NCBI GenBank assembly: GCA_963664115.2 | Contig: CAXWPJ010000009.1 | Span: 800,001 to 864,000, forward strand | DNA from: Terriglobia bacterium | GTDB taxonomy: Bacteria; Acidobacteriota; Terriglobia; 20CM-2-55-15 | Direction: 5' to 3' | DNA: 64,000 bases | In this document: positions 1 through 64,000 of the stretch, piece by piece | Layout of the letters: each line of letters opens with the position of its first letter | How positions within the stretch are numbered: position 1 is the stretch's first letter | Program-made: the position numbers and the translations under genes | The notes under the pieces: model-generated | Database searches by the model: none | Seen by the model: the letters and a program-made list of their open reading frames with translations, nothing else | Told to the model about the DNA's origin: nothing

Positions 1-694
1 CCCCCAGAGTGGCATCGGATCCCTCTTCTTCTCCCAACGACCGCACATAAGCGTCTAATGCTTCCGGATGCCGATCGAGGAGGATACGCAATAGGTGGTA
101 GGACTGAAGTCGAAAGACCCCTCCCTCGACGAGGTCATCGTAATTCTGGCTGGGCACGATGGTTAGGACGTCGGAGAGAGAAAATCCGTCTTCGCGCGAT
201 ACCGGATCGTCGTCACCACCCCGGCCCAGCCGTCTCAGGTATTCTCCGATTCCCTCCTGCAACCAGAACGGTTGCCACAACACGGATCGCGACAACAGGA
301 GGTGTCCCAGAGCATGGCCGACGTCGTCGGCGATAGATTCGGGCGAACTATCGCGCGCGAGCACAAAGGGCCCCCCGCTACCCGGCAGGAGATAGGCGGC
401 GAGGTTGTGGATCTTCAGGGGTTCGGGAACCCATCCAAGGAAATCCTGCCTATCGTCAATCAAGACGACACGGATGCGCAACGCCCGCGGTTCCAGCGGA
501 TAGAAGACCTGGGAAAAGACTTGATATCGTCCTTCGAGATCATCGAGAAGCCGTCCGCCCTTATCGGGATCGGTGTCCGTGTAGAGGACGAAATGTTCCG
601 ATTCCTGCGCGATCCATTCCGATTGTGCCCGGAGAACGGACGGCGATAACATCAGTCCGACCAGTAAGATTAGGATCGATCGCCTCTGTTTCAT
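1..694 (-). CDS. Secreted DUF1570/peptidase-MA-like protein, partial (runs off the left edge; not in the ORF track)
   Basis: Manual translation from ATG at 694: MKQRRSILILLVGLMLSPSVLRAQSEWIAQESEHFVLYTD...VGHALGHLLLSRSVLWQPFWLQEGIGEYL. It has a signal peptide and a PxWLxEGxxEY motif, is open to the window edge, and is a paralog of the neighbouring gene. Confidence 0.8.
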   Translation of the reverse strand, partial: MKQRRSILILLVGLMLSPSVLRAQSEWIAQESEHFVLYTDTDPDKGGRLLDDLEGRYQVFSQVFYPLEPRALRIRVVLIDDRQDFLGWVPEPLKIHNLAAYLLPGSGGPFVLARDSSPESIADDVGHALGHLLLSRSVLWQPFWLQEGIGEYLRRLGRGGDDDPVSREDGFSLSDVLTIVPSQNYDDLVEGGVFRLQSYHLLRILLDRHPEALDAYVRSLGEEEGSDATLG

Positions 695-718
695 ATTTCC
701 AAAGCAGGTCGTTGGTTC

Positions 719-2632
719 TTACGGAGCAGCCACAAATTCGACTTTATTTGGCACTCCGGCAAACTCGCCGCCTTCGGGCGCCGCCTGGAAGGTGATCACA
801 ACCGGAGCAGGGGGGTCCAAGGGGCCACAACTCACTTCACTGCCCACGTCGGCACTGAACGTCGCAAACTCAACTCGCTCGGGTGAATCTGTATGAAACA
901 AGTACGTGCCAGAATCCGCCTCGACGGTCAATGTCAGCCCTTCCCGGCAGTCGATCAAGCTCAGCAATCCGTTCTGTTGTTCGCCACTCACGATGCGGGT
1001 CAACTCAAACCGGTCGAACCCGAGGTTCGGAGAAACCAACTCTTCCGGAGCCGGTAGGGCGGGCTCCACGTCTGCTTCCGATGCTGCCGGTTCGGAATCG
1101 GCCCGGGTTATTTCAACAAATCCTTCTCCAATCACACCCCTGTTGCCTTCGAGCCCCTGAATCGACTGCAAAACCGACTGGGCTCGACTGCGGGTGTCCG
1201 GATGCTGAATCGCATCGAGCAGAGGAATGAGAAGCGTTCGGACATCGGAGAATCGTTCCTGCTCAATGAAGACCCTGCCAAGGCTGATTCGATAGTCAGG
1301 GTGTCGGGGTCTGAGTTCAAGCGCGACGTCGAGAAGATCGGCTGCTTCATCCAGATTTTCGTTTGCGCTCAAGTAACTGAGCGCCAATGCCTCATAGCTG
1401 TCAGCAAATCGAGGACCGATTCGTATCGCCTCCCGCAACGCGGCGCGGGCCTCATCCTGCCGATCCGGGCTGGGCTCCGCATCGCCTCTGACCAGGGAAA
1501 GCGCGTAGTAGTAATGACTGAGGAAATCAGCATCGCTTCCATTGACCACCGGCTCCAAATTGAGACGCGCCTCCTCGAATCGTGCCTGATCGATCAGGAG
1601 CCGGCTCATTACGACGCGGGGAACCCCCGAACCGGGATTCAGTTCGATCGCGCCCCGGAGCCGCTCCCGCGCCGCGTCGGTCGCGCCCTGACGAATCAAC
1701 AACTCGGCGAGTTGCGTTTCGACTTCGGCCGGAGAAATCCCCGCGGTTTCGGCCGGGCCCACTCCACGCGATGCATTTCCAACAGCCAACGTGAGGTAGG
1801 GATAGGTTCCCCGTTGCTGCACGTTGTTTTCGAATTCACTCAACAAAGTCCGAAAATTCGTGCCGAGGGCACCGCCCACGGCTTCTTCGAAAGAGATTCC
1901 CGATGCCATCAAGCGAACGAAACGGATCATCGCCGCATACCCCTGACCCTCGTTCCGCGTCATGAGAAAGTGAACGAAGGCCCAGGTCTGGGCATGGAAG
2001 ATGTCTTCCCTATCGGTCTCGTCATAGGAGTCCGAATCCGGGCTGAAGTCGAATAGCTGGTCGAAAGTCAACCGGACACGCTCGTCGCGTACGAGTCTCA
2101 CAAAGGAGTCTATCGGCCGCCCGATCTGAAGTTCTGTCCCTTCCGTCGACCACGTGGTGGTCCGATAAAACTCAGCTAATCCCTCCACAAGCCACAGCGG
2201 CGCATTGGGAATAGTTTTCTCGGCAATCGCATGGAAATAATCGTGAAGAACACGATCGAAAGGCCTCCGCCGGCTGGATTCGGTGAGCATGGCGATGTAG
2301 TTCTCACCGTCATCCGGTAAGAAATACGCATCGCTACCGGTCAGACCCAACTCTTCCAGCGAGTCGTCATCGTCCACAACCACTACGGTCATGGGTCCCG
2401 GTTCCGGATATTGACGACTGCTGAATATTTCTGTTATCGCTGAATGAAAGGCCTCAAAGCGTGTCGCCACGTCTACGAGGTCTCCGTCATCAACGTCACC
2501 GACAAACCTGTAGTTTGCTGAGCGCAGTTCAAGCCAACGCTCCTGAGCTTCGGCCACGTCGGGACCCAGCAGAAATACAACAAGTATGCCAACCACTGTA
2601 GTCCACGACCTTGCGCTAGTTTTGGCTCTCAC
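719..2632 (-). CDS. Secreted DUF1570/peptidase-MA-like protein with TPR repeats
   Basis: Signal peptide; LHDYFH...PLWLVEGLAEFY gluzincin-like motif; several TPR-like helical repeats; C-terminal beta domain with two Cys. Confidence 0.75.
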   Translation of the reverse strand: MRAKTSARSWTTVVGILVVFLLGPDVAEAQERWLELRSANYRFVGDVDDGDLVDVATRFEAFHSAITEIFSSRQYPEPGPMTVVVVDDDDSLEELGLTGSDAYFLPDDGENYIAMLTESSRRRPFDRVLHDYFHAIAEKTIPNAPLWLVEGLAEFYRTTTWSTEGTELQIGRPIDSFVRLVRDERVRLTFDQLFDFSPDSDSYDETDREDIFHAQTWAFVHFLMTRNEGQGYAAMIRFVRLMASGISFEEAVGGALGTNFRTLLSEFENNVQQRGTYPYLTLAVGNASRGVGPAETAGISPAEVETQLAELLIRQGATDAARERLRGAIELNPGSGVPRVVMSRLLIDQARFEEARLNLEPVVNGSDADFLSHYYYALSLVRGDAEPSPDRQDEARAALREAIRIGPRFADSYEALALSYLSANENLDEAADLLDVALELRPRHPDYRISLGRVFIEQERFSDVRTLLIPLLDAIQHPDTRSRAQSVLQSIQGLEGNRGVIGEGFVEITRADSEPAASEADVEPALPAPEELVSPNLGFDRFELTRIVSGEQQNGLLSLIDCREGLTLTVEADSGTYLFHTDSPERVEFATFSADVGSEVSCGPLDPPAPVVITFQAAPEGGEFAGVPNKVEFVAAP

Positions 2633-2668
2633 AATGGATATGCGGTGTTTGTCGGGTAAACGCGAAAA

Positions 2669-3325
2669 CTACTTTTCTACCGGAACCTGCATCTTTTCCC
2701 AGTCCTTGAGGAATTGGGCAAGTCCCGAGTCGGTCAAAGGATGCTTCATAAGTTGCAAGAATACTTTGAAGGGCAAGGTGCAGACGTCCGCCCCAAGCCG
2801 AGCTGCTTCGACAATGTGCATGGGACCTCGAATCGAGGCAGTCAACACTTCGGTGCTGTAGTCGTAGTTGTCGAAAATTGTAACGATATCGGCAATCAAC
2901 GACATTCCTTCCTGAGAAATATCGTCCAGCCGGCCGACAAACGGACTGACGAAACGCGCACCCGCTTTCGCCGCCATAATCGCCTGCGGGACGGAGAATA
3001 TCAAAGTCACATTGATCCCGATGTTTTCGTCGCTCAACTTTTTAGTCGCTTTAAGGCCCTCCAGGGTAAAAGGACACTTGACCACTATATTCGGATGGAC
3101 CGCGGCCAGACTACGGCCTTCCGCGATCATGCCCTCAGCTTCCAGACTGACCACCTCGGCACTGACAGGACCGTCGACTATGGAGCAAATCTTAAGCAAC
3201 TGGTCTTCAAAATCGTTCCCCTCTTTCGCAATCAGCGAAGGGTTCGTGGTCACGCCGTCCAGAATGCCAGTGCTGGCGGCCTCGCGAATTTCGCCCAGGT
3301 TGGCGGTGTCGAGGAAGAATTTCAT
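2669..3325 (-). CDS. tal: Transaldolase / fructose-6-phosphate aldolase (TalC/MipB family)
   Basis: [22 protein letters not shown] Schiff-base Lys, SPFVGRLDD; AGGAGG RBS upstream. Confidence 0.95.
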
Positions 3326-3511
3326 ACCCCGGGATCCTCCTTACATGCGGGCCCACTCCTGTGGGCTGCTGGGTGGTTACATGATCGTTGGCTATCGGCC
3401 CTATTCTACAGAATTTTTCGCGCTCTGACACGAACGCGGCAGCAGCCATTTAAACATCCGGGCAGTTGTTGCTGTTCGAAAGCAAATCGGGACCGACGGG
3501 ACCCTCCGGAT

Positions 3512-4489
3512 CTACTCGTCGATCGATGTCGAAATCGGACTTTCGTTGCCGGATCGATCCAGTGCTGTTACCGCGTATTCGAACCCGGGCTGATACTCGG
3601 GATCTTGAAACGCATTGGTCGCTTGCCCGTCGGGGCTCACCCGGCGGAAGTCTTCGTTCCCCGCAACACGCCTGAACACGTTATAACGAACGACATCGCT
3701 TTCAGGACTGAATTGCCACCGGATGAAAACGCCGCCTTGAAAGGGCGTGAGTGAGAGATCGGAGGGAGCACTCGGAGGCGTGCGATCCAGCGCCGTCACC
3801 GATACGGCCTCATAGGGCAACCCGGCCACCAAACCGGACACACCCTCGCGAACAGGGACAATTGTATAGATATAGGTCTCACCCACCCTGTAACGGGTGT
3901 CTTCGAATCGAGGAACCGAGAGTAGAGTGTCCCCCTCACCCGAGAGTAGCTCCCCGGAACGATAGATGCGATAGCCGTCGGTAATACCGGCTCCATTTTG
4001 AGGTGGCTCCCACTCCAGTGTCATTCGGTTTTGGTCAACCTCAGCACGGACACCGGAACCCGGGCCCGGGACTTCGATCACCATCACCTGTACCCGAGGC
4101 GACTGTGCGGAAATCCTTCCCCGAGTCGTCTCGAAGTGGATCGTGTACTGCTGGGTGGAACCCACGAGGTCCCGCCCCGGTAGCACTACCGTTTGGTATT
4201 CGCCTGGCCCTCGGACTTGGATTGCGGCAACTACGGTTTCGTTTTCTAAGATGACAGCCCGATCCAGATCAACCGAGGCCGATAGATCTACATTTCTGGA
4301 AGGATTCGTCCAGGCCAAGTGAAGTTCGTAGCCGACCTGCTCCACACCGAAGTCGTCAGCAGATTCCGGAATGCTCAGGAACGGTGGCTGGGGGTCCCCG
4401 ACCTTGCCGCATCCAAGGGCAAACAAGACAGGCAGTAGGGCAACAACAGACCAATCCCTTAACAGGCTTGCGATTGGTGGTCTTCTCAC
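3512..4489 (-). CDS. Fibronectin type III domain lipoprotein
   Basis: Lipobox FALG-C followed by GKVGDPQPP; FN3 signatures (LEW..P..GYRIYR, YAVTALDRSGNES). Confidence 0.8.
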   Translation of the reverse strand: MRRPPIASLLRDWSVVALLPVLFALGCGKVGDPQPPFLSIPESADDFGVEQVGYELHLAWTNPSRNVDLSASVDLDRAVILENETVVAAIQVRGPGEYQTVVLPGRDLVGSTQQYTIHFETTRGRISAQSPRVQVMVIEVPGPGSGVRAEVDQNRMTLEWEPPQNGAGITDGYRIYRSGELLSGEGDTLLSVPRFEDTRYRVGETYIYTIVPVREGVSGLVAGLPYEAVSVTALDRTPPSAPSDLSLTPFQGGVFIRWQFSPESDVVRYNVFRRVAGNEDFRRVSPDGQATNAFQDPEYQPGFEYAVTALDRSGNESPISTSIDE

Positions 4490-4501
4490 CGGGGGTTAAG
4501 G

Positions 4502-5887
4502 CTACAGAATGTAGCGACTCAAATCCTGATCCTTGACGATTTCGTTGAGCATCTTCTCAACGTAGGCGGCATCAATGTTGACGTTCTTCTCAGTCAGGTC
4601 AGGCCCTTCAAATGATATTTCGTCCAGGAGCTTTTCCATGATCGTGTGGAGACGTCGCGCTCCGATGTTTTCAGTGTTCTCGTTAACTAATGCCGCGAAT
4701 CTCGCGATCTCGAAAACGGCCTCCTCGGTGAACGACAGACGAATCCCTTCGGTCTCCATCAATGCGCGGTACTGCTTGATCAGTGCGTTCTGTGGCTCGG
4801 TCAGGATCCGGATGAAGTCTTCAACCGAAAGCGATTCCAACTCGACGCGAATTGGAAACCGTCCCTGTAGTTCAGGAATCAGGTCGGAGGGTTTACTGAC
4901 ATGAAACGCTCCGGCAGCGATAAAGAGAATGTGATCCGTCCGTATCATGCCGTATCGCGTGTTGATCGTGGTGCCCTCGACAATAGGAAGGATGTCTCTC
5001 TGGACGCCTTCGCGACTCACATCGGGTCCGTGACCGGATTCCCGGCCTGCGATCTTGTCGATCTCATCAAGAAAAACGATTCCGTTGTTTTCGACACGTT
5101 CGACAGCAATCCGAGTCACCTGTTCCATATCCACGAGCTTCTGCTCTTCTTCCTGGATGAGGTGCTCGACGGCCCCAACTACTTTCATCTTTCTCTTCTT
5201 CGTGCGCTGACCCAGAAAACCGGGAAGGATATCCTTAATATTGATATCCATCTCTTCGATACCGCTATTGGAGATGACTTCGAAAGCCGGGAAGCTCCGC
5301 TCCTTCACCTCGACTTCGACCGTGCGATCATCTAGTTTCCCGTCGCGAAGCTGAGAGCGTAGTTTCTCTCGCGTTCTATTCCATTGCGCCGCACTTCGCT
5401 CTCCCGCCTCGGGGTCAGCGTCACCGGTCGAGACAGGCAGTGGTGGCAACAGGAGATCCAGAATTCTTTCTTCGGCGTTGAGCTCGGCTTTCTCAGCGAC
5501 CTCTTCAAGTTTCTCGTTACGAACCATTTCAATGGATAGCTCGGCGAGATCCCGGATCATTGACTCCACATCACGCCCGACATAACCCACTTCGGTGAAC
5601 TTGGAGGCTTCCACTTTCACGAACGGGGAGTTCGCAAGCTTCGCCAACCGGCGTGCTATTTCAGTTTTTCCCACCCCGGTTGGCCCGATCATGATGATGT
5701 TCTTGGGCATGACCTCTTCAGCCATCTCCGGGGTGAGTTTCTGGCGGCGCACCCTGTTACGAAGCGCAATGGCAACGGCTCGCTTCGCAGCCCCCTGACC
5801 GATGACGTACTTGTCCAGTTCCCGAACGGTCTCTCGGGGAGTCAGGTCGTCAAGATGCGGTGCCGGAACTGCGTCGTACGCAAACAT
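4502..5887 (-). CDS. hslU: ATP-dependent protease ATPase subunit HslU
   Basis: [46 protein letters not shown]-terminal DLSRYIL. Confidence 0.98.
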
Positions 5888-5910
5888 GGGATTATGGGAG
5901 TTTTTTGAGG

Positions 5911-6447
5911 CTACAGTTCCTCTATAGTCACGCTGCTGTTCGTATAGATGCAGATGTCTGCTGCGATTTTGAGGGCTTCCTCTGCGATTTGACGCGCCCC
6001 CAGATCGGAAAAACCGGAGAGCGCGCGAGCCGCGGCAAGCGCGTAAGCTCCACCCGATCCGATCCCTAACAGGCCGTCGTCGGGCTCGATCAAGTCGCCC
6101 GTCCCCGATATCAGAAAGGTCAATTTTTCGTCGGCCACGATCATCACGGCCTCAAGATGCCGCAGGCTCTTGTCCGTCCGCCAGTCTCGGGCAAGTTCCA
6201 CCGCCGCTCGACTCAGGTTGCCCTGAAACTGTTCGAGTTTCGATTCGAACCTGGCAAACAAAGCGAAACTGTCAGCTGACGAACCGGCGAAAGCCGCGAG
6301 TATCCGGTCGTTGAACAGGCGCCGGATCTTCTTCGCGCCGTGTTTAATTACGGTATCACCCAAGGTGACCTGTCCGTCACCGGCGAGTGCAACCCTTCCG
6401 TCTTTGCGAACGCAAATGATGGTGGTGGAGCGTGTCTGGACAGGCAT
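5911..6447 (-). CDS. hslV: ATP-dependent protease peptidase subunit HslV
   Basis: STTI N-terminal Thr nucleophile, [20 protein letters not shown]; adjacent to hslU. Confidence 0.97.
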
Positions 6448-6453
6448 GAAGCT

Positions 6454-7197
6454 CTATCGACCCACTTCGGACATGAAGAGTCGGTCCGAAAGATTGGAAT
6501 TGTAGGCGACGCTGTCAATCCGGATTTCCGTCGTCTTCAATCCATCGGTATAGCGGTCGATGAGCAGGGGTGTGAGCACGTTCTGAAACTCGTGGTAGTT
6601 GCTGTAAACCTCTTCGTGAATTCGTGGATCGTCCAGACGCCGTACGGTCTTTTTCATGAGGAGGCCGCTTTCCTGGTCAATATACAGATTAACCCGCGTC
6701 CGGTCTTCGTCACGGATTTCCAGGATGTCAACCCTCTTGAAGTCGATCATTTCACGGCCGACGTATTGAAGCGTGCTGTCGGGCTGCTCGACCACGACAC
6801 GAAGCACATGGTCCAGGCTCACCTTAAATTCCTCCCAGAAAACCTCGACCTGATCTTCAAGTTGAGCCTCGACTTCGCCATCGTTAACGTTCCATCCCTC
6901 AGACTGTCCGTTGTTGATCCGCACGGTGTCGCCGTCCTCTCCGAACTCTGTCCGCTCCCTGTCCGGATACCTGACGTAGTCAGCGAATATCTCCGCACCG
7001 ATGAGTTCGCCACGCTGGAACTGGTAAATACGGCCTTCTGTCGACATGTCGATCACGTCGAGATAGGCCGGACCTCCCAGAGTTTCTATAGCTCTGTCGA
7101 AAACCTCGCGCGGATCTTGCTGGGCCCCCGACACCGGCGGTTGCCACCAGAGCATGACTCCGACAGCGCACGCAATCAGCAGGTAGGTTTTTCTCAT
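6454..7197 (-). CDS. Secreted hypothetical protein, probably LolA-like / outer-membrane lipoprotein-sorting fold
   Basis: Start re-called at MRKTYLL (ATG 7197) after TATAAT at 7211-7216; signal peptide; LYIDQESGLLMK...YSNYHEFQNVLTP pattern typical of LolA-like proteins. Confidence 0.6.
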   Translation of the reverse strand: MRKTYLLIACAVGVMLWWQPPVSGAQQDPREVFDRAIETLGGPAYLDVIDMSTEGRIYQFQRGELIGAEIFADYVRYPDRERTEFGEDGDTVRINNGQSEGWNVNDGEVEAQLEDQVEVFWEEFKVSLDHVLRVVVEQPDSTLQYVGREMIDFKRVDILEIRDEDRTRVNLYIDQESGLLMKKTVRRLDDPRIHEEVYSNYHEFQNVLTPLLIDRYTDGLKTTEIRIDSVAYNSNLSDRLFMSEVGR

Positions 7198-7295
7198 AGA
7201 TGACCGTCCGATTATAGCGGATTCCATGTGAGCCGCGAACAAAGCTCCTCGGAGGGCGTCGATGCAGTTTTAATCATACTCTGCCGGACTCTACC

Positions 7296-8024
7296 TCACC
7301 CTTGGGCAAGAAATCGACGCCGAATGATTTCCCGAACATTACGGGCCGCCATGGCGGGCGATACAGTGTTGGACGGAACCGGGCTATCAATTGTCACCAT
7401 CACCGGTCCCCCATGCACGCATTTTGAGCCCGGTTCCAAAACGACGCGGGTGCCGTGAATCGTTATCGGGACAATCTCTGCACCTGAGCGCTGCCCAATA
7501 CTGAATGCTCCGTTTTTGAAAGAGGCAATGCCTCCGTCGATACTGGTCCGGCCCTCTGGGAAAAAGACAAGGGGCACACCTTCCCGAATTCGATCTACGG
7601 AAGGACCCAGCGCCCTCATGGCCGCCACGGGATTCTCACGATCTACCGGAAAATGTCCGGCTCTCCGCAGATGCCAGCCCAGTAACGGAACTCGAAACAG
7701 TTCTTTCTTGGCTGCGAATCGGAACTGAAACGGCAATGACGCAAGCAGGACGGGTATGTCCATATAGCTCTGGTGGTTCGCGCAAAGAACATATTTGCCG
7801 TTGGCTTCGAGCTGATCGAGTCCGTCGATCGCAAGCCGGACACCGGAAAGAAACAAGACAACATGGGACCAGGCCCTGGAACACCCATGCTGAAATCCGC
7901 CGTTCGGGTCCCGAAGCGAACCCAAAAGCGACACCAAAACGAAGACCACCGTGACCAATGATATCAAGGGAAGCCTGAGGCAGAGGGCGCCGAGGCGATC
8001 CAACTTCGTGTGTACCTGTCCCAT
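7296..8024 (-). CDS. plsC: 1-acyl-sn-glycerol-3-phosphate acyltransferase
   Basis: NHQSYMD, FFPEGRTS, FKNGAF motifs. Confidence 0.9.
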   Translation of the reverse strand: MGQVHTKLDRLGALCLRLPLISLVTVVFVLVSLLGSLRDPNGGFQHGCSRAWSHVVLFLSGVRLAIDGLDQLEANGKYVLCANHQSYMDIPVLLASLPFQFRFAAKKELFRVPLLGWHLRRAGHFPVDRENPVAAMRALGPSVDRIREGVPLVFFPEGRTSIDGGIASFKNGAFSIGQRSGAEIVPITIHGTRVVLEPGSKCVHGGPVMVTIDSPVPSNTVSPAMAARNVREIIRRRFLAQG

Positions 8025-8112
8025 TACGCCCTTATCCGGACCGATCGATAGTGAGCTGAAGGTTCGGATCCGAACGCGGTCGGATTCTAGGAACGACCCA
8101 GGTGATTCTCAT

Positions 8113-9393
8113 TCATTTCGCGGTCTGCTCTAGAGCTTCGCTGCGGATTCGACCCTCGAGAACCGCCCGAGCCTCGCCGGCCAGGTAGAGAGATCCGGTT
8201 ATCAGAATTGTCGTCTCCGGGGCCGCATGTTCCCGGGCATAAGCAACGGCGTCTGCGATACCTTCCACGATTAAAGCATCGGGAAAATCATTGCCTAACA
8301 TTTTTGGATCCGAGGAACGAGCGTTGCTCACTCGGGTCAGAATCAGTCGCTTGGCGTGGGGCCGAAGGACGCGGATCATCGCGGCACAATCCTTCTCGCC
8401 CATTCCTCCAAAAATCAACCACACTTTCTCTGGACAATTTTCGTCAAGGTAACGACCGAGGGCCTCTGCCGCAGGTACATTGTGCCCTCCATCGACCAGG
8501 AACGTTGGCTTCCCGGCAATTCGCTCCAATCTTCCCGGCCAGCTTGCCTGGTTCACGCCGCGTATTATGCTCTCGACGTCGAGAGGCCAGCCCTGCACCT
8601 CCAGACACTCAGCCGCCCGCACGGCTACCTTCAGGTTCTCGATCTGGTGACGGCCCCCGAGCCCGGGCCGGAGACCCCCATAGGTCCGGACAGGCGTCTG
8701 CAGGTCGACACGGTAAAGGCCCTCTCCTAAATTCTGGATCTCTGCCTTAAGCCCCCCGGCGTCAACGGATCGTCCACCCGCCCGCGCCCGAATACACTCA
8801 AACTCGCACCCGGCTCCGAGAACAACGGGCTCCGAACCTTTGATGATCCCCGCCTTTTCTGCCGCGATCTCTTCGATAGTGGATCCCAGATATTCCTGAT
8901 GGTCGTACCCGATATTAGTGATCACGGACAGGTCCTGTGAAACGATGTTCGTGGCGTCGAGCCGCCCACCCAAACCGACCTCAAGAACGGCATAGCGAAC
9001 GCGTCCACTGAAATACTCGAAAGCTGAGGCTGTGACCAATTCGAAATAGGTGGGGGGATAGAGCAGCCGTGTGCGAGCGTCAGAAGCCGCAGCCTGAACA
9101 CGTGTCAAGATCTCGCCAAGTTCCAGGTCGTCGATTTCGATTCCGCCGATGGAAATCCGCTCGTTCAGCCGTTCCAGGTGAGGCGATACATACAAACCCG
9201 CCTCTCCCAGCATGGCCGAAAGCAAGTGTGCAACCGAACCCTTCCCATTGGTACCCGCGATCAGTACGGAGCGAAATTGCTCTTGAGGATTTCCGAGTGC
9301 CTCACACAGAATCTGAATATTTTTAAGGTCGTATCGGAGGGATCGGTACTCATTCCGAAGTGAGAACAAATGCTGAATGTCTGTGTCGTCCAT
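8113..9393 (-). CDS. folC: Dihydrofolate/folylpolyglutamate synthase
   Basis: AGTNGKGS, SPHL, EVGLGGRLDATN, WPGRLE, DGGHN, ITGSLYLAGE. Confidence 0.95.
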   Translation of the reverse strand: MDDTDIQHLFSLRNEYRSLRYDLKNIQILCEALGNPQEQFRSVLIAGTNGKGSVAHLLSAMLGEAGLYVSPHLERLNERISIGGIEIDDLELGEILTRVQAAASDARTRLLYPPTYFELVTASAFEYFSGRVRYAVLEVGLGGRLDATNIVSQDLSVITNIGYDHQEYLGSTIEEIAAEKAGIIKGSEPVVLGAGCEFECIRARAGGRSVDAGGLKAEIQNLGEGLYRVDLQTPVRTYGGLRPGLGGRHQIENLKVAVRAAECLEVQGWPLDVESIIRGVNQASWPGRLERIAGKPTFLVDGGHNVPAAEALGRYLDENCPEKVWLIFGGMGEKDCAAMIRVLRPHAKRLILTRVSNARSSDPKMLGNDFPDALIVEGIADAVAYAREHAAPETTILITGSLYLAGEARAVLEGRIRSEALEQTAK

Positions 9394-9496
9394 AGACTTT
9401 CCGGAAAATTCCCAACCCAGGCCTGTCTTCTCTGGATCGCTGTTTTGTACCTGCCGATTACAGTCCGCGGCACTGAAGCTGATCCCCGGATTTCCC

Positions 9497-10336
9497 CTAA
9501 CCCACGAAAAAATTCAGAGAACGCAGCAGGTATGGCGCCAGCATTCCCCGTTCGACGATTGCATCCAGCATTCCGTGCTGGAGCAGGAATTCGCTCCGCT
9601 GGAAACCCTCAGGGAGCTTCTGGCGAATGGTCTGCTCGATCACTCGTGGGCCGGCGAAACCAATCAGAGCTCCTGGCTCGGCAACGTTCAAGTCACCCAA
9701 CATCGCGAAACTGGCCGTCACGCCACCCGTCGTTGGGTCTGTCAGAAGCGATATGTAAGGCAATTTCTCACGGTCGAGTCTTGAAAGAGCAGCAGAAATT
9801 TTCGCCATCTGCATCAGGCTCAAGACTCCTTCCTGCATTCGTGCGCCGCCTGAACAGGAGACAATGACCAGGGCTGAACGCGTCCGTATCGCGCTTTCGA
9901 CCGCCCGCGTGATTTTTTCGCCGACAACAGAGCCCATCGACCCTCCGATGAAGCCATACTCCATCGCTGCCGCGACCACATCGTGACGTCCTATCCGGCC
10001 GGAACCGGTGACAACGGCTTCTAAAGGACCGGGCTCGCTTGAAAGACGCTCGAGCGTCTGTTTGTATGGCTTGGCGGCAGTAAAGTCGAGAGGATCCGTC
10101 GAGAACATCCCGGCATCCATCTCTTTCCAGGAACCATCAAAGAGGAGGTTCAATCGGTCAATGGCACCGATCTTGTAGTGATGGTTGCATTTTGGACATA
10201 CCTGGAAATTTGCATCGATGTCCTTTTTCCAGACCGGCTCTTTGCAACTGACGCACTTCTGCCAGAGGCCCTCCGGCATGACCAGACGTTCTTCACCAAC
10301 CTCGATGGACTTCTTTTCCCTTTTGAACCAGGTCAT
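9497..10336 (-). CDS. accD: Acetyl-CoA carboxylase carboxyltransferase beta subunit
   Basis: Start MTWFKR (10336); CxxC...CxxC zinc finger; GGSMGSVVGEK, SGGARMQEG, PTTGGVTASFA. Confidence 0.96.
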   Translation of the reverse strand: MTWFKREKKSIEVGEERLVMPEGLWQKCVSCKEPVWKKDIDANFQVCPKCNHHYKIGAIDRLNLLFDGSWKEMDAGMFSTDPLDFTAAKPYKQTLERLSSEPGPLEAVVTGSGRIGRHDVVAAAMEYGFIGGSMGSVVGEKITRAVESAIRTRSALVIVSCSGGARMQEGVLSLMQMAKISAALSRLDREKLPYISLLTDPTTGGVTASFAMLGDLNVAEPGALIGFAGPRVIEQTIRQKLPEGFQRSEFLLQHGMLDAIVERGMLAPYLLRSLNFFVG

Positions 10337-10346
10337 AAGGTGATGA

Positions 10347-11774
10347 TTATAACGCGGATACCGCCCTGCGCAGCCGATCGACTGTCTTGTCACGGCCCAG
10401 AACGACCATGACATCGAAGATTCCAGGCGCGACGGCTTTGCCCGTCAGCGAAACACGTGCCGCGTTAATGAGCAAACCAGCCTTGACCTCCAGTTCCGCC
10501 GCCAGAGCCCTCAGGGTCTCTTCCACGCCGTGGAGATCGAAGGGGTCTACTGTCTCTAAACGCAGGGCTAGTTCAGGCAGGTATTCCTCAAGCCTGGAAT
10601 CTGACATGAAGCGCCGAAGCGCGGCCGGCTCGTACTCCACTGAAACGCCCGAATAAGTGCGCACCTCCCGGGCCAGCGCCTGCAGGGATCGAAACCGCGG
10701 TCGAATTAACTCGATCAGGGAGAGGAACCAGGCCCGATCTGTCGTGTCAAACCGCTCCTCCCATATACCGGTATCTTCCAGGACCGGGACCAGACAGCGC
10801 GACAGGGCTTCTGGAGAAAGCGCGTTGATGTATTGACCATTGAACCACGCCAGTTTGTCGGGATCGAAGACCGCATCGGCTTTCGATATACCTTCGAGCG
10901 AAAATGCTTCGATCAAACGACGCGTGTCAAAGATTTCCTGGTCCGTACCATCGGACCAACCCATCAGTGCCAGTAAATTATCGAAAGCTTCCGGGAGGAT
11001 GCCCTGGTCGCGATAGGCAAGCACAGACGTGGCACCGTGACGCTTGCTGAGGCGGGATCTGTCGGGACCCAGGATCAGCGGCACATGAACGAACTGGGGC
11101 CTTGGGGCTTCGAGCGCATCAAAGAGAAGAATCTGTTTCGGCGTATTGGAAATGTGGTCCGCACCCCTCAGGACGTGGGTTATTTCCATGTCCAGATCGT
11201 CGGCAACTACGCTCAGATGGTAGGTCGGGTGGCCATCCGATCTCAGGAGAACGAAATCCTCGACCTCATCGAGTCCCTTCGTGATCTCACCGAAAACAAG
11301 GTCATCGAAGCGAACCCTACCATCGGGCACACGAAAGCGAAGGGCCGCGGTCTCACCACTATCCAAACGCTCACGCACCTGCTTTTTATCCAGTGACAGG
11401 CACGTCCTCGGATACTTCCAACCCACTCCCGACGCAGAAGCCTCCGCCCTCAGAGACGCGAGTTGTTCGGGCGAGCAGAAACAACGGTAGGCATGCCCGC
11501 CTTCCTCCAGGGTCTGGGCCAGATCCCTGTATCGGTCCAATCGCTCCGACTGGTAATACGGGCCTTCATCCCAGTCCAATCCCATCCATGACATCGCTTC
11601 GAGAATCCCCTTGGTCATTGCAGGATCGGAGCGCTCCCTATCGGTATCTTCGATCCGAAGAATGAAGGTGCCGCCCATTTTCCGGGCAAACAACCAATTG
11701 AACAGCGCCGTGCGTGCACCGCCCACATGAAGGTGGCCGGTCGGGGACGGAGCAAAGCGGACCCTTACAGTCAT
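10347..11774 (-). CDS. gltX: Glutamate--tRNA ligase
   Basis: RFAPSPTGHLHVGG (HIGH-like), RIEDTD, RLSKRHG (KMSKS-like). Confidence 0.96.
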   Translation of the reverse strand: MTVRVRFAPSPTGHLHVGGARTALFNWLFARKMGGTFILRIEDTDRERSDPAMTKGILEAMSWMGLDWDEGPYYQSERLDRYRDLAQTLEEGGHAYRCFCSPEQLASLRAEASASGVGWKYPRTCLSLDKKQVRERLDSGETAALRFRVPDGRVRFDDLVFGEITKGLDEVEDFVLLRSDGHPTYHLSVVADDLDMEITHVLRGADHISNTPKQILLFDALEAPRPQFVHVPLILGPDRSRLSKRHGATSVLAYRDQGILPEAFDNLLALMGWSDGTDQEIFDTRRLIEAFSLEGISKADAVFDPDKLAWFNGQYINALSPEALSRCLVPVLEDTGIWEERFDTTDRAWFLSLIELIRPRFRSLQALAREVRTYSGVSVEYEPAALRRFMSDSRLEEYLPELALRLETVDPFDLHGVEETLRALAAELEVKAGLLINAARVSLTGKAVAPGIFDVMVVLGRDKTVDRLRRAVSAL

Positions 11775-11894
11775 ATGGATGATATTCCCCGGCAAAGGGG
11801 TTCGAAATCAAGAGGGAACGCGAATCGAAGGCCCACTGTCGCACTCAATACGGTCCAGATTCAGTCCGGTGTCACGGTTCGCAGTCCCGGGCGT

Positions 11895-11975
11895 GGCAAG
11901 GCGCATGGTGGGAATGTCGGAGTTCGGGTGTTATGTATACCCGCGCTCAGCCGCAGGCCACCGAGCGGCGGCCGA
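11895..11975. repeat. Nested-stem intergenic palindromic element (diverged relative of 61521-61642)
   Basis: CAAGGCGCA followed by nested arms ggtgg/ccacc, gag/ctc, gggtgt/ataccc. Confidence 0.3.
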
Positions 11976-12113
11976 GGAGGAAGGCGGAGGCCAACTGTCT
12001 AAAACGGCGTGGGGCCTATCACCCATGGTCGCGGGATGGCCTCGAACCCTTCTGTCTTGAACCGATCCAAGGCTGATCCCGATGTTCGTCGAGCCGGACA
12101 AACCGCTTAATCT

Positions 12114-12521
12114 TCACTGATTGTCCGGGTTGGAGCCTCCAAGGAATATCGTGAACCCATCGGAGGCTGTGATGTTGCCGCCGTTGGCCCTCATTTCGCC
12201 GGACTTTGCCCGGTACCCTCGAACGGTGACCTTCGTGCCGACCGGCAGAGAATCCCTCGTGAAGCCGCGCCGAAACAGGGAATTCGGAGCACCGGCTTCG
12301 ATTTCCCAGATTTCGGTCGTGCCGTCGTCGGCTTCCACTTCTATGGTGAACCAACTGTGTGGGTTGATGAGTTCCACCTTGGTAATCGTTCCCTCCAACT
12401 GGACCGGCTTGGTGAAATCAAATTCCGCTGAAAACGCATGATGTGCCCAGGTAGGCAAAACCGTCAGGAGCAATAAACTGCCCACACCGGCAACCAGGAC
12501 AAGCAGTCGTTTGGTTCGCAT
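12114..12521 (-). CDS. DUF6152-family secreted protein
   Basis: Signal peptide ending TWA then HHAFSAEFD; G.I..V...NPHS; W.IE; OB-fold-like beta pattern. Confidence 0.8.
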   Translation of the reverse strand: MRTKRLLVLVAGVGSLLLLTVLPTWAHHAFSAEFDFTKPVQLEGTITKVELINPHSWFTIEVEADDGTTEIWEIEAGAPNSLFRRGFTRDSLPVGTKVTVRGYRAKSGEMRANGGNITASDGFTIFLGGSNPDNQ

Positions 12522-12566
12522 CCGATAACCCTCCTCCTTCGTCGCACCAAATTCTAGGGACCTTTT

Positions 12567-13604
12567 TCAGTCTAGCTCAAGCATTCTGCGGGACCCTTTG
12601 AGCGTGTTCTCCATAAATCTATAGTTTCCCTCGTGACAGGCGTACTCGAATAGATCTTCCGGCCCCTTGTACTCGTCACCGCTCTCGTCACCGCCCCGCC
12701 AGGGCATGACGTACGTCCAGGGTGCAGTCCATGTCGTAGGGTCGTTGACCGTGACCTGATATTCGATGGCGTTCTCGTCGATCCGCGTCAAGCGTTCCAC
12801 AAATTCCATATTGCCCACGGGTAGCAGCGTGTTCCCCTCTATAGCGTTGGCCGTACCCCAGGAATGCCACGTCTGCTTGTCCGTCTTATTGGTCATGTGG
12901 ACCACCAGCGTAGTGCCCTCCCAGTGCCCCCGTGAACTGCCGTTCCATTGCCGGATGCTCGCGTCCAGCGCCGGACGTCCGTCCAAGGGAATGATGCGAG
13001 CGTCGTGCATGCTCTCATAGTGAATCACGACGTATCCGGGAGTCTGTAGAATCTGAATCCCGTGGTTGTACAAGGCCCAGTGTCGCGGGATGACACGTGC
13101 TATGCAACGGCGGTAATCGGAAAGGTCCAACCAGGAGTTATAAACAAGGTCATCAGTAACCGTACCACCATCCCCGACTCGCGATATGTTCCTCGAGGCT
13201 CTTTCCGCTTTTCGCTCGTCCTGCAGCTGCTGAGCTTCGGGGGTGAGCGGAGGCAAGCGACCGTTGGGTGGGTCTATGATCAACGACGTGCGGTTGGTCA
13301 CCCCTGTCTTCGGAACCCGGGGATCGAGGATGCGCGATATCGTTGCGCGGGCAGCGCGACGAGCCGCATTCTGTTCGTCAAGTTCCGCCTTCATTTCAGC
13401 TATTTCGGCCTCGGTGTAAAACTCCTTGTCGCCAAGTTGTTCAGGCCGTTCCATCGGTGTGGCCGTCTCGTACGTGTACACGCCCTGAAGGTCCGGGTCC
13501 CCCCACGGGGTGCGCTGCGTCTGGCCGGTCGCAGGTGCCTGTACGATCAAGACAAGGACAGCCACCATTGCCAGTCCGCCCAGGTTTAGAAATCGATCGC
13601 TCAT
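12567..13604 (-). CDS. Secreted hypothetical protein (DUF6152-associated family)
   Basis: RTPWGDPDLQGVY, TSLIIDPPNGRLP, RC, GSSRGHWEGTTLVV, DPTTWTAPW, EYACHEGN. Confidence 0.75.
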   Translation of the reverse strand: MSDRFLNLGGLAMVAVLVLIVQAPATGQTQRTPWGDPDLQGVYTYETATPMERPEQLGDKEFYTEAEIAEMKAELDEQNAARRAARATISRILDPRVPKTGVTNRTSLIIDPPNGRLPPLTPEAQQLQDERKAERASRNISRVGDGGTVTDDLVYNSWLDLSDYRRCIARVIPRHWALYNHGIQILQTPGYVVIHYESMHDARIIPLDGRPALDASIRQWNGSSRGHWEGTTLVVHMTNKTDKQTWHSWGTANAIEGNTLLPVGNMEFVERLTRIDENAIEYQVTVNDPTTWTAPWTYVMPWRGGDESGDEYKGPEDLFEYACHEGNYRFMENTLKGSRRMLELD

Positions 13605-13631
13605 CTGAAACCTCCTTCCCCGGATCCTAGT

Positions 13632-14480
13632 TCAGTCGTTTGAGTCCTCGATGAAGTGTCCCCACATGAAATCTTCAACGAATTCGATGCACTTGAATTC
13701 CATAAGTTCCGCGTTCGCTTCGATCCGCCGATAGAGCGGCATGCGGATCGTCCAGGGTCGTGTAAACACGTTCGGGTCCTCGATGGTCGCTTCATACATC
13801 AGGTGGTCTGGGCTGATGGGCGTGTAGCGTTCCACCACATGCACGGCCTCACTATAGAAATTTCCCGCCCGATCGAGCCAGGACTGGCCCATCTGATCGG
13901 TGACGTCGACCACCAAAGTATCGCCCTCCCAGTGGCCGATCGACCAGCCCATCCACGATTTATTCGGACTCGGTGGCTCGCGACCTACATGGATCTGGCG
14001 AATCGCACTCGCGTACTCATAGGCGATCAAGATCTGTCCGGGAGTTTGAAAGACCTGGAACGGAAAGGGCAGGTACGTGGCGCGCGGTACTCCAGGCAGA
14101 TAGCATTTAGTCTCTGGATCTCCAGTGGTCTCGTTTGTGACCAGGTCAAGGGGGCGAGTGAAACGCCCCTCGAAGTTCTCTCTCTGTTTTTCTGCGGCCC
14201 ACGGTTGATACGGGATCTCATTGCCCTCGATGACGCTTTGACCTGGGGGCACCGCTCCGAACGCGCCGAGGAGTATCGGGAAGGCGGAAGGTGCCGCAGC
14301 ATGGGGCCGGAGGTCCCAATTCGCCGTGTTGAGAGCCTGCCAGATGCCGTTCAAATCAGGGTTTTCTGTTCCAACCAGACGGGGGGCGGTATAGGGCGCG
14401 TCCTGAGCGGCGGCCGGCGCGACCGCCACCAGGACGCTCGCAACAATCACGATGAGCAGGTTTCCAGGCGGATTTCGCAT
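13632..14480 (-). CDS. Secreted hypothetical protein (DUF6152-associated family, paralog of 12567-13604)
   Basis: PDLNGIW, DPETKCYLPGVPR, GWSIGHWEGDTLVVD, EDPNVFTRPW, EFKC. Confidence 0.75.
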   Translation of the reverse strand: MRNPPGNLLIVIVASVLVAVAPAAAQDAPYTAPRLVGTENPDLNGIWQALNTANWDLRPHAAAPSAFPILLGAFGAVPPGQSVIEGNEIPYQPWAAEKQRENFEGRFTRPLDLVTNETTGDPETKCYLPGVPRATYLPFPFQVFQTPGQILIAYEYASAIRQIHVGREPPSPNKSWMGWSIGHWEGDTLVVDVTDQMGQSWLDRAGNFYSEAVHVVERYTPISPDHLMYEATIEDPNVFTRPWTIRMPLYRRIEANAELMEFKCIEFVEDFMWGHFIEDSND

Positions 14481-14721
14481 GCAACTATCCCCTTTCCCTA
14501 ATGGTCGCCAGTCTACACCAAAACCTATAGTGAAGATGAGGAAGACGACCCGACCCCCCAGGTCACCAAATTTAGATAGGACCCTTCGAAAAGCGACGCC
14601 GGGTAGTGCCGCAGCGGCGGGTGGAGAGGCGATTGTCAGAGTCGAATCGAAGGGGGCTCCCGATGGGGCTTCAAACGACCACAGTGATGTGGCGAATTAC
14701 TAACGAGTAGTCGCCTTTTGT

Positions 14722-15648
14722 TTAGGAACGCGCTTTCTTAGAACTGTTCCGAAGCACTCGCTCGGTCCACGAATCCCGATCTGGGGTGAACTGAGCCGCA
14801 GCCGACCGTAAATACGGGCGAAATTGAGAGATCCAGTACCGGGCAAACCCGGCCTTGCGGATGCGTGTGAGGGTTTCCCGATAATGCGTCAGCAGGGGCC
14901 CCGCCAAAACGTAGCCCGTCCGTTGTCCGGCAACCTTGGCGGCCTGCGACAACCAGTACACCTTTTCCGGCAGGGTCCCTACTGTCGAAAGTGCCATCAC
15001 AGTAGACATCTCGAATACTGAACGGCCCTGACGTTGCGCCTCGCCGGTGATCTGGTCCCAGGTTCCCCTAACCAAAGCTAAAGCCGGAATTCTCTTCGGG
15101 GGTAGCTTGGCCAGCTCCTCCCTAAATGCGTCCCACTCATTTCGGAGATCCGCCACATCCAACGGTGGAGCATTGATCGTTTTTGCCGCCCGACCAGCGC
15201 TCTGCTCCAGAGCGTCAAGCATTTGATCGACCGTTCCAACTTCGGCATCATTCTCCATCAGTCCCTCTTCCTTCAAAGCGCCTGTGATGTCAGCCAGCAG
15301 GTGACGCCCGGCACCACTCACATCGGCCAGTGCCGCCAGCACCCAGACCGGTGAGGCACGAAAGACCAAAATGCCGATCATTTCCAGACCACCACCAGCG
15401 GTTCTTCGCAGCAGCAAGTCGTTATTCAACTCTTCCTCAGATGGGAATACCCCTTCCACTTGTCCGACCTGTTCGATCAGAAACCGGAGAGTCAACTCCA
15501 CCACGTTGACGTAAAGGCGGCTCTTGCGAACTCCGTCCGGTAAGGCTGAACGTCCGATCTCGTGTAACAGTCCACCCGCAAGCGCCGACGCAGAACACAG
15601 CACCCGCTCCGGAAGGGACAACAGATAGCGGGTAAGTCGCGACTTCAT
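14722..15648 (-). CDS. Conserved hypothetical protein (helical)
   Basis: 308-aa ORF with normal composition; no recognisable motif. Confidence 0.65.
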   Translation of the reverse strand: MKSRLTRYLLSLPERVLCSASALAGGLLHEIGRSALPDGVRKSRLYVNVVELTLRFLIEQVGQVEGVFPSEEELNNDLLLRRTAGGGLEMIGILVFRASPVWVLAALADVSGAGRHLLADITGALKEEGLMENDAEVGTVDQMLDALEQSAGRAAKTINAPPLDVADLRNEWDAFREELAKLPPKRIPALALVRGTWDQITGEAQRQGRSVFEMSTVMALSTVGTLPEKVYWLSQAAKVAGQRTGYVLAGPLLTHYRETLTRIRKAGFARYWISQFRPYLRSAAAQFTPDRDSWTERVLRNSSKKARS

Positions 15649-15748
15649 ATTCAGAGAATCTTAGTCGAATAGAACCTGGAACCGTCAGGAAAAGATCCTT
15701 CATCGGGAAGCTCAAAATTCTGCACGCCCCGAGCTATAATGATCCACT

Positions 15749-16909
15749 GTGAATGTACTTGCGCTGACCCTCGTGCTCCTCGCGCCGATCCTCCAGAACT
15801 CTTCCGAGGAAGCAACACTGGCCGGGGTTCGTCCCATCCTCCAAAGCTTGCGTGATCAGGCCACCGACTACTCGCCCACACGCGGCGCGACGAGTGGCTT
15901 GACTGAGGTAAAACATCAACTTCGGGACTGGATTGAGTCGAGGCTGGCTTTGCTGCCCGAAGACGGCGACGTCCGCGCCTTCGAGCGAGCGGTCAACGAC
16001 GCGCTCGATGACGCCGAACTTTTCTGCGTCGACGTCGCTGTCGAGTGCACGGACAACATCCTGGGCTATGTGGACATCGTTCGGGCGCACCGCGAACGCG
16101 ACTTCCTGGTCTTCGTGACGGCGATGGGCGTCTGGTGCGGCTACGACGAATCGGCCTACGTATACGCATGGGGAGGCCAGCGATGGGGGCGCATCTGGGA
16201 GAACGAGCAGAACACCTACACGGACGAAGGCTACCTGCCGCAAACGATACACGATGTGAAGATTTCGTCTCCCGATGCGAATGGAGACCGGCTGCTGATG
16301 ACTCTCGGTTCGCAGGCGGCCTGCGCCGGCTCGTTCAAAGACCTCTACGTTCGCGTCTGGGGGGTGGACGCCGATCACCAGACTGCCCCCGTCCTGGACT
16401 GGGCGGAATATGCCAGCGACGGGTATCCGCCGATACGAGGACAGGTCCGCCCCAACGATGTCCTCGTCCAATTCACCGTGGGCGGGATCGTTGCCGGCGA
16501 TAGCCACTCGGCCGTGCGCCACTTCGAAGTGCTTGATGGAACGGCCACACAGATCGATCCCATTGCCGTCAGGCCGCGGGATTTCGTGATCGAGTGGATC
16601 GCCGCCCCATGGCAGGAGAGCCAAACGCGCTCCGAATCGCCGTCTCTGGAAGAATGGCACACCCAACTGCACCGTGTGGATGGAGTCGGAGACTTCCCGG
16701 ATCCGACCCTGCGGTGCACGGCCGGCTCCGGTTTATGGCAGGTGGGGACAAACTTCTACGACGGACCGAAGAGATACTACCGCGTTCTCTGGCAGGGGCC
16801 TTACAGCTTCACCATGGTCGGCGTCAGCGAAACACCCTATCCGGACTGCACAATCGCAGATCCGCAGGGCGATGCCTATCCACAACTGTTCCCACCCGAT
16901 CCGGACTGA
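15749..16909 (+). CDS. Secreted hypothetical protein with several cysteines
   Basis: GTG start 8 nt after TATAAT (15735-15740); hydrophobic N-terminal signal; GC3-rich codons. Confidence 0.7.
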   Translation: MNVLALTLVLLAPILQNSSEEATLAGVRPILQSLRDQATDYSPTRGATSGLTEVKHQLRDWIESRLALLPEDGDVRAFERAVNDALDDAELFCVDVAVECTDNILGYVDIVRAHRERDFLVFVTAMGVWCGYDESAYVYAWGGQRWGRIWENEQNTYTDEGYLPQTIHDVKISSPDANGDRLLMTLGSQAACAGSFKDLYVRVWGVDADHQTAPVLDWAEYASDGYPPIRGQVRPNDVLVQFTVGGIVAGDSHSAVRHFEVLDGTATQIDPIAVRPRDFVIEWIAAPWQESQTRSESPSLEEWHTQLHRVDGVGDFPDPTLRCTAGSGLWQVGTNFYDGPKRYYRVLWQGPYSFTMVGVSETPYPDCTIADPQGDAYPQLFPPDPD

Positions 16910-16969
16910 GTCAGGCGAGGCCTCCCAGACCATCATGGTATGGGCGATGCAATACCACCGATAGGCGTT

Positions 16970-18267
16970 CTAGGGCGCCAGGCTGCGGAGAGCTTCGACC
17001 GCCGCCTCGGCGACATCGGTGTTCGGATCCTGGGTCAGAGGCTGGATGTAAGGACGGGATTCGGGCGATCCAATTCGTCCGACAACGCCCAGGAGTTTGG
17101 CGCGAATATCAGCGATTCGGGATGAGCCCACCGGAAAACGCCATTGTCTTGTCCTGCGATTCGGAGGTGGGGATAGAGTTCCTCGAGTCTGCCTTCGTAT
17201 CGACCCAGTTCGAACAGATAGACTTCCGCAATTTGATCCCTGCGGCTATCGAGCGCATCCACGAGTTCCTGAAGATACATTGAGTTCCCGAATGCCACCA
17301 ACGCGAAAGCCTGGGCCAAACGAACCTCGGCATCACCCTCTTCAGCGAAACGCTCGACGAACGAAGATGCGTCGTAATCCAGACGGGCCAATCCCCGGGC
17401 TGAGAGTTCGCGATAGGAGTCTTCGTCACTGTCGAGCAGGGATTCGAACAGTTCGACGGCCGACGGTTCCCGCAACAAACCGATCGACTCGAGTGCCAGA
17501 TTACGCGTGTCACCGTCGTCACCAGTCCGAAACAGGTTTGATAGTGCAGGATACGCGGCCCGGTACCCCGTGCGACCCACCGATAAGATGGCCTCGCGAG
17601 CAACGCGTTCATCCTCATCACGGATAAATCGTGTCAGTGCCGGACCCGAATCCTGACTTCCAATGTCACCCATGGTCCGTATCATTGCGATCTGGACTTC
17701 CCAGTCTTCCCGATGCCGCGGTCCATCCAGCTCTTCGATCAACGCAGGCAGTTGATCTGCGGCGTTGAGGGAGCCGAGAGCATTCGCTGCAGCGACCCGC
17801 ACTTCCCAATCGAAGTCATTCTGGAGAGCCTCTACCAATACCTCTTTTGCGCTTTCGTCTACGAATACGTTCGGGCCCACGTTCAGTTGCTCGTCTTCAC
17901 TGAAGACGCGCGTCACATCGGTTATGAAGTTCCAGAACCCTTGCTCATCAGCCACAGGAATGTAGAGTCGGAGCAGAGAATCGATGGCCTGTAGTCGGAC
18001 GTCTAACTGAAAATCTGCGAGTAGCGCCTCACTGAGGGTTGGAATTGCAGATTGGTCTCGAATTCTTCCGAGTGCTCGAACAATGGATGTCCGAATCTCA
18101 CTACTCTGTTCGTTCTTGAAAGCGTCGCCCAAGAGAGGCACGGCATCCCGGTTTCCAAGCACAGCCATCGATTCGACGGCATCGCTCCTTTCTCTTGGGC
18201 TGGCACTGTCCAGGGCCGGCGTCTGCGCCAGCGCCAGGACCAGAATGAGTTGCAAGAACTGTGACAT
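16970..18267 (-). pseudogene. Secreted HEAT/PBS-lyase repeat protein, frameshifted near its 3' end by a 38-nt IS630-derived insert
   Basis: HEAT repeats (VRVAAANALG, IRTSIVRALGRI). The predicted ORF ends in non-HEAT sequence. Removing 17123-17160 restores ...LYPHLRSRIADIRAKLLGVVGRIGSPESRPYIQPLTQDPNTDVAEAAVEALRSLAP* with TAG at 16970-16972. Confidence 0.8.
17123..17160 (+). mobile_element. 38-nt internal fragment of the IS630 transposase gene
   Basis: Exact reverse complement of 31542-31579; GCGATTCGG direct repeats at 17112-17120 and 17156-17164. Confidence 0.9.
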
Positions 18268-18446
18268 TTTGGATTTCCCTCTGGGTTAGCCCCTTACAAT
18301 CAATGCGCTACTTAGGAAATGCCGGGCATGTGCTTCCGACAGATTCTTCCAAACAAATACTTCGACTGTAGGGGCGTCGAAAGGTCGCGACTGCCCCGTT
18401 CATTTCCCCAAAAGTCTAGGCACAGGGTGACCCCATTCAGGTCCAT

Positions 18447-19394
18447 TCAGCGGGCGCCAAAGTGGCAATCACAGGATTCGAATTCGTCTCCATCTGGACC
18501 GCACTTCTCAATCTGAATGGTTGTGTGATCGATCTGATACCGCTTGTGCACAATCTCTCTCACACGGCTGAGAACGTCGGATCGGGCATGACTGTTCTCG
18601 CCCACCACAACATGACAGCTCATGGCCACCACTCCCGACGTCAGCGTCCACACGTGCAGATCGTGGACAGACAGAACTTCTTGCGCGCCAAGGAGATTGT
18701 CTTTCAATGACGTTAGGTTGATATGGGCGGGCGCTCCTTCGAGAAGGATGTCGACGGCGTCACAAATGAGCAGCCAAGAACTGGACAGAATTAGAACCGC
18801 AACAATCGCACTGATGATGGCGTCGGCCGAGTTCCAGTCAAAAAAGATGATAGCCAGACTCGCGAGGATTGCCCCGATCGAGCCCAGGGCATCACTCAAC
18901 ACATGAATAAAGGCGCCGCGGACATTAAGGCTTTGGGACTGACTTCCGAACAGAACGTAAGCGCTGACAAGGTTCGCCAACAGGCCTCCCGACGCGACCA
19001 ACAGCATGAGGTTGCCACGGACCGGTTGAGGCTCCATCAGCCTCTGGTAGGCCTCGTAGAAAATGAACATGGAAATCAGGACAAGAAAAACGCCGTTCAG
19101 GAGCGCGGCAAGGATTTCGACTCGGTAAAACCCGTAAGTCTTCCCCTCGGGCGCGGGTCGGCTTGCAAACCAGAACGCGAACAAACTCAGGCCCAGCGCC
19201 CCGACATCGGTGAACATGTGGCCGGCGTCGGCCAACAACGCAAGGGAATTGCTATAGATACCGCCGATTAGCTCGATCACCAGGACGGTCGCAGTGATGA
19301 CCAGGGCAATCCGCAAACTTCCGCCAGCGTCAGAGACACGCCCTTCGGGGGATTCTTGGTGGTCGTGGGTGTGGGGTCCCGCGTGGGAAGACAT
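18447..19394 (-). CDS. czcD: Cation diffusion facilitator (CzcD/ZitB-type Zn/Co/Cd efflux)
   Basis: Start MSSHAGPHTHDH; SLALLADAGHMFTD, HVLSD, VHDLHVW, HTTIQIE. Confidence 0.9.
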   Translation of the reverse strand: MSSHAGPHTHDHQESPEGRVSDAGGSLRIALVITATVLVIELIGGIYSNSLALLADAGHMFTDVGALGLSLFAFWFASRPAPEGKTYGFYRVEILAALLNGVFLVLISMFIFYEAYQRLMEPQPVRGNLMLLVASGGLLANLVSAYVLFGSQSQSLNVRGAFIHVLSDALGSIGAILASLAIIFFDWNSADAIISAIVAVLILSSSWLLICDAVDILLEGAPAHINLTSLKDNLLGAQEVLSVHDLHVWTLTSGVVAMSCHVVVGENSHARSDVLSRVREIVHKRYQIDHTTIQIEKCGPDGDEFESCDCHFGAR

Positions 19395-19404
19395 CGCAGA
19401 CACA

Positions 19405-19469
19405 ATTATACTACGCGGACCCCGGCAGGGGTCAGTGCGATAACAGTTGTTTAAACAGACTGTTATAAT
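19405..19469. promoter_or_regulatory. Divergent -10 boxes with an operator-like palindrome
   Basis: TATAAT on the minus strand at 19405-19410; extended -10 TGTTATAAT on the plus strand at 19461-19469; palindrome ATAACAGTTGTTTAAACAGACTGTTAT at 19440-19466. Confidence 0.55.
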
Positions 19470-19533
19470 GACCCGTTTTTTCGACACAGCCTACATCCGC
19501 GCTTCATTAGAGACGCGACATCAAGGGGAATTT

Positions 19534-20709
19534 GTGCAGGAAGATCAGGGATCCCAAGGTTCGCTCGCTCTTCCGCTGACAGTCCTGTCGGAAGATGAGA
19601 CCTTGTTCCGCGATTCTTGCCGATCCTTTGCCGAGGATCGCATCCGCCCACTCGTATCGCGAATGGATAGGGAGGGGCAACTCGACCGAGAGGTGATATC
19701 GGAATTGTTCGAACTCGGGCTGATGGGCATCCAGATCGGCGAAACACATGGCGGGCCCGGAGGCTCGTTTTTCATGTCCATCCTGGGCGTCGAAGAAATT
19801 TCACGGGTCGATGCGTCGTTCGGTGTGTTCATCGATGTCCAGAATACGCTCGTTAACAATGCAATCATGCGCTGGGGTACTGACGCGCAGCAGAACGAAT
19901 ATTTGCCGCGCCTGGTCAAAAACGTTGTCGGTGCGTACGCGTTGTCGGAGGGGGAATCGGGAAGCGATGCTTTCGCGCTTCAGTGCCGGGCCAAGGAAGA
20001 CGGCGACCAGTACGTTCTCACGGGCCGGAAGCTCTGGATAACGAACGCCTCTGAGGCGGAGCTGTTTATCGTCTTTGCGACGGTCAATCCCGAACTCGGA
20101 TATAAAGGCATTACCGCTTTCCTTGTAGATAAAGACCGACCCGGTTTCGCAATCGGCGGTAAAGAGGACAAGTTGGGAATTCGGGCTTCCAGCACATGTG
20201 AACTTTTCCTCGATGAATGCCGCATCCCGAAGTCCGCCGTACTGGGAATCGTGGGCGAAGGATACAAGATCGCGATCGAAACTCTGAACGAAGGCCGGAT
20301 CGGCATCGGCGCCCAAATGGTCGGTATTTCACAAGGCAGTTGGGATTGCGGCACAGCCTATGCCAAGGGACGCAAAGCCTTCGGAAAACCTATTACGGAA
20401 TTCCAGGCGGTTCAATTCCAACTTGCGGAAGCGGCGACGCGGATTGAAGCGGCCCGGCTAATGGTGTACAACGCGGCGCGGCTGAAAGATTACGGAAAGG
20501 ATTTTCTGACCGAAGCGGCGATGGCAAAGTATTTCGCATCCGAGGTCGCCGAAGACGTAACATCCCTAATCGTGGAAATCTACGGTGGCTACGGATATAC
20601 GAAGGACTATCCGGCGGAGAAATACTTTCGCGACTCAAAAATCGGAAAGATCTACGAAGGCACCTCAAATATGCAGTTGCAGACTATAGCTAAGCGTCTG
20701 TTGCGCTGA
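19534..20709 (+). CDS. Acyl-CoA dehydrogenase (short/branched-chain type)
   Basis: GTG start after AAGGGGA; ALSEGESGSDA, GRKLWITN, KLGIRASST, GGYGY, KIYEGTSNMQ. Confidence 0.92.
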   Translation: MQEDQGSQGSLALPLTVLSEDETLFRDSCRSFAEDRIRPLVSRMDREGQLDREVISELFELGLMGIQIGETHGGPGGSFFMSILGVEEISRVDASFGVFIDVQNTLVNNAIMRWGTDAQQNEYLPRLVKNVVGAYALSEGESGSDAFALQCRAKEDGDQYVLTGRKLWITNASEAELFIVFATVNPELGYKGITAFLVDKDRPGFAIGGKEDKLGIRASSTCELFLDECRIPKSAVLGIVGEGYKIAIETLNEGRIGIGAQMVGISQGSWDCGTAYAKGRKAFGKPITEFQAVQFQLAEAATRIEAARLMVYNAARLKDYGKDFLTEAAMAKYFASEVAEDVTSLIVEIYGGYGYTKDYPAEKYFRDSKIGKIYEGTSNMQLQTIAKRLLR

Positions 20710-20719
20710 CGGTCGACAA

Positions 20720-21688
20720 ATGAGTCAAACGGTACGCGTCCTACATCACGACAATTGCTTCGACGGCGTGGCCTCATCGGCCGTGTTTTCGAGTTTCTAC
20801 CGCCTTGCAGTCGATGCCGACGCGACGTTTGAATACGAAGGGCTGTCCCACGGTCCTGGAGCCTATCTCCTGGGCGACAAACTCGGAGCTGGGATCAACG
20901 CCATCCTTGATTTCAAGTACAGCGCATCGGATAGGCTGACGTGGTGGTTCGACCACCACCAAAGTGCCTTCCTCTCCCCGGAAGATGAAAGTCATTTTCG
21001 CAACGACCGGAGCGGTCGCAAGTTCCACGATCCGAACTACAAATCCTGCACGAAGTTTATTCGTTATATCAGCGAGACGATTTTCAGCACTTCACTGGAT
21101 CACCTGGACGATTTGATTTACTGGGCCGACATAATCGACGGTGCACAGTTCAAGGATGCCCAATCGGCCGTCGAATTGAAGGAGCCCGCGCTCAGGTTGA
21201 TGATGGTCATCGAATCGATTCGAGATCCGAAGCTAATCCGCGATATCATCGGCAGACTCCAAACACAAACACTGGCAGAAGTGGCGGCCCAGCCCTCCGT
21301 GAAGGGGCATTTCGATCGCCTGTATGAGAGCCATCTCGAGTCCATCGTGGTATTGAGGAAGGCCATGACCTCGACAGCGGGTGTCGTGGAATTTGACATC
21401 AGCGAATCCTCAGTTACGGGTCACAACAAGTTCATTCCGTATCATGAGTTTCCCGATTCGATGTACACCGTTGGCGTGAGTCTGGAACCATCCCGCGCGA
21501 AAGTTTCGGTCGGAACGAACCCATGGGCGAAATCTCCACTACGTCACAACGTGGCTCGGATCTGCGAACGCTATGGAGGCGGAGGCCACGCGGTGGTCGC
21601 TGCCATCTCGTTCGAGCCAGACAAGATAGACGAAGCCCGCCAGGCGGCTCGAGAAATCGCAGAAACCTTGCGACATGACCCTGAATAG
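20720..21688 (+). CDS. DHH-family phosphoesterase (NrnB-like)
   Basis: HDNCFDG, FDHHQS, GGGGHAVVA. Confidence 0.8.
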   Translation: MSQTVRVLHHDNCFDGVASSAVFSSFYRLAVDADATFEYEGLSHGPGAYLLGDKLGAGINAILDFKYSASDRLTWWFDHHQSAFLSPEDESHFRNDRSGRKFHDPNYKSCTKFIRYISETIFSTSLDHLDDLIYWADIIDGAQFKDAQSAVELKEPALRLMMVIESIRDPKLIRDIIGRLQTQTLAEVAAQPSVKGHFDRLYESHLESIVVLRKAMTSTAGVVEFDISESSVTGHNKFIPYHEFPDSMYTVGVSLEPSRAKVSVGTNPWAKSPLRHNVARICERYGGGGHAVVAAISFEPDKIDEARQAAREIAETLRHDPE

Positions 21689-22895
21689 CCCGAACGAGCC
21701 TCGCACGACGACGCCTTCTCTGCCACCCTACGGTTTTCCGGCGTCCGAAGCGCCAATCCATCCCGACCTGCTGTTCATTACCGATGTCCGAAGGCGCGCG
21801 ATTCCCTTCACCTACGCCCTCCTGGCCACCAATATTGTGATGTATCTGTTGATGGAGCTGTCGGGCGGCAGCATGAACGAAGCGACGCTCATGGCCTTTG
21901 GAGTGAAGTCCAATGCCGCTATCGATCAGGGAGAGGTCTGGCGCCTCATCACCCCGGTCTTCATCCATATCGGTGTCCTGCACCTGGTCTTGAACTCCTA
22001 TGCGTTATGGATTGTGGGGCAGCAGGTGGAGCGGCTCTATGGCAGTGCCCGTTTTATAACCCTGTACGTCCTGATGGGAATCTCAGGAGTGACCGGCAGT
22101 TACCTGTTTTCTCCCAACGCACTCTCCGCAGGGGCATCGGGTGCTATTTTCGGTCTATTCGGCGTGCTGTTGGTCTTCGGTATACGTCATCGCCGCAGGG
22201 TGCCTCAGTTCCTCAGCCGCGCGATCCGCGTCGGCATTCTTCCGGTTATCGGGATCAATCTGGTCATTGGCTTCCTCATCCCTGTCATCGATAACGCAGC
22301 CCATATCGGCGGGCTGCTCTCAGGAATGGCGCTGGCAGCGGTGGTCGGTTTTGAGGCCCCAGGAAGCCGAACGCCGGGCGTTTTTCAAATGGCCCGCCTC
22401 GTTGCGATTGCATCTGTTTTGCTGAGTTTTTACCTGGTCGGTGCCCGCTACGACGGGCCCGAGCTGCGAATGTCCAACCTCGCCCGCTCCTGGAACCCGC
22501 TGCTCGGGAGACAAACCACAACAGAACAGTTTATCCAGGCGGTGAATGCGGCCCAGCGAAGCTTTGGAGCAGCGCGGAGAGCGATTCGGGATGGAAATGC
22601 CGTCGCAGACAATGAAACTTTGTCATCCACGCTGGGCAACTCCATCGACCTCTTGCGGGACGTGCCCTCGTTGTCGGCTGCGTCGGATCAGCTTGTTGAA
22701 GAATTGGAAGACACAATGGAACAGTTATATGTACTCATCGAGGATATCGGGAGAAGTGGTCGCCTGAGAACCGATCACACACGCAGTCTGGAAGCAAATC
22801 TGTCCCGCTACCAAACAGTTTTCCGAAACCTGATGGACTGGATCGACACTGACGGTGAGAACTACGGCCTCCAGCGCAGCGATCGGGATGACTGA
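21675..22895 (+). CDS. Rhomboid intramembrane serine protease with C-terminal soluble domain
   Basis: WRLITPVFIH, HLVLN, GASG catalytic Ser, AHIGGLLSG catalytic His. Confidence 0.9.
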   Translation: MTLNSPNEPRTTTPSLPPYGFPASEAPIHPDLLFITDVRRRAIPFTYALLATNIVMYLLMELSGGSMNEATLMAFGVKSNAAIDQGEVWRLITPVFIHIGVLHLVLNSYALWIVGQQVERLYGSARFITLYVLMGISGVTGSYLFSPNALSAGASGAIFGLFGVLLVFGIRHRRRVPQFLSRAIRVGILPVIGINLVIGFLIPVIDNAAHIGGLLSGMALAAVVGFEAPGSRTPGVFQMARLVAIASVLLSFYLVGARYDGPELRMSNLARSWNPLLGRQTTTEQFIQAVNAAQRSFGAARRAIRDGNAVADNETLSSTLGNSIDLLRDVPSLSAASDQLVEELEDTMEQLYVLIEDIGRSGRLRTDHTRSLEANLSRYQTVFRNLMDWIDTDGENYGLQRSDRDD

Positions 22896-23021
22896 AGATC
22901 TAAGGGACTGGTGCCTCCTTTGCGCTAGAATGAAGTATTCGTCCCGAAGCCGTATGCGGTTGCGTCGTCCCGGCTTCCTGCTGCATACTGCGAATTGCCA
23001 CCCTTTAAGCTGCTTGAACCA

Positions 23022-25370
23022 ATGACCTCTGAAATTACCCGCAGGATCAACCAGGAAGTCGGCATTTCTCTCCCGCGCATCGAAGCAACGATTCGCCTGA
23101 TCGGTGAGGGCGGCACGATCCCGTTCATCGCCCGCTACCGCAAGGAAGCAACCGGCAATCTGGACGAAGTCAAGATCCGCGAAATCGCCGATCGCTACAT
23201 CTACTACGGCGAGTTGGAAGAAAGACGCGAGACCATCCTGTCGACGATCTCGGATCTGGGCAAACTGACGGAGCAATTGCGCGAGAACATTGTCAATTGC
23301 TACTCGAAGAACGAACTGGAGGATCTCTACCTTCCCTACCGGCCCAAGCGGAAATCCAAGGCAAGCGTCGCAAGGCAGAAAGGCCTCGAACCACTCGCAG
23401 ACTGCGTTGAACAACAGGATGGTGAAGCCACACCCGAAGAGCGTGCCCTTGAATTCCTGAGTTTCGAGCGGAGGGTTCCGACCGTGGCTGCTGCCATCGA
23501 AGGCGCTCTTCATATCGTCGCCGACCGTGTATCCGAGAATACGGATTATCGGAAGTGGCTGCGGGAATCGATGTTCAAGGACGGTACGGTGCAGGCCAGG
23601 GTAAACAAGGCGAAGAAAGAGGAGAAGACCAAGTATTCGATGTACTACGAGTATGATGAGCCGGTCGCTCGTATACCCTCCCATCGAATGCTTGCAGTCC
23701 GCCGGGCGGCCCGTGAAAAGGTGCTGACATTTTCGATTCAGGTCGACCATGAAAAGGCAATTTCGGAATTGAAATCCCGATTCACGATCAAACCGGATTC
23801 GTCCTACGGGACAATGATGGAAAGGGCAATCGAGGACGGGTACCACCGGCTGATGGAATCTTCGATCCAGAACGAAGTCCGCCGGGACTTGCGCGAACGG
23901 GCCGAAAATGAAGCCATCAAGGTCTTCGAAGAGAACCTCCAGTCTCTACTTCTCGCCCCACCGGCGGGACAGATCGGAGTGGTGGGTATCGATCCCGGAT
24001 TGCGCACCGGATCCAAGATGGCGGTTGTGGACCTGACGGGAAAGTTCGTGGAGCATCAGACCATTTTCGTTGCTGAACCGAAGAAAGATCTTGAAGGAGC
24101 GGAGAAAATTCTTGTCGATGTGATCGCCAAGCACAAGGTACGCGGACTGGTCATCGGAAACGGCACAGGATCGAGGGAAACCCAGGCTTTTGTCCGTACG
24201 ATAGTCGAGAAACACGCACTGGACGTGTTCACGGTCGTCACCAACGAGGCCGGTGCTTCAGTTTATTCCGCCTCCAAAGAGGCGAGACGGGAATTCCCAA
24301 AGCTGGATGTGACGATACGGGGTGCAATATCCATCGCAAGACGGTTGCAGGACCCGCTTGCTGAACTGGTCAAAATCGATCCGAAATCTATCGGAGTCGG
24401 TCAGTATCAGCATGACGTCGACCAGAAAAAACTCAGATTCAGCCTGGGCGCATCTGTGGAATCCGCAGTCAATCGCGTCGGGGTCGATCTGAACACTGCG
24501 TCCGTGGACCTGCTGAAGTACATCTCCGGGATATCCGAGCGACTGGCTCTAACGATCGTTCAATACCGGGACGCACACGGTGCGTTTGCGAGTCGTGAGC
24601 AACTTCGTGAAATCGATGGTCTGGGAGATAAAACGTTCGAGCAGGCAGCCGGGTTTCTTAGAATCAAGAATGCAGCCAATCCTCTGGATGGAACCGCGGT
24701 CCATCCCGAGTCCTACCCCGTTGTGGCAAAGATGGCCGAATCCGTTGGACTGACGGTGAGCGATATTGTGAAAAATCCCGACAGGATCAACACGATCGAA
24801 TTTTCAAACTTCGAAAAGGAAACCGGCCGGTTGACACTCAACGATATTCGAACGGAATTGCTCAAGCCTGCGCAAGATCCCCGGAAAGCGTTTGCGGTCC
24901 CCAAATACCGGGATGACGTCCGGGAGATTGGCGATCTCAAGGAAGGGATGGATTTGGAAGGCACCGTGACGAACGTCACAGACTTTGGCGCGTTCGTCGA
25001 TCTCGGCGTCCATCAGGACGGGCTGATCCACATCTCTGAACTATCTCATCAATACATTTCAGATGCACGCCGCAGTGTCCATGTGGGTGAAGTCATGAAA
25101 GTAAAGGTGCTCAAGGTGGACGCCGCACTGAAGCGAATCAGCCTGTCGCTGAAGGCGACCTTGCCCAAACCGGAACCTCGACCGAGACCGAAACCTCGAC
25201 CGAGACCGAAACCAGTGCAGGGGCGGGGTAAGACTGGAGACAGGAAACCCAGGACCCGAGAAGCCGCCGTAGCAACCAAGAAACGGACAAAACCGCCGCC
25301 ACCACCCGAACTGTCGATGGAAGAAAAAATACGGCAGCTCCAGGAAAAATTCAAAGGCTCCAATCGGTAA
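23022..25370 (+). CDS. tex: Tex-family transcription accessory protein (YqgF-like, HhH and S1 domains)
   Basis: TIPFIARYRKEATG, IDPGLRTG, AISIARRLQDPLAELVKIDPKSIGVGQYQHD, S1 domain FGAFVDLG. Confidence 0.95.
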   Translation: MTSEITRRINQEVGISLPRIEATIRLIGEGGTIPFIARYRKEATGNLDEVKIREIADRYIYYGELEERRETILSTISDLGKLTEQLRENIVNCYSKNELEDLYLPYRPKRKSKASVARQKGLEPLADCVEQQDGEATPEERALEFLSFERRVPTVAAAIEGALHIVADRVSENTDYRKWLRESMFKDGTVQARVNKAKKEEKTKYSMYYEYDEPVARIPSHRMLAVRRAAREKVLTFSIQVDHEKAISELKSRFTIKPDSSYGTMMERAIEDGYHRLMESSIQNEVRRDLRERAENEAIKVFEENLQSLLLAPPAGQIGVVGIDPGLRTGSKMAVVDLTGKFVEHQTIFVAEPKKDLEGAEKILVDVIAKHKVRGLVIGNGTGSRETQAFVRTIVEKHALDVFTVVTNEAGASVYSASKEARREFPKLDVTIRGAISIARRLQDPLAELVKIDPKSIGVGQYQHDVDQKKLRFSLGASVESAVNRVGVDLNTASVDLLKYISGISERLALTIVQYRDAHGAFASREQLREIDGLGDKTFEQAAGFLRIKNAANPLDGTAVHPESYPVVAKMAESVGLTVSDIVKNPDRINTIEFSNFEKETGRLTLNDIRTELLKPAQDPRKAFAVPKYRDDVREIGDLKEGMDLEGTVTNVTDFGAFVDLGVHQDGLIHISELSHQYISDARRSVHVGEVMKVKVLKVDAALKRISLSLKATLPKPEPRPRPKPRPRPKPVQGRGKTGDRKPRTREAAVATKKRTKPPPPPELSMEEKIRQLQEKFKGSNR

Positions 25371-25431
25371 ATTCCTCCACGATCCCGGAGTACCTGCCAA
25401 TCCCTCTCTCTATCTGCTAGCTTGGAACCAT

Positions 25432-26652
25432 ATGAATTTCCGCGAAGCGGTAAGTATCGCGATGGAATCGCTACAGGTGAATCGACTCCGTTCGGCTCTG
25501 ACATTGCTGGGCATCGTGATCGGCGTGATGACGGTCATCGTCGTGATTTCCTTTATCTCCGGTTTGAACAGCTTCGTAGCCGACGAGGTCTTCGACCTGG
25601 GCGGGGACGTCTTCATCATCAACCGCACACCAAACATCGTCATCGATCCGGACGAATGGAATACGATTCGCCAGCGCAAGAACCTCTTGCTGGTTGATGC
25701 CAACGCGGTGCGGGAATATTGTACAGATTGCCTGGCGGTCGGCGCGCGGCTTGCCTCAACGGCCCAGGTCAAATACGGCCGGGAGTTCTTACTCACAACA
25801 CAAGTGAGGGGGATCACCCCTGAAGTTCCGGAGATTCTTGCCGAGAACCTTGAGGCTGGCCGCACCATCACCGACTACGATGTGCGCCACAGCGTTCGTA
25901 TCACGGTCGTGGGCGCTGACGTGGTCGATAACCTGTTTCCGTTTGTGGATCCGATTGGCAAGACCTTGCTGGTCAACAACCGGGAGTTTGAGATTGTCGG
26001 AGTGGGGGAACGCGAGGGGTCTCTGATGGGACAGTCGCGAGATAACTGGGTCGCCATTCCGATCACTTCTTTCCAGCGTATGTGGGGGGCTCGACGATCA
26101 GTCCGAATCTACGCTAAAGCAAACGGTGAAGAGCGCATCGAATCCGCGGCAGATCAGGCACGGATGATCCTCAGGGTCAGGCGGCACGTCGACTTCGCCG
26201 ACGATGATGATTTCGCGATCTCCACGAACGAAACGTTTCTGCAAATCTGGGCGAACATCAGCCGGACTTTCTTTGCTGTAACGGTCGCCATAGCTTCGAT
26301 ATCCCTGGTGGTCGGTGGCATCGTTGTGATGAACATCATGCTGGCCTCGGTCACCGAACGGACCCGGGAGATTGGGATACGAAAAGCGACGGGAGCACGG
26401 CGGGCGGATATTCTCCACCAATTCCTGATCGAATCGGCAACGCTGGCTTTGGTCGGTGGAGTCGTCGGGGTCGTCTTGGCCATTGCCATAGCAACCGGTG
26501 TTTCTGCCCTGACCGGACTGCCGTCCGCTATCGAATGGTGGACCATCTTGCTTGGAATTGTCGTCTCGACCAGTGTGGGACTCTTTTTCGGAATCTGGCC
26601 GGCCATGAAGGCCGCGCGACTGGATCCGATTGCGGCGCTGCGGGGTGAATGA
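25432..26652 (+). CDS. MacB/FtsX-family ABC permease
   Basis: RSALTLLGIVIGV, VGGIVVMNIMLASVTERTREIGIRKATGA, PAMKAARLDPIAALR. Confidence 0.93.
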   Translation: MNFREAVSIAMESLQVNRLRSALTLLGIVIGVMTVIVVISFISGLNSFVADEVFDLGGDVFIINRTPNIVIDPDEWNTIRQRKNLLLVDANAVREYCTDCLAVGARLASTAQVKYGREFLLTTQVRGITPEVPEILAENLEAGRTITDYDVRHSVRITVVGADVVDNLFPFVDPIGKTLLVNNREFEIVGVGEREGSLMGQSRDNWVAIPITSFQRMWGARRSVRIYAKANGEERIESAADQARMILRVRRHVDFADDDDFAISTNETFLQIWANISRTFFAVTVAIASISLVVGGIVVMNIMLASVTERTREIGIRKATGARRADILHQFLIESATLALVGGVVGVVLAIAIATGVSALTGLPSAIEWWTILLGIVVSTSVGLFFGIWPAMKAARLDPIAALRGE

Positions 26653-27892
26653 CATCTTCGGAATGGCACTCAACTCGATTCGGGTAAACGCCGTCCGTTC
26701 GGTCCTGACGGTGTTAGGAGTCGTCATCGGAGTGACCACCGTTATTGGGATGTCATCTGTAATCAGCGGCCTCAATACCAGCGTGATGTCGCAGATCGAA
26801 TCTCTCGGGTCCAACCTGATTTTTGTCACGCGGTTCGACCCCGGAATCGGAGGGCGCCGCTCCGCAGAGGAGAGAACGCGTGAGAATCTCACCCTCGCAC
26901 ACGCAGAAGCGATTGCCCGATTGCCGTCAGTGCGCAGCGTCGCGCCGGGTCTTAGAACGACCCGGCCCAATTCTGGCAGGTCATCCTACACGCTGAGATA
27001 CGGCAACCGGACTGCCGCCAATACGATCATCGAGGGCGTAGGCCCCGACCATGAGGACGTGTTCAATCTGGACCTGAGGGCGGGACGCTGGATCAGCGAA
27101 AACGACAACCGGCGTCGTGCAAACGTTCTCGTCATGGGCTACGACGCCGCTGAAACACTGTTCGCCAATCCGGAAAGCGCGGTGGGAAGACAAATAGAGC
27201 TGGAAAGAAAGGTCTTCAGCGTCATCGGCGTCATGGAAAAAAGGTCCAGCGGTCTCAACCCGGGCGCCAACCCCGAAGACAACCTTGTAGCGCTACCGAT
27301 CAGCAGCTTTCAGAAACTTCATCCTGAAGTCGACGACTATTGGATTGCCTTGCAACCAATCAGCCGGGAAGCGATGCCGCAGGCGATCGACCAGGTGGAA
27401 GGCTTGTTGCGGCGGTTGCGGGGCGTCCGCTACAACGAGGCTAGCGACTTCGCCGTCTTTACACAGGATCTGGTTACGGATCTCTGGAATCAAATCTCAG
27501 GGGGCATCTTTGCGGTCATGCTCGCAATTTCGTCTGTGGCACTCCTGGTTGGGGGTGTCGGGGTGATGAACATCATGCTCGTCTCGGTTACGGAACGCAC
27601 CCGTGAAATCGGCATCCGTAAAGCAGTCGGTGCCACGCGAAAAAAGATCATGACCCAGTTCTTGCTTGAGGCGATGGCGTTGACTGCTCTCGGAGGCGTT
27701 CTCGGAATCCTGGCCGGGGCGGGTCTCACAGCTCTCATCCGAAACGCTGTCCCCTTCCTTCCCGCCACAATGTCACCGCTCTGGGTCGCCCTGGGATTTT
27801 CCACTTCAGTCGCCACCGGGTTAATTTTCGGCCTCTACCCCGCCTACAAAGCGGCCCGCCTGGACCCCATCGAAGCTTTACGCTACGAATAG
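26645..27892 (+). CDS. MacB/FtsX-family ABC permease
   Basis: GTG start overlapping the upstream gene end; RSVLTVLGVVIGV, VSVTERTREIGIRKAVGA, LDPIEALRYE. Confidence 0.93.
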   Translation: MNDIFGMALNSIRVNAVRSVLTVLGVVIGVTTVIGMSSVISGLNTSVMSQIESLGSNLIFVTRFDPGIGGRRSAEERTRENLTLAHAEAIARLPSVRSVAPGLRTTRPNSGRSSYTLRYGNRTAANTIIEGVGPDHEDVFNLDLRAGRWISENDNRRRANVLVMGYDAAETLFANPESAVGRQIELERKVFSVIGVMEKRSSGLNPGANPEDNLVALPISSFQKLHPEVDDYWIALQPISREAMPQAIDQVEGLLRRLRGVRYNEASDFAVFTQDLVTDLWNQISGGIFAVMLAISSVALLVGGVGVMNIMLVSVTERTREIGIRKAVGATRKKIMTQFLLEAMALTALGGVLGILAGAGLTALIRNAVPFLPATMSPLWVALGFSTSVATGLIFGLYPAYKAARLDPIEALRYE

Positions 27893-27903
27893 CCGAACAA
27901 GAA

Positions 27904-27996
27904 ACAACGCAGAGACGCAAAGAATGCAGAGGCCGCCGAGAGGACTAAAAAAATACCAAACTCTGCGTTCTGTGCGGTCTTTGCATATCCGCGTTA
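27904..27996. repeat. Intergenic palindrome built of ~9-mer units (CGCAGAG type)
   Basis: aacgcagagacgcaaagaatgcagag...ctctgcgttctgtgcggtctttgca...gcgtt. Confidence 0.55.
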
Positions 27997-28063
27997 GGTT
28001 CCTTCGGCTTGCTATCTATGGTGTCGCTTACTGACGTAGAATGGGTAAAACGAGGAGGCCGAA

Positions 28064-28414
28064 GTGGGACAACCTGAAATCGACAAGGAAGATCTGTTTA
28101 TCGAGGCCGTTGAAGCCTTTGGCGACAACAAGTTCGACGAGGCTATCGAACTCTACCAGAAAGCTTTAGCCATCGATCCAAACTACGCCGACGCTCTTCA
28201 CGGGCTGGCTCGAGCCCAATTCGACGGTGGAAAAGTAGACAACGCGATCACCACGGCGAAACGATTGACAGAAATTGACCCCGACGACCCTCTGGCCCAC
28301 ACCAGCCTGTCGATGTTTTACCAGTCGAAAGGCCTGATCGAAGACGCAGAACGCGAGGGCAACGTCGCGCGTGTACTCGGCTGGAAACAGGACCTCAAGA
28401 AGGGGAAGGAATAG
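28064..28414 (+). CDS. Small TPR protein
   Basis: GAGGAGG RBS and GTG start; TPR motifs (AIELYQKALAIDPNYADAL). Confidence 0.85.
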   Translation: MGQPEIDKEDLFIEAVEAFGDNKFDEAIELYQKALAIDPNYADALHGLARAQFDGGKVDNAITTAKRLTEIDPDDPLAHTSLSMFYQSKGLIEDAEREGNVARVLGWKQDLKKGKE

Positions 28415-28514
28415 ACCTTCTCCCGGCGAACCGCTTTCGCCTATCTCCTCTTTTTTCTTATCGATAATCCTCCTCGCCTGCCCAGATTGAGACAAGGCTG
28501 AGACAGCGCAAACG

Positions 28515-28544
28515 TTGACATTTAAAAGCAGCGCGGAATAGACT
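28515..28544 (+). promoter_or_regulatory. Putative sigma70 promoter for the cNMP-PilB gene
   Basis: TTGACA (28515-28520), 18-nt spacer, TAGACT (28539-28544). Confidence 0.5.
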
Positions 28545-28581
28545 AGGTTGGTCGAATTAGGGTCTTTAGCGACAAGCACAT

Positions 28582-30672
28582 ATGTCGACAACCGTAGCCG
28601 ATACCGATCAACTCATTGGTTTTCTAAAAAACGTCAGCCTTTTCGAGGATTTGCCCGAAGAAAGCCTGGTAAAACTCGGATCCTGCCTGAAAATCACGGA
28701 GTTTCCCCCGTCTGAAAGCGTCATGCGCGAAGGGGCGCCGGGCGTCTCGATGTATATCATCAAAGACGGCATGGTGGAGGTCCGGAAAAAGGACCCGGTT
28801 ACAGGCATCGATTTCCTCGTGGCGCAGTTGGGCCCGGGAGCGGCCGTTGGCGAAATGTCCCTGTTGACGGGTAAACCGCGCTCCGCGAGCGTAAACACGG
28901 TCGAACCGACCTCGGTCTACACGCTGACCCGCACAGATTTCCGCAATCTTCTCACGCAATACCCGGAAATCTCCCTGGGCCTGGCCAGAATTCTGGCAGA
29001 GCGACTCGAAGAAGCCAACAAGCAGGTCGGCGTCGAGTTCGTCAGCCTGACGAAAAACATCAACTTCGACCCCCGGGTCGTGAGCCTGATTCCTCAGAAC
29101 ATTCTCACCCAACATAAAGTGGTGCCGATCGCATACACGAACAACGCCCTCACCCTGGCGATGGTGAATCCGTCCAACCTTGTCGCCTTCGACGATGTCC
29201 GGCGCTACGTCAAGGGAGTCATCATCGAACCCCGCGTATGTACCGACGAGGAATTCAAAAAGTTCATGGCCCAGGAATATCCGAGGCTGATGAATGTCGA
29301 CGAGGAAATCGACAAGGATAAACAGGCAGAGAAACTCAAGAGAGACCTCGAAAGAAAGAAGAAGCAGCATAAGGAAGAAGCGGCAGCTGCGGTTTCCAGC
29401 ACGCAGCAAGAAAACCTGGAAGACCTTGAAGCCGAAATTCTGAGCGGCATCGAGGTCCAGGAGGACGAAGAAGAGAAGCCGTCGGAAACGGATCTCCAGA
29501 CCGCGTCGGGAGACGCGCCTATCGTCCGGCTGGCCAACAACATCCTGGCACTGGCGATCAAGAAGGGGGCCAGTGACATCCATCTCGAGCCTCAGGAAGA
29601 GGGCGTGCGGGTGCGCCTCCGAATAGACGGTGTCCTTCGAGTGGAAAATGTCCTATCGCGCAAGATCATGCTCCCGCTGATCTCACGCTTCAAGATCCTG
29701 TCACGCCTGGATATTTCCGAAAGGCGCCTTCCGCAGGACGGGCGTATTTCGATCAAGTTCGAGGGTCGCGGCATCGACTTCCGTGTATCCACGGTGCCCG
29801 CAAAATTCGGCGAGAAGGTCGTCATGCGGATTCTCGACAAGAGCGCGGCGCTCTTGCCGCTGGACAAGATCATCAACCATCAGGAAACGATGGAAAAGGT
29901 CCGGTGGATGATCAATCAGCCTTACGGCATCATCTACGTCACGGGACCGACCGGATCAGGAAAAACAACTTCGCTATACAGCTCGCTGGGCGAGATCAAC
30001 TCCCCGGGCACCAATATCTCGACGGCTGAGGATCCCATCGAGTATGACCTGGCGGGGGTCAACCAGATCCAGACCCACAAGGATATCGGCCTCGATTTTG
30101 CCCGGGTGCTTCGAGCCTTTCTTCGACAGGACCCCGATGTCATCCTCGTCGGCGAGACCCGCGATCGGGAAACAGCCGGGATCGCCGTTGAAGCTGCCCT
30201 TACAGGCCACCTTGTGTTCACAACTTTGCACACGAACGACGCCCCGGGGGCGTTCACCCGTCTTGAAGAAATGGGCGTCGAACCCTTCCTGATGTCGAGT
30301 TCGACCATCGGCATCCTCGCACAACGCCTGGCACGCCGTATCTGCACGAAATGCAAAGAAGAAGTCAAGCCGGACGAAGCGACCGCCAAGTTCTTCGGTT
30401 ACGACATGAACGACCTGCCGACGTTCTATAAGGGCAAAGGTTGCGACAACTGCGGTGGCAACGGGTACAAGGGGCGTGTCGGTGTCTACGAAGTCCTTCT
30501 CATGAACGACGAACTCCGGCGCTTGGTTTCAGGCGGAGCCAAGTCCGATGAAGTCCGGGATTGCGCCGTGAAGCACGGCATGATGACGCTTCAAAATTAT
30601 GCGGAGTTCCTCTTGAAAGAGGGACTGACGACGATGGAAGCGGTTCTTGGTGTCATTTCGATCGCAGAGTAA
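28582..30672 (+). CDS. PilB/GspE-family secretion ATPase with N-terminal cyclic-nucleotide-binding domain
   Basis: cNMP cassette GEMSLLTGKPRSASV; T2SSE_N-like segment; ASDIHLEP, RRLPQDGR, Walker A GPTGSGKTT, EDPIE, Walker B VILVGETRD, TTLHTND, CxxC...CxxC. Confidence 0.92.
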   Translation: MSTTVADTDQLIGFLKNVSLFEDLPEESLVKLGSCLKITEFPPSESVMREGAPGVSMYIIKDGMVEVRKKDPVTGIDFLVAQLGPGAAVGEMSLLTGKPRSASVNTVEPTSVYTLTRTDFRNLLTQYPEISLGLARILAERLEEANKQVGVEFVSLTKNINFDPRVVSLIPQNILTQHKVVPIAYTNNALTLAMVNPSNLVAFDDVRRYVKGVIIEPRVCTDEEFKKFMAQEYPRLMNVDEEIDKDKQAEKLKRDLERKKKQHKEEAAAAVSSTQQENLEDLEAEILSGIEVQEDEEEKPSETDLQTASGDAPIVRLANNILALAIKKGASDIHLEPQEEGVRVRLRIDGVLRVENVLSRKIMLPLISRFKILSRLDISERRLPQDGRISIKFEGRGIDFRVSTVPAKFGEKVVMRILDKSAALLPLDKIINHQETMEKVRWMINQPYGIIYVTGPTGSGKTTSLYSSLGEINSPGTNISTAEDPIEYDLAGVNQIQTHKDIGLDFARVLRAFLRQDPDVILVGETRDRETAGIAVEAALTGHLVFTTLHTNDAPGAFTRLEEMGVEPFLMSSSTIGILAQRLARRICTKCKEEVKPDEATAKFFGYDMNDLPTFYKGKGCDNCGGNGYKGRVGVYEVLLMNDELRRLVSGGAKSDEVRDCAVKHGMMTLQNYAEFLLKEGLTTMEAVLGVISIAE

Positions 30673-30720
30673 GGGCTTATCAACTGAAGCCTGCTGTCCT
30701 CGGATACCCACTAAACGACC

Positions 30721-30962
30721 TAAGATTTCGCTCGGTCGTTCAATCGGTCATCCTGACCGAACGACCGGCGACCCTCTCCATCATCCTTGATGGAGAGCCT
30801 TATTAAGAATCACGGAATGTTGATGCAGTTCTTAGAAATAACCCGCAGCGTTCCTCGCTGCGGGTGGACAGCTTTCGCAGTGAAGACGCGATAGCCGAGG
30901 CGTCTGAGTAATGAAATGATCGGATGGGACGGCAGCAAATGTTGATGTCGAGTACTTCTAAC
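30721..30962. repeat. Multi-hairpin dispersed element, copy 1
   Basis: Reverse-complement similarity to 51883-52117 and 56879-57049; three hairpins. Confidence 0.85.
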
Positions 30963-30973
30963 TCAATCCCCTA

Positions 30974-32124
30974 GTGGTCCCCGTTAAACAGACTGTAACT
31001 TATCAAGATTTCGCCGGCCGCGCTGGACTTTAGCAAGGATGTCGGAAGCCGTTGCAGTCCAGATGAAGGGTTTCGGGTCTTCATTGTGACGAGCGAGGTA
31101 GTCCTCCACGGCCTGGATCAACTCGGGGACCGAGCGGAAAACGCCACGCCGGAGTCGTTGCTCGGACAGATCCCGGAAAAAGCGCTCGACCATGTTGAGC
31201 CACGACGCACTGGTTGGCGTGAAGTGCACATGAAAACGCTTGTTACGCTTGAGCCAGTTGACGACTTTCTGATGTTTGTGAGTCGCATAGTTGTCGCAAA
31301 TAATGTGGATCTCCTTATCTTTCGGCATGGCGCGTTTGATCTGATTCAGAAACCGGATCCATTCCTGATGGCGATGCTTTGGCATGCAGGTTCCGATGAC
31401 CGAACCGTCCAGGATGTTGAGCGCGGCGAAAAGCGTGGTTGTCCCGTTACGTTTGTAATCGTGGGTCATGGTGCCACACCGCCCCTTCTTCAGAGGTAAC
31501 CCGGGTTGCGTGCGGTCCAGGGCCTGCATCTGGCTCTTCTCATCGCAGGACAAGACAATGGCGTTTTCCGGTGGGCTCAGATACAGACCGACCACATCCT
31601 CCAGCTTTTCGGCGAATCGTTTGTCGTTGGATAGTTTGAAGGTTCGTGACAGATGAGGCTTCAGTCCATGGACCCGCCAGATTTTCCCGACCGTGGACTC
31701 GCTCACGCCAACGGCCTTCGCCATCGAGGCCCGACTCCAGTGCGTCGCGTTCGGGGGCTTCTCTTCCAGTGTCTTCTTGACGATCCGGGCTCGCTTCCGG
31801 CGACTGATCGTGGGAATCCGTCCGCTTCGCGGCGCATCCTTTTCGATCCCAGCCAAGCCCTGTTCCACAAAACGATTGCGCCAGCGGCCCGCTTTCTGGC
31901 GCGTGATCTCCAAGCGGGCGGCGATCTCATAATTGTTCCGACCTTCAGCGGCCAGTAATACAATTCGGGATCGTTCCGCCAACCGGACCGATGTACTCCG
32001 GCTTCGACTCAGTCGCTCCAACTCCATCCGCTGCTTGTCATCCAATTCAATGGTCGGTGCTTTCCTCATTCTCTATTGGACGTTGGAAAGCTATTTTAGT
32101 TACATTACTTCGAGCGGGGTACAC
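30974..32124 (-). mobile_element. IS630-family insertion sequence, apparently intact
   Basis: Imperfect 27-bp TIRs (GTGGTCCCCGTTAAACAGACTGTAACT and GTGTACCCCGCTCGAAGTAATGTAACT); TA duplication at 30972-30973 and 32125-32126 within CTAG. Confidence 0.92.
30984..32069 (-). CDS. IS630-family DDE transposase
   Basis: N-terminal HTH domains; SCDEKSQ, HDYKRNGTTTLF, CDNYATHK, SWLNMVERFF. Confidence 0.96.
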   Translation of the reverse strand: MRKAPTIELDDKQRMELERLSRSRSTSVRLAERSRIVLLAAEGRNNYEIAARLEITRQKAGRWRNRFVEQGLAGIEKDAPRSGRIPTISRRKRARIVKKTLEEKPPNATHWSRASMAKAVGVSESTVGKIWRVHGLKPHLSRTFKLSNDKRFAEKLEDVVGLYLSPPENAIVLSCDEKSQMQALDRTQPGLPLKKGRCGTMTHDYKRNGTTTLFAALNILDGSVIGTCMPKHRHQEWIRFLNQIKRAMPKDKEIHIICDNYATHKHQKVVNWLKRNKRFHVHFTPTSASWLNMVERFFRDLSEQRLRRGVFRSVPELIQAVEDYLARHNEDPKPFIWTATASDILAKVQRGRRNLDKLQSV

Positions 32125-33128
32125 TAGTTTCCACTACCCACCTCACCGCCAACAAACTCTTGATATTTGAGAACGTCGTCATGGCTGCCAATAATCAAGG
32201 GCACGCGCATCTGGAGCGAGTCCGGTTGGACGTTGAGTATCCGTTCGGTCCCGGTAGTCGCCAGGCCACCGGCCTGTTCGGCCACCATGGCCAGGGGGGA
32301 GGCCTCGTACAAAAGCCGCAGCTTGGCCTTGGGGCCTGGATAGAGAAAGATCCCACCCTTCAGAAGATTCCGGTGAAAATCGGCAACCAACGAGCCGATG
32401 TAGCGCATCGAATAGGGCCGACCTCCGGCTTCGTCATTTTCTTTCAGGTAGCGAACGTAGGCTTGGGTCGCGTCGTCCCACTTGGATTCATTGCCTTCGT
32501 TGATGCTGTATATCCTCCCCTGCTTCGGGCTCTGAATGTTCTCGTGCGAAAGGAGAAACTCGCCCAGAGGTGGATCCAGCGTAAACCCATGAACACCGTT
32601 GCCTGTCGTGTATACCATCATGGTGCTTGAACCATAGATGAAATAACCGGCGGCCACCTGTTTGTATCCGAGCTGGAGACAGTCCGCTTCGGTACCGTCA
32701 CCCTCCTCTGAAACTCTACGGTGGATCGAAAAGATCGTTCCAATACTCGTATTGACATCGATGTTGGAAGAGCCATCCAGCGGATCGTGAAGGAGGACGT
32801 ACTTGCCTCTTGGACTTCCGTCGGGAAGCAGAATGATCCCGTCTGATTCCTCCGACGCCATCACACAGAGCATTCCACAGCTGCCCATGGCCCGATAGAT
32901 CGTGCTATCGGCAAAGTCGTCCAGCTTCATAACGGTTTCGCCGTACACATTGATGCTGTCGGTTTCACCCAGAACGGTTTTAGCCAAGCCCGCGCGATTG
33001 ACGTCTCGAGAAATAATCTTTGCTGCCACTGTCAGGTTCGTAAGCAATGAAGTGAAATCACCGGTCGCTTCAGGATGTTTGCGTTCCTCATCCAGAATAT
33101 GTTGCTGAACTGTTTTAATCGCGCTCAT
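32124..33128 (-). CDS. fbp: Class 1 fructose-1,6-bisphosphatase
   Basis: ASEE, DPLDGSSNIDVN, YSINEGN, RYIGSLVADFHR, KLRLLYEA. Confidence 0.96.
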   Translation of the reverse strand: MSAIKTVQQHILDEERKHPEATGDFTSLLTNLTVAAKIISRDVNRAGLAKTVLGETDSINVYGETVMKLDDFADSTIYRAMGSCGMLCVMASEESDGIILLPDGSPRGKYVLLHDPLDGSSNIDVNTSIGTIFSIHRRVSEEGDGTEADCLQLGYKQVAAGYFIYGSSTMMVYTTGNGVHGFTLDPPLGEFLLSHENIQSPKQGRIYSINEGNESKWDDATQAYVRYLKENDEAGGRPYSMRYIGSLVADFHRNLLKGGIFLYPGPKAKLRLLYEASPLAMVAEQAGGLATTGTERILNVQPDSLQMRVPLIIGSHDDVLKYQEFVGGEVGSGN

Positions 33129-33133
33129 ACGTA

Positions 33134-34153
33134 TCAACTCTTAAGCTGTTGCACTTCTTCGCGGAGTCGCTGTAGTTCTTTCGCCATCTTGGGCAACCTC
33201 GCGACATATGCTTGCTGCAGTTTGATGTCTTTCAACGGGCGCGCTGGGGTCCCCCACAGCACCTGTCCCGCTCGGGAACGCTTCCCATTCAGAACCCCGC
33301 TTTGTCCCCCGATCACCGAGCCGTCATCAATTCGGGCCCCTTCGCCCACACCGACCTGCCCCCCGATCATCGCGTCGGCTCCGATGGAACAACTCCCTGA
33401 AACTCCGGTTTGGGCTGCAATCACTGTCCGGCCCCCGATGCGCACGTTGTGGCCGATGTGACACAGATTATCCAGTTTTGTTCCCTTTTCGATAATGGTT
33501 TGGCCCAACGATCCTCGATCGATCGTCGTGTTCGCTCCGATCTCGACATCATCTTCTATAACGAGTCGACCGCGCTGGGGAAACTTCAAGAGCGTGTCCC
33601 CGTCACGGACATAGCCGAAACCGTCAGACCCGATCACGACACCGGCATGGAGGATCACTCTGTTTCCGATCTGAGCGCCTTGATAGATCACCACGTTGGC
33701 GTGTATGACGCATTGAGATCCCACCGCGCACCCAGCGGCAATATAACATCCCGGGCGAACGACAGTGGACGGACCGATCCGGACATCGTCTTCGATGACG
33801 ACGTGGGCTCCGACCTCCACTCCGTCCCCCAGTTCAACGTCCTCACCGATGACAGCCGTCGGGTGCACCCCAGGAACCGCCCGGGCGGTTGGAATGAGCC
33901 ACTCGGCCGCTCGAATGAAAGCAACTTTCGGGTTCTGAACCACAATCGTAGTCTTCGCAGGATACTCGCCTTCCGAAACCAGAACACAGGAGGCCCGGCT
34001 CGAGGCCACGCGATCCTGGTAGCGTGGTTCGGCATAACTGAGATCCCCCTCACTCGCCTGGCCGAGATCGGCAACGTTCTCGATTGGCTCGGCAGGGGAA
34101 CCCTCCAACCGTCCGCCAAGAAATTCGGCCAGTTCTCCGGCTGTTCGTTTCAT
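33134..34153 (-). CDS. lpxD: UDP-3-O-acylglucosamine N-acyltransferase
   Basis: Start MKRTAGEL (ATGA overlap with hemY stop); hexapeptide repeats; [29 protein letters not shown]. Confidence 0.93.
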
Positions 34154-35445
34154 GAAGCCCTCCGAAGGTATTCGATAACGGCACTGCCTGTCCGTTGGCC
34201 CTGCTCGATCGATGCGGGCACGGATACGCCATTCAAATAGTTGCCAGCCAGGAAAAGGCCTGGCTGTTTCGCTATCCTTTTCATCGCATCCTTTTTCCAA
34301 CGCGGCTGTCCGAGACGATATTGAGGAATCGCGCGTGGGTAGCGGAACAGCGCCAACTGTTTCACACCACCTTCAAATCCGAGAACCTGTTTCAATTCTG
34401 ATTCCACCGTTTCCCACACGCGCTCGTCCGACCACCGAACGATGTCCGGCTCAGTCGCGCCCCCAAGAAAACTGGTTAAAAGGGCCTTCCCTTCCGGTGC
34501 GCGACTCGGAAACAGACTGGAGCTGAATAGCGTTCCGAGGGTATGGAGACTCTCCCCTCGGGGCACCAGAAAGCCGAATCCGTCCAATGGGGTCCTCAAC
34601 TGTGCCTCACCCACGGAGGCGGCTACCACAAGAATCGGGGCGTATGGAACAGCCCGGAACACATTTCCAAGCTCTGGATCGATGGGTGTGAGCAAGGCCG
34701 ACACAGCATCGGCTGGAGCCGCGACCACCACGGCCTTCGCCTGAATTTGTCCGGCAGAGGAATCCACACTCCAACTCGGTTCTAAGCACGTGCCATCGAC
34801 ACCATAGCGAATATCCAGATTTCTGGCCAGGCCCCGGGGTAGCGTTTCCATCCCTCTTCGGAAGGACGAAAGCTTCGGACGTGGTCTCGATAGCGCCCCG
34901 CGCAGCACACCGAGCATAACGCTGCCGTAGAGTGACTCCAACTCCTTCATCCGCGGGAACGTCGCTTCGATCGACAGCTCTTCTGTGTCTCCAGCGTAGA
35001 TACCTCCAACGAACGGAGCAACGAGTCGATCATGAACCTCGGTTCCGAATCGCCGGCGAAAGAATGAGGCCAATGATTCGTCTCCTTGATCGCGATTTCG
35101 CGACATGAGCGGTTCCGCGAGAGCTCGGAGCGTACCGGCTGGAGAGAGAACCCATGGTGCCCTGCGTAGCTTGCCATTGACGTAAATGAACCTGGGAGAT
35201 TTCAGGGGCGCCACGACAATCTCCTCCATAAGACCGGCCTCCTGGAGAAATTCGATGGTGGCCCGCGTTGGGAGGATTGAGTTGGGACCCGATTCGACAA
35301 GGTAGCCGTCGAGCCGATGGCTTTGAATGACGCCGCCCGGTCGTCGCTTCGCTTCCAGAACGACTACGTCGAAACCTGCGCGTCGAATCTGCCACGCGCA
35401 GGCCAAGCCAGAGATCCCTCCTCCAATGACGACGACATCTGACAT
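34150..35445 (-). CDS. hemY: Proto/coproporphyrinogen oxidase (HemY/CgoX type)
   Basis: GGGISGL FAD motif, [24 protein letters not shown]. Confidence 0.9.
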
Positions 35446-35466
35446 GGCTAATAGGAGTTCGCTCGA

Positions 35467-36435
35467 CTACTCTTTCAAAGCAACTTCGACCAACTCTCGC
35501 AGCGACTGAATAAACGTAGGGTCACAGTTGAGGGCTGGAACCCGCCGATAGGTATCGATGCCCGCATCGGCAGCCACCTTTTTGTAAAGGATGTCGAGTT
35601 CGTAGAGCGTCTCGATGTGCTCGGACACGAAACTGACAGGGACGACCAGGATTTCATCCACCCCTTGCCTTCCAAGTTCAACAATCACGTCGTTCGTAGA
35701 AGGCCCGAGCCATTCAACCGGCCCGATCTTGCTCTGAAACGAAAGTCGGTATGGATTTATTCTTCCTAAGCGGTCCGCAATAAGCTCGACCGTTTCACGT
35801 GTCTGCTCCAGGTAGGGGTCGCCCTCGCGCACATAGCGTTCAGGAATGCTGTGGGCGCTGAACAAGATCTGCACGTTGTCGGGTTCAGGAAAGTCTTCAA
35901 GTTCTCTACGGATCATTTGAGTAATCGCGGATATGTAGGTGCTGTGGTTCTGCCACGACGATACCCAACGGACGTCAGTTCCGGCAAGCGCAGGTCGTTC
36001 CTGGATCAGGCGTTCAAGCGTACGGAAACCCGAGCCTGTGGTTGTCACCGAGTACTGGGGAAAGAGCGGCAGCACAACAAGACGGTCCACATCGTGGCGC
36101 TCGACCTCATCGAGTGTCTCGCTAAGAAACGGATGCCACGTGCACATGCCAACGAAAACATCGACCTGCATGCCAGCCCATCGCAGATCGTCCGAGAGGG
36201 CCTGGGCCTGTTCTTCCGTAATCCTTCGAAGAGGCGATCCCCCTCCAATCTTCCGGTAATACCCACACGACAGCCTTTTCCTCAAAGTCGCGATCAAATA
36301 AGCAACGGCATGACGGAGAAACGGAGATTTTATGCGAATGATCTCGGGATCCGAGAACAGTTCATACAGAAAGGGCTTGACCTCATCGAGGGATTCCGGT
36401 CCACCCAGATTAAAAACAATGACTGCGGTCTTCAT
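35467..36435 (-). CDS. hemH: Ferrochelatase
   Basis: NLGGP, GGGSPL, LFPQYS, FSAHSIP, SFQS, SEHIETLYELD. Confidence 0.95.
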   Translation of the reverse strand: MKTAVIVFNLGGPESLDEVKPFLYELFSDPEIIRIKSPFLRHAVAYLIATLRKRLSCGYYRKIGGGSPLRRITEEQAQALSDDLRWAGMQVDVFVGMCTWHPFLSETLDEVERHDVDRLVVLPLFPQYSVTTTGSGFRTLERLIQERPALAGTDVRWVSSWQNHSTYISAITQMIRRELEDFPEPDNVQILFSAHSIPERYVREGDPYLEQTRETVELIADRLGRINPYRLSFQSKIGPVEWLGPSTNDVIVELGRQGVDEILVVPVSFVSEHIETLYELDILYKKVAADAGIDTYRRVPALNCDPTFIQSLRELVEVALKE

Positions 36436-36472
36436 ACAATGCTTCGCATCGATACAGCGGGAAGAACAAATC

Positions 36473-36560
36473 TTTTTAACACGAAGGTCACGAAGGTCAC
36501 GAAGGACTTTAATTCAGTTTCTTCAATACCTGTTTGCCTTCGTTGCCTTCGTGTTAAAAA
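36473..36560. repeat. Intergenic palindrome of CACGAAGGT-type 9-mers
   Basis: Perfect 15-bp inverted ends TTTTTAACACGAAGG / CCTTCGTGTTAAAAA with tandem 9-mers in each arm. Confidence 0.8.
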
Positions 36561-36592
36561 TCCCATCCGATCAAGGTCAACATATCGCCAGG

Positions 36593-37612
36593 CTAGCTAT
36601 GTCTGTAGCTCTTCGCGAAATCGATGAACGCCTGTGCGTTCGTGACAGGTGTGGGGGGTAGAATTCCGTGTCCCAGATTCAGGATGTGGCCTGTGGGTCC
36701 CGCTTCTTCAAGAATCCTGGCGGTTCGCGCCAACATCGTGTCCCGATCACCGAGCAGGAGACATGGATCGAGGTTGCCCTGCACCGCCAGGTTATCTCCA
36801 ATCCGGTTACGGGCCTCTGCTATCGAAATCCGCCAATCGAGACTCAGGACATCCGCACCCGACCGAGCCATTGATTCAAGAAGCGCCGACGTTCCGTTCA
36901 GGTAAAGAATACGGGGCACCTCATCGCCAATCGCTTCGAAAATCTTCTGTGTGTACGGTAGGGCAAACTCTTCGTAATCGGTCTTGCTGAGTTCTCCAGC
37001 CCACGTATCGAAAAGTTGGACCACTTGCGCCCCGCATTCGATCTGATATCGAAGATAAGTGGCGATGGTGTCGGAGAGCTTGTCCATCAGCCGATGGACA
37101 AGCTCGGGTTGGCTGTATGCCATCCCTTTGATCACCGCAAAATTCTTTGAGCCACCGCCCTCGACCATGTAGGAACCGAGTGTCCAGGGAGCGCCGGCGA
37201 ATCCAATCAGGGGCACCGCGTCCCTCAGTTCGCTTCGAAGCGTGCGGAGCACTTCTCCGGTGAACGGAAACGCTTCATCAGGTTGCGGCACTTTCAGACG
37301 ATCGATGTCATCGGAACAGCGGACGGGATTACCAATCTCCGGTCCCTTGTCGGTGAGAGCCACGGAAACGCCCATCGCTTCGGCCGGAATCAGGATGTCG
37401 GAAAAAAAGATGACTGCGTCCACACCAAGAATCCGATACGGCTGCATCGAAACTTCTACAGCCAGGTCCGGGGTCTTGCACAATTCGAGAAAGGAAACGT
37501 CTTTCCGGATATCCCGATAGTCCTTCAGGTACCGGCCCGCCTGTCGCATCATCCAAACAGGCGATCGGGGAACACTCTCTCTTCTGCAGGCACGGATGAT
37601 CAAGTCGTTCAT
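36593..37612 (-). CDS. hemE: Uroporphyrinogen decarboxylase
   Basis: PVWMMRQAGRYL, FSDIL, GFAGAPWT, QGNLDP, NLGHGI. Confidence 0.97.
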   Translation of the reverse strand: MNDLIIRACRRESVPRSPVWMMRQAGRYLKDYRDIRKDVSFLELCKTPDLAVEVSMQPYRILGVDAVIFFSDILIPAEAMGVSVALTDKGPEIGNPVRCSDDIDRLKVPQPDEAFPFTGEVLRTLRSELRDAVPLIGFAGAPWTLGSYMVEGGGSKNFAVIKGMAYSQPELVHRLMDKLSDTIATYLRYQIECGAQVVQLFDTWAGELSKTDYEEFALPYTQKIFEAIGDEVPRILYLNGTSALLESMARSGADVLSLDWRISIAEARNRIGDNLAVQGNLDPCLLLGDRDTMLARTARILEEAGPTGHILNLGHGILPPTPVTNAQAFIDFAKSYRHS

Positions 37613-37699
37613 GATTTCGGATGGAACCTTCGATTAAATGGAAGCCGTTCGGTCAGGGGTCCAGGTTGAAACAAGGTCGTATGATACAATATCGCCTCG

Positions 37700-38470
37700 A
37701 TGCAGACATCCGAAACCGGGCTCAAGGCGCCGGTCGATGGCCAGCTAAGTCCTTCTGATCCCTATATTTCCATAGTTGTCCCTGCTTATAACGAGGCGCT
37801 TCGAATCGGCCCATCGGTTGAGGGCATTTTGCGTTTCATCGATGCCCGCCAGTTCGAGGCTGAAGTCATACTCGTTGATGATGGATCCGTCGACGATACC
37901 TCGAAAATAGCCTCCGCCTTCCCCCTCCGCATCATTCGTAATGGCTCCAATCGGGGAAAAGGATACAGCGTGCAACGCGGTGTTCTGGAAGCCAAAGGAG
38001 CCTGGGTGCTCTTTACCGATGCAGATCTGTCCGCGCCCATCGAAGAGTTGGACAGCCTTCTCGAGATGGGGGAAGACGGCGCTGATGTCGTCATCGGATC
38101 CCGAGCCGTGGACCGCTCGAAAATCAGTGTTCATCAAAGTCGATTCCGGGAAGTGGGAGGCATCTTCTACAACTTGATCGTTCGCCTGACGCTTGGGCTC
38201 TCCATCCAGGACACACAGTGCGGATTCAAGTTGTTTCGGCGAGAAACGACGTCCCAGGTCTTTCGGAATCAGACCATCCATGGTTTCGGCTTCGATCCCG
38301 AGATCCTGTTTCTTGCCAAACGCCAGGGATTGACGATCCGCGAAGTCCCTGTCGCATGGAGCCACGACGCGGGATCCAAGGTCCACTTCTTCAGCGACGG
38401 CCTCGAGATGTTCCTCGACCTGGCCCGCATACGATGGAACGCGTTGATGGGACGCTATGAAAAGAAATGA
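37700..38470 (+). CDS. GT2 glycosyltransferase (dolichyl-phosphate glucosyltransferase-like)
   Basis: VVPAYNE, VDDGS, NRGKG, TDAD, DTQCGFK. Confidence 0.9.
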   Translation: MQTSETGLKAPVDGQLSPSDPYISIVVPAYNEALRIGPSVEGILRFIDARQFEAEVILVDDGSVDDTSKIASAFPLRIIRNGSNRGKGYSVQRGVLEAKGAWVLFTDADLSAPIEELDSLLEMGEDGADVVIGSRAVDRSKISVHQSRFREVGGIFYNLIVRLTLGLSIQDTQCGFKLFRRETTSQVFRNQTIHGFGFDPEILFLAKRQGLTIREVPVAWSHDAGSKVHFFSDGLEMFLDLARIRWNALMGRYEKK

Positions 38471-38510
38471 ACAGTAACGAGTGAGGCGTGACGGGAAGGA
38501 GTGTCCGAAA

Positions 38511-38582
38511 CTTCGTTACCTTCGTGTCTGCGTGTTGAAAAACATCCCAGCGATCTCTGCGTTTCTGCGTCTCGGCGTTGGA
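38511..38582. repeat. Degenerate arms of the 9-mer palindrome family
   Basis: cttcgttaccttcgtgtctgcgtgttgaaaa and ctctgcgtttctgcgtctcggcgtt. Confidence 0.5.
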
Positions 38583-38585
38583 ATT

Positions 38586-39323
38586 TTAGTTCGTAGACTG
38601 CGAAATTATCTGGAGGTACCGCCTAAGAGTCCCCTCGAAGCCATGGTCAAAGGATTCCACGACAATGGCGTGGCCGATTGAAACTTCCTGGATGGCTTGG
38701 ATCGTAAGGAATTTCGGCAGGTTGTGCAGGTTCAGGTCGTGCCCCGCGTTGACGCCTATCCCCAGGCTTTCGGCGTGGAGGGCCGCCTCGGAGAACCGTT
38801 TCCACACGGCCTCTTCATCAGGCGTTCCAAAGGCGCGCGCATAGGGTTCGGTGTAGAGTTCGATTCTCTCGGCACCGATTGCCTTTACGCGGGCTATCTG
38901 GGCTTTCACCGGATCCATGAACAAGCTGACACGGATGCCGGCGGACCGGAGGTCGCCGACGATTGGCCTCAAACTGTCGCCGTCGGTTTCGAGATTCCAC
39001 CCGTGGTCTGAGGTCAACTGATTCGGGTCGTCAGGCACGAGGGTGCATTGGTGGGGCCTGACGTCTTTCACGATCTTCAAGAATTCCGGGATGGGATTGC
39101 CTTCGATGTTGAACTCAACGTCCGGATGGGCACCGGTCAACTCGGACAGCTCGTGGACATCGGAATAACGAATGTGGCGTTGGTCCGGCCGGGGATGCAC
39201 CGTAATCCCGTGCGCACCGGCCGCAATCGCTCGTTGGGCCATATTCGCTACGTTCGGGTAGTCGGTGTCGCGGGAATTGCGGATCAGAGCGATCTTGTTA
39301 ACGTTGACGCTGAGTTTGGTCAT
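38586..39323 (-). CDS. pdxJ: Pyridoxine 5'-phosphate synthase
   Basis: LSVNVNKIA, GITVHPRPDQRHI, NIEG, TSDHGW, NAGHDL, EVSIGH. Confidence 0.95.
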   Translation of the reverse strand: MTKLSVNVNKIALIRNSRDTDYPNVANMAQRAIAAGAHGITVHPRPDQRHIRYSDVHELSELTGAHPDVEFNIEGNPIPEFLKIVKDVRPHQCTLVPDDPNQLTSDHGWNLETDGDSLRPIVGDLRSAGIRVSLFMDPVKAQIARVKAIGAERIELYTEPYARAFGTPDEEAVWKRFSEAALHAESLGIGVNAGHDLNLHNLPKFLTIQAIQEVSIGHAIVVESFDHGFEGTLRRYLQIISQSTN

Positions 39324-40570
39324 CAAGTCCCAACAAACTTACGATAGCGGAGCTTACCGACTTTCATTGTCCGTTCCTCACCGGGCGAGAGTTTGATCAG
39401 GCTCCGTGCATCAAGCTGTTTCTCTCCATCGATAGAAACTGCTCCGGATTTGACCAGGCGGGTGGCGTCGGAAACCGAACTCGCCATTCCTGAGGAAGAC
39501 AGGAGTTTTGCCAGGGCAACGCCATCAGAGGGAACTTCAGTCGTTTCGATGTCGTCAGGCACTTCTTTCTTCCCGAACACCCGCTGGAAATGCTCCCGCG
39601 CCGCCGACGCCGCATCCGCGCCGTAGTAGTCGCTGATGATGTGTGCCCCAAGGTCCCCTTTCAACTCCATGGGGTGGCGCTTGCCTGAAACGACTTCCTT
39701 TTTCCATCCCTCTATCTCTTTTACGGGCACGTCGGTCACGAGTTCCCAGTAGCGGTACATCATCGCGTCGGAAATTGACATCACCTTTCCGAATATCTCA
39801 TTGGGTTCTTCATTGATACCGATATAGTTGTCCAGTGACTTGCTCATCTTCTGGACACCATCGGTTCCCTCCAGCAGGGGCATCGTCATGACGATCTGAG
39901 CGGCTTGTCCGTACTCTCTCTGCAGATCGCGCCCGACCAGCAAATTAAACTTCTGGTCCGTACCACCCAGCTCGACATCGGCTTCGAGGGCAACCGAGTC
40001 GTAACCCTGCACGATCGGGTATAACAGTTCATGCATCGAAATGGGCTGCTGCGCCTTGAGTCTCTTCTCGAATTCATCGCGCTCCAGAATCTGCCGCACA
40101 GTGAAGCGTCCACACAGAGCCACAAGCCCTTCGGCGCCCATCTCGGACATCCAGCGGCTATTGAAATCGATCACCGTGGTTTCCGGGTTTAGGATTTTGA
40201 AGATTTGCTTCTTGTAGGTCTCTGCGTTGGCGTTGATTTCTTCTCGAGTCAGTTGCTTTCGAGTGACCGATCGACCGGAAGGATCGCCGATCAAGCCTGT
40301 GAAGTCGCCGATCAGGAAGATGACCGTATGGCCGAGATCCTGAAAGTGCTTCATCTTTCGGATCAGGACCGTGTGCCCCAGATGGATGTCAGGCGCGGTC
40401 GGATCGAAACCGGCTTTCACTTTCAACGGTTGGCCTGTCTTCTGAGATTTCTCCAGCCGTTCAACGAGGTCTTCCCGACGGATGATCTCAACAACTCCCT
40501 TTGACAGGTAGGTCAACTGTTCATCGAGAGACAGCTTCTTGAGGTCTTCGCTCATGCGAGTCTCATCCAT
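39323..40570 (-). CDS. tyrS: Tyrosine--tRNA ligase
   Basis: [32 protein letters not shown]-terminal S4 domain. Confidence 0.97.
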
Positions 40571-41183
40571 CTATGACGACCCGGCGATCGCGGATTTCAC
40601 ACCGGCCGTCAAGAACCTTCCCAATGGCTTCGGAATACAATCGATGCTCCTGCCAGAGGATACGGTCGGAAAGATCTTCAACCGTATCTCCATCCAGAAC
40701 CGGGACGATGACCTGACGCACAATCGGACCCCCGTCCAGGGACTCGTCCACGAAGTGTACGGTACAACCGCTGAATTTTACGCCATGTTCCAGGGCCTGG
40801 CGTTGCGCCTCCAGACCTGGAAAGGCTGGGAGCAGCGAAGGGTGGATATTCAAGATGCGCAGTGGAAAAGCTTTGACGAAAACAGGACTCAGAATACGCA
40901 TGAATCCGGCCAGGCACACCAGAGCGACGTCGTGTTCCTCAAGCAGCGCGACGACTTTCCTATCGTACTCTTCACGTTTGAGACCCGCCGAAGGCAGGTA
41001 GGCCGTCTTGAGGCCCCGCCGGCGGGCTTCTTCGAGACCCGCGGCCGCCTCGTTGTTGCTCAGTACCAGGGCAATCTCCGCATTGAGCATGCCCTGATCG
41101 ATCTGGTTTGCGATCGCCTGGAAGTTCGAGCCTCGACCTGAGAGGAGGACAGCCATTCTCCGGCTATTGAGCTCGATTTTCAT
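40563..41183 (-). CDS. purN: Phosphoribosylglycinamide formyltransferase
   Basis: [31 protein letters not shown]. Confidence 0.97.
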
Positions 41184-42208
41184 GCAAGGTAGGAAACTTT
41201 CCGTTCGCCTTCAACCACCCGGCCAATGACGCAGTGCTCCGACATTATGCCCTCACCGAAAGACTCCAGCGAATCCGGCCGGATCACCGCAATCATACCG
41301 ATCCCCATATTCGTCGCACGGAGCATCTCTTCGGAATCGACGGAACCGATCTTCGCCAACAACCCAAAAACGGGCAGGACGGGCCAGGAGCCCAGTTGGA
41401 TTTCCGCCTGGCAACCGTCAGGAAGAATCCGGGGCAGATTGTCGGTGATGCCTCCGCCGGTAATGTGCGCCAACCCCAACACCGCGTCCAGGACGGGGCG
41501 CAGGACGGGCTCGTAGTTCAGGTGGGGCTTGAGCAATTCTTCTCCGATCGAGATACCCAGTTCCGGAGGAACGGTGTCCACCGACCATCCCTCAACATCG
41601 AAAAACAGTTTCCGGGCCAGGGAATAGCCGTTGGTATGCAATCCGACAGAAGGCAAACCGACGATCAGATCACCGGATTGGATGCTCTTCCCGTCGATGA
41701 TCCGGCTCCGGTCTACGACGCCAACAATGAAACCCGCAACGTCGTATTCCCCATCCTTGTAGAATCCAGGCATCTCGGCTGTTTCGCCCCCAAGCAAGGC
41801 GCAACCCGCATCGGCACAAGCGGTGGCAATCCCCTCGACGACCGATACAATCACATCCGGTTCGAGACGACCCGTAGCCACATAATCCATAAAGAACAGT
41901 GGGCGTGCCCCCTGGACACCGATGTCGTTCACACAGTGGTTGACCAGATCCGCGCCCACCGTGTCATGACGTCCGGTCATGAAAGCGGCCTTCAGTTTCG
42001 TGCCGACGCCGTCGCTGCTCGATACCAGAACGGGTTCGCTCATGTTCGGGAACCGAGCGTCGAAGAGGCCACCGAATCCACCGATTTCGCTGAGAACCCC
42101 CGGGGTGAAGGTCTTACGGGCGAGCTTGCTGATCCGCTCTGTCGCCTCGGACGCAGCATCAATGTTGACTCCGGATTCCTTGTAGGTAAATGAACGGTCA
42201 GTGGTCAT
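41180..42208 (-). CDS. purM: AIR synthetase
   Basis: YKESGV, DGVGTK, GGETAEMPG, HTNGYS, HITGGG. Confidence 0.97.
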   Translation of the reverse strand: MTTDRSFTYKESGVNIDAASEATERISKLARKTFTPGVLSEIGGFGGLFDARFPNMSEPVLVSSSDGVGTKLKAAFMTGRHDTVGADLVNHCVNDIGVQGARPLFFMDYVATGRLEPDVIVSVVEGIATACADAGCALLGGETAEMPGFYKDGEYDVAGFIVGVVDRSRIIDGKSIQSGDLIVGLPSVGLHTNGYSLARKLFFDVEGWSVDTVPPELGISIGEELLKPHLNYEPVLRPVLDAVLGLAHITGGGITDNLPRILPDGCQAEIQLGSWPVLPVFGLLAKIGSVDSEEMLRATNMGIGMIAVIRPDSLESFGEGIMSEHCVIGRVVEGERKVSYLA

Positions 42209-42216
42209 TTGATGGG

Positions 42217-42273
42217 GAAGTCAGAAGTGCAGAGTTAAAAGCGGAGATCTCTTGACTGTTCACTCTCAACTCA
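42217..42273. repeat. Short hairpin of degenerate heptamers between purF and purM
   Basis: gaagtca-gaagtgc-agagtta-aaagcgg ... tgactgt-tcactct-caactca. Confidence 0.4.
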
Positions 42274-42277
42274 TAAA

Positions 42278-43741
42278 TCAGGAATCGTCTCCAGCGTCTC
42301 CATGTGCGCTAAAGACGGGCCAGCCCTCTTCAAGGATATCGGGATCGGGCTTCGTCCACAGATCAAGCTGACGGTCGTCGGCTTTGGCATCGAAGATCTC
42401 GGTGCTCAACTCAAGCGGATAACTCCCTGTGTAACAGGCGGTGCAGAACTCCCCCGCGGTGCCCTCAACCGCCTCCAACAATCCCGGAAGCGACAGGTAG
42501 GACAGGGAATCGGCTTCGATGTACTTTCGAATCTCTTCGACCGTGTGACTGGCGCCGATCAACTCTCGCCGGTTTGGCGTATCGATGCCGTAAAAGCACG
42601 GGGAAATCGTGGGCGGGCAACTGATACGGACATGAACCTCACGTGCACCCGCGGCACGCACCATCTTGACGATCTTGCGGCTCGTCGTCCCCCGAACAAT
42701 GGAGTCATCGATCAAGATGACGCGTTTGCCGGCAAGCAATTCTTTCACAGGGTTCAGTTTCACCTTTACGCCGAAATGCCGGATGGTCTGCTTCGGCTCG
42801 ATGAAAGTCCGGCCGACGTAGTGATTTCGGATCAGGCCAAACGAAAAAGGAATGTCTACCCGCTGTGAATACCCGACTGCCGCGGTGACCCCTGAATCGG
42901 GAACAGGGACAACGAGATCGGCATCCACCGGGGATTCCTCGGCCAGAATGCGTCCCATCCGTTCCCGGCTGGCCTGGACTGTCCTGTCGAAAACAATGCT
43001 GTCGGGCCGAGCGAAATAAACATGCTCGAAAATGCACTTGGCCTGCCGCGGCCCGGTCGGGAGTTCGGACGAACGGATCTCGTCGCCGTTGATCGCCACA
43101 ACCTCTCCCGGCCGTATTTCCCGGATATAGGACGCGTTAATCAGGTCGAAGGCACACGACTCAGAAGCAACCACGTAAGACCCATTGAACTTTCCGATAC
43201 ATAGCGGACGGAAGCCGTAGGGATCCCGCGCCGCGATCAAGGTCCCCTCGCTCAGCAAAAGCAGGGAATACGCACCCTGAACGCGACCCAGCGCTGCCAC
43301 TAGCGCGTCGTCAAGAAGCTCACCCTCAGCCCGTGCGAGCAAATGCAATATGACTTCGCTGTCACTGCTGGATTGAAACACCGCGCCCTCGGCTTCCAAT
43401 TCTTCTCTGAGCGCTGTGGCGTTAATCAGGTTGCCGTTGTGGCAGAGCGACACTTCGCCGTGGGTGCTCTTGACGACGATGGGCTGCGCGTTGTTCCGTG
43501 AACTGTCACCGGAGGTGGAGTAACGGGTATGTCCAATCGCGCTGTTACCGGTCAGGCGTTGCAGGGTCCGCTCCGAATAGACCTCCCCCACATGACCCAT
43601 GGCTTTGTGCGTGCGAAGCTGTTTCCCGTCAGATACGGATATACCGGTGCTCTCCTGCCCCCTGTGCTGGAGGGCATACAGTCCCAGGTAGGTGAGACGG
43701 GCTGCTTCGTGCTGGTTGGCGATACCGAAAATGCCACACAT
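42278..43741 (-). CDS. purF: Amidophosphoribosyltransferase (Fe-S type)
   Basis: MCGIFG, LQHRGQE, GHTRYST, DDSIVRGTT, CFYGID, CTAC. Confidence 0.97.
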   Translation of the reverse strand: MCGIFGIANQHEAARLTYLGLYALQHRGQESTGISVSDGKQLRTHKAMGHVGEVYSERTLQRLTGNSAIGHTRYSTSGDSSRNNAQPIVVKSTHGEVSLCHNGNLINATALREELEAEGAVFQSSSDSEVILHLLARAEGELLDDALVAALGRVQGAYSLLLLSEGTLIAARDPYGFRPLCIGKFNGSYVVASESCAFDLINASYIREIRPGEVVAINGDEIRSSELPTGPRQAKCIFEHVYFARPDSIVFDRTVQASRERMGRILAEESPVDADLVVPVPDSGVTAAVGYSQRVDIPFSFGLIRNHYVGRTFIEPKQTIRHFGVKVKLNPVKELLAGKRVILIDDSIVRGTTSRKIVKMVRAAGAREVHVRISCPPTISPCFYGIDTPNRRELIGASHTVEEIRKYIEADSLSYLSLPGLLEAVEGTAGEFCTACYTGSYPLELSTEIFDAKADDRQLDLWTKPDPDILEEGWPVFSAHGDAGDDS

Positions 43742-43763
43742 GGTGTTTGGTTGAAGTCCTAGT

Positions 43764-45998
43764 CTAACCGAACCGTGATCGGTTTTCGAGAAGGCCTTCC
43801 AGACCCGACCCCCAGGCGTCCTCGATGTCGGCTATGGCGACGTCGATCGCACGCGCGCCCTCATAGTCCAGGATGAAGCGATCACCGCCAACCACTCCGA
43901 TCTCATGAGCTATCAGGCCGGCCTCGGCCACACTTCGAGCCAATGCGGACCCATTGTCGGTTGACATCAACACCCGCGTTGGAAATTCTCCAAACAGATC
44001 CCGGCAAACTTCGAGCCGGGAGGGCACACGCACTGCGGCTCCGACCGGGCCACGATGGAGTGTTCCAAAGCAGGACTCGGCCAGCGCCACAGCGAAGCCC
44101 CCCTCACTGAGATCGTGCGCTGAGTGGACGCGGGAATCGCGAATCAGAGCTGCAATCAAATTCTGCATGGCCCGTTCCTCTTCGAGATCAATCCGATCTG
44201 AACGTGAGGCTGTTTCCAGTAGCAGGATCGCGTCGCCCGGGTTCTGAAACGCGGACGGCGTGACCAGTGCCAGGTCCTCGATCAAACCGACGATACCAAT
44301 GACGGGCGTGGGGTAAATGTCTTCCTTAAACGTTTCGTTGTAAAAGCTGACGTTGCCTCCGGTGATCGGCGTCTCGAACACCAGGCAGGCCTCGGAAATT
44401 CCGTCGACGACCTCGCTGAACTGCCACATCACTTCCGGATGCTCCGGGTTGCCAAAATTCAGACAATTCGTCGCCGCAACAGGTCTCGCGCCCGTACACA
44501 CCAGGTTGCGACACGCCTCCGCGACGGCTTTTCGAGCTCCCTCCCGGGGATCCCGGGCGACATGCACTCCGGGGCCGTCCAGTACCATGGCGAGCGCTTT
44601 GTGTGTCCCTTTCACTCTGAGAACGGCTGCATCCGACCCGGGACCCACCATCGTGTTGGACTGAACCATGTGGTCGTATTGCTCCCAGATCCAGCGTCGG
44701 CTGGCCAGGTTGGGTGAAACCAGTGCCCGCATAAGCAGGTCGGCGTAATCACTATTCCCGGGATTGCTGTCTGCTTCGCGGAACGCGGCCACGGTTGCAT
44801 CAGGACAGGTGTCGAGAAAACTGTAACGGGTCAACCAACCGTCGACCCGGGGCTTGGAAGGCGGTGCCAGGGGTCTGTTGTAGAGAGGCGCGTCGTCGGC
44901 CAGAGGGCCGTTCGGAATTTCAGCGACGGTTTCTCCGTCCATTTGAACGCGAAGCAGACCGTCAGCCTTGACCTCGCCTACGTCGACGGCGTCCAGGCCC
45001 CACTTGCGAAAGACCTCAAACAACTCCGGTGCGCGAGAGGGCTCGGCGACCAGGAGCATCCGTTCCTGAGATTCACTGAGCATGATTTCGTAGGCCCCCA
45101 ATCCGGACTCGCGTTGCGGTACACGATCCAGATCGAGATCGACGCCGGTGCCGGCGCGCGCGCCCATCTCGCAACCCGAGCAGGTCAGGCCGGCGGCGCC
45201 CATGTCCTGAATTCCGACAACCAGGCCCTTCTCCATCACCTCAAGACATGCTTCCATCAGAAGCTTTTCCATGAACGGGTCACCGATCTGGACGTTGGGC
45301 CGCTTGGCTCCGGCGTCCTCACCAAAACCCGCCGATGCCATCGTCGCGCCGTGAATTCCGTCGCGGCCGGTCTTGGCGCCCACATAGATCACCCGATTGC
45401 CGACACCCGTGGCCTGTCCCAGGAAAATTTTATCCTTCTCGAATATGCCGAGCGCGAAGGCGTTGACCAGCGGGTTCTGAGAGTAGCAATCGGCGAAATA
45501 CACTTCGCCTCCGACCGTAGGGACGCCAAAACAATTGCCGTAGGCGGCGATACCCCCAACCACGCCCTCGAGAATTTGTCGATTCTGAGCCTGGTCAAGA
45601 GGGCCGAAGCGCAAGCTGTTCATCGCCGCGATCGGCCGGGCCCCCATCGTGAAAATGTCGCGGAGGATCCCACCAACCCCTGTGGCCGCACCCTGGAACG
45701 GCTCGATGAACGAGGGATGGTTGTGAGATTCGATCTTGAACGCAACCGCCAGCCCGTCGCCGATATCGATGATGCCTGCGTTTTCTCCCGGGCCCTGAAG
45801 GACGGACGGTCCTTCGGTGGGCAGACGCTTGAGATGAACACGTGAGCTCTTGTAGCTGCAGTGTTCGCTCCACATGACGCTGAAGATACCCAGTTCGGTC
45901 AGGTTGGCTTCCCGACCGAGTATCTTCCGGATCCGCGCGTACTCTTCCCTGGACAGATTGTGTTCGGCCAGAGCTTCTTCGGTGATAGCTGTCGACAT
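43764..45998 (-). CDS. purL: FGAM synthase subunit PurL
   Basis: [47 protein letters not shown]. Confidence 0.97.
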
Positions 45999-46003
45999 TG
46001 GCT

Positions 46004-46699
46004 TCAGGCGTGGGAAAGGGCTGTGACCATGGATTCGAAGATCAAACGTCCGTCCTCGCTACCGAGCATCTGCTCGCTGGAGCGATCCGGGTGAGGCATC
46101 ATTCCCAGTACGTTACGGCTCTCGTTAACGATGCCGGCGATGTTGTTCAAGGAGCCGTTCGGGTTGGCGCTATCGGTGGCCTTACCCCGAGCGTCAACAT
46201 ATCGAAAGACCACCTGGTCCTGGTCTTCAAGCCTGCGAACCGTATCGTCGTCGGCGTAAAAATTGCCTTCTCCGTGCCCGATCGGGATAGAGAGAAGTTG
46301 CCCTTCTTTCATACCGGATGAAAACGGTGTGGCCACCGATTCGGTTCTCAGATGCAGCCATCGGCAAACGTACTTCATGCCAACGTTCGGAAGCAGTGCG
46401 CCGGGAAGCAGCCCGGCTTCCATCAGAATCTGAAAGCCGTTACAGATACCGATCACCAGAGCGCCACTCTTAGCGAATCCGTTCAAGGCTTCCATCACGG
46501 GAGAAAAACGCGCAATGGCCCCGGTCCGGAGATAGTCCCCATAGGCGAAGCCACCGGGCAGGATCACGGCGTCGAAGCCGTCGAGGCTCGTCTCCTGGTG
46601 CCAGATGAACTCGACCGGCTGGCCCAGGACGGACCCCATCGCGTAATAACAGTCGTGGTCGCAGTTCGACCCGGGAAAGATGACGACTCCGAACTTCAC
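46004..46699 (-). CDS. purQ: FGAM synthase glutaminase subunit PurQ
   Basis: [29 protein letters not shown]. Confidence 0.97.
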
Positions 46700-46706
46700 T
46701 TTCCGC

Positions 46707-46949
46707 TCATTCCCAAATGATCCGATAGTTTTCGATGACAGGGTTTGTCAGTACATCCCTCGCCAGACGCTCAACCAGGGCCTTGCGGTCCGCTTCGCCC
46801 AGATCGTCACCGACCTCCACGTCGAAGTGCTTCCCCTGGCGCACTTCACTCACTCCCGATATACCGGCCGTCTCCAGATTCCGGTGGATCGTGAGCCCCT
46901 GAGGATCGAGAACCGTCGGCTTAAGGGTCACGATTACTGTCGCTTTCAC
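46707..46949 (-). CDS. purS: FGAM synthase subunit PurS
   Basis: [24 protein letters not shown]. Confidence 0.95.
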
Positions 46950-46995
46950 GGTCTACTCTTTCCTTGAAGACGAACCTACCGTTAAGAACAAAGAG

Positions 46996-47100
46996 TTCAA
47001 CACGAAGGTCACGAAGATTAACGAAGTAAGAGAAGGTTTGTATCAGAAGAAAAAGCTTTCTTCGTGCCCTTCGTTAGCCTTCGTGCCCTTCGTGTTAAAA
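46996..47100. repeat. Intergenic palindrome of CACGAAGGT-type 9-mers
   Basis: ttcaacacgaaggtcacgaagattaacgaag ... cttcgtgcccttcgttagccttcgtgcccttcgtgttaaaa. Confidence 0.8.
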
Positions 47101-47105
47101 AAACA

Positions 47106-48416
47106 TCAAGCGGCACTTTCCCCATCCCCAAAGACGCGGTTGAAGATGTAATCCACGTTCTCCAACAGGCGCTCTGAATTAAAGACCTGGTCAATGTGTT
47201 TGCTGTCGAGGCGCCCGCAGATGTCTGCGTCGGCGAGCACACTGTCTTTGAAGCCCACGCCCTCGTCCCACACACGCATGGCGTTTCTCTGGACCCAACC
47301 ATACGCTTCCTCGCGGGCGACTCCCCCCTCGACCAAGCGCAGCAACAATTGCCCCGAATAGATGAGTCCGTGGGTCAGGTCGAGGTTGGCCTTCATCCTG
47401 TCCGGATAGACGACGAGACGCTCGATGAGATTCGCAGTGCGATCCAGGAGGTAATCGAGCAGAATCGTCGAATCCGGGAAGATGATCCGTTCGGCCGAAG
47501 AGTGGGAGATGTCACGCTCATGCCACAGTGCCACGTTTTCGAACCCCGCCAGCGCGTTGGCCCGCAGGATGCGAGCCAGTCCGGAAATCTGTTCCGAAGC
47601 GATCGGGTTCCGCTTGTGTGGCATCGCCGAAGAACCCTTCTGCTTGGAAGAAAAATACTCCTGCGCCTCCCGCACCTCGGTCCTTTGAAGGTGCCGCACT
47701 TCGACGGCGATCTTCTCCAGACTCGCCCCGACGAGTGCAATCGCTGAAATAAAGTGTGCGTGACTGTCCCTTTGAACCACTTGTGACGAGGCCGTCGCGT
47801 GCACGAGGCCCAGTCGCTCCATCACGCGTTCTTCGATTCCGGGAGACAGATGCGCAAAGGTTCCGACTGCGCCGGAAAGCTTACCGACCCGCATCCCTTC
47901 GGCGGCCTCGGCGATACGATGGCGCTGGCGACGGATCTCGTCATACCAGATTGCCAGCTTGTGGCCGAACGTGATGGGCTCGGCATGAATGCCATGCGTG
48001 CGTCCCACCATCACGGTGGTCTTGAACTCGTGGGCGCGTTTTCGAAGAACTTCCAGGAAGTGGTCCATCCCTTCCAGAAGGATCGCGGAAGCTTCCCGGA
48101 CCTGAAGGGCCAGGGCCGTGTCGACGACATCGGACGAAGTCAGCCCGTAGTGGAAGTATCTGGAAGACTCACCCACGTGCTCGGCGACTGTGGAGGTAAA
48201 CGCGATCACGTCGTGACGGACTTCGGCTTCGATTTCTTCGATACGCTCAACGGAAAAGTCCGCGCGCTCGCGAATTGCCTTCGCCGCATCGGTGGGCACG
48301 ACGCCGTCCTCCTCAAGGACGCTTGTCGCTGCGAGTTCGACCTCCAGCCACTTGCGGTACTTGTTCTCTTCCTCCCAGATGCGGCCCATGACTGGACGCG
48401 TATATCGTGGGATCAA
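47106..48416 (-). CDS. purB: Adenylosuccinate lyase
   Basis: MIPRY, HYGLTSSD, GRTHGIHAEP, GSSAMPHKRNP, WHERDISHSS. Confidence 0.97.
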   Translation of the reverse strand: MIPRYTRPVMGRIWEEENKYRKWLEVELAATSVLEEDGVVPTDAAKAIRERADFSVERIEEIEAEVRHDVIAFTSTVAEHVGESSRYFHYGLTSSDVVDTALALQVREASAILLEGMDHFLEVLRKRAHEFKTTVMVGRTHGIHAEPITFGHKLAIWYDEIRRQRHRIAEAAEGMRVGKLSGAVGTFAHLSPGIEERVMERLGLVHATASSQVVQRDSHAHFISAIALVGASLEKIAVEVRHLQRTEVREAQEYFSSKQKGSSAMPHKRNPIASEQISGLARILRANALAGFENVALWHERDISHSSAERIIFPDSTILLDYLLDRTANLIERLVVYPDRMKANLDLTHGLIYSGQLLLRLVEGGVAREEAYGWVQRNAMRVWDEGVGFKDSVLADADICGRLDSKHIDQVFNSERLLENVDYIFNRVFGDGESAA

Positions 48417-48428
48417 ATCTCCGCTCTC

Positions 48429-49217
48429 CTAAGCTAGTTCTATGGGTGGACTTGGCGTGTCCTGTGAAGCCAGCGAGACCGAGGTCCCGGCAAAACCTTT
48501 CGAAGACAGGGCCTGGCACGCTTCCAGCCGGGCGATTTCAGGGTGGTTGTTCTTGGAACTGAGATGGGCCAGAACAAGATGCTCAGCCTCACCGTCGAAA
48601 GATTCTGCGAGATAGCGGCCGACGGTCGCGTTGGAAAGGTGCCCGTTTCTGCCCACCAGCCTTTCCTTCAGACTCCAGGGATAGGGTCCCATCCGGAGCA
48701 TGTCGACATCGTGATTCGACTCCAGGATCAGGATGTGACTCCCCTTCATGAAATCCGCTACGTGATCGGGAATCCAGCCCAGATCGGTCAGTTGAGTCAC
48801 CTTGATACCATTGTAGCGCACTGAAAAAGCCGTGGGCTCCTCGGCATCATGGGGAACGGCAACCGTATCGACTTCCACATCCCCGATCGTAAAGCTCTGG
48901 CCGGGAATGACAGGCACAATGGCTGACCTGTTCATGTCGTAGCTGTCCACCCGGCTGCCATCGATAGTGCCGCACGACATGTACACATCGAGCGACATCT
49001 TCTTCACCATAGTCTTAAGACCCGCTACGTGGTCGGTGTGCTCGTGGGTGATCAGCACCGCATCGATCTTGTCCGGGTCCTCCCCGATGGCCCTGAGGCG
49101 CTTCGCCAGCGTCCTGGGACCGAGCCCGCAGTCGATGAGCAGGGAAACCCTCTCGGTCCGGATCAATGTCGCGTTACCCCGACTCCCGCTGCCCAGGACG
49201 GAAACTTTTATAGACAT
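48429..49217 (-). CDS. MBL-fold metallohydrolase (YycJ/WalJ-like)
   Basis: LGSGSRGN, THEHTDH, HD, TDLG, LESNHD, GHLSN, HLS. Confidence 0.9.
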   Translation of the reverse strand: MSIKVSVLGSGSRGNATLIRTERVSLLIDCGLGPRTLAKRLRAIGEDPDKIDAVLITHEHTDHVAGLKTMVKKMSLDVYMSCGTIDGSRVDSYDMNRSAIVPVIPGQSFTIGDVEVDTVAVPHDAEEPTAFSVRYNGIKVTQLTDLGWIPDHVADFMKGSHILILESNHDVDMLRMGPYPWSLKERLVGRNGHLSNATVGRYLAESFDGEAEHLVLAHLSSKNNHPEIARLEACQALSSKGFAGTSVSLASQDTPSPPIELA

Positions 49218-49367
49218 TCGAAGAAATCCAAGCAAGTGATTGGTGTGCAAGACTGTATCAGAGCCTGGGAAGAACCGCGGCCCGCGCTTGCTGTCACAGT
49301 ATCGGGACCAGAGTGGACAGGTCGGGGGAACCTACCAATAAAATCCGAATTTCGATAGAATACACCT

Positions 49368-49931
49368 ATGCGTCTCAAGCCATTTGTGTTCTTCTCCCTG
49401 GTCGGGTTGCTGGCGGGTTATGCCATCTACCGGGAATCAGTCGCGCCGGATCCGACCTTGATCGGCTCTGTGGCACCTGAGTTCGAACTCACGGACCAGG
49501 ATGGCCAGACCGTCCGCCTCAGTGACTACGCCGGAAACCTGGTGTTCCTCAACTTCTGGGCCACCTGGTGCGAACCTTGCATCGTTGAGATGCCGGACAT
49601 GATGGCCTTGAATGAGACCTTTGAGGGCCGCCCCTTCAAGATGCTCGCGATCAGCATCGACACCAATTGGGAAGACGTTCGCGAGTTTTACGAAGAACAT
49701 GGCCTGGACATCCCGACAGCCCTGGACCCGGGCCGCCAGGTTTATACAAAATACAGGGCCCTCGGCGTACCGGAAACGTTCTTCATCGATGGTAACGGAA
49801 ACATTGTCCAGAAGTTCATCAGCTACCGCCGATGGATGAGTCCCCAGTTTCTGACTGAAATCGAAGAACTGGTAGCCCGGCACGAAAACGGCACGCTCTC
49901 TGAAGCGATCAGCAGCCGAACCGGGGATTGA
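49368..49931 (+). CDS. TlpA/ResA-family thiol-disulfide oxidoreductase
   Basis: N-terminal anchor; NFWATWCEPC; GVPETFFID. Confidence 0.92.
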   Translation: MRLKPFVFFSLVGLLAGYAIYRESVAPDPTLIGSVAPEFELTDQDGQTVRLSDYAGNLVFLNFWATWCEPCIVEMPDMMALNETFEGRPFKMLAISIDTNWEDVREFYEEHGLDIPTALDPGRQVYTKYRALGVPETFFIDGNGNIVQKFISYRRWMSPQFLTEIEELVARHENGTLSEAISSRTGD

Positions 49932-49941
49932 CCCGTCCCCC

Positions 49942-51093
49942 GTGCCCGAATCCCTTCCCGACAGTCCCACATCTCTGGAATCGTTCTTCGAGCTTTCACG
50001 GGATGAACTCGCCACCGCTCTGGATCCCCCGTTTCGGGCAACACAGCTCTACAAAGCCGTTTACAAGCAATGGATAGCTGAGTTTGACGCGATCACGAAC
50101 CTGCCCAAGTCACTGAGAACAACCCTGAAAGCCAGGTGGAACATCCAAACCCCACCCATCCATAGGACGTTTGAATCCGCCGACGGGACCCGTCGCCACT
50201 TGATCCGTCTCTCAGATGGAGAAATGGCTGAAACCGTTTTTATACCCGAAGAGACCCGGAACACAATCTGCGTTTCCTCCCAGGTCGGCTGCCCTCTGGC
50301 CTGTGGATTCTGCCTGACCGGCCAACTCGGATTCGTCCGCCACCTGAGCCCTGGAGAAATCGTCTCCCAGGTACTCGTCGCCCAAAGGGAAAACCTCGGC
50401 CCAGACAGCACAATCGACGACACGCCTGAGGACGAGCCTACAGACACTCGCGGAGCCAGAGATTTCTATCGCGATCACTTCAACATTGTCCTCATGGGAA
50501 TGGGCGAACCCCTCCACAACTATGACAACGTCATGAAGGCCCTAGCCATCCTGAACGACCCAATGGGTCTCAACGTCTCGATGTCACGCATCGTGCTGTC
50601 GACCGCCGGCTTGATTCCCGAACTACGGCGTCTCGCCCAGGAGCGTCTGATTCCGAACCTGGCGGTCTCACTCACGGGCGCGACGGACCCCACGCGCGAT
50701 CGTCTGATGCCGATCAATCGAACCTACCCGATCAAGGACCTGGTTTCAGTTCTCAGAGACTTTCCCTTCAAGCCCAGGCAGCACGTCATGCTGGAATATG
50801 TCTTGCTCCGAGGCGTGACCGACGCCCCCGATCAGGCTCGGGATCTGGCAGCAATCGCCCGCAAGGTTCGGGCGAAAGTGAACTTGATTCCCCTGAACGA
50901 GTCCCCTGACCTGGAATTCAAACGCCCGGATCAGGCCACCATTGTGCGCTTCCACAAGATTCTCCTGGACGCAGGGATTCCTGTGTTCGTTAGAAAAAGC
51001 CGAGGGGACGACATTTCCGCTGCCTGCGGCCAACTGAAAAAGAAGTGGGCCGAATCCCCTGCCCAGATCGATCTTGCAGTCCTCGAGCTGTAG
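49942..51093 (+). CDS. rlmN: 23S rRNA/tRNA C2-methyltransferase (radical SAM)
   Basis: CVSSQVGCPLACGFC, MGMGEP, NLIP, AACGQL. Confidence 0.95.
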   Translation: MPESLPDSPTSLESFFELSRDELATALDPPFRATQLYKAVYKQWIAEFDAITNLPKSLRTTLKARWNIQTPPIHRTFESADGTRRHLIRLSDGEMAETVFIPEETRNTICVSSQVGCPLACGFCLTGQLGFVRHLSPGEIVSQVLVAQRENLGPDSTIDDTPEDEPTDTRGARDFYRDHFNIVLMGMGEPLHNYDNVMKALAILNDPMGLNVSMSRIVLSTAGLIPELRRLAQERLIPNLAVSLTGATDPTRDRLMPINRTYPIKDLVSVLRDFPFKPRQHVMLEYVLLRGVTDAPDQARDLAAIARKVRAKVNLIPLNESPDLEFKRPDQATIVRFHKILLDAGIPVFVRKSRGDDISAACGQLKKKWAESPAQIDLAVLEL

Positions 51094-51132
51094 CGGAAGG
51101 TTACTGACCAACAGAACCCGCCCGGCGGAACA

Positions 51133-51774
51133 CTATTCACCCCGCGAGTAGCGGCACACGATCACTGCAAGGCCCGAGCCAAGGACTGGCGCGAGCAGGT
51201 AGACCCACACATACTGAAGCTGCCCGCTGACAAGTGCCGGCCCCAGCGACCTGGCCGGGTTCATCGACGCACCGGAAATTGGCCCCCCGAACAGGGCGGC
51301 CAGCCCCACGACAGCTCCAACGGCAAGTCCGGCTGTGGCGCCCTTCTCTTTGGCTCCCGTCGCCACATTGAGAATCGTGAACATCAGGAGGAAAGTGAGA
51401 ACGATCTCCAGCACGAATGACTGTCCGACGCTGCCCGTGGGAAGCGTTGCGCCAAGCGTCGGGTGCGGGCCTAAGAGCACCCGAACCAGGACACTGCCCG
51501 CTAACGCCCCCAGGACTTGACTCGCGACATAGGGAATAATGTCGGCCCCAGGAAAGCGTCCGGCGAGCCAGAAACCTAGTGTTACGGCCGGATTGAGGTG
51601 TGCACCTGATATGTCACCGACGGCGTAGATCATCGCCATCACGACGAGTCCGAAAGTCAGGGCGATCCCGACGTGGGAAACAACCCCAGAACCTGTGTCG
51701 TTCACGACGATGGCGCCTGTTCCCGCGAATACGAGGGCGAAGGTAGCGATCATTTCAGCTGCAAATCTCTGCAC
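51133..51774 (-). CDS. MIP-family channel (NIP-like aquaporin)
   Basis: SGAHLNPAVT and SGASMNPARS NPA boxes; six hydrophobic helices. Confidence 0.92.
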   Translation of the reverse strand: MQRFAAEMIATFALVFAGTGAIVVNDTGSGVVSHVGIALTFGLVVMAMIYAVGDISGAHLNPAVTLGFWLAGRFPGADIIPYVASQVLGALAGSVLVRVLLGPHPTLGATLPTGSVGQSFVLEIVLTFLLMFTILNVATGAKEKGATAGLAVGAVVGLAALFGGPISGASMNPARSLGPALVSGQLQYVWVYLLAPVLGSGLAVIVCRYSRGE

Positions 51775-51882
51775 AAGATCTCCTGGAAGAGATTAAGAAT
51801 TCAGTAGGAGACAGTAACATGGGGGAGATGGGAAGGATCTGGCAGGCGGGGCAAGACAGACAGGAGCCAACGCGTTCGCTGG

Positions 51883-52148
51883 GTTAGAAGTTTGCTGCTA
51901 AATCCTCATACATTACCGCGTACCATCCGATCATCTAATTACTCAGACGCCTCGGCTACCGCCTCGTTGTCCACCCGCAGCGAGGAACGCTGCGGGTTTG
52001 TTTGAAGAATTGGATCAAGCTTTCCTAGTCCCCAATTAAGCCTCTCCATCAGGATGATGGAGAGGGTCGCCGGTCGTTCAGACAGGATGTCTGAAAGAAC
52101 GACCGAGCGAAATCTTATATCTCAATCTTCAATCAGAGGACTCTGATC
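51883..52148. repeat. Multi-hairpin dispersed element, copy 2
   Basis: acccgcagcg-aggaa-cgctgcgggt; ctctccatca-gga-tgatggagag; cggtcgttcagaca-gga-tgtctgaaagaacgaccg; atcaga-ggac-tctgat. Confidence 0.85.
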
Positions 52149-52185
52149 AGCGGGCCTAACTCTGCAACAAGCCTGCGCCGTTGTT

Positions 52186-53466
52186 CTATGCAATACGCTT
52201 CCGGCCATTACGGCTGCGACTGGACCAATTGCGGTTGCCGTTTTTAGGCTGTCGTCCAGGTCGCATGCCACGCACGTTGTTACCGTAGGGCGTGCTGCGG
52301 TTGTCAGAACGCTCGGCGTAATCAGGTTCGAAGCCGGCGACCTTGCGACGCGGGATGGTCTCTCCGATCATGCGTTCGGTGGCGCGAACCCAGTCGCGAT
52401 CGATTCCTGTCACGAACGTGCAGGCGATGCCCTCGAGTTCGGCGCGACCGGTCCGTCCGATGCGATGGGTGTAAGCTTCCGGCGTGTTCGGCACATCGAA
52501 GTTGATCACATGGGAAACACCACTCACATCGATGCCGCGAGCCACGATGTCCGTGGCCACAAGGATGTTGAAGCGGCGCACGCGGAAGCCACTCATGGCA
52601 CGATCGCGTTGGGCCTGTGACATGGATCCCTGCAGACCGATGGCCCGGTGTCCATTCCTGATCAGTTGCTCGGCTAATCGCCGGGCCCGGTGCTTCGTCC
52701 GAGTGAAGACAATGGCCGAATCGCAGTCGTCACCGGTGAGCAAGTGCTCGAGCAGGTCTCTCTTGCGCCTCTCCTCGACCATATACAAGCCATGGTCGAC
52801 GGTGGCAACTGGAGCCCTACCGGCCAGGTCCACCACGTGGGGATCCTTCAGCAGATCGTCGGCCAGCCGGCGAATCTCCCTCGGCATGGTTGCCGAAAAT
52901 AGCAGGTTCTGCCGTCGCTGGGGCATCGGGGCCAGGATCTTGCGAATGTCGGGCAAGAAGCCCATATCGAACATGTGATCGGCCTCATCGAGGACGAGGG
53001 TTTCAATTTGGCCGAGGCGAAGGACTCTCTGCTGTAGCAGGTCGAGCACGCGACCCGGACAGCCCACAATGATCTCCGGGTGCTGGCGTAGCGAATTGAT
53101 CTGGTTTTGCGTTGAGACGCCGCCGTAGACGGTGACTGTCTTCAGACGGGTAAACCGGGACAGTGTGCGGATCTCAGCCGCGATCTGCGTGGCGAGTTCC
53201 CGTGTGGGGGCAAGCACGATAGCTCGAGGGCCCTTGCCCCGCTCCCTGAGGAGCCGGTCAAGCAGCGGCAACGCGAATGCCGCCGTCTTGCCAGTGCCGG
53301 TCTGGGCCAGGCCCAGCACGTCGCGCCCAGCGAGACCCGCGGGGATCGTCTCGATTTGAATCGGTCGGGGATTGTCGAAGCCAATGGCGCGGATACCGCG
53401 AACGAGGGCTTCATGGAGCTCGAACCGGTCGAAACCGGTAGGAGCGGTAGATACTGAACTAGACAT
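52186..53466 (-). CDS. rhlE: DEAD-box RNA helicase (RhlE-like)
   Basis: AQTGTGKT, PTRELA, LDEADHM, FSAT, ARGID, HRIGRTGR; start at 53466 after GGAGAG (alternative start 53487). Confidence 0.9.
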   Translation of the reverse strand: MSSSVSTAPTGFDRFELHEALVRGIRAIGFDNPRPIQIETIPAGLAGRDVLGLAQTGTGKTAAFALPLLDRLLRERGKGPRAIVLAPTRELATQIAAEIRTLSRFTRLKTVTVYGGVSTQNQINSLRQHPEIIVGCPGRVLDLLQQRVLRLGQIETLVLDEADHMFDMGFLPDIRKILAPMPQRRQNLLFSATMPREIRRLADDLLKDPHVVDLAGRAPVATVDHGLYMVEERRKRDLLEHLLTGDDCDSAIVFTRTKHRARRLAEQLIRNGHRAIGLQGSMSQAQRDRAMSGFRVRRFNILVATDIVARGIDVSGVSHVINFDVPNTPEAYTHRIGRTGRAELEGIACTFVTGIDRDWVRATERMIGETIPRRKVAGFEPDYAERSDNRSTPYGNNVRGMRPGRQPKNGNRNWSSRSRNGRKRIA

Positions 53467-53487
53467 CAAAAATTTACTCTCCGCCAT

Positions 53488-53620
53488 ACGCGCACAGGCA
53501 TAACCCGCACGGCAGGGCCGTAGTTTCCGACCCAGACAACAGCTAAGGGTTAGAGGGATTGGTTAGCGACACGACCTCGGAAGGATTAGAAAAGAGGTCC
53601 TGTTGATCGTCGCTGTCGGG
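53488..53620 (-). promoter_or_regulatory. Putative structured 5' leader of the helicase gene
   Basis: Nested stems ccgac/gtcgg, agcgac/gtcgct, gacctc/gaggtc, plus a G-U-rich hairpin at 53491-53511. Confidence 0.4.
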
Positions 53621-53742
53621 CTGACGCCCAATCTAAGCACAACAATGGTAGCTGGTTTGGTCGACTATTACCAGCCCTGCCCCCGGGACGGGAGGATTCG
53701 GCGGCACAATTTCGGCGCTATGAATGCGGCGCTATGAATGCT

Positions 53743-54591
53743 TCATTGTTTTTCAGCGACGATGTAAACGATGAAGGCAGTATCGGCTTCGCCGTGTTCG
53801 GCAGGGGTATATTCGCCGTTGCCTTCCCCGCTCTCCTCCTCGGTTCCCTCCCAGTACACGGTGACGCGTTTGAAGCCCGCCTCCAGCAATATTTCCCGGA
53901 TTTCGGGAAGACTCCACAGACGCCAGTCGTAGGTAAAGGCCCTCTTTATGCGGGAGCCATCTGGGAAAGTGAAGTCGATGTGACACAGGAAATCACCGCT
54001 GATGGGATCGTAGCGTTCCTGATCCCACACGTAATTAAACGTGTCGTGAACCGTTTTTTCGGTCATCTCCTGGTGGGCATCGGAACCACCATAGGCGTCA
54101 AGCATGAATAGGCCATCCGGACCCAGGCCTTTATGGACGGTCCTGAAGTACCGGCGCAGGAGCTTTCGGTCCTTGAAAATCCAGTAGCTGAAGTTCATCG
54201 CAAGTACGACGTCGACGGGCGCGCAATCGACTTTCAGAACGTTGGCTTTCAGGAGCTCGATACGTTTGCTTGCAGGTCCGAGCCCCGCAATGTGGTGTTC
54301 GCGACCCCATTGCTGGACCTCAGCGTCCAGATCGACGCCGATGGCATGATTGCTACGGCGTCGGCGCACCCATTCGCAAGCCGAGTTGCCCGTGCCGCAG
54401 AAGTCTTCGCGTAACCACTTCGCCTGCCGGCCCCGCAATTCAATAAACGTTTCGTCCACGAAGTCGATTTCAGCTTCCGCACACTGCACGGCCTCTTCAT
54501 AGAGCACGTGAGGGTCGGCGCGCTCGGCCATGGTGGGCCCGGATTTCTTAGCCTTCCGATCAGAACCGGAAGCCGACGCTTTGGGAGACAT
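53743..54591 (-). CDS. Class I SAM-dependent methyltransferase
   Basis: LREDFCGTG, GVDLD, NFSY, FTYDWRLWSLPEIRE. Confidence 0.85.
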   Translation of the reverse strand: MSPKASASGSDRKAKKSGPTMAERADPHVLYEEAVQCAEAEIDFVDETFIELRGRQAKWLREDFCGTGNSACEWVRRRRSNHAIGVDLDAEVQQWGREHHIAGLGPASKRIELLKANVLKVDCAPVDVVLAMNFSYWIFKDRKLLRRYFRTVHKGLGPDGLFMLDAYGGSDAHQEMTEKTVHDTFNYVWDQERYDPISGDFLCHIDFTFPDGSRIKRAFTYDWRLWSLPEIREILLEAGFKRVTVYWEGTEEESGEGNGEYTPAEHGEADTAFIVYIVAEKQ

Positions 54592-54666
54592 TCAATAATT
54601 CCTCATGAAAATTAAATGGTGGTGCGTGTCGCCATTTCCTGGGCGACCCGTGCCTGACAGCAGAGG

Positions 54667-54969
54667 CTACATGACGCGGTCGTGCCCCCAGGTCCAGCGG
54701 GCCGATATGTCGAACTCCTTGATCGCGTCCGGATGGGCATGGAGAGTTTGCTTGTTGAAGACCACTCCCAACTCCCGAAGCAGCAGTTCCAGGACCTCGG
54801 AGCCATAGCTCAGACGCGGAAACTCGACCCCGTCCTTGTTGATGTCGAGTACGCGGGTATGGGCTGGGGAAATGACCACACGGCGGAGTGAGCGCAGTTT
54901 CTCGGTCTCGCGGCGAAAGAACTGAGTGAGTTCGGACGCGTCTTCAATGGAGCCGGTGTAAGCGATCAC
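54667..54969 (-). CDS. Small hypothetical protein (start uncertain, GTG 54969)
   Basis: Fills the gap between co-directional genes; protein-like composition and GC3-rich codons. Confidence 0.55.
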   Translation of the reverse strand: MIAYTGSIEDASELTQFFRRETEKLRSLRRVVISPAHTRVLDINKDGVEFPRLSYGSEVLELLLRELGVVFNKQTLHAHPDAIKEFDISARWTWGHDRVM

Positions 54970-54989
54970 AGTATCGAAGGGAATTGAAC

Positions 54990-56123
54990 TCAGTAGGTGT
55001 CGCGAAGCCACCGTACGATTTCATCAATCGTGTTCGGTGCGGCCAGCGAGCGAAGGGTTCCGCCTTGGGCTGAACTGACGGTAATGCGTGATGCGCCGGT
55101 GATGAACTCCCGAACCGCTTGCCCGGTCTCCCGGTCGGGGACGATCAGGTGAGCCATCCTCGGGCTGAACTCGCGTGCAGTTCCAGCCATCGCCAAAGCC
55201 TCATCGAGAACAGGATTGATCGCAACCGCAGATCCAACTTCAGGAAAACGGCCCGCAGCAACCAACGCAAGATTGGCTCCAATGTCCGATCCAATGACGG
55301 CAATCCGGTTCGAGTCCAGGCGGGGCTGGGATTTCAGCCAATCCAGGGCCGGCTCCATGTCCAGAGGAAACTGCCGGGAATCGGTCCGCCATATCTCCGC
55401 CGCGCTTATCTCTTCCTGATTTCGCAGGCGGCTTTGCCCATGCCCCCGGAGATCCAGCGTCATCACCGCCCAGCCTTCCAGCAACAGTCTCTCTTTCAAA
55501 TCGTTCCAGACTGACCGCGTCTCGCCATAGCCGTGAAGCAGCAGTGCCGCGGGTATGGGCGCCGGAATTCCCTCGGGGCTCTCAAAAGAACCCCACAACT
55601 GGACGAGATCAAAGGTTTCAAGCGTTAGCGCTCCCGGTTCGTCCGCTTCAGTGATGGCGGCCGGTATGATCGTCACGTCCAGTTCGAACGACAGCACGTT
55701 GTCGGGCCGGTCCAAGAATTTGCTTACGACTCGCCTTTCCGATTCCTTACCTTCGAACTCCGCATAAACCTCATAGTCAACACCGGGAGGCAGACCATTC
55801 ACCGCGTACACGCCACTATCGTCGGTGAAATGTGTCCGGGTCACACCCGTGTCCACATTGAGAATAGAAACGCGGGCGCCAGGAATCGCTTGTCCACGTA
55901 AGTCGGAAACCACACCTGTAATGTTCTTGGGGCGGGGCGGGATGGGACGTTGCGCCGATTCAGCAATCCCAACGACCGCAAACAAGAGAACCAGCACACC
56001 CAGGATGCGCCGGGGGCTTCGGCCCCGATCCAGTGGAACAATTGGATCCAGAGGAAAAACCGGTGGAAATACCGGTGGAAATAATGGATGGATGGTATCG
56101 CGCATTACAGTCATCCCAATCAT
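54990..56123 (-). CDS. Secreted carboxypeptidase-regulatory-like domain fused to an alpha/beta-hydrolase fold
   Basis: ITGVVSDLRGQAIPGARV...TDDSGVY; LLHGYG, DLRGHGQS, RIAVIGSDIGAN; start uncertain. Confidence 0.8.
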   Translation of the reverse strand: MIGMTVMRDTIHPLFPPVFPPVFPLDPIVPLDRGRSPRRILGVLVLLFAVVGIAESAQRPIPPRPKNITGVVSDLRGQAIPGARVSILNVDTGVTRTHFTDDSGVYAVNGLPPGVDYEVYAEFEGKESERRVVSKFLDRPDNVLSFELDVTIIPAAITEADEPGALTLETFDLVQLWGSFESPEGIPAPIPAALLLHGYGETRSVWNDLKERLLLEGWAVMTLDLRGHGQSRLRNQEEISAAEIWRTDSRQFPLDMEPALDWLKSQPRLDSNRIAVIGSDIGANLALVAAGRFPEVGSAVAINPVLDEALAMAGTAREFSPRMAHLIVPDRETGQAVREFITGASRITVSSAQGGTLRSLAAPNTIDEIVRWLRDTY

Positions 56124-56174
56124 CGATCCCCTTGCCGCGCCGTTTCGAGCCTCAGTGGTTTCTGCCTGGGGTTG

Positions 56175-56699
56175 TTAGTTTTGGAGCAGTCGTTGGATGA
56201 CCGCTTCGGTCTCTTCGTATCGCCCGATGCCGGTATGGCTCAGCTGAATGACGCCTTCCTGATCCACAACGTAGTGTGTCGGCCATGCGTTACATACGTA
56301 GTCCAACCAGGTCAGGTACTCGTGGTCGATGGTCACTGGGTATTCGATTCCCTTTGCAACAACCGCACGGCGAACATCGTCAACGTTTTTCTCAAACTCG
56401 CCCCGTGGCGTATGCACGCCGATGATCACCAGCCCCTGATCCGCATACTTCGCGTGCAGGTCCTTAATATGTGGCAGCGTCTTTGCGCACTCGGGACAAT
56501 CCCAGGCCCAGAAGTCGATCAAAACGACTTTCCCCCTCAGTGCCTCCAGGGTCATGGGCTCTGAGTTGATCCACTCACTGGTCTTCAAGGCCGGTGCCAT
56601 CTGGCCGACGAAGGCGTCGTCGGGGTGTTGCGCCCCAGCGTTAACCGTAAACAGCAACATGATGGCCACGAAGCTCAAGCCTGGCAATTTTCCCAGCAT
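56175..56699 (-). CDS. Secreted redoxin (TlpA/DipZ-like)
   Basis: Start MLGKL after GGAG; DFWAWDCPEC; GVHTP; AWPT. Confidence 0.88.
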   Translation of the reverse strand: MLGKLPGLSFVAIMLLFTVNAGAQHPDDAFVGQMAPALKTSEWINSEPMTLEALRGKVVLIDFWAWDCPECAKTLPHIKDLHAKYADQGLVIIGVHTPRGEFEKNVDDVRRAVVAKGIEYPVTIDHEYLTWLDYVCNAWPTHYVVDQEGVIQLSHTGIGRYEETEAVIQRLLQN

Positions 56700-56878
56700 C
56701 GATTTCTCCATTGCTTGAGTGATAAACACCGCTCCATTTTGTCACAGTCTAAATTGGGAAGCTACTATCGCGGTGTCATCGTGATCTGTTGGTTTGGAAG
56801 TTTCGCTGGGGGGAGAGGGAGGATTCCGCTCGGCCCAGTCATGTGCTTATTCGGATACGTCAGTTCAACCTTAAGCAC

Positions 56879-57049
56879 TGACGCCTCGGCTGCTGCCTCG
56901 TTGTCCACCCGCAGCGAGGAACGCTACGGGTTTTATTAAAGAACTACATCAACATTTCTTGTTCCCCAATACGCCTCTCCATCAGGATGATGGAGAGGGT
57001 CGCCGGTCGTTCAGACAGGATGTCTGAAAGAACGACCGAGCGCAATCTT
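56879..57049. repeat. Multi-hairpin dispersed element, copy 3
   Basis: Near-identical to 51946-52116 in the hairpin regions. Confidence 0.85.
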
Positions 57050-57107
57050 CGTGCCGGCCAGCAACTGAACTTCAATCGAGACACCCTTAGTCATCCAGCC
57101 ATCGACC

Positions 57108-57629
57108 TCACCTACTCCGTACCCCCACGAGCGTCGCTATTGCCCGATCCGCATCGATTGATTCCTCGTAGTGCAGCACTTCCAGATTTTGGAACATGCG
57201 CCGGAGTTCGTCGGTTTCGAGCAGAAAGTCCCGACGAGGTCGCGTTTGACCGAGGACGTCGTGATGGGCTGTCGTAAAGGTTCGAAAGTAGAGAATACCT
57301 CCCGGTCGCAGTGCCTCCGCATACTGCTCCGCCAGCGGTCGGCAGAGAAAGTAGGTGTTTACGATGGCGTCGACCGACGCCGGCAACAACGACATGTTCT
57401 CTACGTCGGATTGGACGACCTTAACCGGCAATCCTTCTCTCTCGACGGATTCGCGAAGCGCGGTGAGTGCGTCGACCGATCGGTCCATTGCGACGACGCG
57501 GCATCCACTGCGACCGAAGAAAAGGCTATGACGGCCGGAACCACAGGCGAGGTCCAGAACCTCCGGTGTCGTCGCTTGGCTCACTAACCGGTCTGCGAAA
57601 CGAAGTATGAAATCTTCAGGTGGCTTCAT
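57108..57629 (-). CDS. Class I SAM-dependent methyltransferase (TehB-like)
   Basis: Start MKPPEDF; VLDLACGSGRH, MDRS, LRPGGILY. Confidence 0.85.
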   Translation of the reverse strand: MKPPEDFILRFADRLVSQATTPEVLDLACGSGRHSLFFGRSGCRVVAMDRSVDALTALRESVEREGLPVKVVQSDVENMSLLPASVDAIVNTYFLCRPLAEQYAEALRPGGILYFRTFTTAHHDVLGQTRPRRDFLLETDELRRMFQNLEVLHYEESIDADRAIATLVGVRSR

Positions 57630-57664
57630 GCGTCTTTGGAAACACGAGTGCTTGACATCAGGCG

Positions 57665-58804
57665 ATGGTCGATACCGAAACCACAGACGCAGACCTTCGC
57701 CGGAGAAAGGCCTTCCTGCAAATCCGATTGGCGGCTGGCCTGGGTCTCCGGTCGATACACCGGCTGGTCGACGAGATTCGAAATCCACAAGATATTCTAT
57801 CTCTCACGACTCGAGAACTCACTGCGAAGGCCGTCCCGGGGAAGGTTGCGCGGGATTTGCTTTCGTCCGAAGCGCGGGAACGGGCTGACGAGGAGTGGGA
57901 GCGTGCCTGTTCTCTCGGCATTCGGATTATCGACATCCGGGATCCCTCCTACCCGGCATTATTACTTGAGACATATGACCCGCCCGTCGTCCTTTATGTG
58001 CGTAGCAATGACAGTAAAGGTTGGGATCCCCGGCGGCCTCACGTAGCGGTGGTTGGAGCCAGACGGGCCAGCGCCTACGGCATCAACTGCGCAGAGCACA
58101 TCGCGCGCAACCTGGCCGGGCTGGGGATCGTCATCGTATCGGGCCTGGCTCGGGGCATCGACGCCGCAGCACATCGCGGGGCCCTCTCGGACGGGGATAC
58201 CGTAGCCGTGTGTGGCACGGGGCTGGATAGAGTTTACCCATCCGAAAATCGCAAGCTTAGCGAGTCCATTCTCGCCAATGGCGCTCTATTGTCGGAATTT
58301 CCGCTGGGAACGCCCCCACTGCCGGCTAACTTTCCCATGCGCAATCGGATACTGGCCGGCATGACGCTCGCGACGATCGTCGTCGAGGCCGGGGAGCGCT
58401 CCGGTTCGCTGATCACCGCCCGGCTCGCTCTGGAAGCGAATCGCGAGGTGTTTGCGGTGCCCGGTCCGATTTTCTCTCCGCGTAGCTTCGGCCCGCATTC
58501 CCTGATCCGGCAGGGCGCGTGCCTGGTCGCGGATTGGAAAGATGTGATCGAAGAATTGGGCGAGAAGGTTCTTGGGGCACTCGACCTGTCTGAAGGTGCT
58601 TCGTGTCCCGATGAGACCGAATTGTCCGATCCACAGCGTACGGTCCGAGATGCCCTTTCGGCCTCGGAGGAGACCGCGATCGACACCTTGCTTTCGAAGC
58701 TCGACCTCCCTCGAAGCGAAATTTATTCGGCGCTGCTTGACCTGGAACTGTCGGGTCGTATCAGGCAACTTCCAGGGGACCGATACATCCTCAGGCTATC
58801 GTAA
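57665..58804 (+). CDS. dprA: DNA-processing protein DprA
   Basis: YPALL...DPP, VVGARRAS, VSGLARGIDAAAH, FPMRNR, SGSLITA, C-terminal wHTH. Confidence 0.96.
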   Translation: MVDTETTDADLRRRKAFLQIRLAAGLGLRSIHRLVDEIRNPQDILSLTTRELTAKAVPGKVARDLLSSEARERADEEWERACSLGIRIIDIRDPSYPALLLETYDPPVVLYVRSNDSKGWDPRRPHVAVVGARRASAYGINCAEHIARNLAGLGIVIVSGLARGIDAAAHRGALSDGDTVAVCGTGLDRVYPSENRKLSESILANGALLSEFPLGTPPLPANFPMRNRILAGMTLATIVVEAGERSGSLITARLALEANREVFAVPGPIFSPRSFGPHSLIRQGACLVADWKDVIEELGEKVLGALDLSEGASCPDETELSDPQRTVRDALSASEETAIDTLLSKLDLPRSEIYSALLDLELSGRIRQLPGDRYILRLS

Positions 58805-59030
58805 GGAACAACCGCCTCGGCCTCCGTTGCATGAGGACTGGAAGCAGGACACTGAGGTCAGCCTCAATATATGATCGCGTCTCCACGGATAAGTTTTTCG
58901 GCCTTCTAGTTGCAGCATAAATAAAGTGTTTAGCAAGAAGACGCAAAAGACATGGTTGATTTTTTGCTCGGCAGGACTTAATAACTTACATGTCTCGCCG
59001 GTCTCACCGGTCCGGGATTAGGTTCGCAAT

Positions 59031-61511
59031 ATGGCAACAACAACAACCAAGCCGAAGAAGACGGCAAAAAAGACGGCCAAGAAGTCCGCCAATAAGACGA
59101 CGGGAAACAAGTCTCTCGTCATCGTCGAGTCTCCGGCCAAAGCCAATACGATTAAGAAGTATCTGGGCAGCACTTACGTCGTTAAGGCGTCTGTCGGTCA
59201 CGTCAAAGACCTGCCCAAGAGCAAACTCGGTATCGACGTCGAGAATGGCTTCAGGCCTTCCTACGAAGTGATCCCGGGTAAAGAAAAGGTGGTTAAGGAA
59301 CTGAGGGCTGCGGCAAAAAACGTCAGCAAGATCTACCTCGCCGCTGACCACGATCGCGAGGGAGAGGCCATCTGCCAGCATCTCAAAGAACTTCTTGAGA
59401 GCAAGGATAGACAGATCTTTCGCGTTCTGTTCAACGAGATCACGCCCAAAGCTATACGCAGCGCGATGGAGCAACCCACCGAGATTGATTCAAACGTAGT
59501 CAATGCCCAGCAGGCGCGGCGCATTCTCGACCGATTGGTCGGATACCAGGTGAGCCCGCTGCTGTGGGACAAAGTACGCCGCGGAATCTCAGCCGGTCGC
59601 GTTCAGACGGTGACCCTGCGCCTGATTGTCGAAAGAGAACGTGAGATTCGGGATTTCAAGTCGGAAGAATACTGGACGATCGCGGCTCAACTGGAAGGGC
59701 ACGATCCCCCGAAGTTCGAAGCCCGGCTGGTCAAGTACGAAGGGAAGAACATCAAGATCCCCAACGAGGCCGCCTCCGACCACATCGTCACGACGGTTCG
59801 CCAAGCCGGCTTCCGCGTACAATCCGTCGTCAAGAAGGAGAAGAAGCGGCGACCGGTGCCCCCATTCACGACGAGCAAGCTGCAGCAGGATGCCGCAAGA
59901 CGTTTTCGATTCACGGTCAAGAAAACGATGATGCTGGCCCAGAGGCTCTACGAGGGAAAAGAAATCGACGGGCAAGACAGCGTCGGCCTGATCACTTACA
60001 TGCGGACCGACTCCACGCGAATTTCCGGCGAAGCAATGGATGCAGTGCGTCCTTACATTTCGAGCAGTTTCGGGGAGAGTTACCTCCCGGAAAAGCCCAT
60101 CATGTACAAGAGCAAGAAGGACGCGCAGGACGCGCACGAGGCGATTCGCCCGACCTTCGTCGAACATGCACCGGACAAGATCAAGAAGGTACTCACTGAA
60201 GATGAGTACAAACTCTACTGGCTGATCTGGACCCGTTTTGTTGCCTCGCAGATGAACCCGGCAATCTACGACCAGACCACAATCGAAATCGAATCCAAGA
60301 GCTATCTCTTCCGGGCCAACGGGCGCATTCAGAAATTCGACGGGTTCCTGAAGGTGTATGAAGAATCTTCCGACGAGGACAAGAAAACGTCGCCTGAGGA
60401 TGAAAACGTCAGCTTGCCTCCGCTTTCTGAGGGGGAGTCCCTCCGGCTGATTGAACTCGATCCGGTACAGCATTTCACGGAACCACCGCCGCGTTTTACC
60501 GAAGCGGGACTGGTGAAGACTTTGGAAGAAAAGGGCATCGGGCGCCCATCGACTTACGCCGCAATACTGACGACAATCCAGGATCGGGAGTACGCATTGA
60601 AGAAAAAGGCCAAGTTCCGACCCACGGAACTGGGCACAGTCGTCACGGATCAGCTGGTCAAGCATTTCGCGGATATCTTCGACGTCGAATATACGGCCCG
60701 CATGGAAGAGGAACTCGACGCGGTCGAGGACGGCACCTCGACCTGGGTCGAGACCCTGGATGGCTTCTACACGAAGTTCGCGAAGGATCTGACCCAAGCC
60801 ACGGTCAATATGGAGAACATCAAGCGGCAGGAGTTCCCGACTGACGAAGTCTGCGAAAAATGCGGCAAACCCATGGTCATCAAGTGGGGTCAGTTCGGTA
60901 GTTTCATGGCGTGTACCGGGTATCCGGAGTGTTCGAACACGAAAGAAATCAAGGTGGATGACGACGAAGAGGACGGCGAGAAGACGGAAGAAGAAGAGAT
61001 TGAACCCTGCGAAAACTGCGGCAAGCCCATGGCCCTCAAGCGTGGGCGATTCGGACAGTTTCTCGCCTGCACGGGATATCCGGACTGCAAGACCACACGA
61101 AAGATCGGCCCCGGCGAAAACAAACCCAAAGTTCCTGACGTTCCGACCGACGAAGTGTGTCCCGAGTGCAAATCCAACCTGGTGATCAAGGAAGGACGTT
61201 TTGGCCAATTTACGGCGTGCTCCAGCTATCCAAAGTGCAAGTACATCAAGCCCAATCTGATTGGCGTCAAATGTCCGAACGAGGGTTGCGGCGGTGAACT
61301 GAGCGAACGCAAAACGAAGCGAGGCAAAACCTTCTACGGCTGCGTTAACTACCCGAAGTGCGACTTTGTATTGTGGCAACGCCCGATCAGTGAGTCCTGC
61401 CCCAAGTGCAGTGCGCCTTTCATTCTTGAAAAGTCCACCAAGAAGGACGGCACCTTCCGCTACTGCAACGACGAATCCTGCGACTATAAAGAACCTGTCG
61501 AAGCCGCATAA
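59031..61511 (+). CDS. topA: DNA topoisomerase I
   Basis: IVESPAKA, DREGEAI, SAGRVQ, ITYMRTDS, GIGRPSTY; five C-terminal C4 zinc ribbons; Lys-rich N-terminal tail. Confidence 0.98.
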   Translation: MATTTTKPKKTAKKTAKKSANKTTGNKSLVIVESPAKANTIKKYLGSTYVVKASVGHVKDLPKSKLGIDVENGFRPSYEVIPGKEKVVKELRAAAKNVSKIYLAADHDREGEAICQHLKELLESKDRQIFRVLFNEITPKAIRSAMEQPTEIDSNVVNAQQARRILDRLVGYQVSPLLWDKVRRGISAGRVQTVTLRLIVEREREIRDFKSEEYWTIAAQLEGHDPPKFEARLVKYEGKNIKIPNEAASDHIVTTVRQAGFRVQSVVKKEKKRRPVPPFTTSKLQQDAARRFRFTVKKTMMLAQRLYEGKEIDGQDSVGLITYMRTDSTRISGEAMDAVRPYISSSFGESYLPEKPIMYKSKKDAQDAHEAIRPTFVEHAPDKIKKVLTEDEYKLYWLIWTRFVASQMNPAIYDQTTIEIESKSYLFRANGRIQKFDGFLKVYEESSDEDKKTSPEDENVSLPPLSEGESLRLIELDPVQHFTEPPPRFTEAGLVKTLEEKGIGRPSTYAAILTTIQDREYALKKKAKFRPTELGTVVTDQLVKHFADIFDVEYTARMEEELDAVEDGTSTWVETLDGFYTKFAKDLTQATVNMENIKRQEFPTDEVCEKCGKPMVIKWGQFGSFMACTGYPECSNTKEIKVDDDEEDGEKTEEEEIEPCENCGKPMALKRGRFGQFLACTGYPDCKTTRKIGPGENKPKVPDVPTDEVCPECKSNLVIKEGRFGQFTACSSYPKCKYIKPNLIGVKCPNEGCGGELSERKTKRGKTFYGCVNYPKCDFVLWQRPISESCPKCSAPFILEKSTKKDGTFRYCNDESCDYKEPVEAA

Positions 61512-61520
61512 CTTGATTGG

Positions 61521-61642
61521 CCGCGCGGGCGATCCATCCGCTCGTACTGCGTTGTGCTCACTCGGCCATCCTCGACGTATTGGAAATACGCCTGCGGTGG
61601 CCTCCCGTCGCACGCCTTGTCTCAGCGGCGTCTCGACCGCGC
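61521..61642. repeat. Long nested-stem palindromic element downstream of topA
   Basis: gcgcgg/ccgcgc, ccgct/agcgg, gtgc/gcac, ggccat/gtggcc, cgtatt/aatacg. Confidence 0.55.
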
Positions 61643-61712
61643 TACATGTGAGAGAAATTGTTGTCTCCGAGGCAGCTTTTACAGAAGAACTACAGAGGGA
61701 CGCAAAGTTGTT

Positions 61713-61796
61713 TTTCAACACGAAGACACGAAGGTTCCGAAGAATACAGATGATATAGATCTTGCTTCGTTAACCTTCGTGGGCTTCGTGTTGAAA
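61713..61796. repeat. Intergenic palindrome of CACGAAG-type 9-mers
   Basis: Perfect 13-bp inverted ends TTTCAACACGAAG / CTTCGTGTTGAAA. Confidence 0.8.
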
Positions 61797-61831
61797 CTCT
61801 TCTCTTCCTCTTTGGGCGATATAATTCAGAC

Positions 61832-63154
61832 GTGACTACGAACGATAAACCAGAGGTTACGGTTATTGGAGGGGGGCTTTCGGGGTCTGAGGCGGCGTGG
61901 CAGATTGCGCGGGGCGGGGGGCATGCGCATCTTTATGAGATGCGGCCTGTTGAGACGACGCCGGCGCATAAGACGGAGGGGCTCGCGGAGGTTGTCTGTA
62001 GCAACTCTTTCAAATCAGACCAGCCATACAACGCATCCTGGTTGCTGAAACAGGAACTGCGCCACTGCGGCTCTCTGCTCCTCCAGATCGCCGACCAGGA
62101 ACGCGTGCCGGCTGGCGGGGCCTTGGCTGTGGATCGGGCGCGGTTCTCCGAATCGGTAACCGAGGCTGTCGCCTCCAATGCCAACATCACGCTACACCGC
62201 GAAGAAGTGAAGGAAATTCCGGACACGGGTACCGTGATCGTCGCCAGCGGACCGCTGACATCTCCGTCGCTGTCGGAATCGATACGGGCCTTCTGCGGTA
62301 GCGAACATCTTTATTTCTACGATGCGATATCACCGATCGTCGATGCGACTTCGATCGATAGCACGAAAGTCTTCGCCCGGTCCCGGTATGACCGTGGGGA
62401 CGGAGACTATTTGAACTGCCCTATGGACAGAGCCGAATACATCCGTTTCTATGAGGCCCTCACCCAGGCTGAGGCCGTGGAACTTCATGCTTTCGAGGAA
62501 ACCCGTTTTTTTGAGGCCTGTCTTCCAATAGAAGAAATGGCGCGGCGTGGGCTCGACACCTTGCGCTTTGGCCCGATGAAACCGGTTGGCCTGGAAGATC
62601 CAAAGACGGGTCGCATACCCTACGCAGTGGTCCAACTCCGCCAGGAAGACCTGATGCACACCAGCTACAACATCGTCGGTTTTCAGAACCACCTGAAGTT
62701 TCCAGATCAACAACGGATCCTCAGATTGATTCCCGGCCTCGAGAATGCCCACTTTCTTCGCTTGGGGCAGATTCATCGGAATACCTACATTAATGCGCCG
62801 GATATTCTCAATGCCACGATGAGTGCGAAACAGGATGCGCGTGTGTTCTTCGCGGGACAGCTCGCGGGAACAGAGGGTTATATCGAAAATATTGCAACCG
62901 GGCTTGTGGCAGGCATCAACGCTTTACGCCTCGGACGTGGGGAAACTGCCTGGGTTCCTCCTGTAGAGACGGCCATAGGGTCTCTTTGCCGATACGTATC
63001 GACGCCCCAAAAGCACTTCGCGCCGATGAACATCAACTTCGGCCTGATTCCACCCGTCTCCGCCATGGGCCTTAAGAGACCCGGCAAGAAAGACAGACAA
63101 CGTCTAATTGCGGAACGGGCGATGGAAAGGCTGCGTGAATGTCAGCTCGCGTAA
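61832..63154 (+). CDS. trmFO: Folate/FAD-dependent tRNA U54 methyltransferase
   Basis: IGGGLSGSEAAWQ, EVVCSNS, ALAVDR, FYDAISP, FGPMKPVGL, HRNTYIN. Confidence 0.96.
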   Translation: MTTNDKPEVTVIGGGLSGSEAAWQIARGGGHAHLYEMRPVETTPAHKTEGLAEVVCSNSFKSDQPYNASWLLKQELRHCGSLLLQIADQERVPAGGALAVDRARFSESVTEAVASNANITLHREEVKEIPDTGTVIVASGPLTSPSLSESIRAFCGSEHLYFYDAISPIVDATSIDSTKVFARSRYDRGDGDYLNCPMDRAEYIRFYEALTQAEAVELHAFEETRFFEACLPIEEMARRGLDTLRFGPMKPVGLEDPKTGRIPYAVVQLRQEDLMHTSYNIVGFQNHLKFPDQQRILRLIPGLENAHFLRLGQIHRNTYINAPDILNATMSAKQDARVFFAGQLAGTEGYIENIATGLVAGINALRLGRGETAWVPPVETAIGSLCRYVSTPQKHFAPMNINFGLIPPVSAMGLKRPGKKDRQRLIAERAMERLRECQLA

Positions 63155-63290
63155 ACGTCGGTGGTTTCGGTGTTCGACCGTGGATTTCTGTTCGGACGGT
63201 GGGTGATGGAAAGCGTGGCTCGGTGACGAGATGTCCCGCTCAAGACTATCGCAGGGGGGCCAGGACCCTCGGCAACGAAAGCTAATTAAA

Positions 63291-64000
63291 GTGATCGACC
63301 GCGAAACAAAAGAGTTCCTCGAATCTCTCAAACAGCGGGCAGCGTCTCCACATACGGTATCCAACTATCAACGGGATCTTCGCCGATTCGCCGGATTCAT
63401 CGAATCGCGCAAGACTCCTCTGGAAGCCGTCGACCATATTTTGATCCGTGACTTCCTAAATTCGCTCTACCTGGATGGGCTGGCCAAGAGTTCGGTTTCG
63501 CGAATCCTGTCATCGGTCCGGTCTTTCTTCAAGTTCATGGTTCGCCGGGGACAACTCCCGCGCAATCCGGGAGAGTTGGTCTCCTCTCCCAAGATTCCGC
63601 GCAAACTTCCTTCGAAGCTCTCGGAACTCGAGGCCCAGAATCTGATGGAACTCAGAGGGGAACCCACGCTCGGGAACCTGAGGGACCATGCCATCCTGGA
63701 GTTGCTCTATGCCAGTGGCTTGAGGGTGAGCGAGTTGGTCGGACTCAACGAAGCGGATGTGGACATGTCCGAGCGCGTTGTGCGGGTGCTGGGGAAAGGC
63801 CAGAAGGAAAGAATCGTCCCCTTTGGCCAGTTTGCAGCTCAGGCGCTCGAAGCCTACGGTATCGAACGGGCGCTCAAGGGAAAGACGCGACGGGACGATA
63901 ATGGCAACTTGCCTGTTTTCATCAATATAAGAGGGTCACGTCTGAGCTCGCGTTCCGTGGAACGCCTGCTGGAACACTACCGCAGTGACCTGCCGCCGGG
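63291..64000 (+). CDS. xerC: Tyrosine recombinase XerC/D, partial (runs off the right edge; not in the ORF track)
   Basis: Manual translation from GTG 63291: ...SPHTVSNYQRDL...RDHAILELLYASGLRVSELVGL...VRVLGKGQKERIVPFG; dprA-topA-trmFO-xerC synteny. Confidence 0.9.
   Translation, partial: MIDRETKEFLESLKQRAASPHTVSNYQRDLRRFAGFIESRKTPLEAVDHILIRDFLNSLYLDGLAKSSVSRILSSVRSFFKFMVRRGQLPRNPGELVSSPKIPRKLPSKLSELEAQNLMELRGEPTLGNLRDHAILELLYASGLRVSELVGLNEADVDMSERVVRVLGKGQKERIVPFGQFAAQALEAYGIERALKGKTRRDDNGNLPVFINIRGSRLSSRSVERLLEHYRSDLPP

Follow-up and report, generated by a model that had tools for sequence, protein, structure and literature searches.

A 696-codon open reading frame in the 64-kb stretch of Terriglobia DNA that was analysed (the window) encodes a cyclic nucleotide-binding (cNMP) domain of the CRP type, the MshEN_C/N1D docking subdomain and a T2SSE ATPase, in that order (Table 1). 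The cNMP domain stands where the c-di-GMP-binding MshEN_N helices are found in MshE. A C-terminal cNMP-PilB fusion is already in print; the N-terminal swap was not found in the literature searched. We propose, with belief and doubt evenly balanced, that the protein is a second, cAMP-gated extension motor for a type IVa pilus that is encoded elsewhere in the genome.

Table 1. Features of the ATPase gene and its upstream region (positions in the window)
Feature	Position	Strand	Basis or remark
TPR gene, 116 aa; neighbour within family only, non-core	28064..28414	+	Pfam TPR
Sigma-70-type promoter candidate TTGACA-18-TAGACT, 37 nt before ATG	28515..28544	+	conserved in family
cNMP-N1D-T2SSE ATPase gene (P0001)	28582..30672	+	696 aa
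CRP-type cyclic-nucleotide-binding domain, residues about 9-149	28606..29028	+	Pfam PF00027 (cNMP_binding, residues 40-127), E 1.7e-18; structure matches
Phosphate-binding cassette, residues 89-102 (G90, E91, R100, S101, A102)	28846..28887	+	conservation
C-helix, residues 128-148, contains R141	28963..29025	+	helix in model
MshEN_C/N1D alpha-beta docking subdomain, residues 147-234, without four-helix MshEN_N	29020..29283	+	PF05157; structure matches
Charged linker, poorly conserved, residues about 237-307	29290..29502	+	sequence
T2SSE ATPase core (N2D + CTD), residues 308-688; Walker A/B, Asp and His boxes	29503..30645	+	PF00437 (T2SSE, residues 308-688), E 7e-125
Tetracysteine zinc site C588, C591, C621, C624	30343..30453	+	sequence

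The sensor and the position of the swap

A CRP-like cNMP domain with an intact phosphate-binding cassette had been recognised in a first-pass annotation, and both parts of that description hold: Pfam detects the domain, and the cassette reads G90-E91...P99-R100-S101-A102. An AlphaFold model of residues 1-240 (mean pLDDT 88) has the eight-stranded barrel, GE...R cassette, hinge and C-helix of the CAP/CRP type; its cNMP domain matches 2PQQ (Z 19.4) and cAMP-bound Clr (7PZA, Z 18.2), and the best Foldseek matches are GlxR/CRP. No CRP/FNR-type helix-turn-helix follows the C-helix: N1D is there instead. The C-helix had been described as running straight into the alpha/beta half of the T2SSE_N domain. 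The order of elements is as claimed, but the model puts a short flexible hinge of low confidence (residues 148-150) between the two, so that they do not form a single rigid element.

Fold searches with the whole module were filled by cNMP domains, and N1D was therefore folded separately. Modelled alone, residues 147-234 match residues 60-145 of MshE (5HTL; Z 13.9, rmsd 2.1, 86 aligned), Xanthomonas PilB (7LKM, Z 12.3), PilF (6F8L, Z 11.7) and EpsE (2BH1, Z 7.1); the PF05157 MshEN/T2SSE_N match covers residues 162-233, that is, model positions 13-84 of 90. Residue 147, the start of the N1D match, corresponds to the end of MshEN_N in MshE, the limits of the subdomains being those of PMC5013675 (in excerpt), where MshEN_N is a four-helix fold built of 24-residue RLGxxL...LxxQ motifs in tandem. 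The boundary of the swap is thus the MshEN_N/MshEN_C boundary, which bears out the suggestion that the cNMP domain replaces the MshEN helices. The RLGxxL motif is absent, as had been said: its sole loose match, KLGSCL at residue 31, lies inside a helix of the cNMP fold, and the MshEN c-di-GMP motif occurs in 0/195 full-length homologues.

Conservation supports a binding pocket that is intact and under selection. G90 and E91 are kept in 212/212 homologues, A102 in 210, and R100 and R141 (the latter at the position of CRP R123) in 209 each; homologues with the invariant pocket extend down to about 31% identity. The distance from R141 to the N1D junction is 29-31 residues in every one of the 212. 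The ligand-contacting cassette is the most conserved segment of the N-terminal module (0.91 vs 0.60-0.77 elsewhere), and position 101, at which Thr, Ala, Ser and Val are seen, is mostly Thr/Ser (55/79). Judging from these residues and from the co-occurrence with cyclases described below, the domain very probably binds a cNMP.

The ATPase

The ATPase motifs and zinc site, previously called complete, are so: Walker A (455-462), Asp box (E483/D484/E487), Walker B (D519...E525), His box (H543/H550) and the cysteines are all found. An N2D and a RecA-like CTD carrying these boxes place the protein among the GspE/PilB ATPases (PF00437); the zinc site and N1 domain are those of the assembly type, unlike PilT (pilT model score 170, cut-off 319). 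The best solved relative is the Geobacter-type PilB 6OLJ (E 2.5e-133). The protein scores 559.8 with the type IVa PilB model TIGR02538 (cut-off 675.65), 562.3 with the T2SS GspE model TIGR02533 (cut-off 630.25; the gene lies outside any gsp operon) and 429.5 with the TfpB model NF053534 (cut-off 850). The low TIGR02538 score arises partly because model positions 1-49 have been replaced; control proteins pass (C6 PilB at 703, operonic PilB at 788).

In quick trees the cNMP ATPases form a separate clade, and their nearest non-cNMP row is a cyanobacterial GspE/PulE protein (SH-aLRT 92-99). A clade of the cNMP proteins and the host's own PilB alone is rejected in the AU test, at the borderline (p 0.043); with the cyanobacterial row included it is retained (p 0.585). 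Among 195 full-length homologues a strict Walker A is present in 180, the Asp box in 184 and the zinc site in 192.

The locus

Two features had been noted upstream of the gene, a promoter candidate of its own and a small TPR gene, and both are there. Taken alone, the single promoter-like site is at chance level (1 found vs 1.3 expected), yet it is kept in 18/20 comparable family intergenic regions (expectation from shuffles 0.019, the pattern having been drawn from the alignment). One RNA run contained 0.05 of the words and gave no RNA support for expression. The TPR gene precedes the ATPase gene in 22/25 family loci, whereas of 80 GTDB loci the 75 that are more distant have no TPR orthologue beside the ATPase gene. 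A general chaperone or partner role for the TPR protein was accordingly set aside: the gene is restricted to the family, and at locus L213 an inserted gene separates it from the ATPase gene, with which the promoter stays.

The window holds no pilin, PilC or secretin gene, as stated earlier, and no PilM gene either; in contrast to MshEN-type ATPases, no member of the present family adjoins a pilC, pilM or secretin gene at the loci examined. Its commonest signalling neighbour is a GAF-HD-GYP gene, divergently upstream in 20/80 GTDB loci; GAF-HD-GYP proteins are a c-di-nucleotide enzyme class.

Pilus machines and cyclic nucleotides in the genome

The T4P/T2SS platform that such an orphan motor presupposes is encoded outside the window. 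The type IVa pilus set comprises pilMNOPQ, pilC-pilS-pilR, pilT/pilU and minor pilins, and its pilC is accompanied only by a decayed pilB; a separate c-di-GMP-type PilB is encoded in the same genome. Each of the three other PilC/GspF loci has its own adjacent ATPase. The genome's own GspE, beside gspF/gspD, passes TIGR02533 at 648, and a second pilC-pilB-pilMNO cluster is widespread in these Acidobacteriota.

An odd pilT duplication and a pilU frameshift might have spoken for a dead pilus system; the contigs of 4/4 runs contradict them, and both are assembly errors (implied lengths 358 and 407 aa). A frameshift in pilM occurs in run X1, which may be the source, and is missing from 3/4 runs (348 aa).

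The genome has 6-7 class III cyclases (7 PF00211 matches), three of them with an adenine-specifying Lys + Thr-type motif, and only three PF00027 proteins, none of which is a CRP. No CRP is detectable in this genome: one HTH_Crp_2 match was considered and discarded, a 340-aa protein without a cNMP domain that we take to resemble an ArsR-methyltransferase. In one class sample, cyclases at E<=1e-20 occur in 14/15 carriers of the cNMP ATPase vs 23/66 non-carriers, a co-occurrence that is overstated because the genomes are kin; 30/30 picked carriers have a cyclase. At 4/80 GTDB loci a CHASE2 cyclase lies directly downstream on the same strand, and all four of these cyclases carry adenylate signatures. 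The adjacency is probably one event in one clade; it is not a general rule (61 of the 80 loci have at least 1 kb downstream, and 0/47 metagenome loci have the pair). Co-occurrence and adjacency add support for cAMP, which is probably the main ligand.

Relation to known systems

The order N-terminal sensor, N1D, zinc-binding T2SSE is that of the MshEN-type ATPases (V. cholerae MshE, 5HTL; the PilBs of M. xanthus, C. perfringens and Chloracidobacterium; T. thermophilus PilF); here the four-helix c-di-GMP subdomain has given way to a 140-residue cNMP domain. Supplementary Table 4 of PMC5013675 (in excerpt) lists GAF-MshEN-T2SSE, REC-MshEN-T2SSE and MshEN-T2SSE-cNMPbind (Desulfotalea psychrophila DP2226) among its architectures; the N-terminal order cNMP-N1D-T2SSE is not in that table, and the titles and abstract beginnings that were found do not describe an N-terminal cNMP swap on PilB. 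DP2226 likewise joins a cNMP sensor to a T2SSE ATPase, but it keeps MshEN and carries the cNMP domain at the C-terminus, whereas the present domain is N-terminal and replaces MshEN_N. In Acinetobacter baylyi, one pilus has a second extension ATPase, TfpB, which is phylogenetically separate from the canonical PilB that it accompanies (PMC11656802, in excerpt). TfpB shares with the present protein the condition of a separate ATPase beside PilB; the NF053534 cut-off is missed here, and the excerpt describes no cNMP domain for TfpB.

As a sensor, the domain shares its CRP-type barrel, cassette and long C-helix with CRP, Clr, GlxR and Bd1971 of Bdellovibrio (cNMP-EAL), in which a cNMP domain gates an enzyme (PMC6717892, in excerpt) and in which, as here, Ser follows the pocket Arg. 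The outputs differ: a motor docking domain here, an EAL enzyme in Bd1971 and a DNA-binding helix-turn-helix in the others. According to the excerpt of PMC11656802, cAMP controls type IV pili through transcription (Vfr), and c-di-GMP is the only nucleotide to control PilB directly. As in the Pil-Chp/CyaB/Vfr system of P. aeruginosa, cAMP would promote pili; there it acts via transcription, whereas the receptor proposed here is the motor itself, in a genome with no detectable CRP.

Should the motor bind cAMP itself, cAMP would gain a further and fast means of acting on pilus extension. One can also think of the swap as a handle on the puzzle of how ligand binding to N1 controls assembly while ATP hydrolysis barely changes, since the domain that takes over the position of MshEN_N is an allosteric switch already well understood. 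The cNMP-N1D module, at 240 residues, is small and easy to test.

How might the sensor work, and on what?

The ATPase is probably a motor of the type IVa machine. By what is known of its family, it would form hexamers; cAMP, perhaps also cGMP, would be bound by G90/E91/R100/S101, and the C-helix would be the pivot for a swing of the barrel, as it is in Bd1971 and CRP. This swing would reposition N1D, held as it is at a fixed distance from R141, and could thereby control, more than the bare ATPase rate, docking on PilM/PilC and how the motor competes with PilT and the c-di-GMP-type PilB. With MshE as the analogy, we consider activation by the ligand likelier than inhibition. A more elaborate version, which we consider doubtful, has one pilus with two swappable motors, a c-di-GMP-bound MshEN PilB and a cAMP-bound PilB, with brakes and a CHASE2/GAF-HD-GYP circuit: cAMP from CHASE2 cyclases would switch the cNMP motor on, a cAMP-sensitive GAF-HD-GYP enzyme would lower c-di-GMP and so turn the MshEN PilB off, and catalytically degenerate members would serve as cNMP-gated brakes. 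Pili would then be under post-translational control by cAMP in bacteria without CRP.

Against a cAMP-gated motor on the type IVa pilus stand the missed PilB, GspE and TfpB cut-offs and the usual machine specificity of extension ATPases (PMC11656802, in excerpt). The protein might be a cNMP-binding modulator instead of a self-standing motor, priming assembly in the manner of TfpB, sharing hexamers with the c-di-GMP-type PilB, or holding the platform in a block that cAMP releases. A canonical PilB coexists with it in the genomes examined (its own, G402, G412 and G413), in nine divergent members the pocket and the Walker A lysine remain but the Asp and His boxes are gone, and an inhibitory N-terminus is known from Chloracidobacterium PilB; yet the present copy and most of the family retain every catalytic motif, and we consider a modulator rather unlikely. 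Distinctly unlikely is a cNMP-gated motor that works for the T2SS or for the second pilC-pilB-pilMNO cluster instead. The GspE and PilB models score equally, a grouping with GspE is not rejected (AU p 0.185) and the genome offers three further platforms, but these have their own ATPases, nearly all carriers have PilT, the best solved relatives are PilB proteins, and N1D is closer to PilB/MshE than to EpsE.

The ligand might instead be cGMP, or a cyclic dinucleotide, so that the reader had been swapped and the signal left unchanged: in cGMP binders the guanine N2 is contacted by Ser/Thr after the pocket Arg, so that Thr/Ser at position 101 allows cGMP, and Xanthomonas Clp binds c-di-GMP, not cAMP, on a cNMP fold (PMC4624772, in excerpt). 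The GAF-HD-GYP neighbour also points away from cAMP, but such enzymes can themselves be cAMP-activated (Tlr0485). A ligand other than cAMP seems decidedly improbable, in that the canonical mononucleotide cassette is invariant, the four adjacent cyclases all have adenylate signatures, position 101 varies, and Ser is found there in cAMP-activated CRPs and Bd1971 too. Many cNMP-like folds bind no nucleotide, and the pocket Arg is lost in 3/212 members, as might suit an element that senses no ligand and has taken over from the MshEN_N helices for dimerisation or spacing only; the strong conservation of the ligand-contacting segment and the tracking of carriers with cyclases make such an element very improbable.

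Distribution

The architecture is that of a family and not a one-off: it is found in Acidobacteriota, Syntrophorhabdaceae, Myxococcota and others, and in 15/81 sampled genomes of the class. PilM is present in 27/30 carriers, and PilT in 49/50 carriers vs 121/151 class genomes; PilT is widespread regardless of carriage (80%). Five long PilT-like frames of carrier genomes lack the cNMP-N1D module, which is also found fused to a cyclase-kinase, in P0165.

Domain structure and ligand pocket

The cNMP-N1D-T2SSE ATPase (P0001) is a real, conserved and unstudied variant of the ligand-gated pilus motors. Its catalytic motifs are complete and all four zinc cysteines are there, as the first-pass annotation had stated, and Pfam and an AlphaFold model agree with its placing of a CRP-like cNMP domain at the N-terminus, followed by the alpha/beta half of T2SSE_N. 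The model (residues 1-240, 79-row alignment; mean pLDDT 88, pTM 0.58) consists of a CRP-type barrel, whose fold matches are cNMP domains of the CRP family and of kinases, a C-helix (128-148) and an alpha/beta domain, the last two joined by a short hinge of low confidence: the proposed order of helix and domain stands, while the helix running straight on gives way to the hinge. Folded alone, the alpha/beta docking subdomain (N1D, residues 147-234) matches MshE residues 60-145 (Z 13.9), Xanthomonas PilB, PilF and XpsE; its match to EpsE is weaker (Z 7.1). MshE residues 1-64 are described as its four-helix c-di-GMP-binding subdomain (PMC5013675), so the cNMP domain stands in precisely the place of this subdomain. 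The RLGxxL (MshEN) motif, already found missing in the window's protein, is present in 0/195 full-length members.

The pocket is, to judge from sequence comparison, under selection. Among 212 proteins having module and ATPase (12 module-only rows excluded), G90 and E91 of the phosphate-binding cassette (residues 89-102) are invariant (212/212 each), R100 (209/212), A102 (210/212) and C-helix R141 (209/212) nearly so, and R141 is 29-31 residues from P171 in N1D in 212/212; across 79 rows derived from genomes, no other segment is as conserved as the cassette (0.91 vs. 0.60-0.77 elsewhere). Sequence alone is compatible with cAMP and with cGMP. Residue 101 is Ser in the window's protein and, among the 79 rows, Thr in 44, Ala in 13, Ser in 11, Val in five and Gly in four; Ser or Thr at this position can contact the cGMP guanine, and is reported also in cAMP-activated proteins, e.g., Bd1971, which responds to both nucleotides (PMC6717892).

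Fusion of a cNMP domain to an ATPase of this kind is already in print as an architecture, since Supplementary Table 4 of PMC5013675 lists MshEN-T2SSE-cNMPbind in Desulfobacterales (plus GAF- and REC-MshEN-T2SSE); as listed there, the domain is C-terminal and MshEN is kept, whereas here it is N-terminal and replaces MshEN_N. A full-text literature search, with most subscription journals outside its coverage, turned up no account of a PilB with the cNMP domain at its N-terminus. Automatic names already spell out the architecture for four ESM Atlas clusters (1307, 339, 57 and 169 members; commonest phylum, Myxococcota).

A stand-alone locus

An ABC permease pair lies on one side of the ATPase gene and a small TPR gene, and on the other an IS630 transposase; what looks like the start of an identical copy of the transposase occurs at C10:468906. 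That the gene stands apart from pilus genes holds well beyond the window: near 85 genome loci, of which two are duplicates, queries for PilC, PilM, PilN, PilO, PilQ, secretins and pilins picked up no more than two pilin-like genes, and near 47 metagenome loci and 25 short family loci they picked up none. The TPR gene that the first-pass annotation saw upstream recurs in 22 of the 25 family loci; no orthologue lies beside the 75 more distant of the best 80 GTDB loci. The promoter candidate it proposed is, taken alone, no more than chance; what survives is conservation, TTGAC-N17/18-(T/G)AGACT being kept in 18/20 intergenic regions (the window and 19 of the 25 family loci, leaving out three without the TPR anchor and three outside the length range) against 0.019 expected in shuffles, an optimistic figure because the pattern was read off the same alignment.

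Coordinates of features in the window and on contigs (C) of its genome, G000
Feature	Location	Strand	Remarks
TPR gene, 116 aa	window 28064-28414	+	upstream of ATPase gene
cNMP-N1D-T2SSE ATPase gene, 696 aa	window 28582-30672	+	Pfam cNMP_binding 40-127, PF05157 162-233, T2SSE 308-688
IS630 transposase	window 30984-32069	-	directly behind ATPase gene
Decayed MshEN-pilB remnant	G000:C2:473438-474100 (L008:10427-11071)		directly upstream of pilC-pilS-pilR
Second stand-alone PilB	G000:C6:159270-161114 (L001)		tandem MshEN c-di-GMP motifs; passes PilB cut-off TIGR02538
Apparent pilT/pilU breaks	G000:C12:55000-57600 (L007)
pilM	G000:C2:1018198-1019245 (L102)
Lactamase-fold-cNMP-GGDEF protein	G000:C2:120468-122738 (L009)
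Na/H exchanger	G000:C9:211396-214062 (L010)		cNMP domain C-terminal
Divergent GspE-like ATPase	G000:C9:465256-468026 (L005)		followed by 288-aa gene

Proposed links to cAMP signalling

The genome has seven matches to class III cyclases, and its proteins with a cNMP domain number just three: the ATPase, a lactamase-fold-cNMP-GGDEF protein and an Na/H exchanger. Its sole CRP-HTH match lacks a cNMP domain. In one evenly drawn class sample, cyclases at E<=1e-20 are found in 14/15 carriers (the lone exception has a weaker match) vs. 23/66 non-carriers, a pattern that holds inside three families and that the Fisher value of 6e-5 overstates, the genomes being kin; 30/30 picked carriers have a cyclase. 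Four of the best 80 GTDB loci, all of one clade, have a CHASE2 cyclase with the adenylate signature (Lys, Thr) that begins within ~55 bases after the motor gene and is read in the same direction; in G417, a partial genome of 1.6 Mb, this is the only cyclase found. The absence of an adjacent cyclase from the genome of the window and from 47 metagenome loci counts against the link. P0165 has the same cNMP-N1D module fused behind cyclase and kinase.

In 20 of the 80 GTDB loci (16 within 600 bases) and in 4/47 metagenome loci, a GAF-HD-GYP gene is found upstream in divergent orientation; in three loci the phosphodiesterase, the motor and the cyclase follow one another. Such enzymes can be cAMP-activated c-di-GMP phosphodiesterases, e.g., Tlr0485 (PMC8846402, PMC10124867), and by analogy those at these loci may be. 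The lactamase-fold-cNMP-GGDEF protein, with hydrolase, intact cassette and GGDEF in one chain, is a candidate cAMP-to-c-di-GMP converter.

The probable partner machine

The first-pass annotation supposed a machine encoded elsewhere, and type IVa pilus genes are there. The genome, which is 97% complete, encodes four PilC/GspF proteins and four secretins, and it also has pilMNOPQ, pilC-pilS-pilR, pilT/pilU and genes for pilins and minor pilins. An ATPase gene of its own sits next to each of three platform loci; all that precedes the type IVa pilC is a decayed MshEN-pilB, for which the second stand-alone PilB is the likely replacement. In three genus relatives, too, that operonic pilB is lost or partial, and in two family relatives it is intact. 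PilT is found in 49/50 carrier genomes vs. 121/151 class genomes, and PilM in 27/30 carriers. The pilM gene is frameshifted in the assembly and one run and intact in three other runs, a population-level difference; contigs of 4/4 runs identify an apparent pilT duplication and pilU frameshift as assembly errors. One more ATPase, divergent and GspE-like, carries degenerate MshEN-like helices in repeats; a presumably HDOD-like gene comes after it, and no platform genes lie nearby.

In two ATPase-core trees the cNMP-bearing rows (17 in the first, 28 in the second) fall together with a single cyanobacterial GspE/PulE protein (SH-aLRT 99 and 92, respectively) and away from operonic PilB and from GspE; the second tree excludes five outlying rows that were long or redundant, and five cNMP rows that were redundant. 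AU tests do not reject a single origin of the fusion (p 0.64) and barely reject a clade of the cNMP proteins with host PilB and nothing else (p 0.043); with the cyanobacterial row included, neither PilB (p 0.585) nor GspE (p 0.185) groupings are rejected, and thus the partner has to be inferred: we infer the type IVa pilus.

The best explanation, held with belief and doubt in equal measure, is a second, cAMP-gated extension motor for that pilus. Most likely cAMP would bind the cassette; the barrel would swing on the C-helix, as in Bd1971; the fixed short junction would pass the movement to N1D, which is reported to meet the stator in known systems (PMC11656802), and this would gate motor loading onto the pilus base. 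The motor would alternate with the c-di-GMP-type PilB on one machine, on the model of TfpB, described as sharing one with PilB (PMC11656802). A ligand effect on the bare ATPase rate would not be expected, because hydrolysis by Chloracidobacterium PilB, whose N-terminus is reported as inhibitory, was unchanged by c-di-GMP (PMC6957770).

Distribution and divergent members

With residues 1-310 as query, 678 of 7995 candidates proved to be matches, and the same three Pfam domains occur in all 120 of the matches listed. In GTDB 287/344 pattern matches are relatives, the best 80 labelled almost all Acidobacteriota (Terriglobia, Vicinamibacterales; closest, 91%, Terriglobia). Sensor and ATPase share a single ORF in 73 of these 80 loci; three others are split, and the remaining four are cut off by the end of a contig. 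The gene is present in 27/35 genomes of the family, 15/81 of the class and, by a single-protein query, 6/401 of the phylum; source names place distant members in Syntrophorhabdaceae, Sericytochromatia, Obscuribacterales, Riflebacteria and Deltaproteobacteria.

Nine divergent members (P0188, P0291, P0292, P0295, P0297, P0302, P0306, P0315, P0322; those named are Sericytochromatia and Obscuribacterales) keep the pocket and have lost the Asp and His boxes, which fits regulatory use in some lineages. In the Riflebacteria protein P0198 the pocket Arg is gone, and so are the ATPase motifs. In five PilT-like frames from carrier genomes (L267-L271; 587-800 aa), each with a long extension at the N-terminus, no cNMP-N1D module was found. 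P0165 and P0193 are cyclase-Ser/Thr kinase-linker-cNMP-N1D fusions without ATPase, their module seemingly taken from the cNMP-N1D-T2SSE lineage.

Follow-up and report, generated by a model that had tools for sequence, protein, structure and literature searches.

The three repeats found in the window (the stretch of 64,000 nucleotides analysed here, from the genome designated G000) are copies of a miniature transposon of about 280 bases, an IS630-type MITE. Its ends are IS630 ends, its empty sites retain CTAG, it is dispersed over the genome, and it combines decaying ends and mosaic alleles with a retained core. In our best reading, to which we assign a probability of about one half, it is a non-autonomous IS630 MITE that inserts into CTAG near gene ends, and gene conversion, together with family-level selection for recognition by a putative protein, keeps its modular hairpin core uniform. 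The cargo is best read as a REP/BIME-like hairpin core. The core is likely to be recognised by some protein, and that protein is possibly the RNA regulator CsrA. Of the options offered in the original prediction, a mobile palindrome under structural selection came closest, since the element proved to be a MITE of the IS630 type whose core is under constraint.

Structure and distribution of the element

The original prediction described a structured element in three copies. The hairpins H1, H2 and H3 were each found in all three copies at the places proposed, and the inversion of copy 1, the divergent spacers and the covarying inner stem of H3 were all borne out. As a whole the observation was confirmed in part. 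The number of copies is far from three, as the genome contains 84 profile hits, 44 of them near-full copies and 40 partial or weak. The unit is also larger than was thought, being bounded by 24-bp inverted repeats (TIRs) that lie outside the proposed boundaries (Table 1). It has a length of 265-310 bp, is non-coding and, by gene calls, intergenic, and the near-full copies are spread across 9 of the 12 contigs. Copy 2 is far more stably folded than its shuffles on both strands (z of -5.7 and -6.1). The ends of copy 3 have decayed too much to be placed (at most 12 of 24 positions), and the same site is occupied by a copy in a relative, G002 (L069).

Table 1 Features of the MITE copies and the adjoining insertion sequence in the window
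Feature	Position	Strand	Remarks
MITE copy 1, whole unit	30691..30974	- (GGA strand = -)	TIR against consensus: left 17/24, right 12/24
Copy 1, left terminal inverted repeat	30951..30974	-	CTAG at 30971-30974 is common to the adjoining IS630
Copy 1, module A (long allele) and H1	30841..30904	-	H1 at 30841-30865
Copy 1, hairpin H2	30774..30797	-	loop AAGGAT, 6 nt
Copy 1, hairpin H3	30729..30771	-	outer stem of 13 bp, one bulged A, bulge of 4 nt, inner stem; loop AGGAT
Young IS630	30971..32127	-	transposase 30984-32069; placed at the CTAG of the FBPase stop and the copy 1 end
MITE copy 2, whole unit	51871..52146	+	276 bp; TIR remnants 51871-51894 (16/24) and 52123-52146 (14/24)
Copy 2, module A (short allele) and H1	51946..51997	+	H1 at 51973-51997; U-rich run after it; terminator-like on the GGA strand
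Copy 2, hairpins H2 and H3	52042..52109	+	H2 52042-52064, H3 52067-52109
MITE copy 3, core	56880..57049	+	H1 56907-56931, H2 56975-56997, H3 57000-57042

All four genomes of the same genus also carry the element, with dozens of further copies (partial sets of 49 in G002, 14 in G001, 7 in G004 and 4 in G003); the hosts are uncultured Acidobacteria. The full element was found in this single genus only, and a model of H2/H3 matched 6 of 150 genomes in a sample of the class, every one within the same family. In a phylum sample it was detected in none of 400 other genomes, with just two candidates scored per genome, and the plasmid and phage collections contained no match to it. Viral contigs gave nine pattern hits, seven of which were tested with the model, yielding one weak match (L043, 23 bits). 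Three hits (L015, L017 and L022) lie on short contigs in bins labelled as other phyla and are probably mis-binned; the set of 119 copies used below retains L015. The suggested comparison with Rfam gave no match to the element: nothing in the window reaches gathering scores, and three element-bearing loci showed no match to it at E values up to 5. In one metatranscriptome three short contigs are about 90% core-like, with most single-copy parts uncovered; the contigs carry no strand information and could derive from DNA.

IS630 ends, target site and parent element

The consensus of both ends is the same 24-bp inverted repeat in G000 and in its relatives, and young copies in G001 and G002 match it at 20-24 of the 24 positions at each end. 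The same repeat flanks elements of 1.15-1.19 kb with an IS630 transposase at 18 of 79 metagenome loci, the transposase being 46-55% identical to that of the window IS630. Empty sites in relatives, which the original prediction had proposed to look for, were found with a lone CTAG: G000 is empty at four of the nine mappable sites of young copies (L288, L289, L294 and L298), the remaining ones being filled or too diverged to judge, and L014 likewise has an empty site with a single CTAG.

The IS630 adjoining copy 1, which has 26 near-identical full-length copies in the genome, was ruled out as the parent because its TIRs differ from those of the element; it is a passenger inserting at CTAG, and five of about 31 full-length IS630 copies adjoin or interrupt the element. 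The IS630s of G000 end differently, and an autonomous one with exactly the ends of the element was found neither there nor adjoining 30 TIR loci of G001, G002 and G004. The cognate transposase of old MITEs is commonly absent from the host. We infer that an IS630 transposase acting in trans spread the element, the ends of which would drift neutrally once inserted. The same core also occurs inside ends of a second type (some 13 copies, picked out by a loose motif match), and module A alone was found within a third IS630-like end type as well as in alternating arrays without such ends in the genus g3; the interior may be able to flip between ends.

Conservation, covariation and mosaic alleles

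Among the 119 copies the identity to consensus is 0.61-0.63 in the TIRs, 0.62-0.72 in the spacers, 0.86 in module A and 0.91 in H2/H3; identity at four-fold sites between G000 and G002 is 0.67. Spacer identity follows the decay of the TIRs (rho 0.52). For the H3 stem the correlation is 0.03 (n=105), and its identity is 0.977 even in the most decayed class; about 13 copies of the second end type are excluded from this age correlation. In H2/H3, 97.5% of the stem cells are paired and double changes occur in 9 of 27 pairs (0 of 500 shuffles); module A with H1 gives 9 of 18 pairs (again 0 of 500 shuffles). The outer stem of H3 is near-invariant in sequence within the genus, with compensatory states in 3 of 1534 cells.

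The three module alleles, two of which are indels of 12-23 nt, occur in all eight combinations, and the alleles differ between copies that occupy one site in two genomes. Of 18 same-site copies, six are oppositely oriented, so that some pairs may be independent insertions and not orthologues. Such mosaics would be produced by gene conversion and template-switch repair of palindromes alone, with no selection on the core. Loop inversions typical of template switching (H1 1/103, H2 2/118) fit this explanation, as does the neutral transition/transversion spectrum of the rare single-sided changes. We nevertheless regard it as very unlikely, as the unpaired positions are treated unequally: the loops, the single bulged A of H3 (116 of 118 copies) and the internal loop are fixed and a neighbouring bulge is free (p ~2e-14). 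GGA is kept in 84 of 88 H3 loops, the adjacent bulge having its commonest form in 39 of the 88. Moreover, in spite of four compensatory changes, H3 in genus g3 still has its stem, its two bulges and its loop.

If, as we favour, the MITE core is both converted and selected, it would be re-templated from other copies, and with recognition acting as well, only variants with recognised stems, loops and bulges would persist. Core identity and GGA retention are independent of gene context (GGA in 129/154 against 105/125, and not better kept where the GGA strand is transcribed, assuming no internal promoter) and G000 has 40 partial or weak hits among its 84, which argues for selection at the level of the family rather than of the single copy. 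Copies are frequently missing or shortened at shared sites.

A diversity-generating retroelement was ruled out, the variable parts being without adenine bias. The genome has five matches to RT genes. A linker small ORF, HDV and hammerhead ribozymes, group II intron domains, a K-turn and attC were rejected by eye against consensus sequences. The strict consensus of the IHF site, which accompanies the palindromes of BIME-1 and NEMIS, matched 0 of 119 g1-type copies; a few g3 copies match it by eye.

Strand and gene context

In the window each core starts 49-70 nt past a stop codon with the UCC strand as sense, as had been reported. The claim that this is always so did not hold for the genome, where the placement is a bias and not a rule: the 44 copies comprise 22 in convergent (against a background of 16%), 11 in tandem UCC-sense, 7 in tandem GGA-sense and 4 in divergent contexts. 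Of 104 classified copies, 85 have the UCC strand as sense to the gene upstream (14 of the 74 copies of relatives were not classifiable), and the tandem contexts are UCC-sense and GGA-sense in a ratio of 39:12. Module A is better folded on the UCC strand in 87% of 105 copies, with common G-U pairs and a purine-rich internal loop with tandem GA. The strand signals disagree, since module A points to the UCC strand and the common wobbles of H2/H3 to the GGA strand; over 4026 stem cells, with 7 of 118 H2 rows left out as mis-parsed, G-U pairs number 63 for the GGA strand and 36 for the UCC strand. A preference for the UCC strand is partly supported, by the tandem contexts and by module A. The wobble in copy 3, originally cited for it, is a rare state, and rare states split 26:31.

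These observations are consistent with a host-selected RNA structure on the UCC strand, by which each copy would stabilise, process or insulate the 3' end of its mRNA; such roles have been proposed for ERIC, NEMIS and REP RNAs, and comparable ones for other MITEs (PMC2229807). We consider this explanation doubtful: core identity is not higher where the UCC strand is sense, the loss or truncation of copies at shared sites speaks against it, and selection on structure only fails to explain the near-invariant outer stem of H3. The UCC loops on the usually sense strand had also suggested an anti-Shine-Dalgarno small RNA. This is highly improbable, because loops of only 5-6 nt on very stable stems of 10-17 bp presumably could not extend their pairing; the element has no target-specific region, its neighbours are unrelated housekeeping genes, and Rfam holds no match.

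Under the favoured reading of a mobile core selected at the family level, position and orientation would be filtered by the host, convergent-gene sites being tolerated and copies within operons being mainly UCC-sense. GGA-sense copies may be removed from operons because the GGA strand has a terminator-like hairpin and a U-rich run, although this polarity idea is a weak one. A U run (five of eight) follows H1 in 27 of 44 copies in G000 but in just 10 of 48 in G002, and the distance to the next start showed no significant difference (p=0.25). The terminator-like hairpin sits upstream of H2/H3 rather than at the end of the element.

GGA loops and CsrA

The statement that every loop reads GGA was too strong: GGA is present in 73 of 103 parsed H1 loops, and it is missing from 15 of the 30 long H3 alleles and from the H2 loops of g3. 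Loops resembling CsrA sites are real all the same. GGA occurs in 209 of the 301 loops predicted on the GGA strand; in a control set of 27 other MITEs with the same ends, counted on both strands, it occurs in 4 of 83. Of 117 copies of the element, 73 have two or three such loops. Those of H2 and H3 fit the CsrB repeat CAGGA(U/A/C)G (PMC7652899), six-nucleotide variants being mostly ANGGAT, and 64 of the 83 perfect A(N)GGA hairpins of the genome (stem of at least 6 bp) belong to element copies. A check for csrA, advised in the original prediction, revealed two genes in the host, one with a full-length domain adjoining fliW and the other matching just profile positions 1-43. By eye, four of six flagellin leaders contain ANGGAT motifs, and in genus g3 module A is present in three of five genomes, the same three that have csrA, these being kin and thus non-independent.

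All this would suit a domesticated multi-copy RNA, its GGA strand transcribed and its two or three GGA hairpins per copy titrating the host CsrA like a dispersed CsrB. Such a role, close to the antisense CsrA sponge proposed at the outset, is possible but unlikely: the tandem contexts disfavour the GGA strand as sense, GGA is retained to the same extent whether or not that strand has a gene upstream, the surroundings of copy 2 show no promoter consensus, and the GGA-less alleles of H3 and of g3 H2 remain to be accommodated. CsrA-selected hairpins mostly have at most four contiguous pairs and six-nucleotide loops (PMC7652899), as opposed to the long stems and five-nucleotide loops found here, and the host CsrA is FliW-linked, a type controlled by a protein (PMC7652899). 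Moreover, csrA is family-wide (22 of 24), whereas only one genus has the full element, and CsrA binding does not account for the invariant outer stem of H3. In a bolder form, which we put forward tentatively and think rather improbable, IS630 ends would have distributed a CsrA-binding module of three hairpins over 50-100 or more sites in each genome as a self-homogenising, transposon-borne RNA, making the MITE a dispersed CsrB and the main CsrA sponge of a lineage otherwise under FliW-type control. If CsrA is the ligand, the element would represent a mobile origin for a protein-sponge RNA, no case of which was found in the literature searched.

Relation to known elements

IS630 MITEs located at gene ends are, as a class, nothing out of the ordinary. 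Like RUP of Streptococcus pneumoniae, Correia/NEMIS and ERIC, as described in PMC2229807, the element is small, non-coding, intergenic and strongly folded, shares its TIRs with an IS630, uses a TA-type target, sits at gene ends and attracts insertions of other IS. It differs from them in that its TIRs are the least and its interior the most conserved part, that this modular interior recombines from copy to copy and is found in different IS630-like ends, and that the host yielded no cognate autonomous element. What is unusual is this combination of ends decaying at the neutral rate with a near-invariant interior that recombines by modules and moves between IS630-like ends, and it offers a concrete, testable case for what keeps REP/BIME-like repeats conserved.

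With REP, BIME and REPIN sequences (PMC3733652) the element has in common short conserved hairpins, location downstream of genes and enrichment between convergent genes; alternating inverted arrays of module A were seen in g3 (L241) and none in G000. Unlike them, it is bounded by IS630 ends. REP palindromes of 20-40 bp bear an unpaired terminal tag, GTAG or CGTC, which on inspection of the alignments seems not to be consistently present here: module A is closed by CGTC on the UCC strand, but this is paired, and GTAG appears only in some loop alleles. RAYT or DUF559 genes, anticipated beside the copies, were absent among the neighbours scanned, and both Y1_Tnp genes of G000 are without nearby copies. 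The mobile-element hits among 96 neighbouring proteins outside the window were unrelated IS transposases only, and no protein recognising the hairpins was found.

The CsrB and RsmZ RNAs (PMC7652899) likewise have several hairpin loops with CAGGA(U/A)G in each molecule, in a host with CsrA. They carry about 18 sites, against two or three on long stable stems here, and the present element differs further in its dozens of mobile copies, the lack of a detectable promoter, the FliW linkage of the host CsrA and a GGA strand that is not the favoured sense. Acido-Lenti-1 (Rfam RF01687) is similarly an abundant structured motif whose function is not known, although the core of the element has no sequence or model match to it. 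Another MITE with the IS630 ends of the present element (L110) contains two matches to Acido-Lenti-1, an indication that such MITEs carry some of the orphan structured motifs as cargo.

Results

The element is an IS630-type MITE. When its copies were aligned with their flanks, an identical 24-bp consensus beginning with CTAG appeared at either end, and at 18 of 79 metagenome loci the same repeat flanks elements of 1.15-1.19 kb that encode an IS630 transposase. In the same-genus genomes G001 and G002, each end of the young copies agrees with this 24-bp repeat in 20-24 positions. Empty sites, which were to be sought in relatives, showed a lone CTAG in G000, the genome containing the window, at 4 of 9 mappable sites and likewise at locus L014. 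Of 75 copies in relatives 52 could be mapped to the syntenic G000 site, which was filled in 18 cases (13 near-full) and empty in 34. All three copies of the original prediction are present in the window at the positions assigned to them, each with hairpins H1, H2 and H3 and with GGA loops on one strand; the proposed stem covariation was borne out in larger copy sets, in which the counts are inflated by relatedness of the copies. Copy 2 folds far better than shuffled sequences on both strands, and comparison with Rfam gave no match to the element.

The same IS630 ends bound 27 short elements (58-405 bp) whose cargo consists of different REP-like hairpins, which suggests that IS630s of this group have often picked up palindromic repeats. 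A MITE of 276 bp with these ends matches Rfam Acido-Lenti-1 twice, at 45 and 33 bits; IS630 MITEs may carry this orphan motif as cargo. The IS630 adjoining copy 1 was considered as the parent and rejected, as its ends differ; it is a later arrival at the shared CTAG. It has recently expanded to 26 near-identical full-length copies, every one at CTAG, and in the window it sits at the FBPase stop codon. A HEAT-repeat gene carries in its 3′ end an inverted, identical 38-bp copy of part of the IS630 interior, which may be an artefact of assembly or a scar left by conversion.

G000 (4.89 Mb) yielded 84 profile hits, 59 of them above 40 bits and 44 near-full. The element was found in all four same-genus genomes, with 91 exact H3 matches in G002. 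Beyond the genus, module A occurs in three of five genomes of genus g3, and H2/H3 as one or two diverged copies in G022, G049 and G017; 400 other genomes of the phylum, with two candidates scored in each, as well as the plasmids and phages searched, gave no element.

Compared with the consensus over 119 copies, the terminal inverted repeats (TIRs) have an identity of 0.61-0.63 and the spacers of 0.62-0.72; module A reaches 0.86 and H2/H3 reach 0.91. Since four-fold sites are 0.67 identical between G000 and G002, the MITE ends drift neutrally. Spacer identity follows TIR decay (rho 0.52); the H3 stem stays about 98% identical at any degree of it (rho 0.03). The constraint is position-specific: short H3 loops retain GGA in 84 of 88 cases and the single bulged A of H3 is kept in 116 of 118, while the adjacent bulge takes ten forms. 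The H3 outer stem does not covary within the genus; it is invariant there, double changes numbering 3 in 1534 cells. In genus g3 the stem has come through four compensatory changes intact, as have both bulges. That no selection acts on the element is very improbable. The element belongs to an ordinary class; what is unusual about it is the strongly conserved interior.

Three modules exist as discrete alleles, which in two of them are indels, of 12 nt in one case and 22-23 nt in the other. Every one of the eight combinations was seen and same-site copies carry different alleles, a mosaicism suggesting that copies recombine with one another. Of 18 same-site copies, six lie in opposite orientation. 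One such pair (L075 and its G000 counterpart) has derived letters in common, in a way consistent with the element having flipped between its TIRs without leaving the site; for the others re-insertion may be an alternative. The core is also found inside a second IS630-like end type. Module A by itself sits either within a third type or, lacking such ends, in arrays of alternating orientation. The second and third end types are putative, called by eye from inverted ends that start with CTAG/GTAG. An array in G022 is BIME-like, with a 307-bp period and two module-A variants alternating in orientation without IS630 ends.

By our own gene calls, half of the 44 G000 copies (22; background 16%) have convergent neighbours and 4 have divergent ones; of the tandem copies, 11 are UCC-sense and 7 GGA-sense. 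The 60 classed copies of relatives divide into 24 convergent, 3 divergent, 28 tandem UCC-sense and 5 tandem GGA-sense. Tandem contexts thus favour UCC over GGA by 39:12 (p about 2e-4, the copies not being independent). The neighbours are unrelated housekeeping genes and a few IS. The strand signals are in conflict: H1-H3 contain 63 G-U cells when read on the GGA strand and 36 when read on the UCC strand, rare states being even, and module A points to the UCC strand through its folding energy, its common G-U pairs and an internal loop that is rich in purines and contains tandem GA. Selection by the host for a 3′ structure on the UCC strand is an improbable reading, and an anti-SD RNA a far more improbable one. 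On the GGA strand of copy 2, H1 is followed by a U-rich run, a terminator-like arrangement that could cause an orientation filter; a distance test of such a filter was not significant.

The PilB/GspE-like ATPase encoded in the window has an N-terminal cyclic-nucleotide-binding domain ahead of MshEN. A second intergenic repeat family has doubled CACGAAG motifs in inverted arms, with 44 doubled motifs genome-wide.

Coordinates of features in the window, in G000 and in compared loci (L-numbers)
Feature	Sequence	Position
IS630 adjoining copy 1	window	30971-32127
38-bp stretch in HEAT-repeat gene	window	17123-17160
IS630-internal counterpart	window	31542-31579
PilB/GspE-like ATPase	window	28582-30672
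Doubled-CACGAAG repeats	window	36473-36559, 38511-38544, 46996-47101, 61709-61796
Same-site inverted pair	L075; G000:C2	1870-2150; 787882-788157
BIME-like array (G022)	L241	1230-1900
MITE with Acido-Lenti-1	L110	1501-1776
Short elements, same ends, other cargo	L109, L112, L122, L125, L132, L142, L146, L155, L156, L165, L166, L170, L177, L179 and others	
Second csrA	L002	1402-1629
Flagellin genes	L279-L284	

Discussion

Alongside the observed MITE anatomy, CTAG target, end decay, core retention and mosaicism, and context bias, we propose a joint mechanism to which we give a probability of about 0.5. The element would be spread by IS630 transposase acting in trans, its cores would be re-templated through gene conversion, the family would be selected for recognition by some protein, and position and orientation would be filtered by the host. 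The titles and abstracts searched describe neither this family nor a MITE-derived CsrA sponge; supplements of the MITE census 10.1101/2024.01.18.576219 might list the family.

That the element is a CsrA sponge is unlikely, though the least so of the alternatives. GGA occurs in 209 of 301 element loops vs 4 of 83 in control MITEs, the longer loops are mostly ANGGAT, 64 of the genome's 83 perfect A(N)GGA hairpins with stems of at least 6 bp sit in element copies, and the loops agree with the CsrB repeat as given by the CsrA review PMC7652899. The suggested search for csrA in the host found two genes, one beside fliW; csrA and module A co-occur in genus g3, though in related genomes that are not independent cases, and ANGGAT motifs stand, by eye, in four of six flagellin leaders. 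However, the GGA strand is underrepresented as the sense strand, GGA is retained equally whether or not a gene lies upstream on that strand and is missing from half of the long H3 alleles, and csrA is distributed family-wide. PMC7652899 describes CsrA-selected stems far shorter than those of the element, and FliW-type CsrA, such as that beside the host fliW, as protein-controlled.

In two of the four flagellin leaders the motifs lie in predicted hairpins, so this acidobacterial family is likely to have canonical control of flagellin by CsrA. The second csrA is stand-alone and matches profile positions 1-43 only, without the conserved motif beyond; found in most genomes of the family, this type may represent a paralogue that has diverged or acts as an inhibitor.
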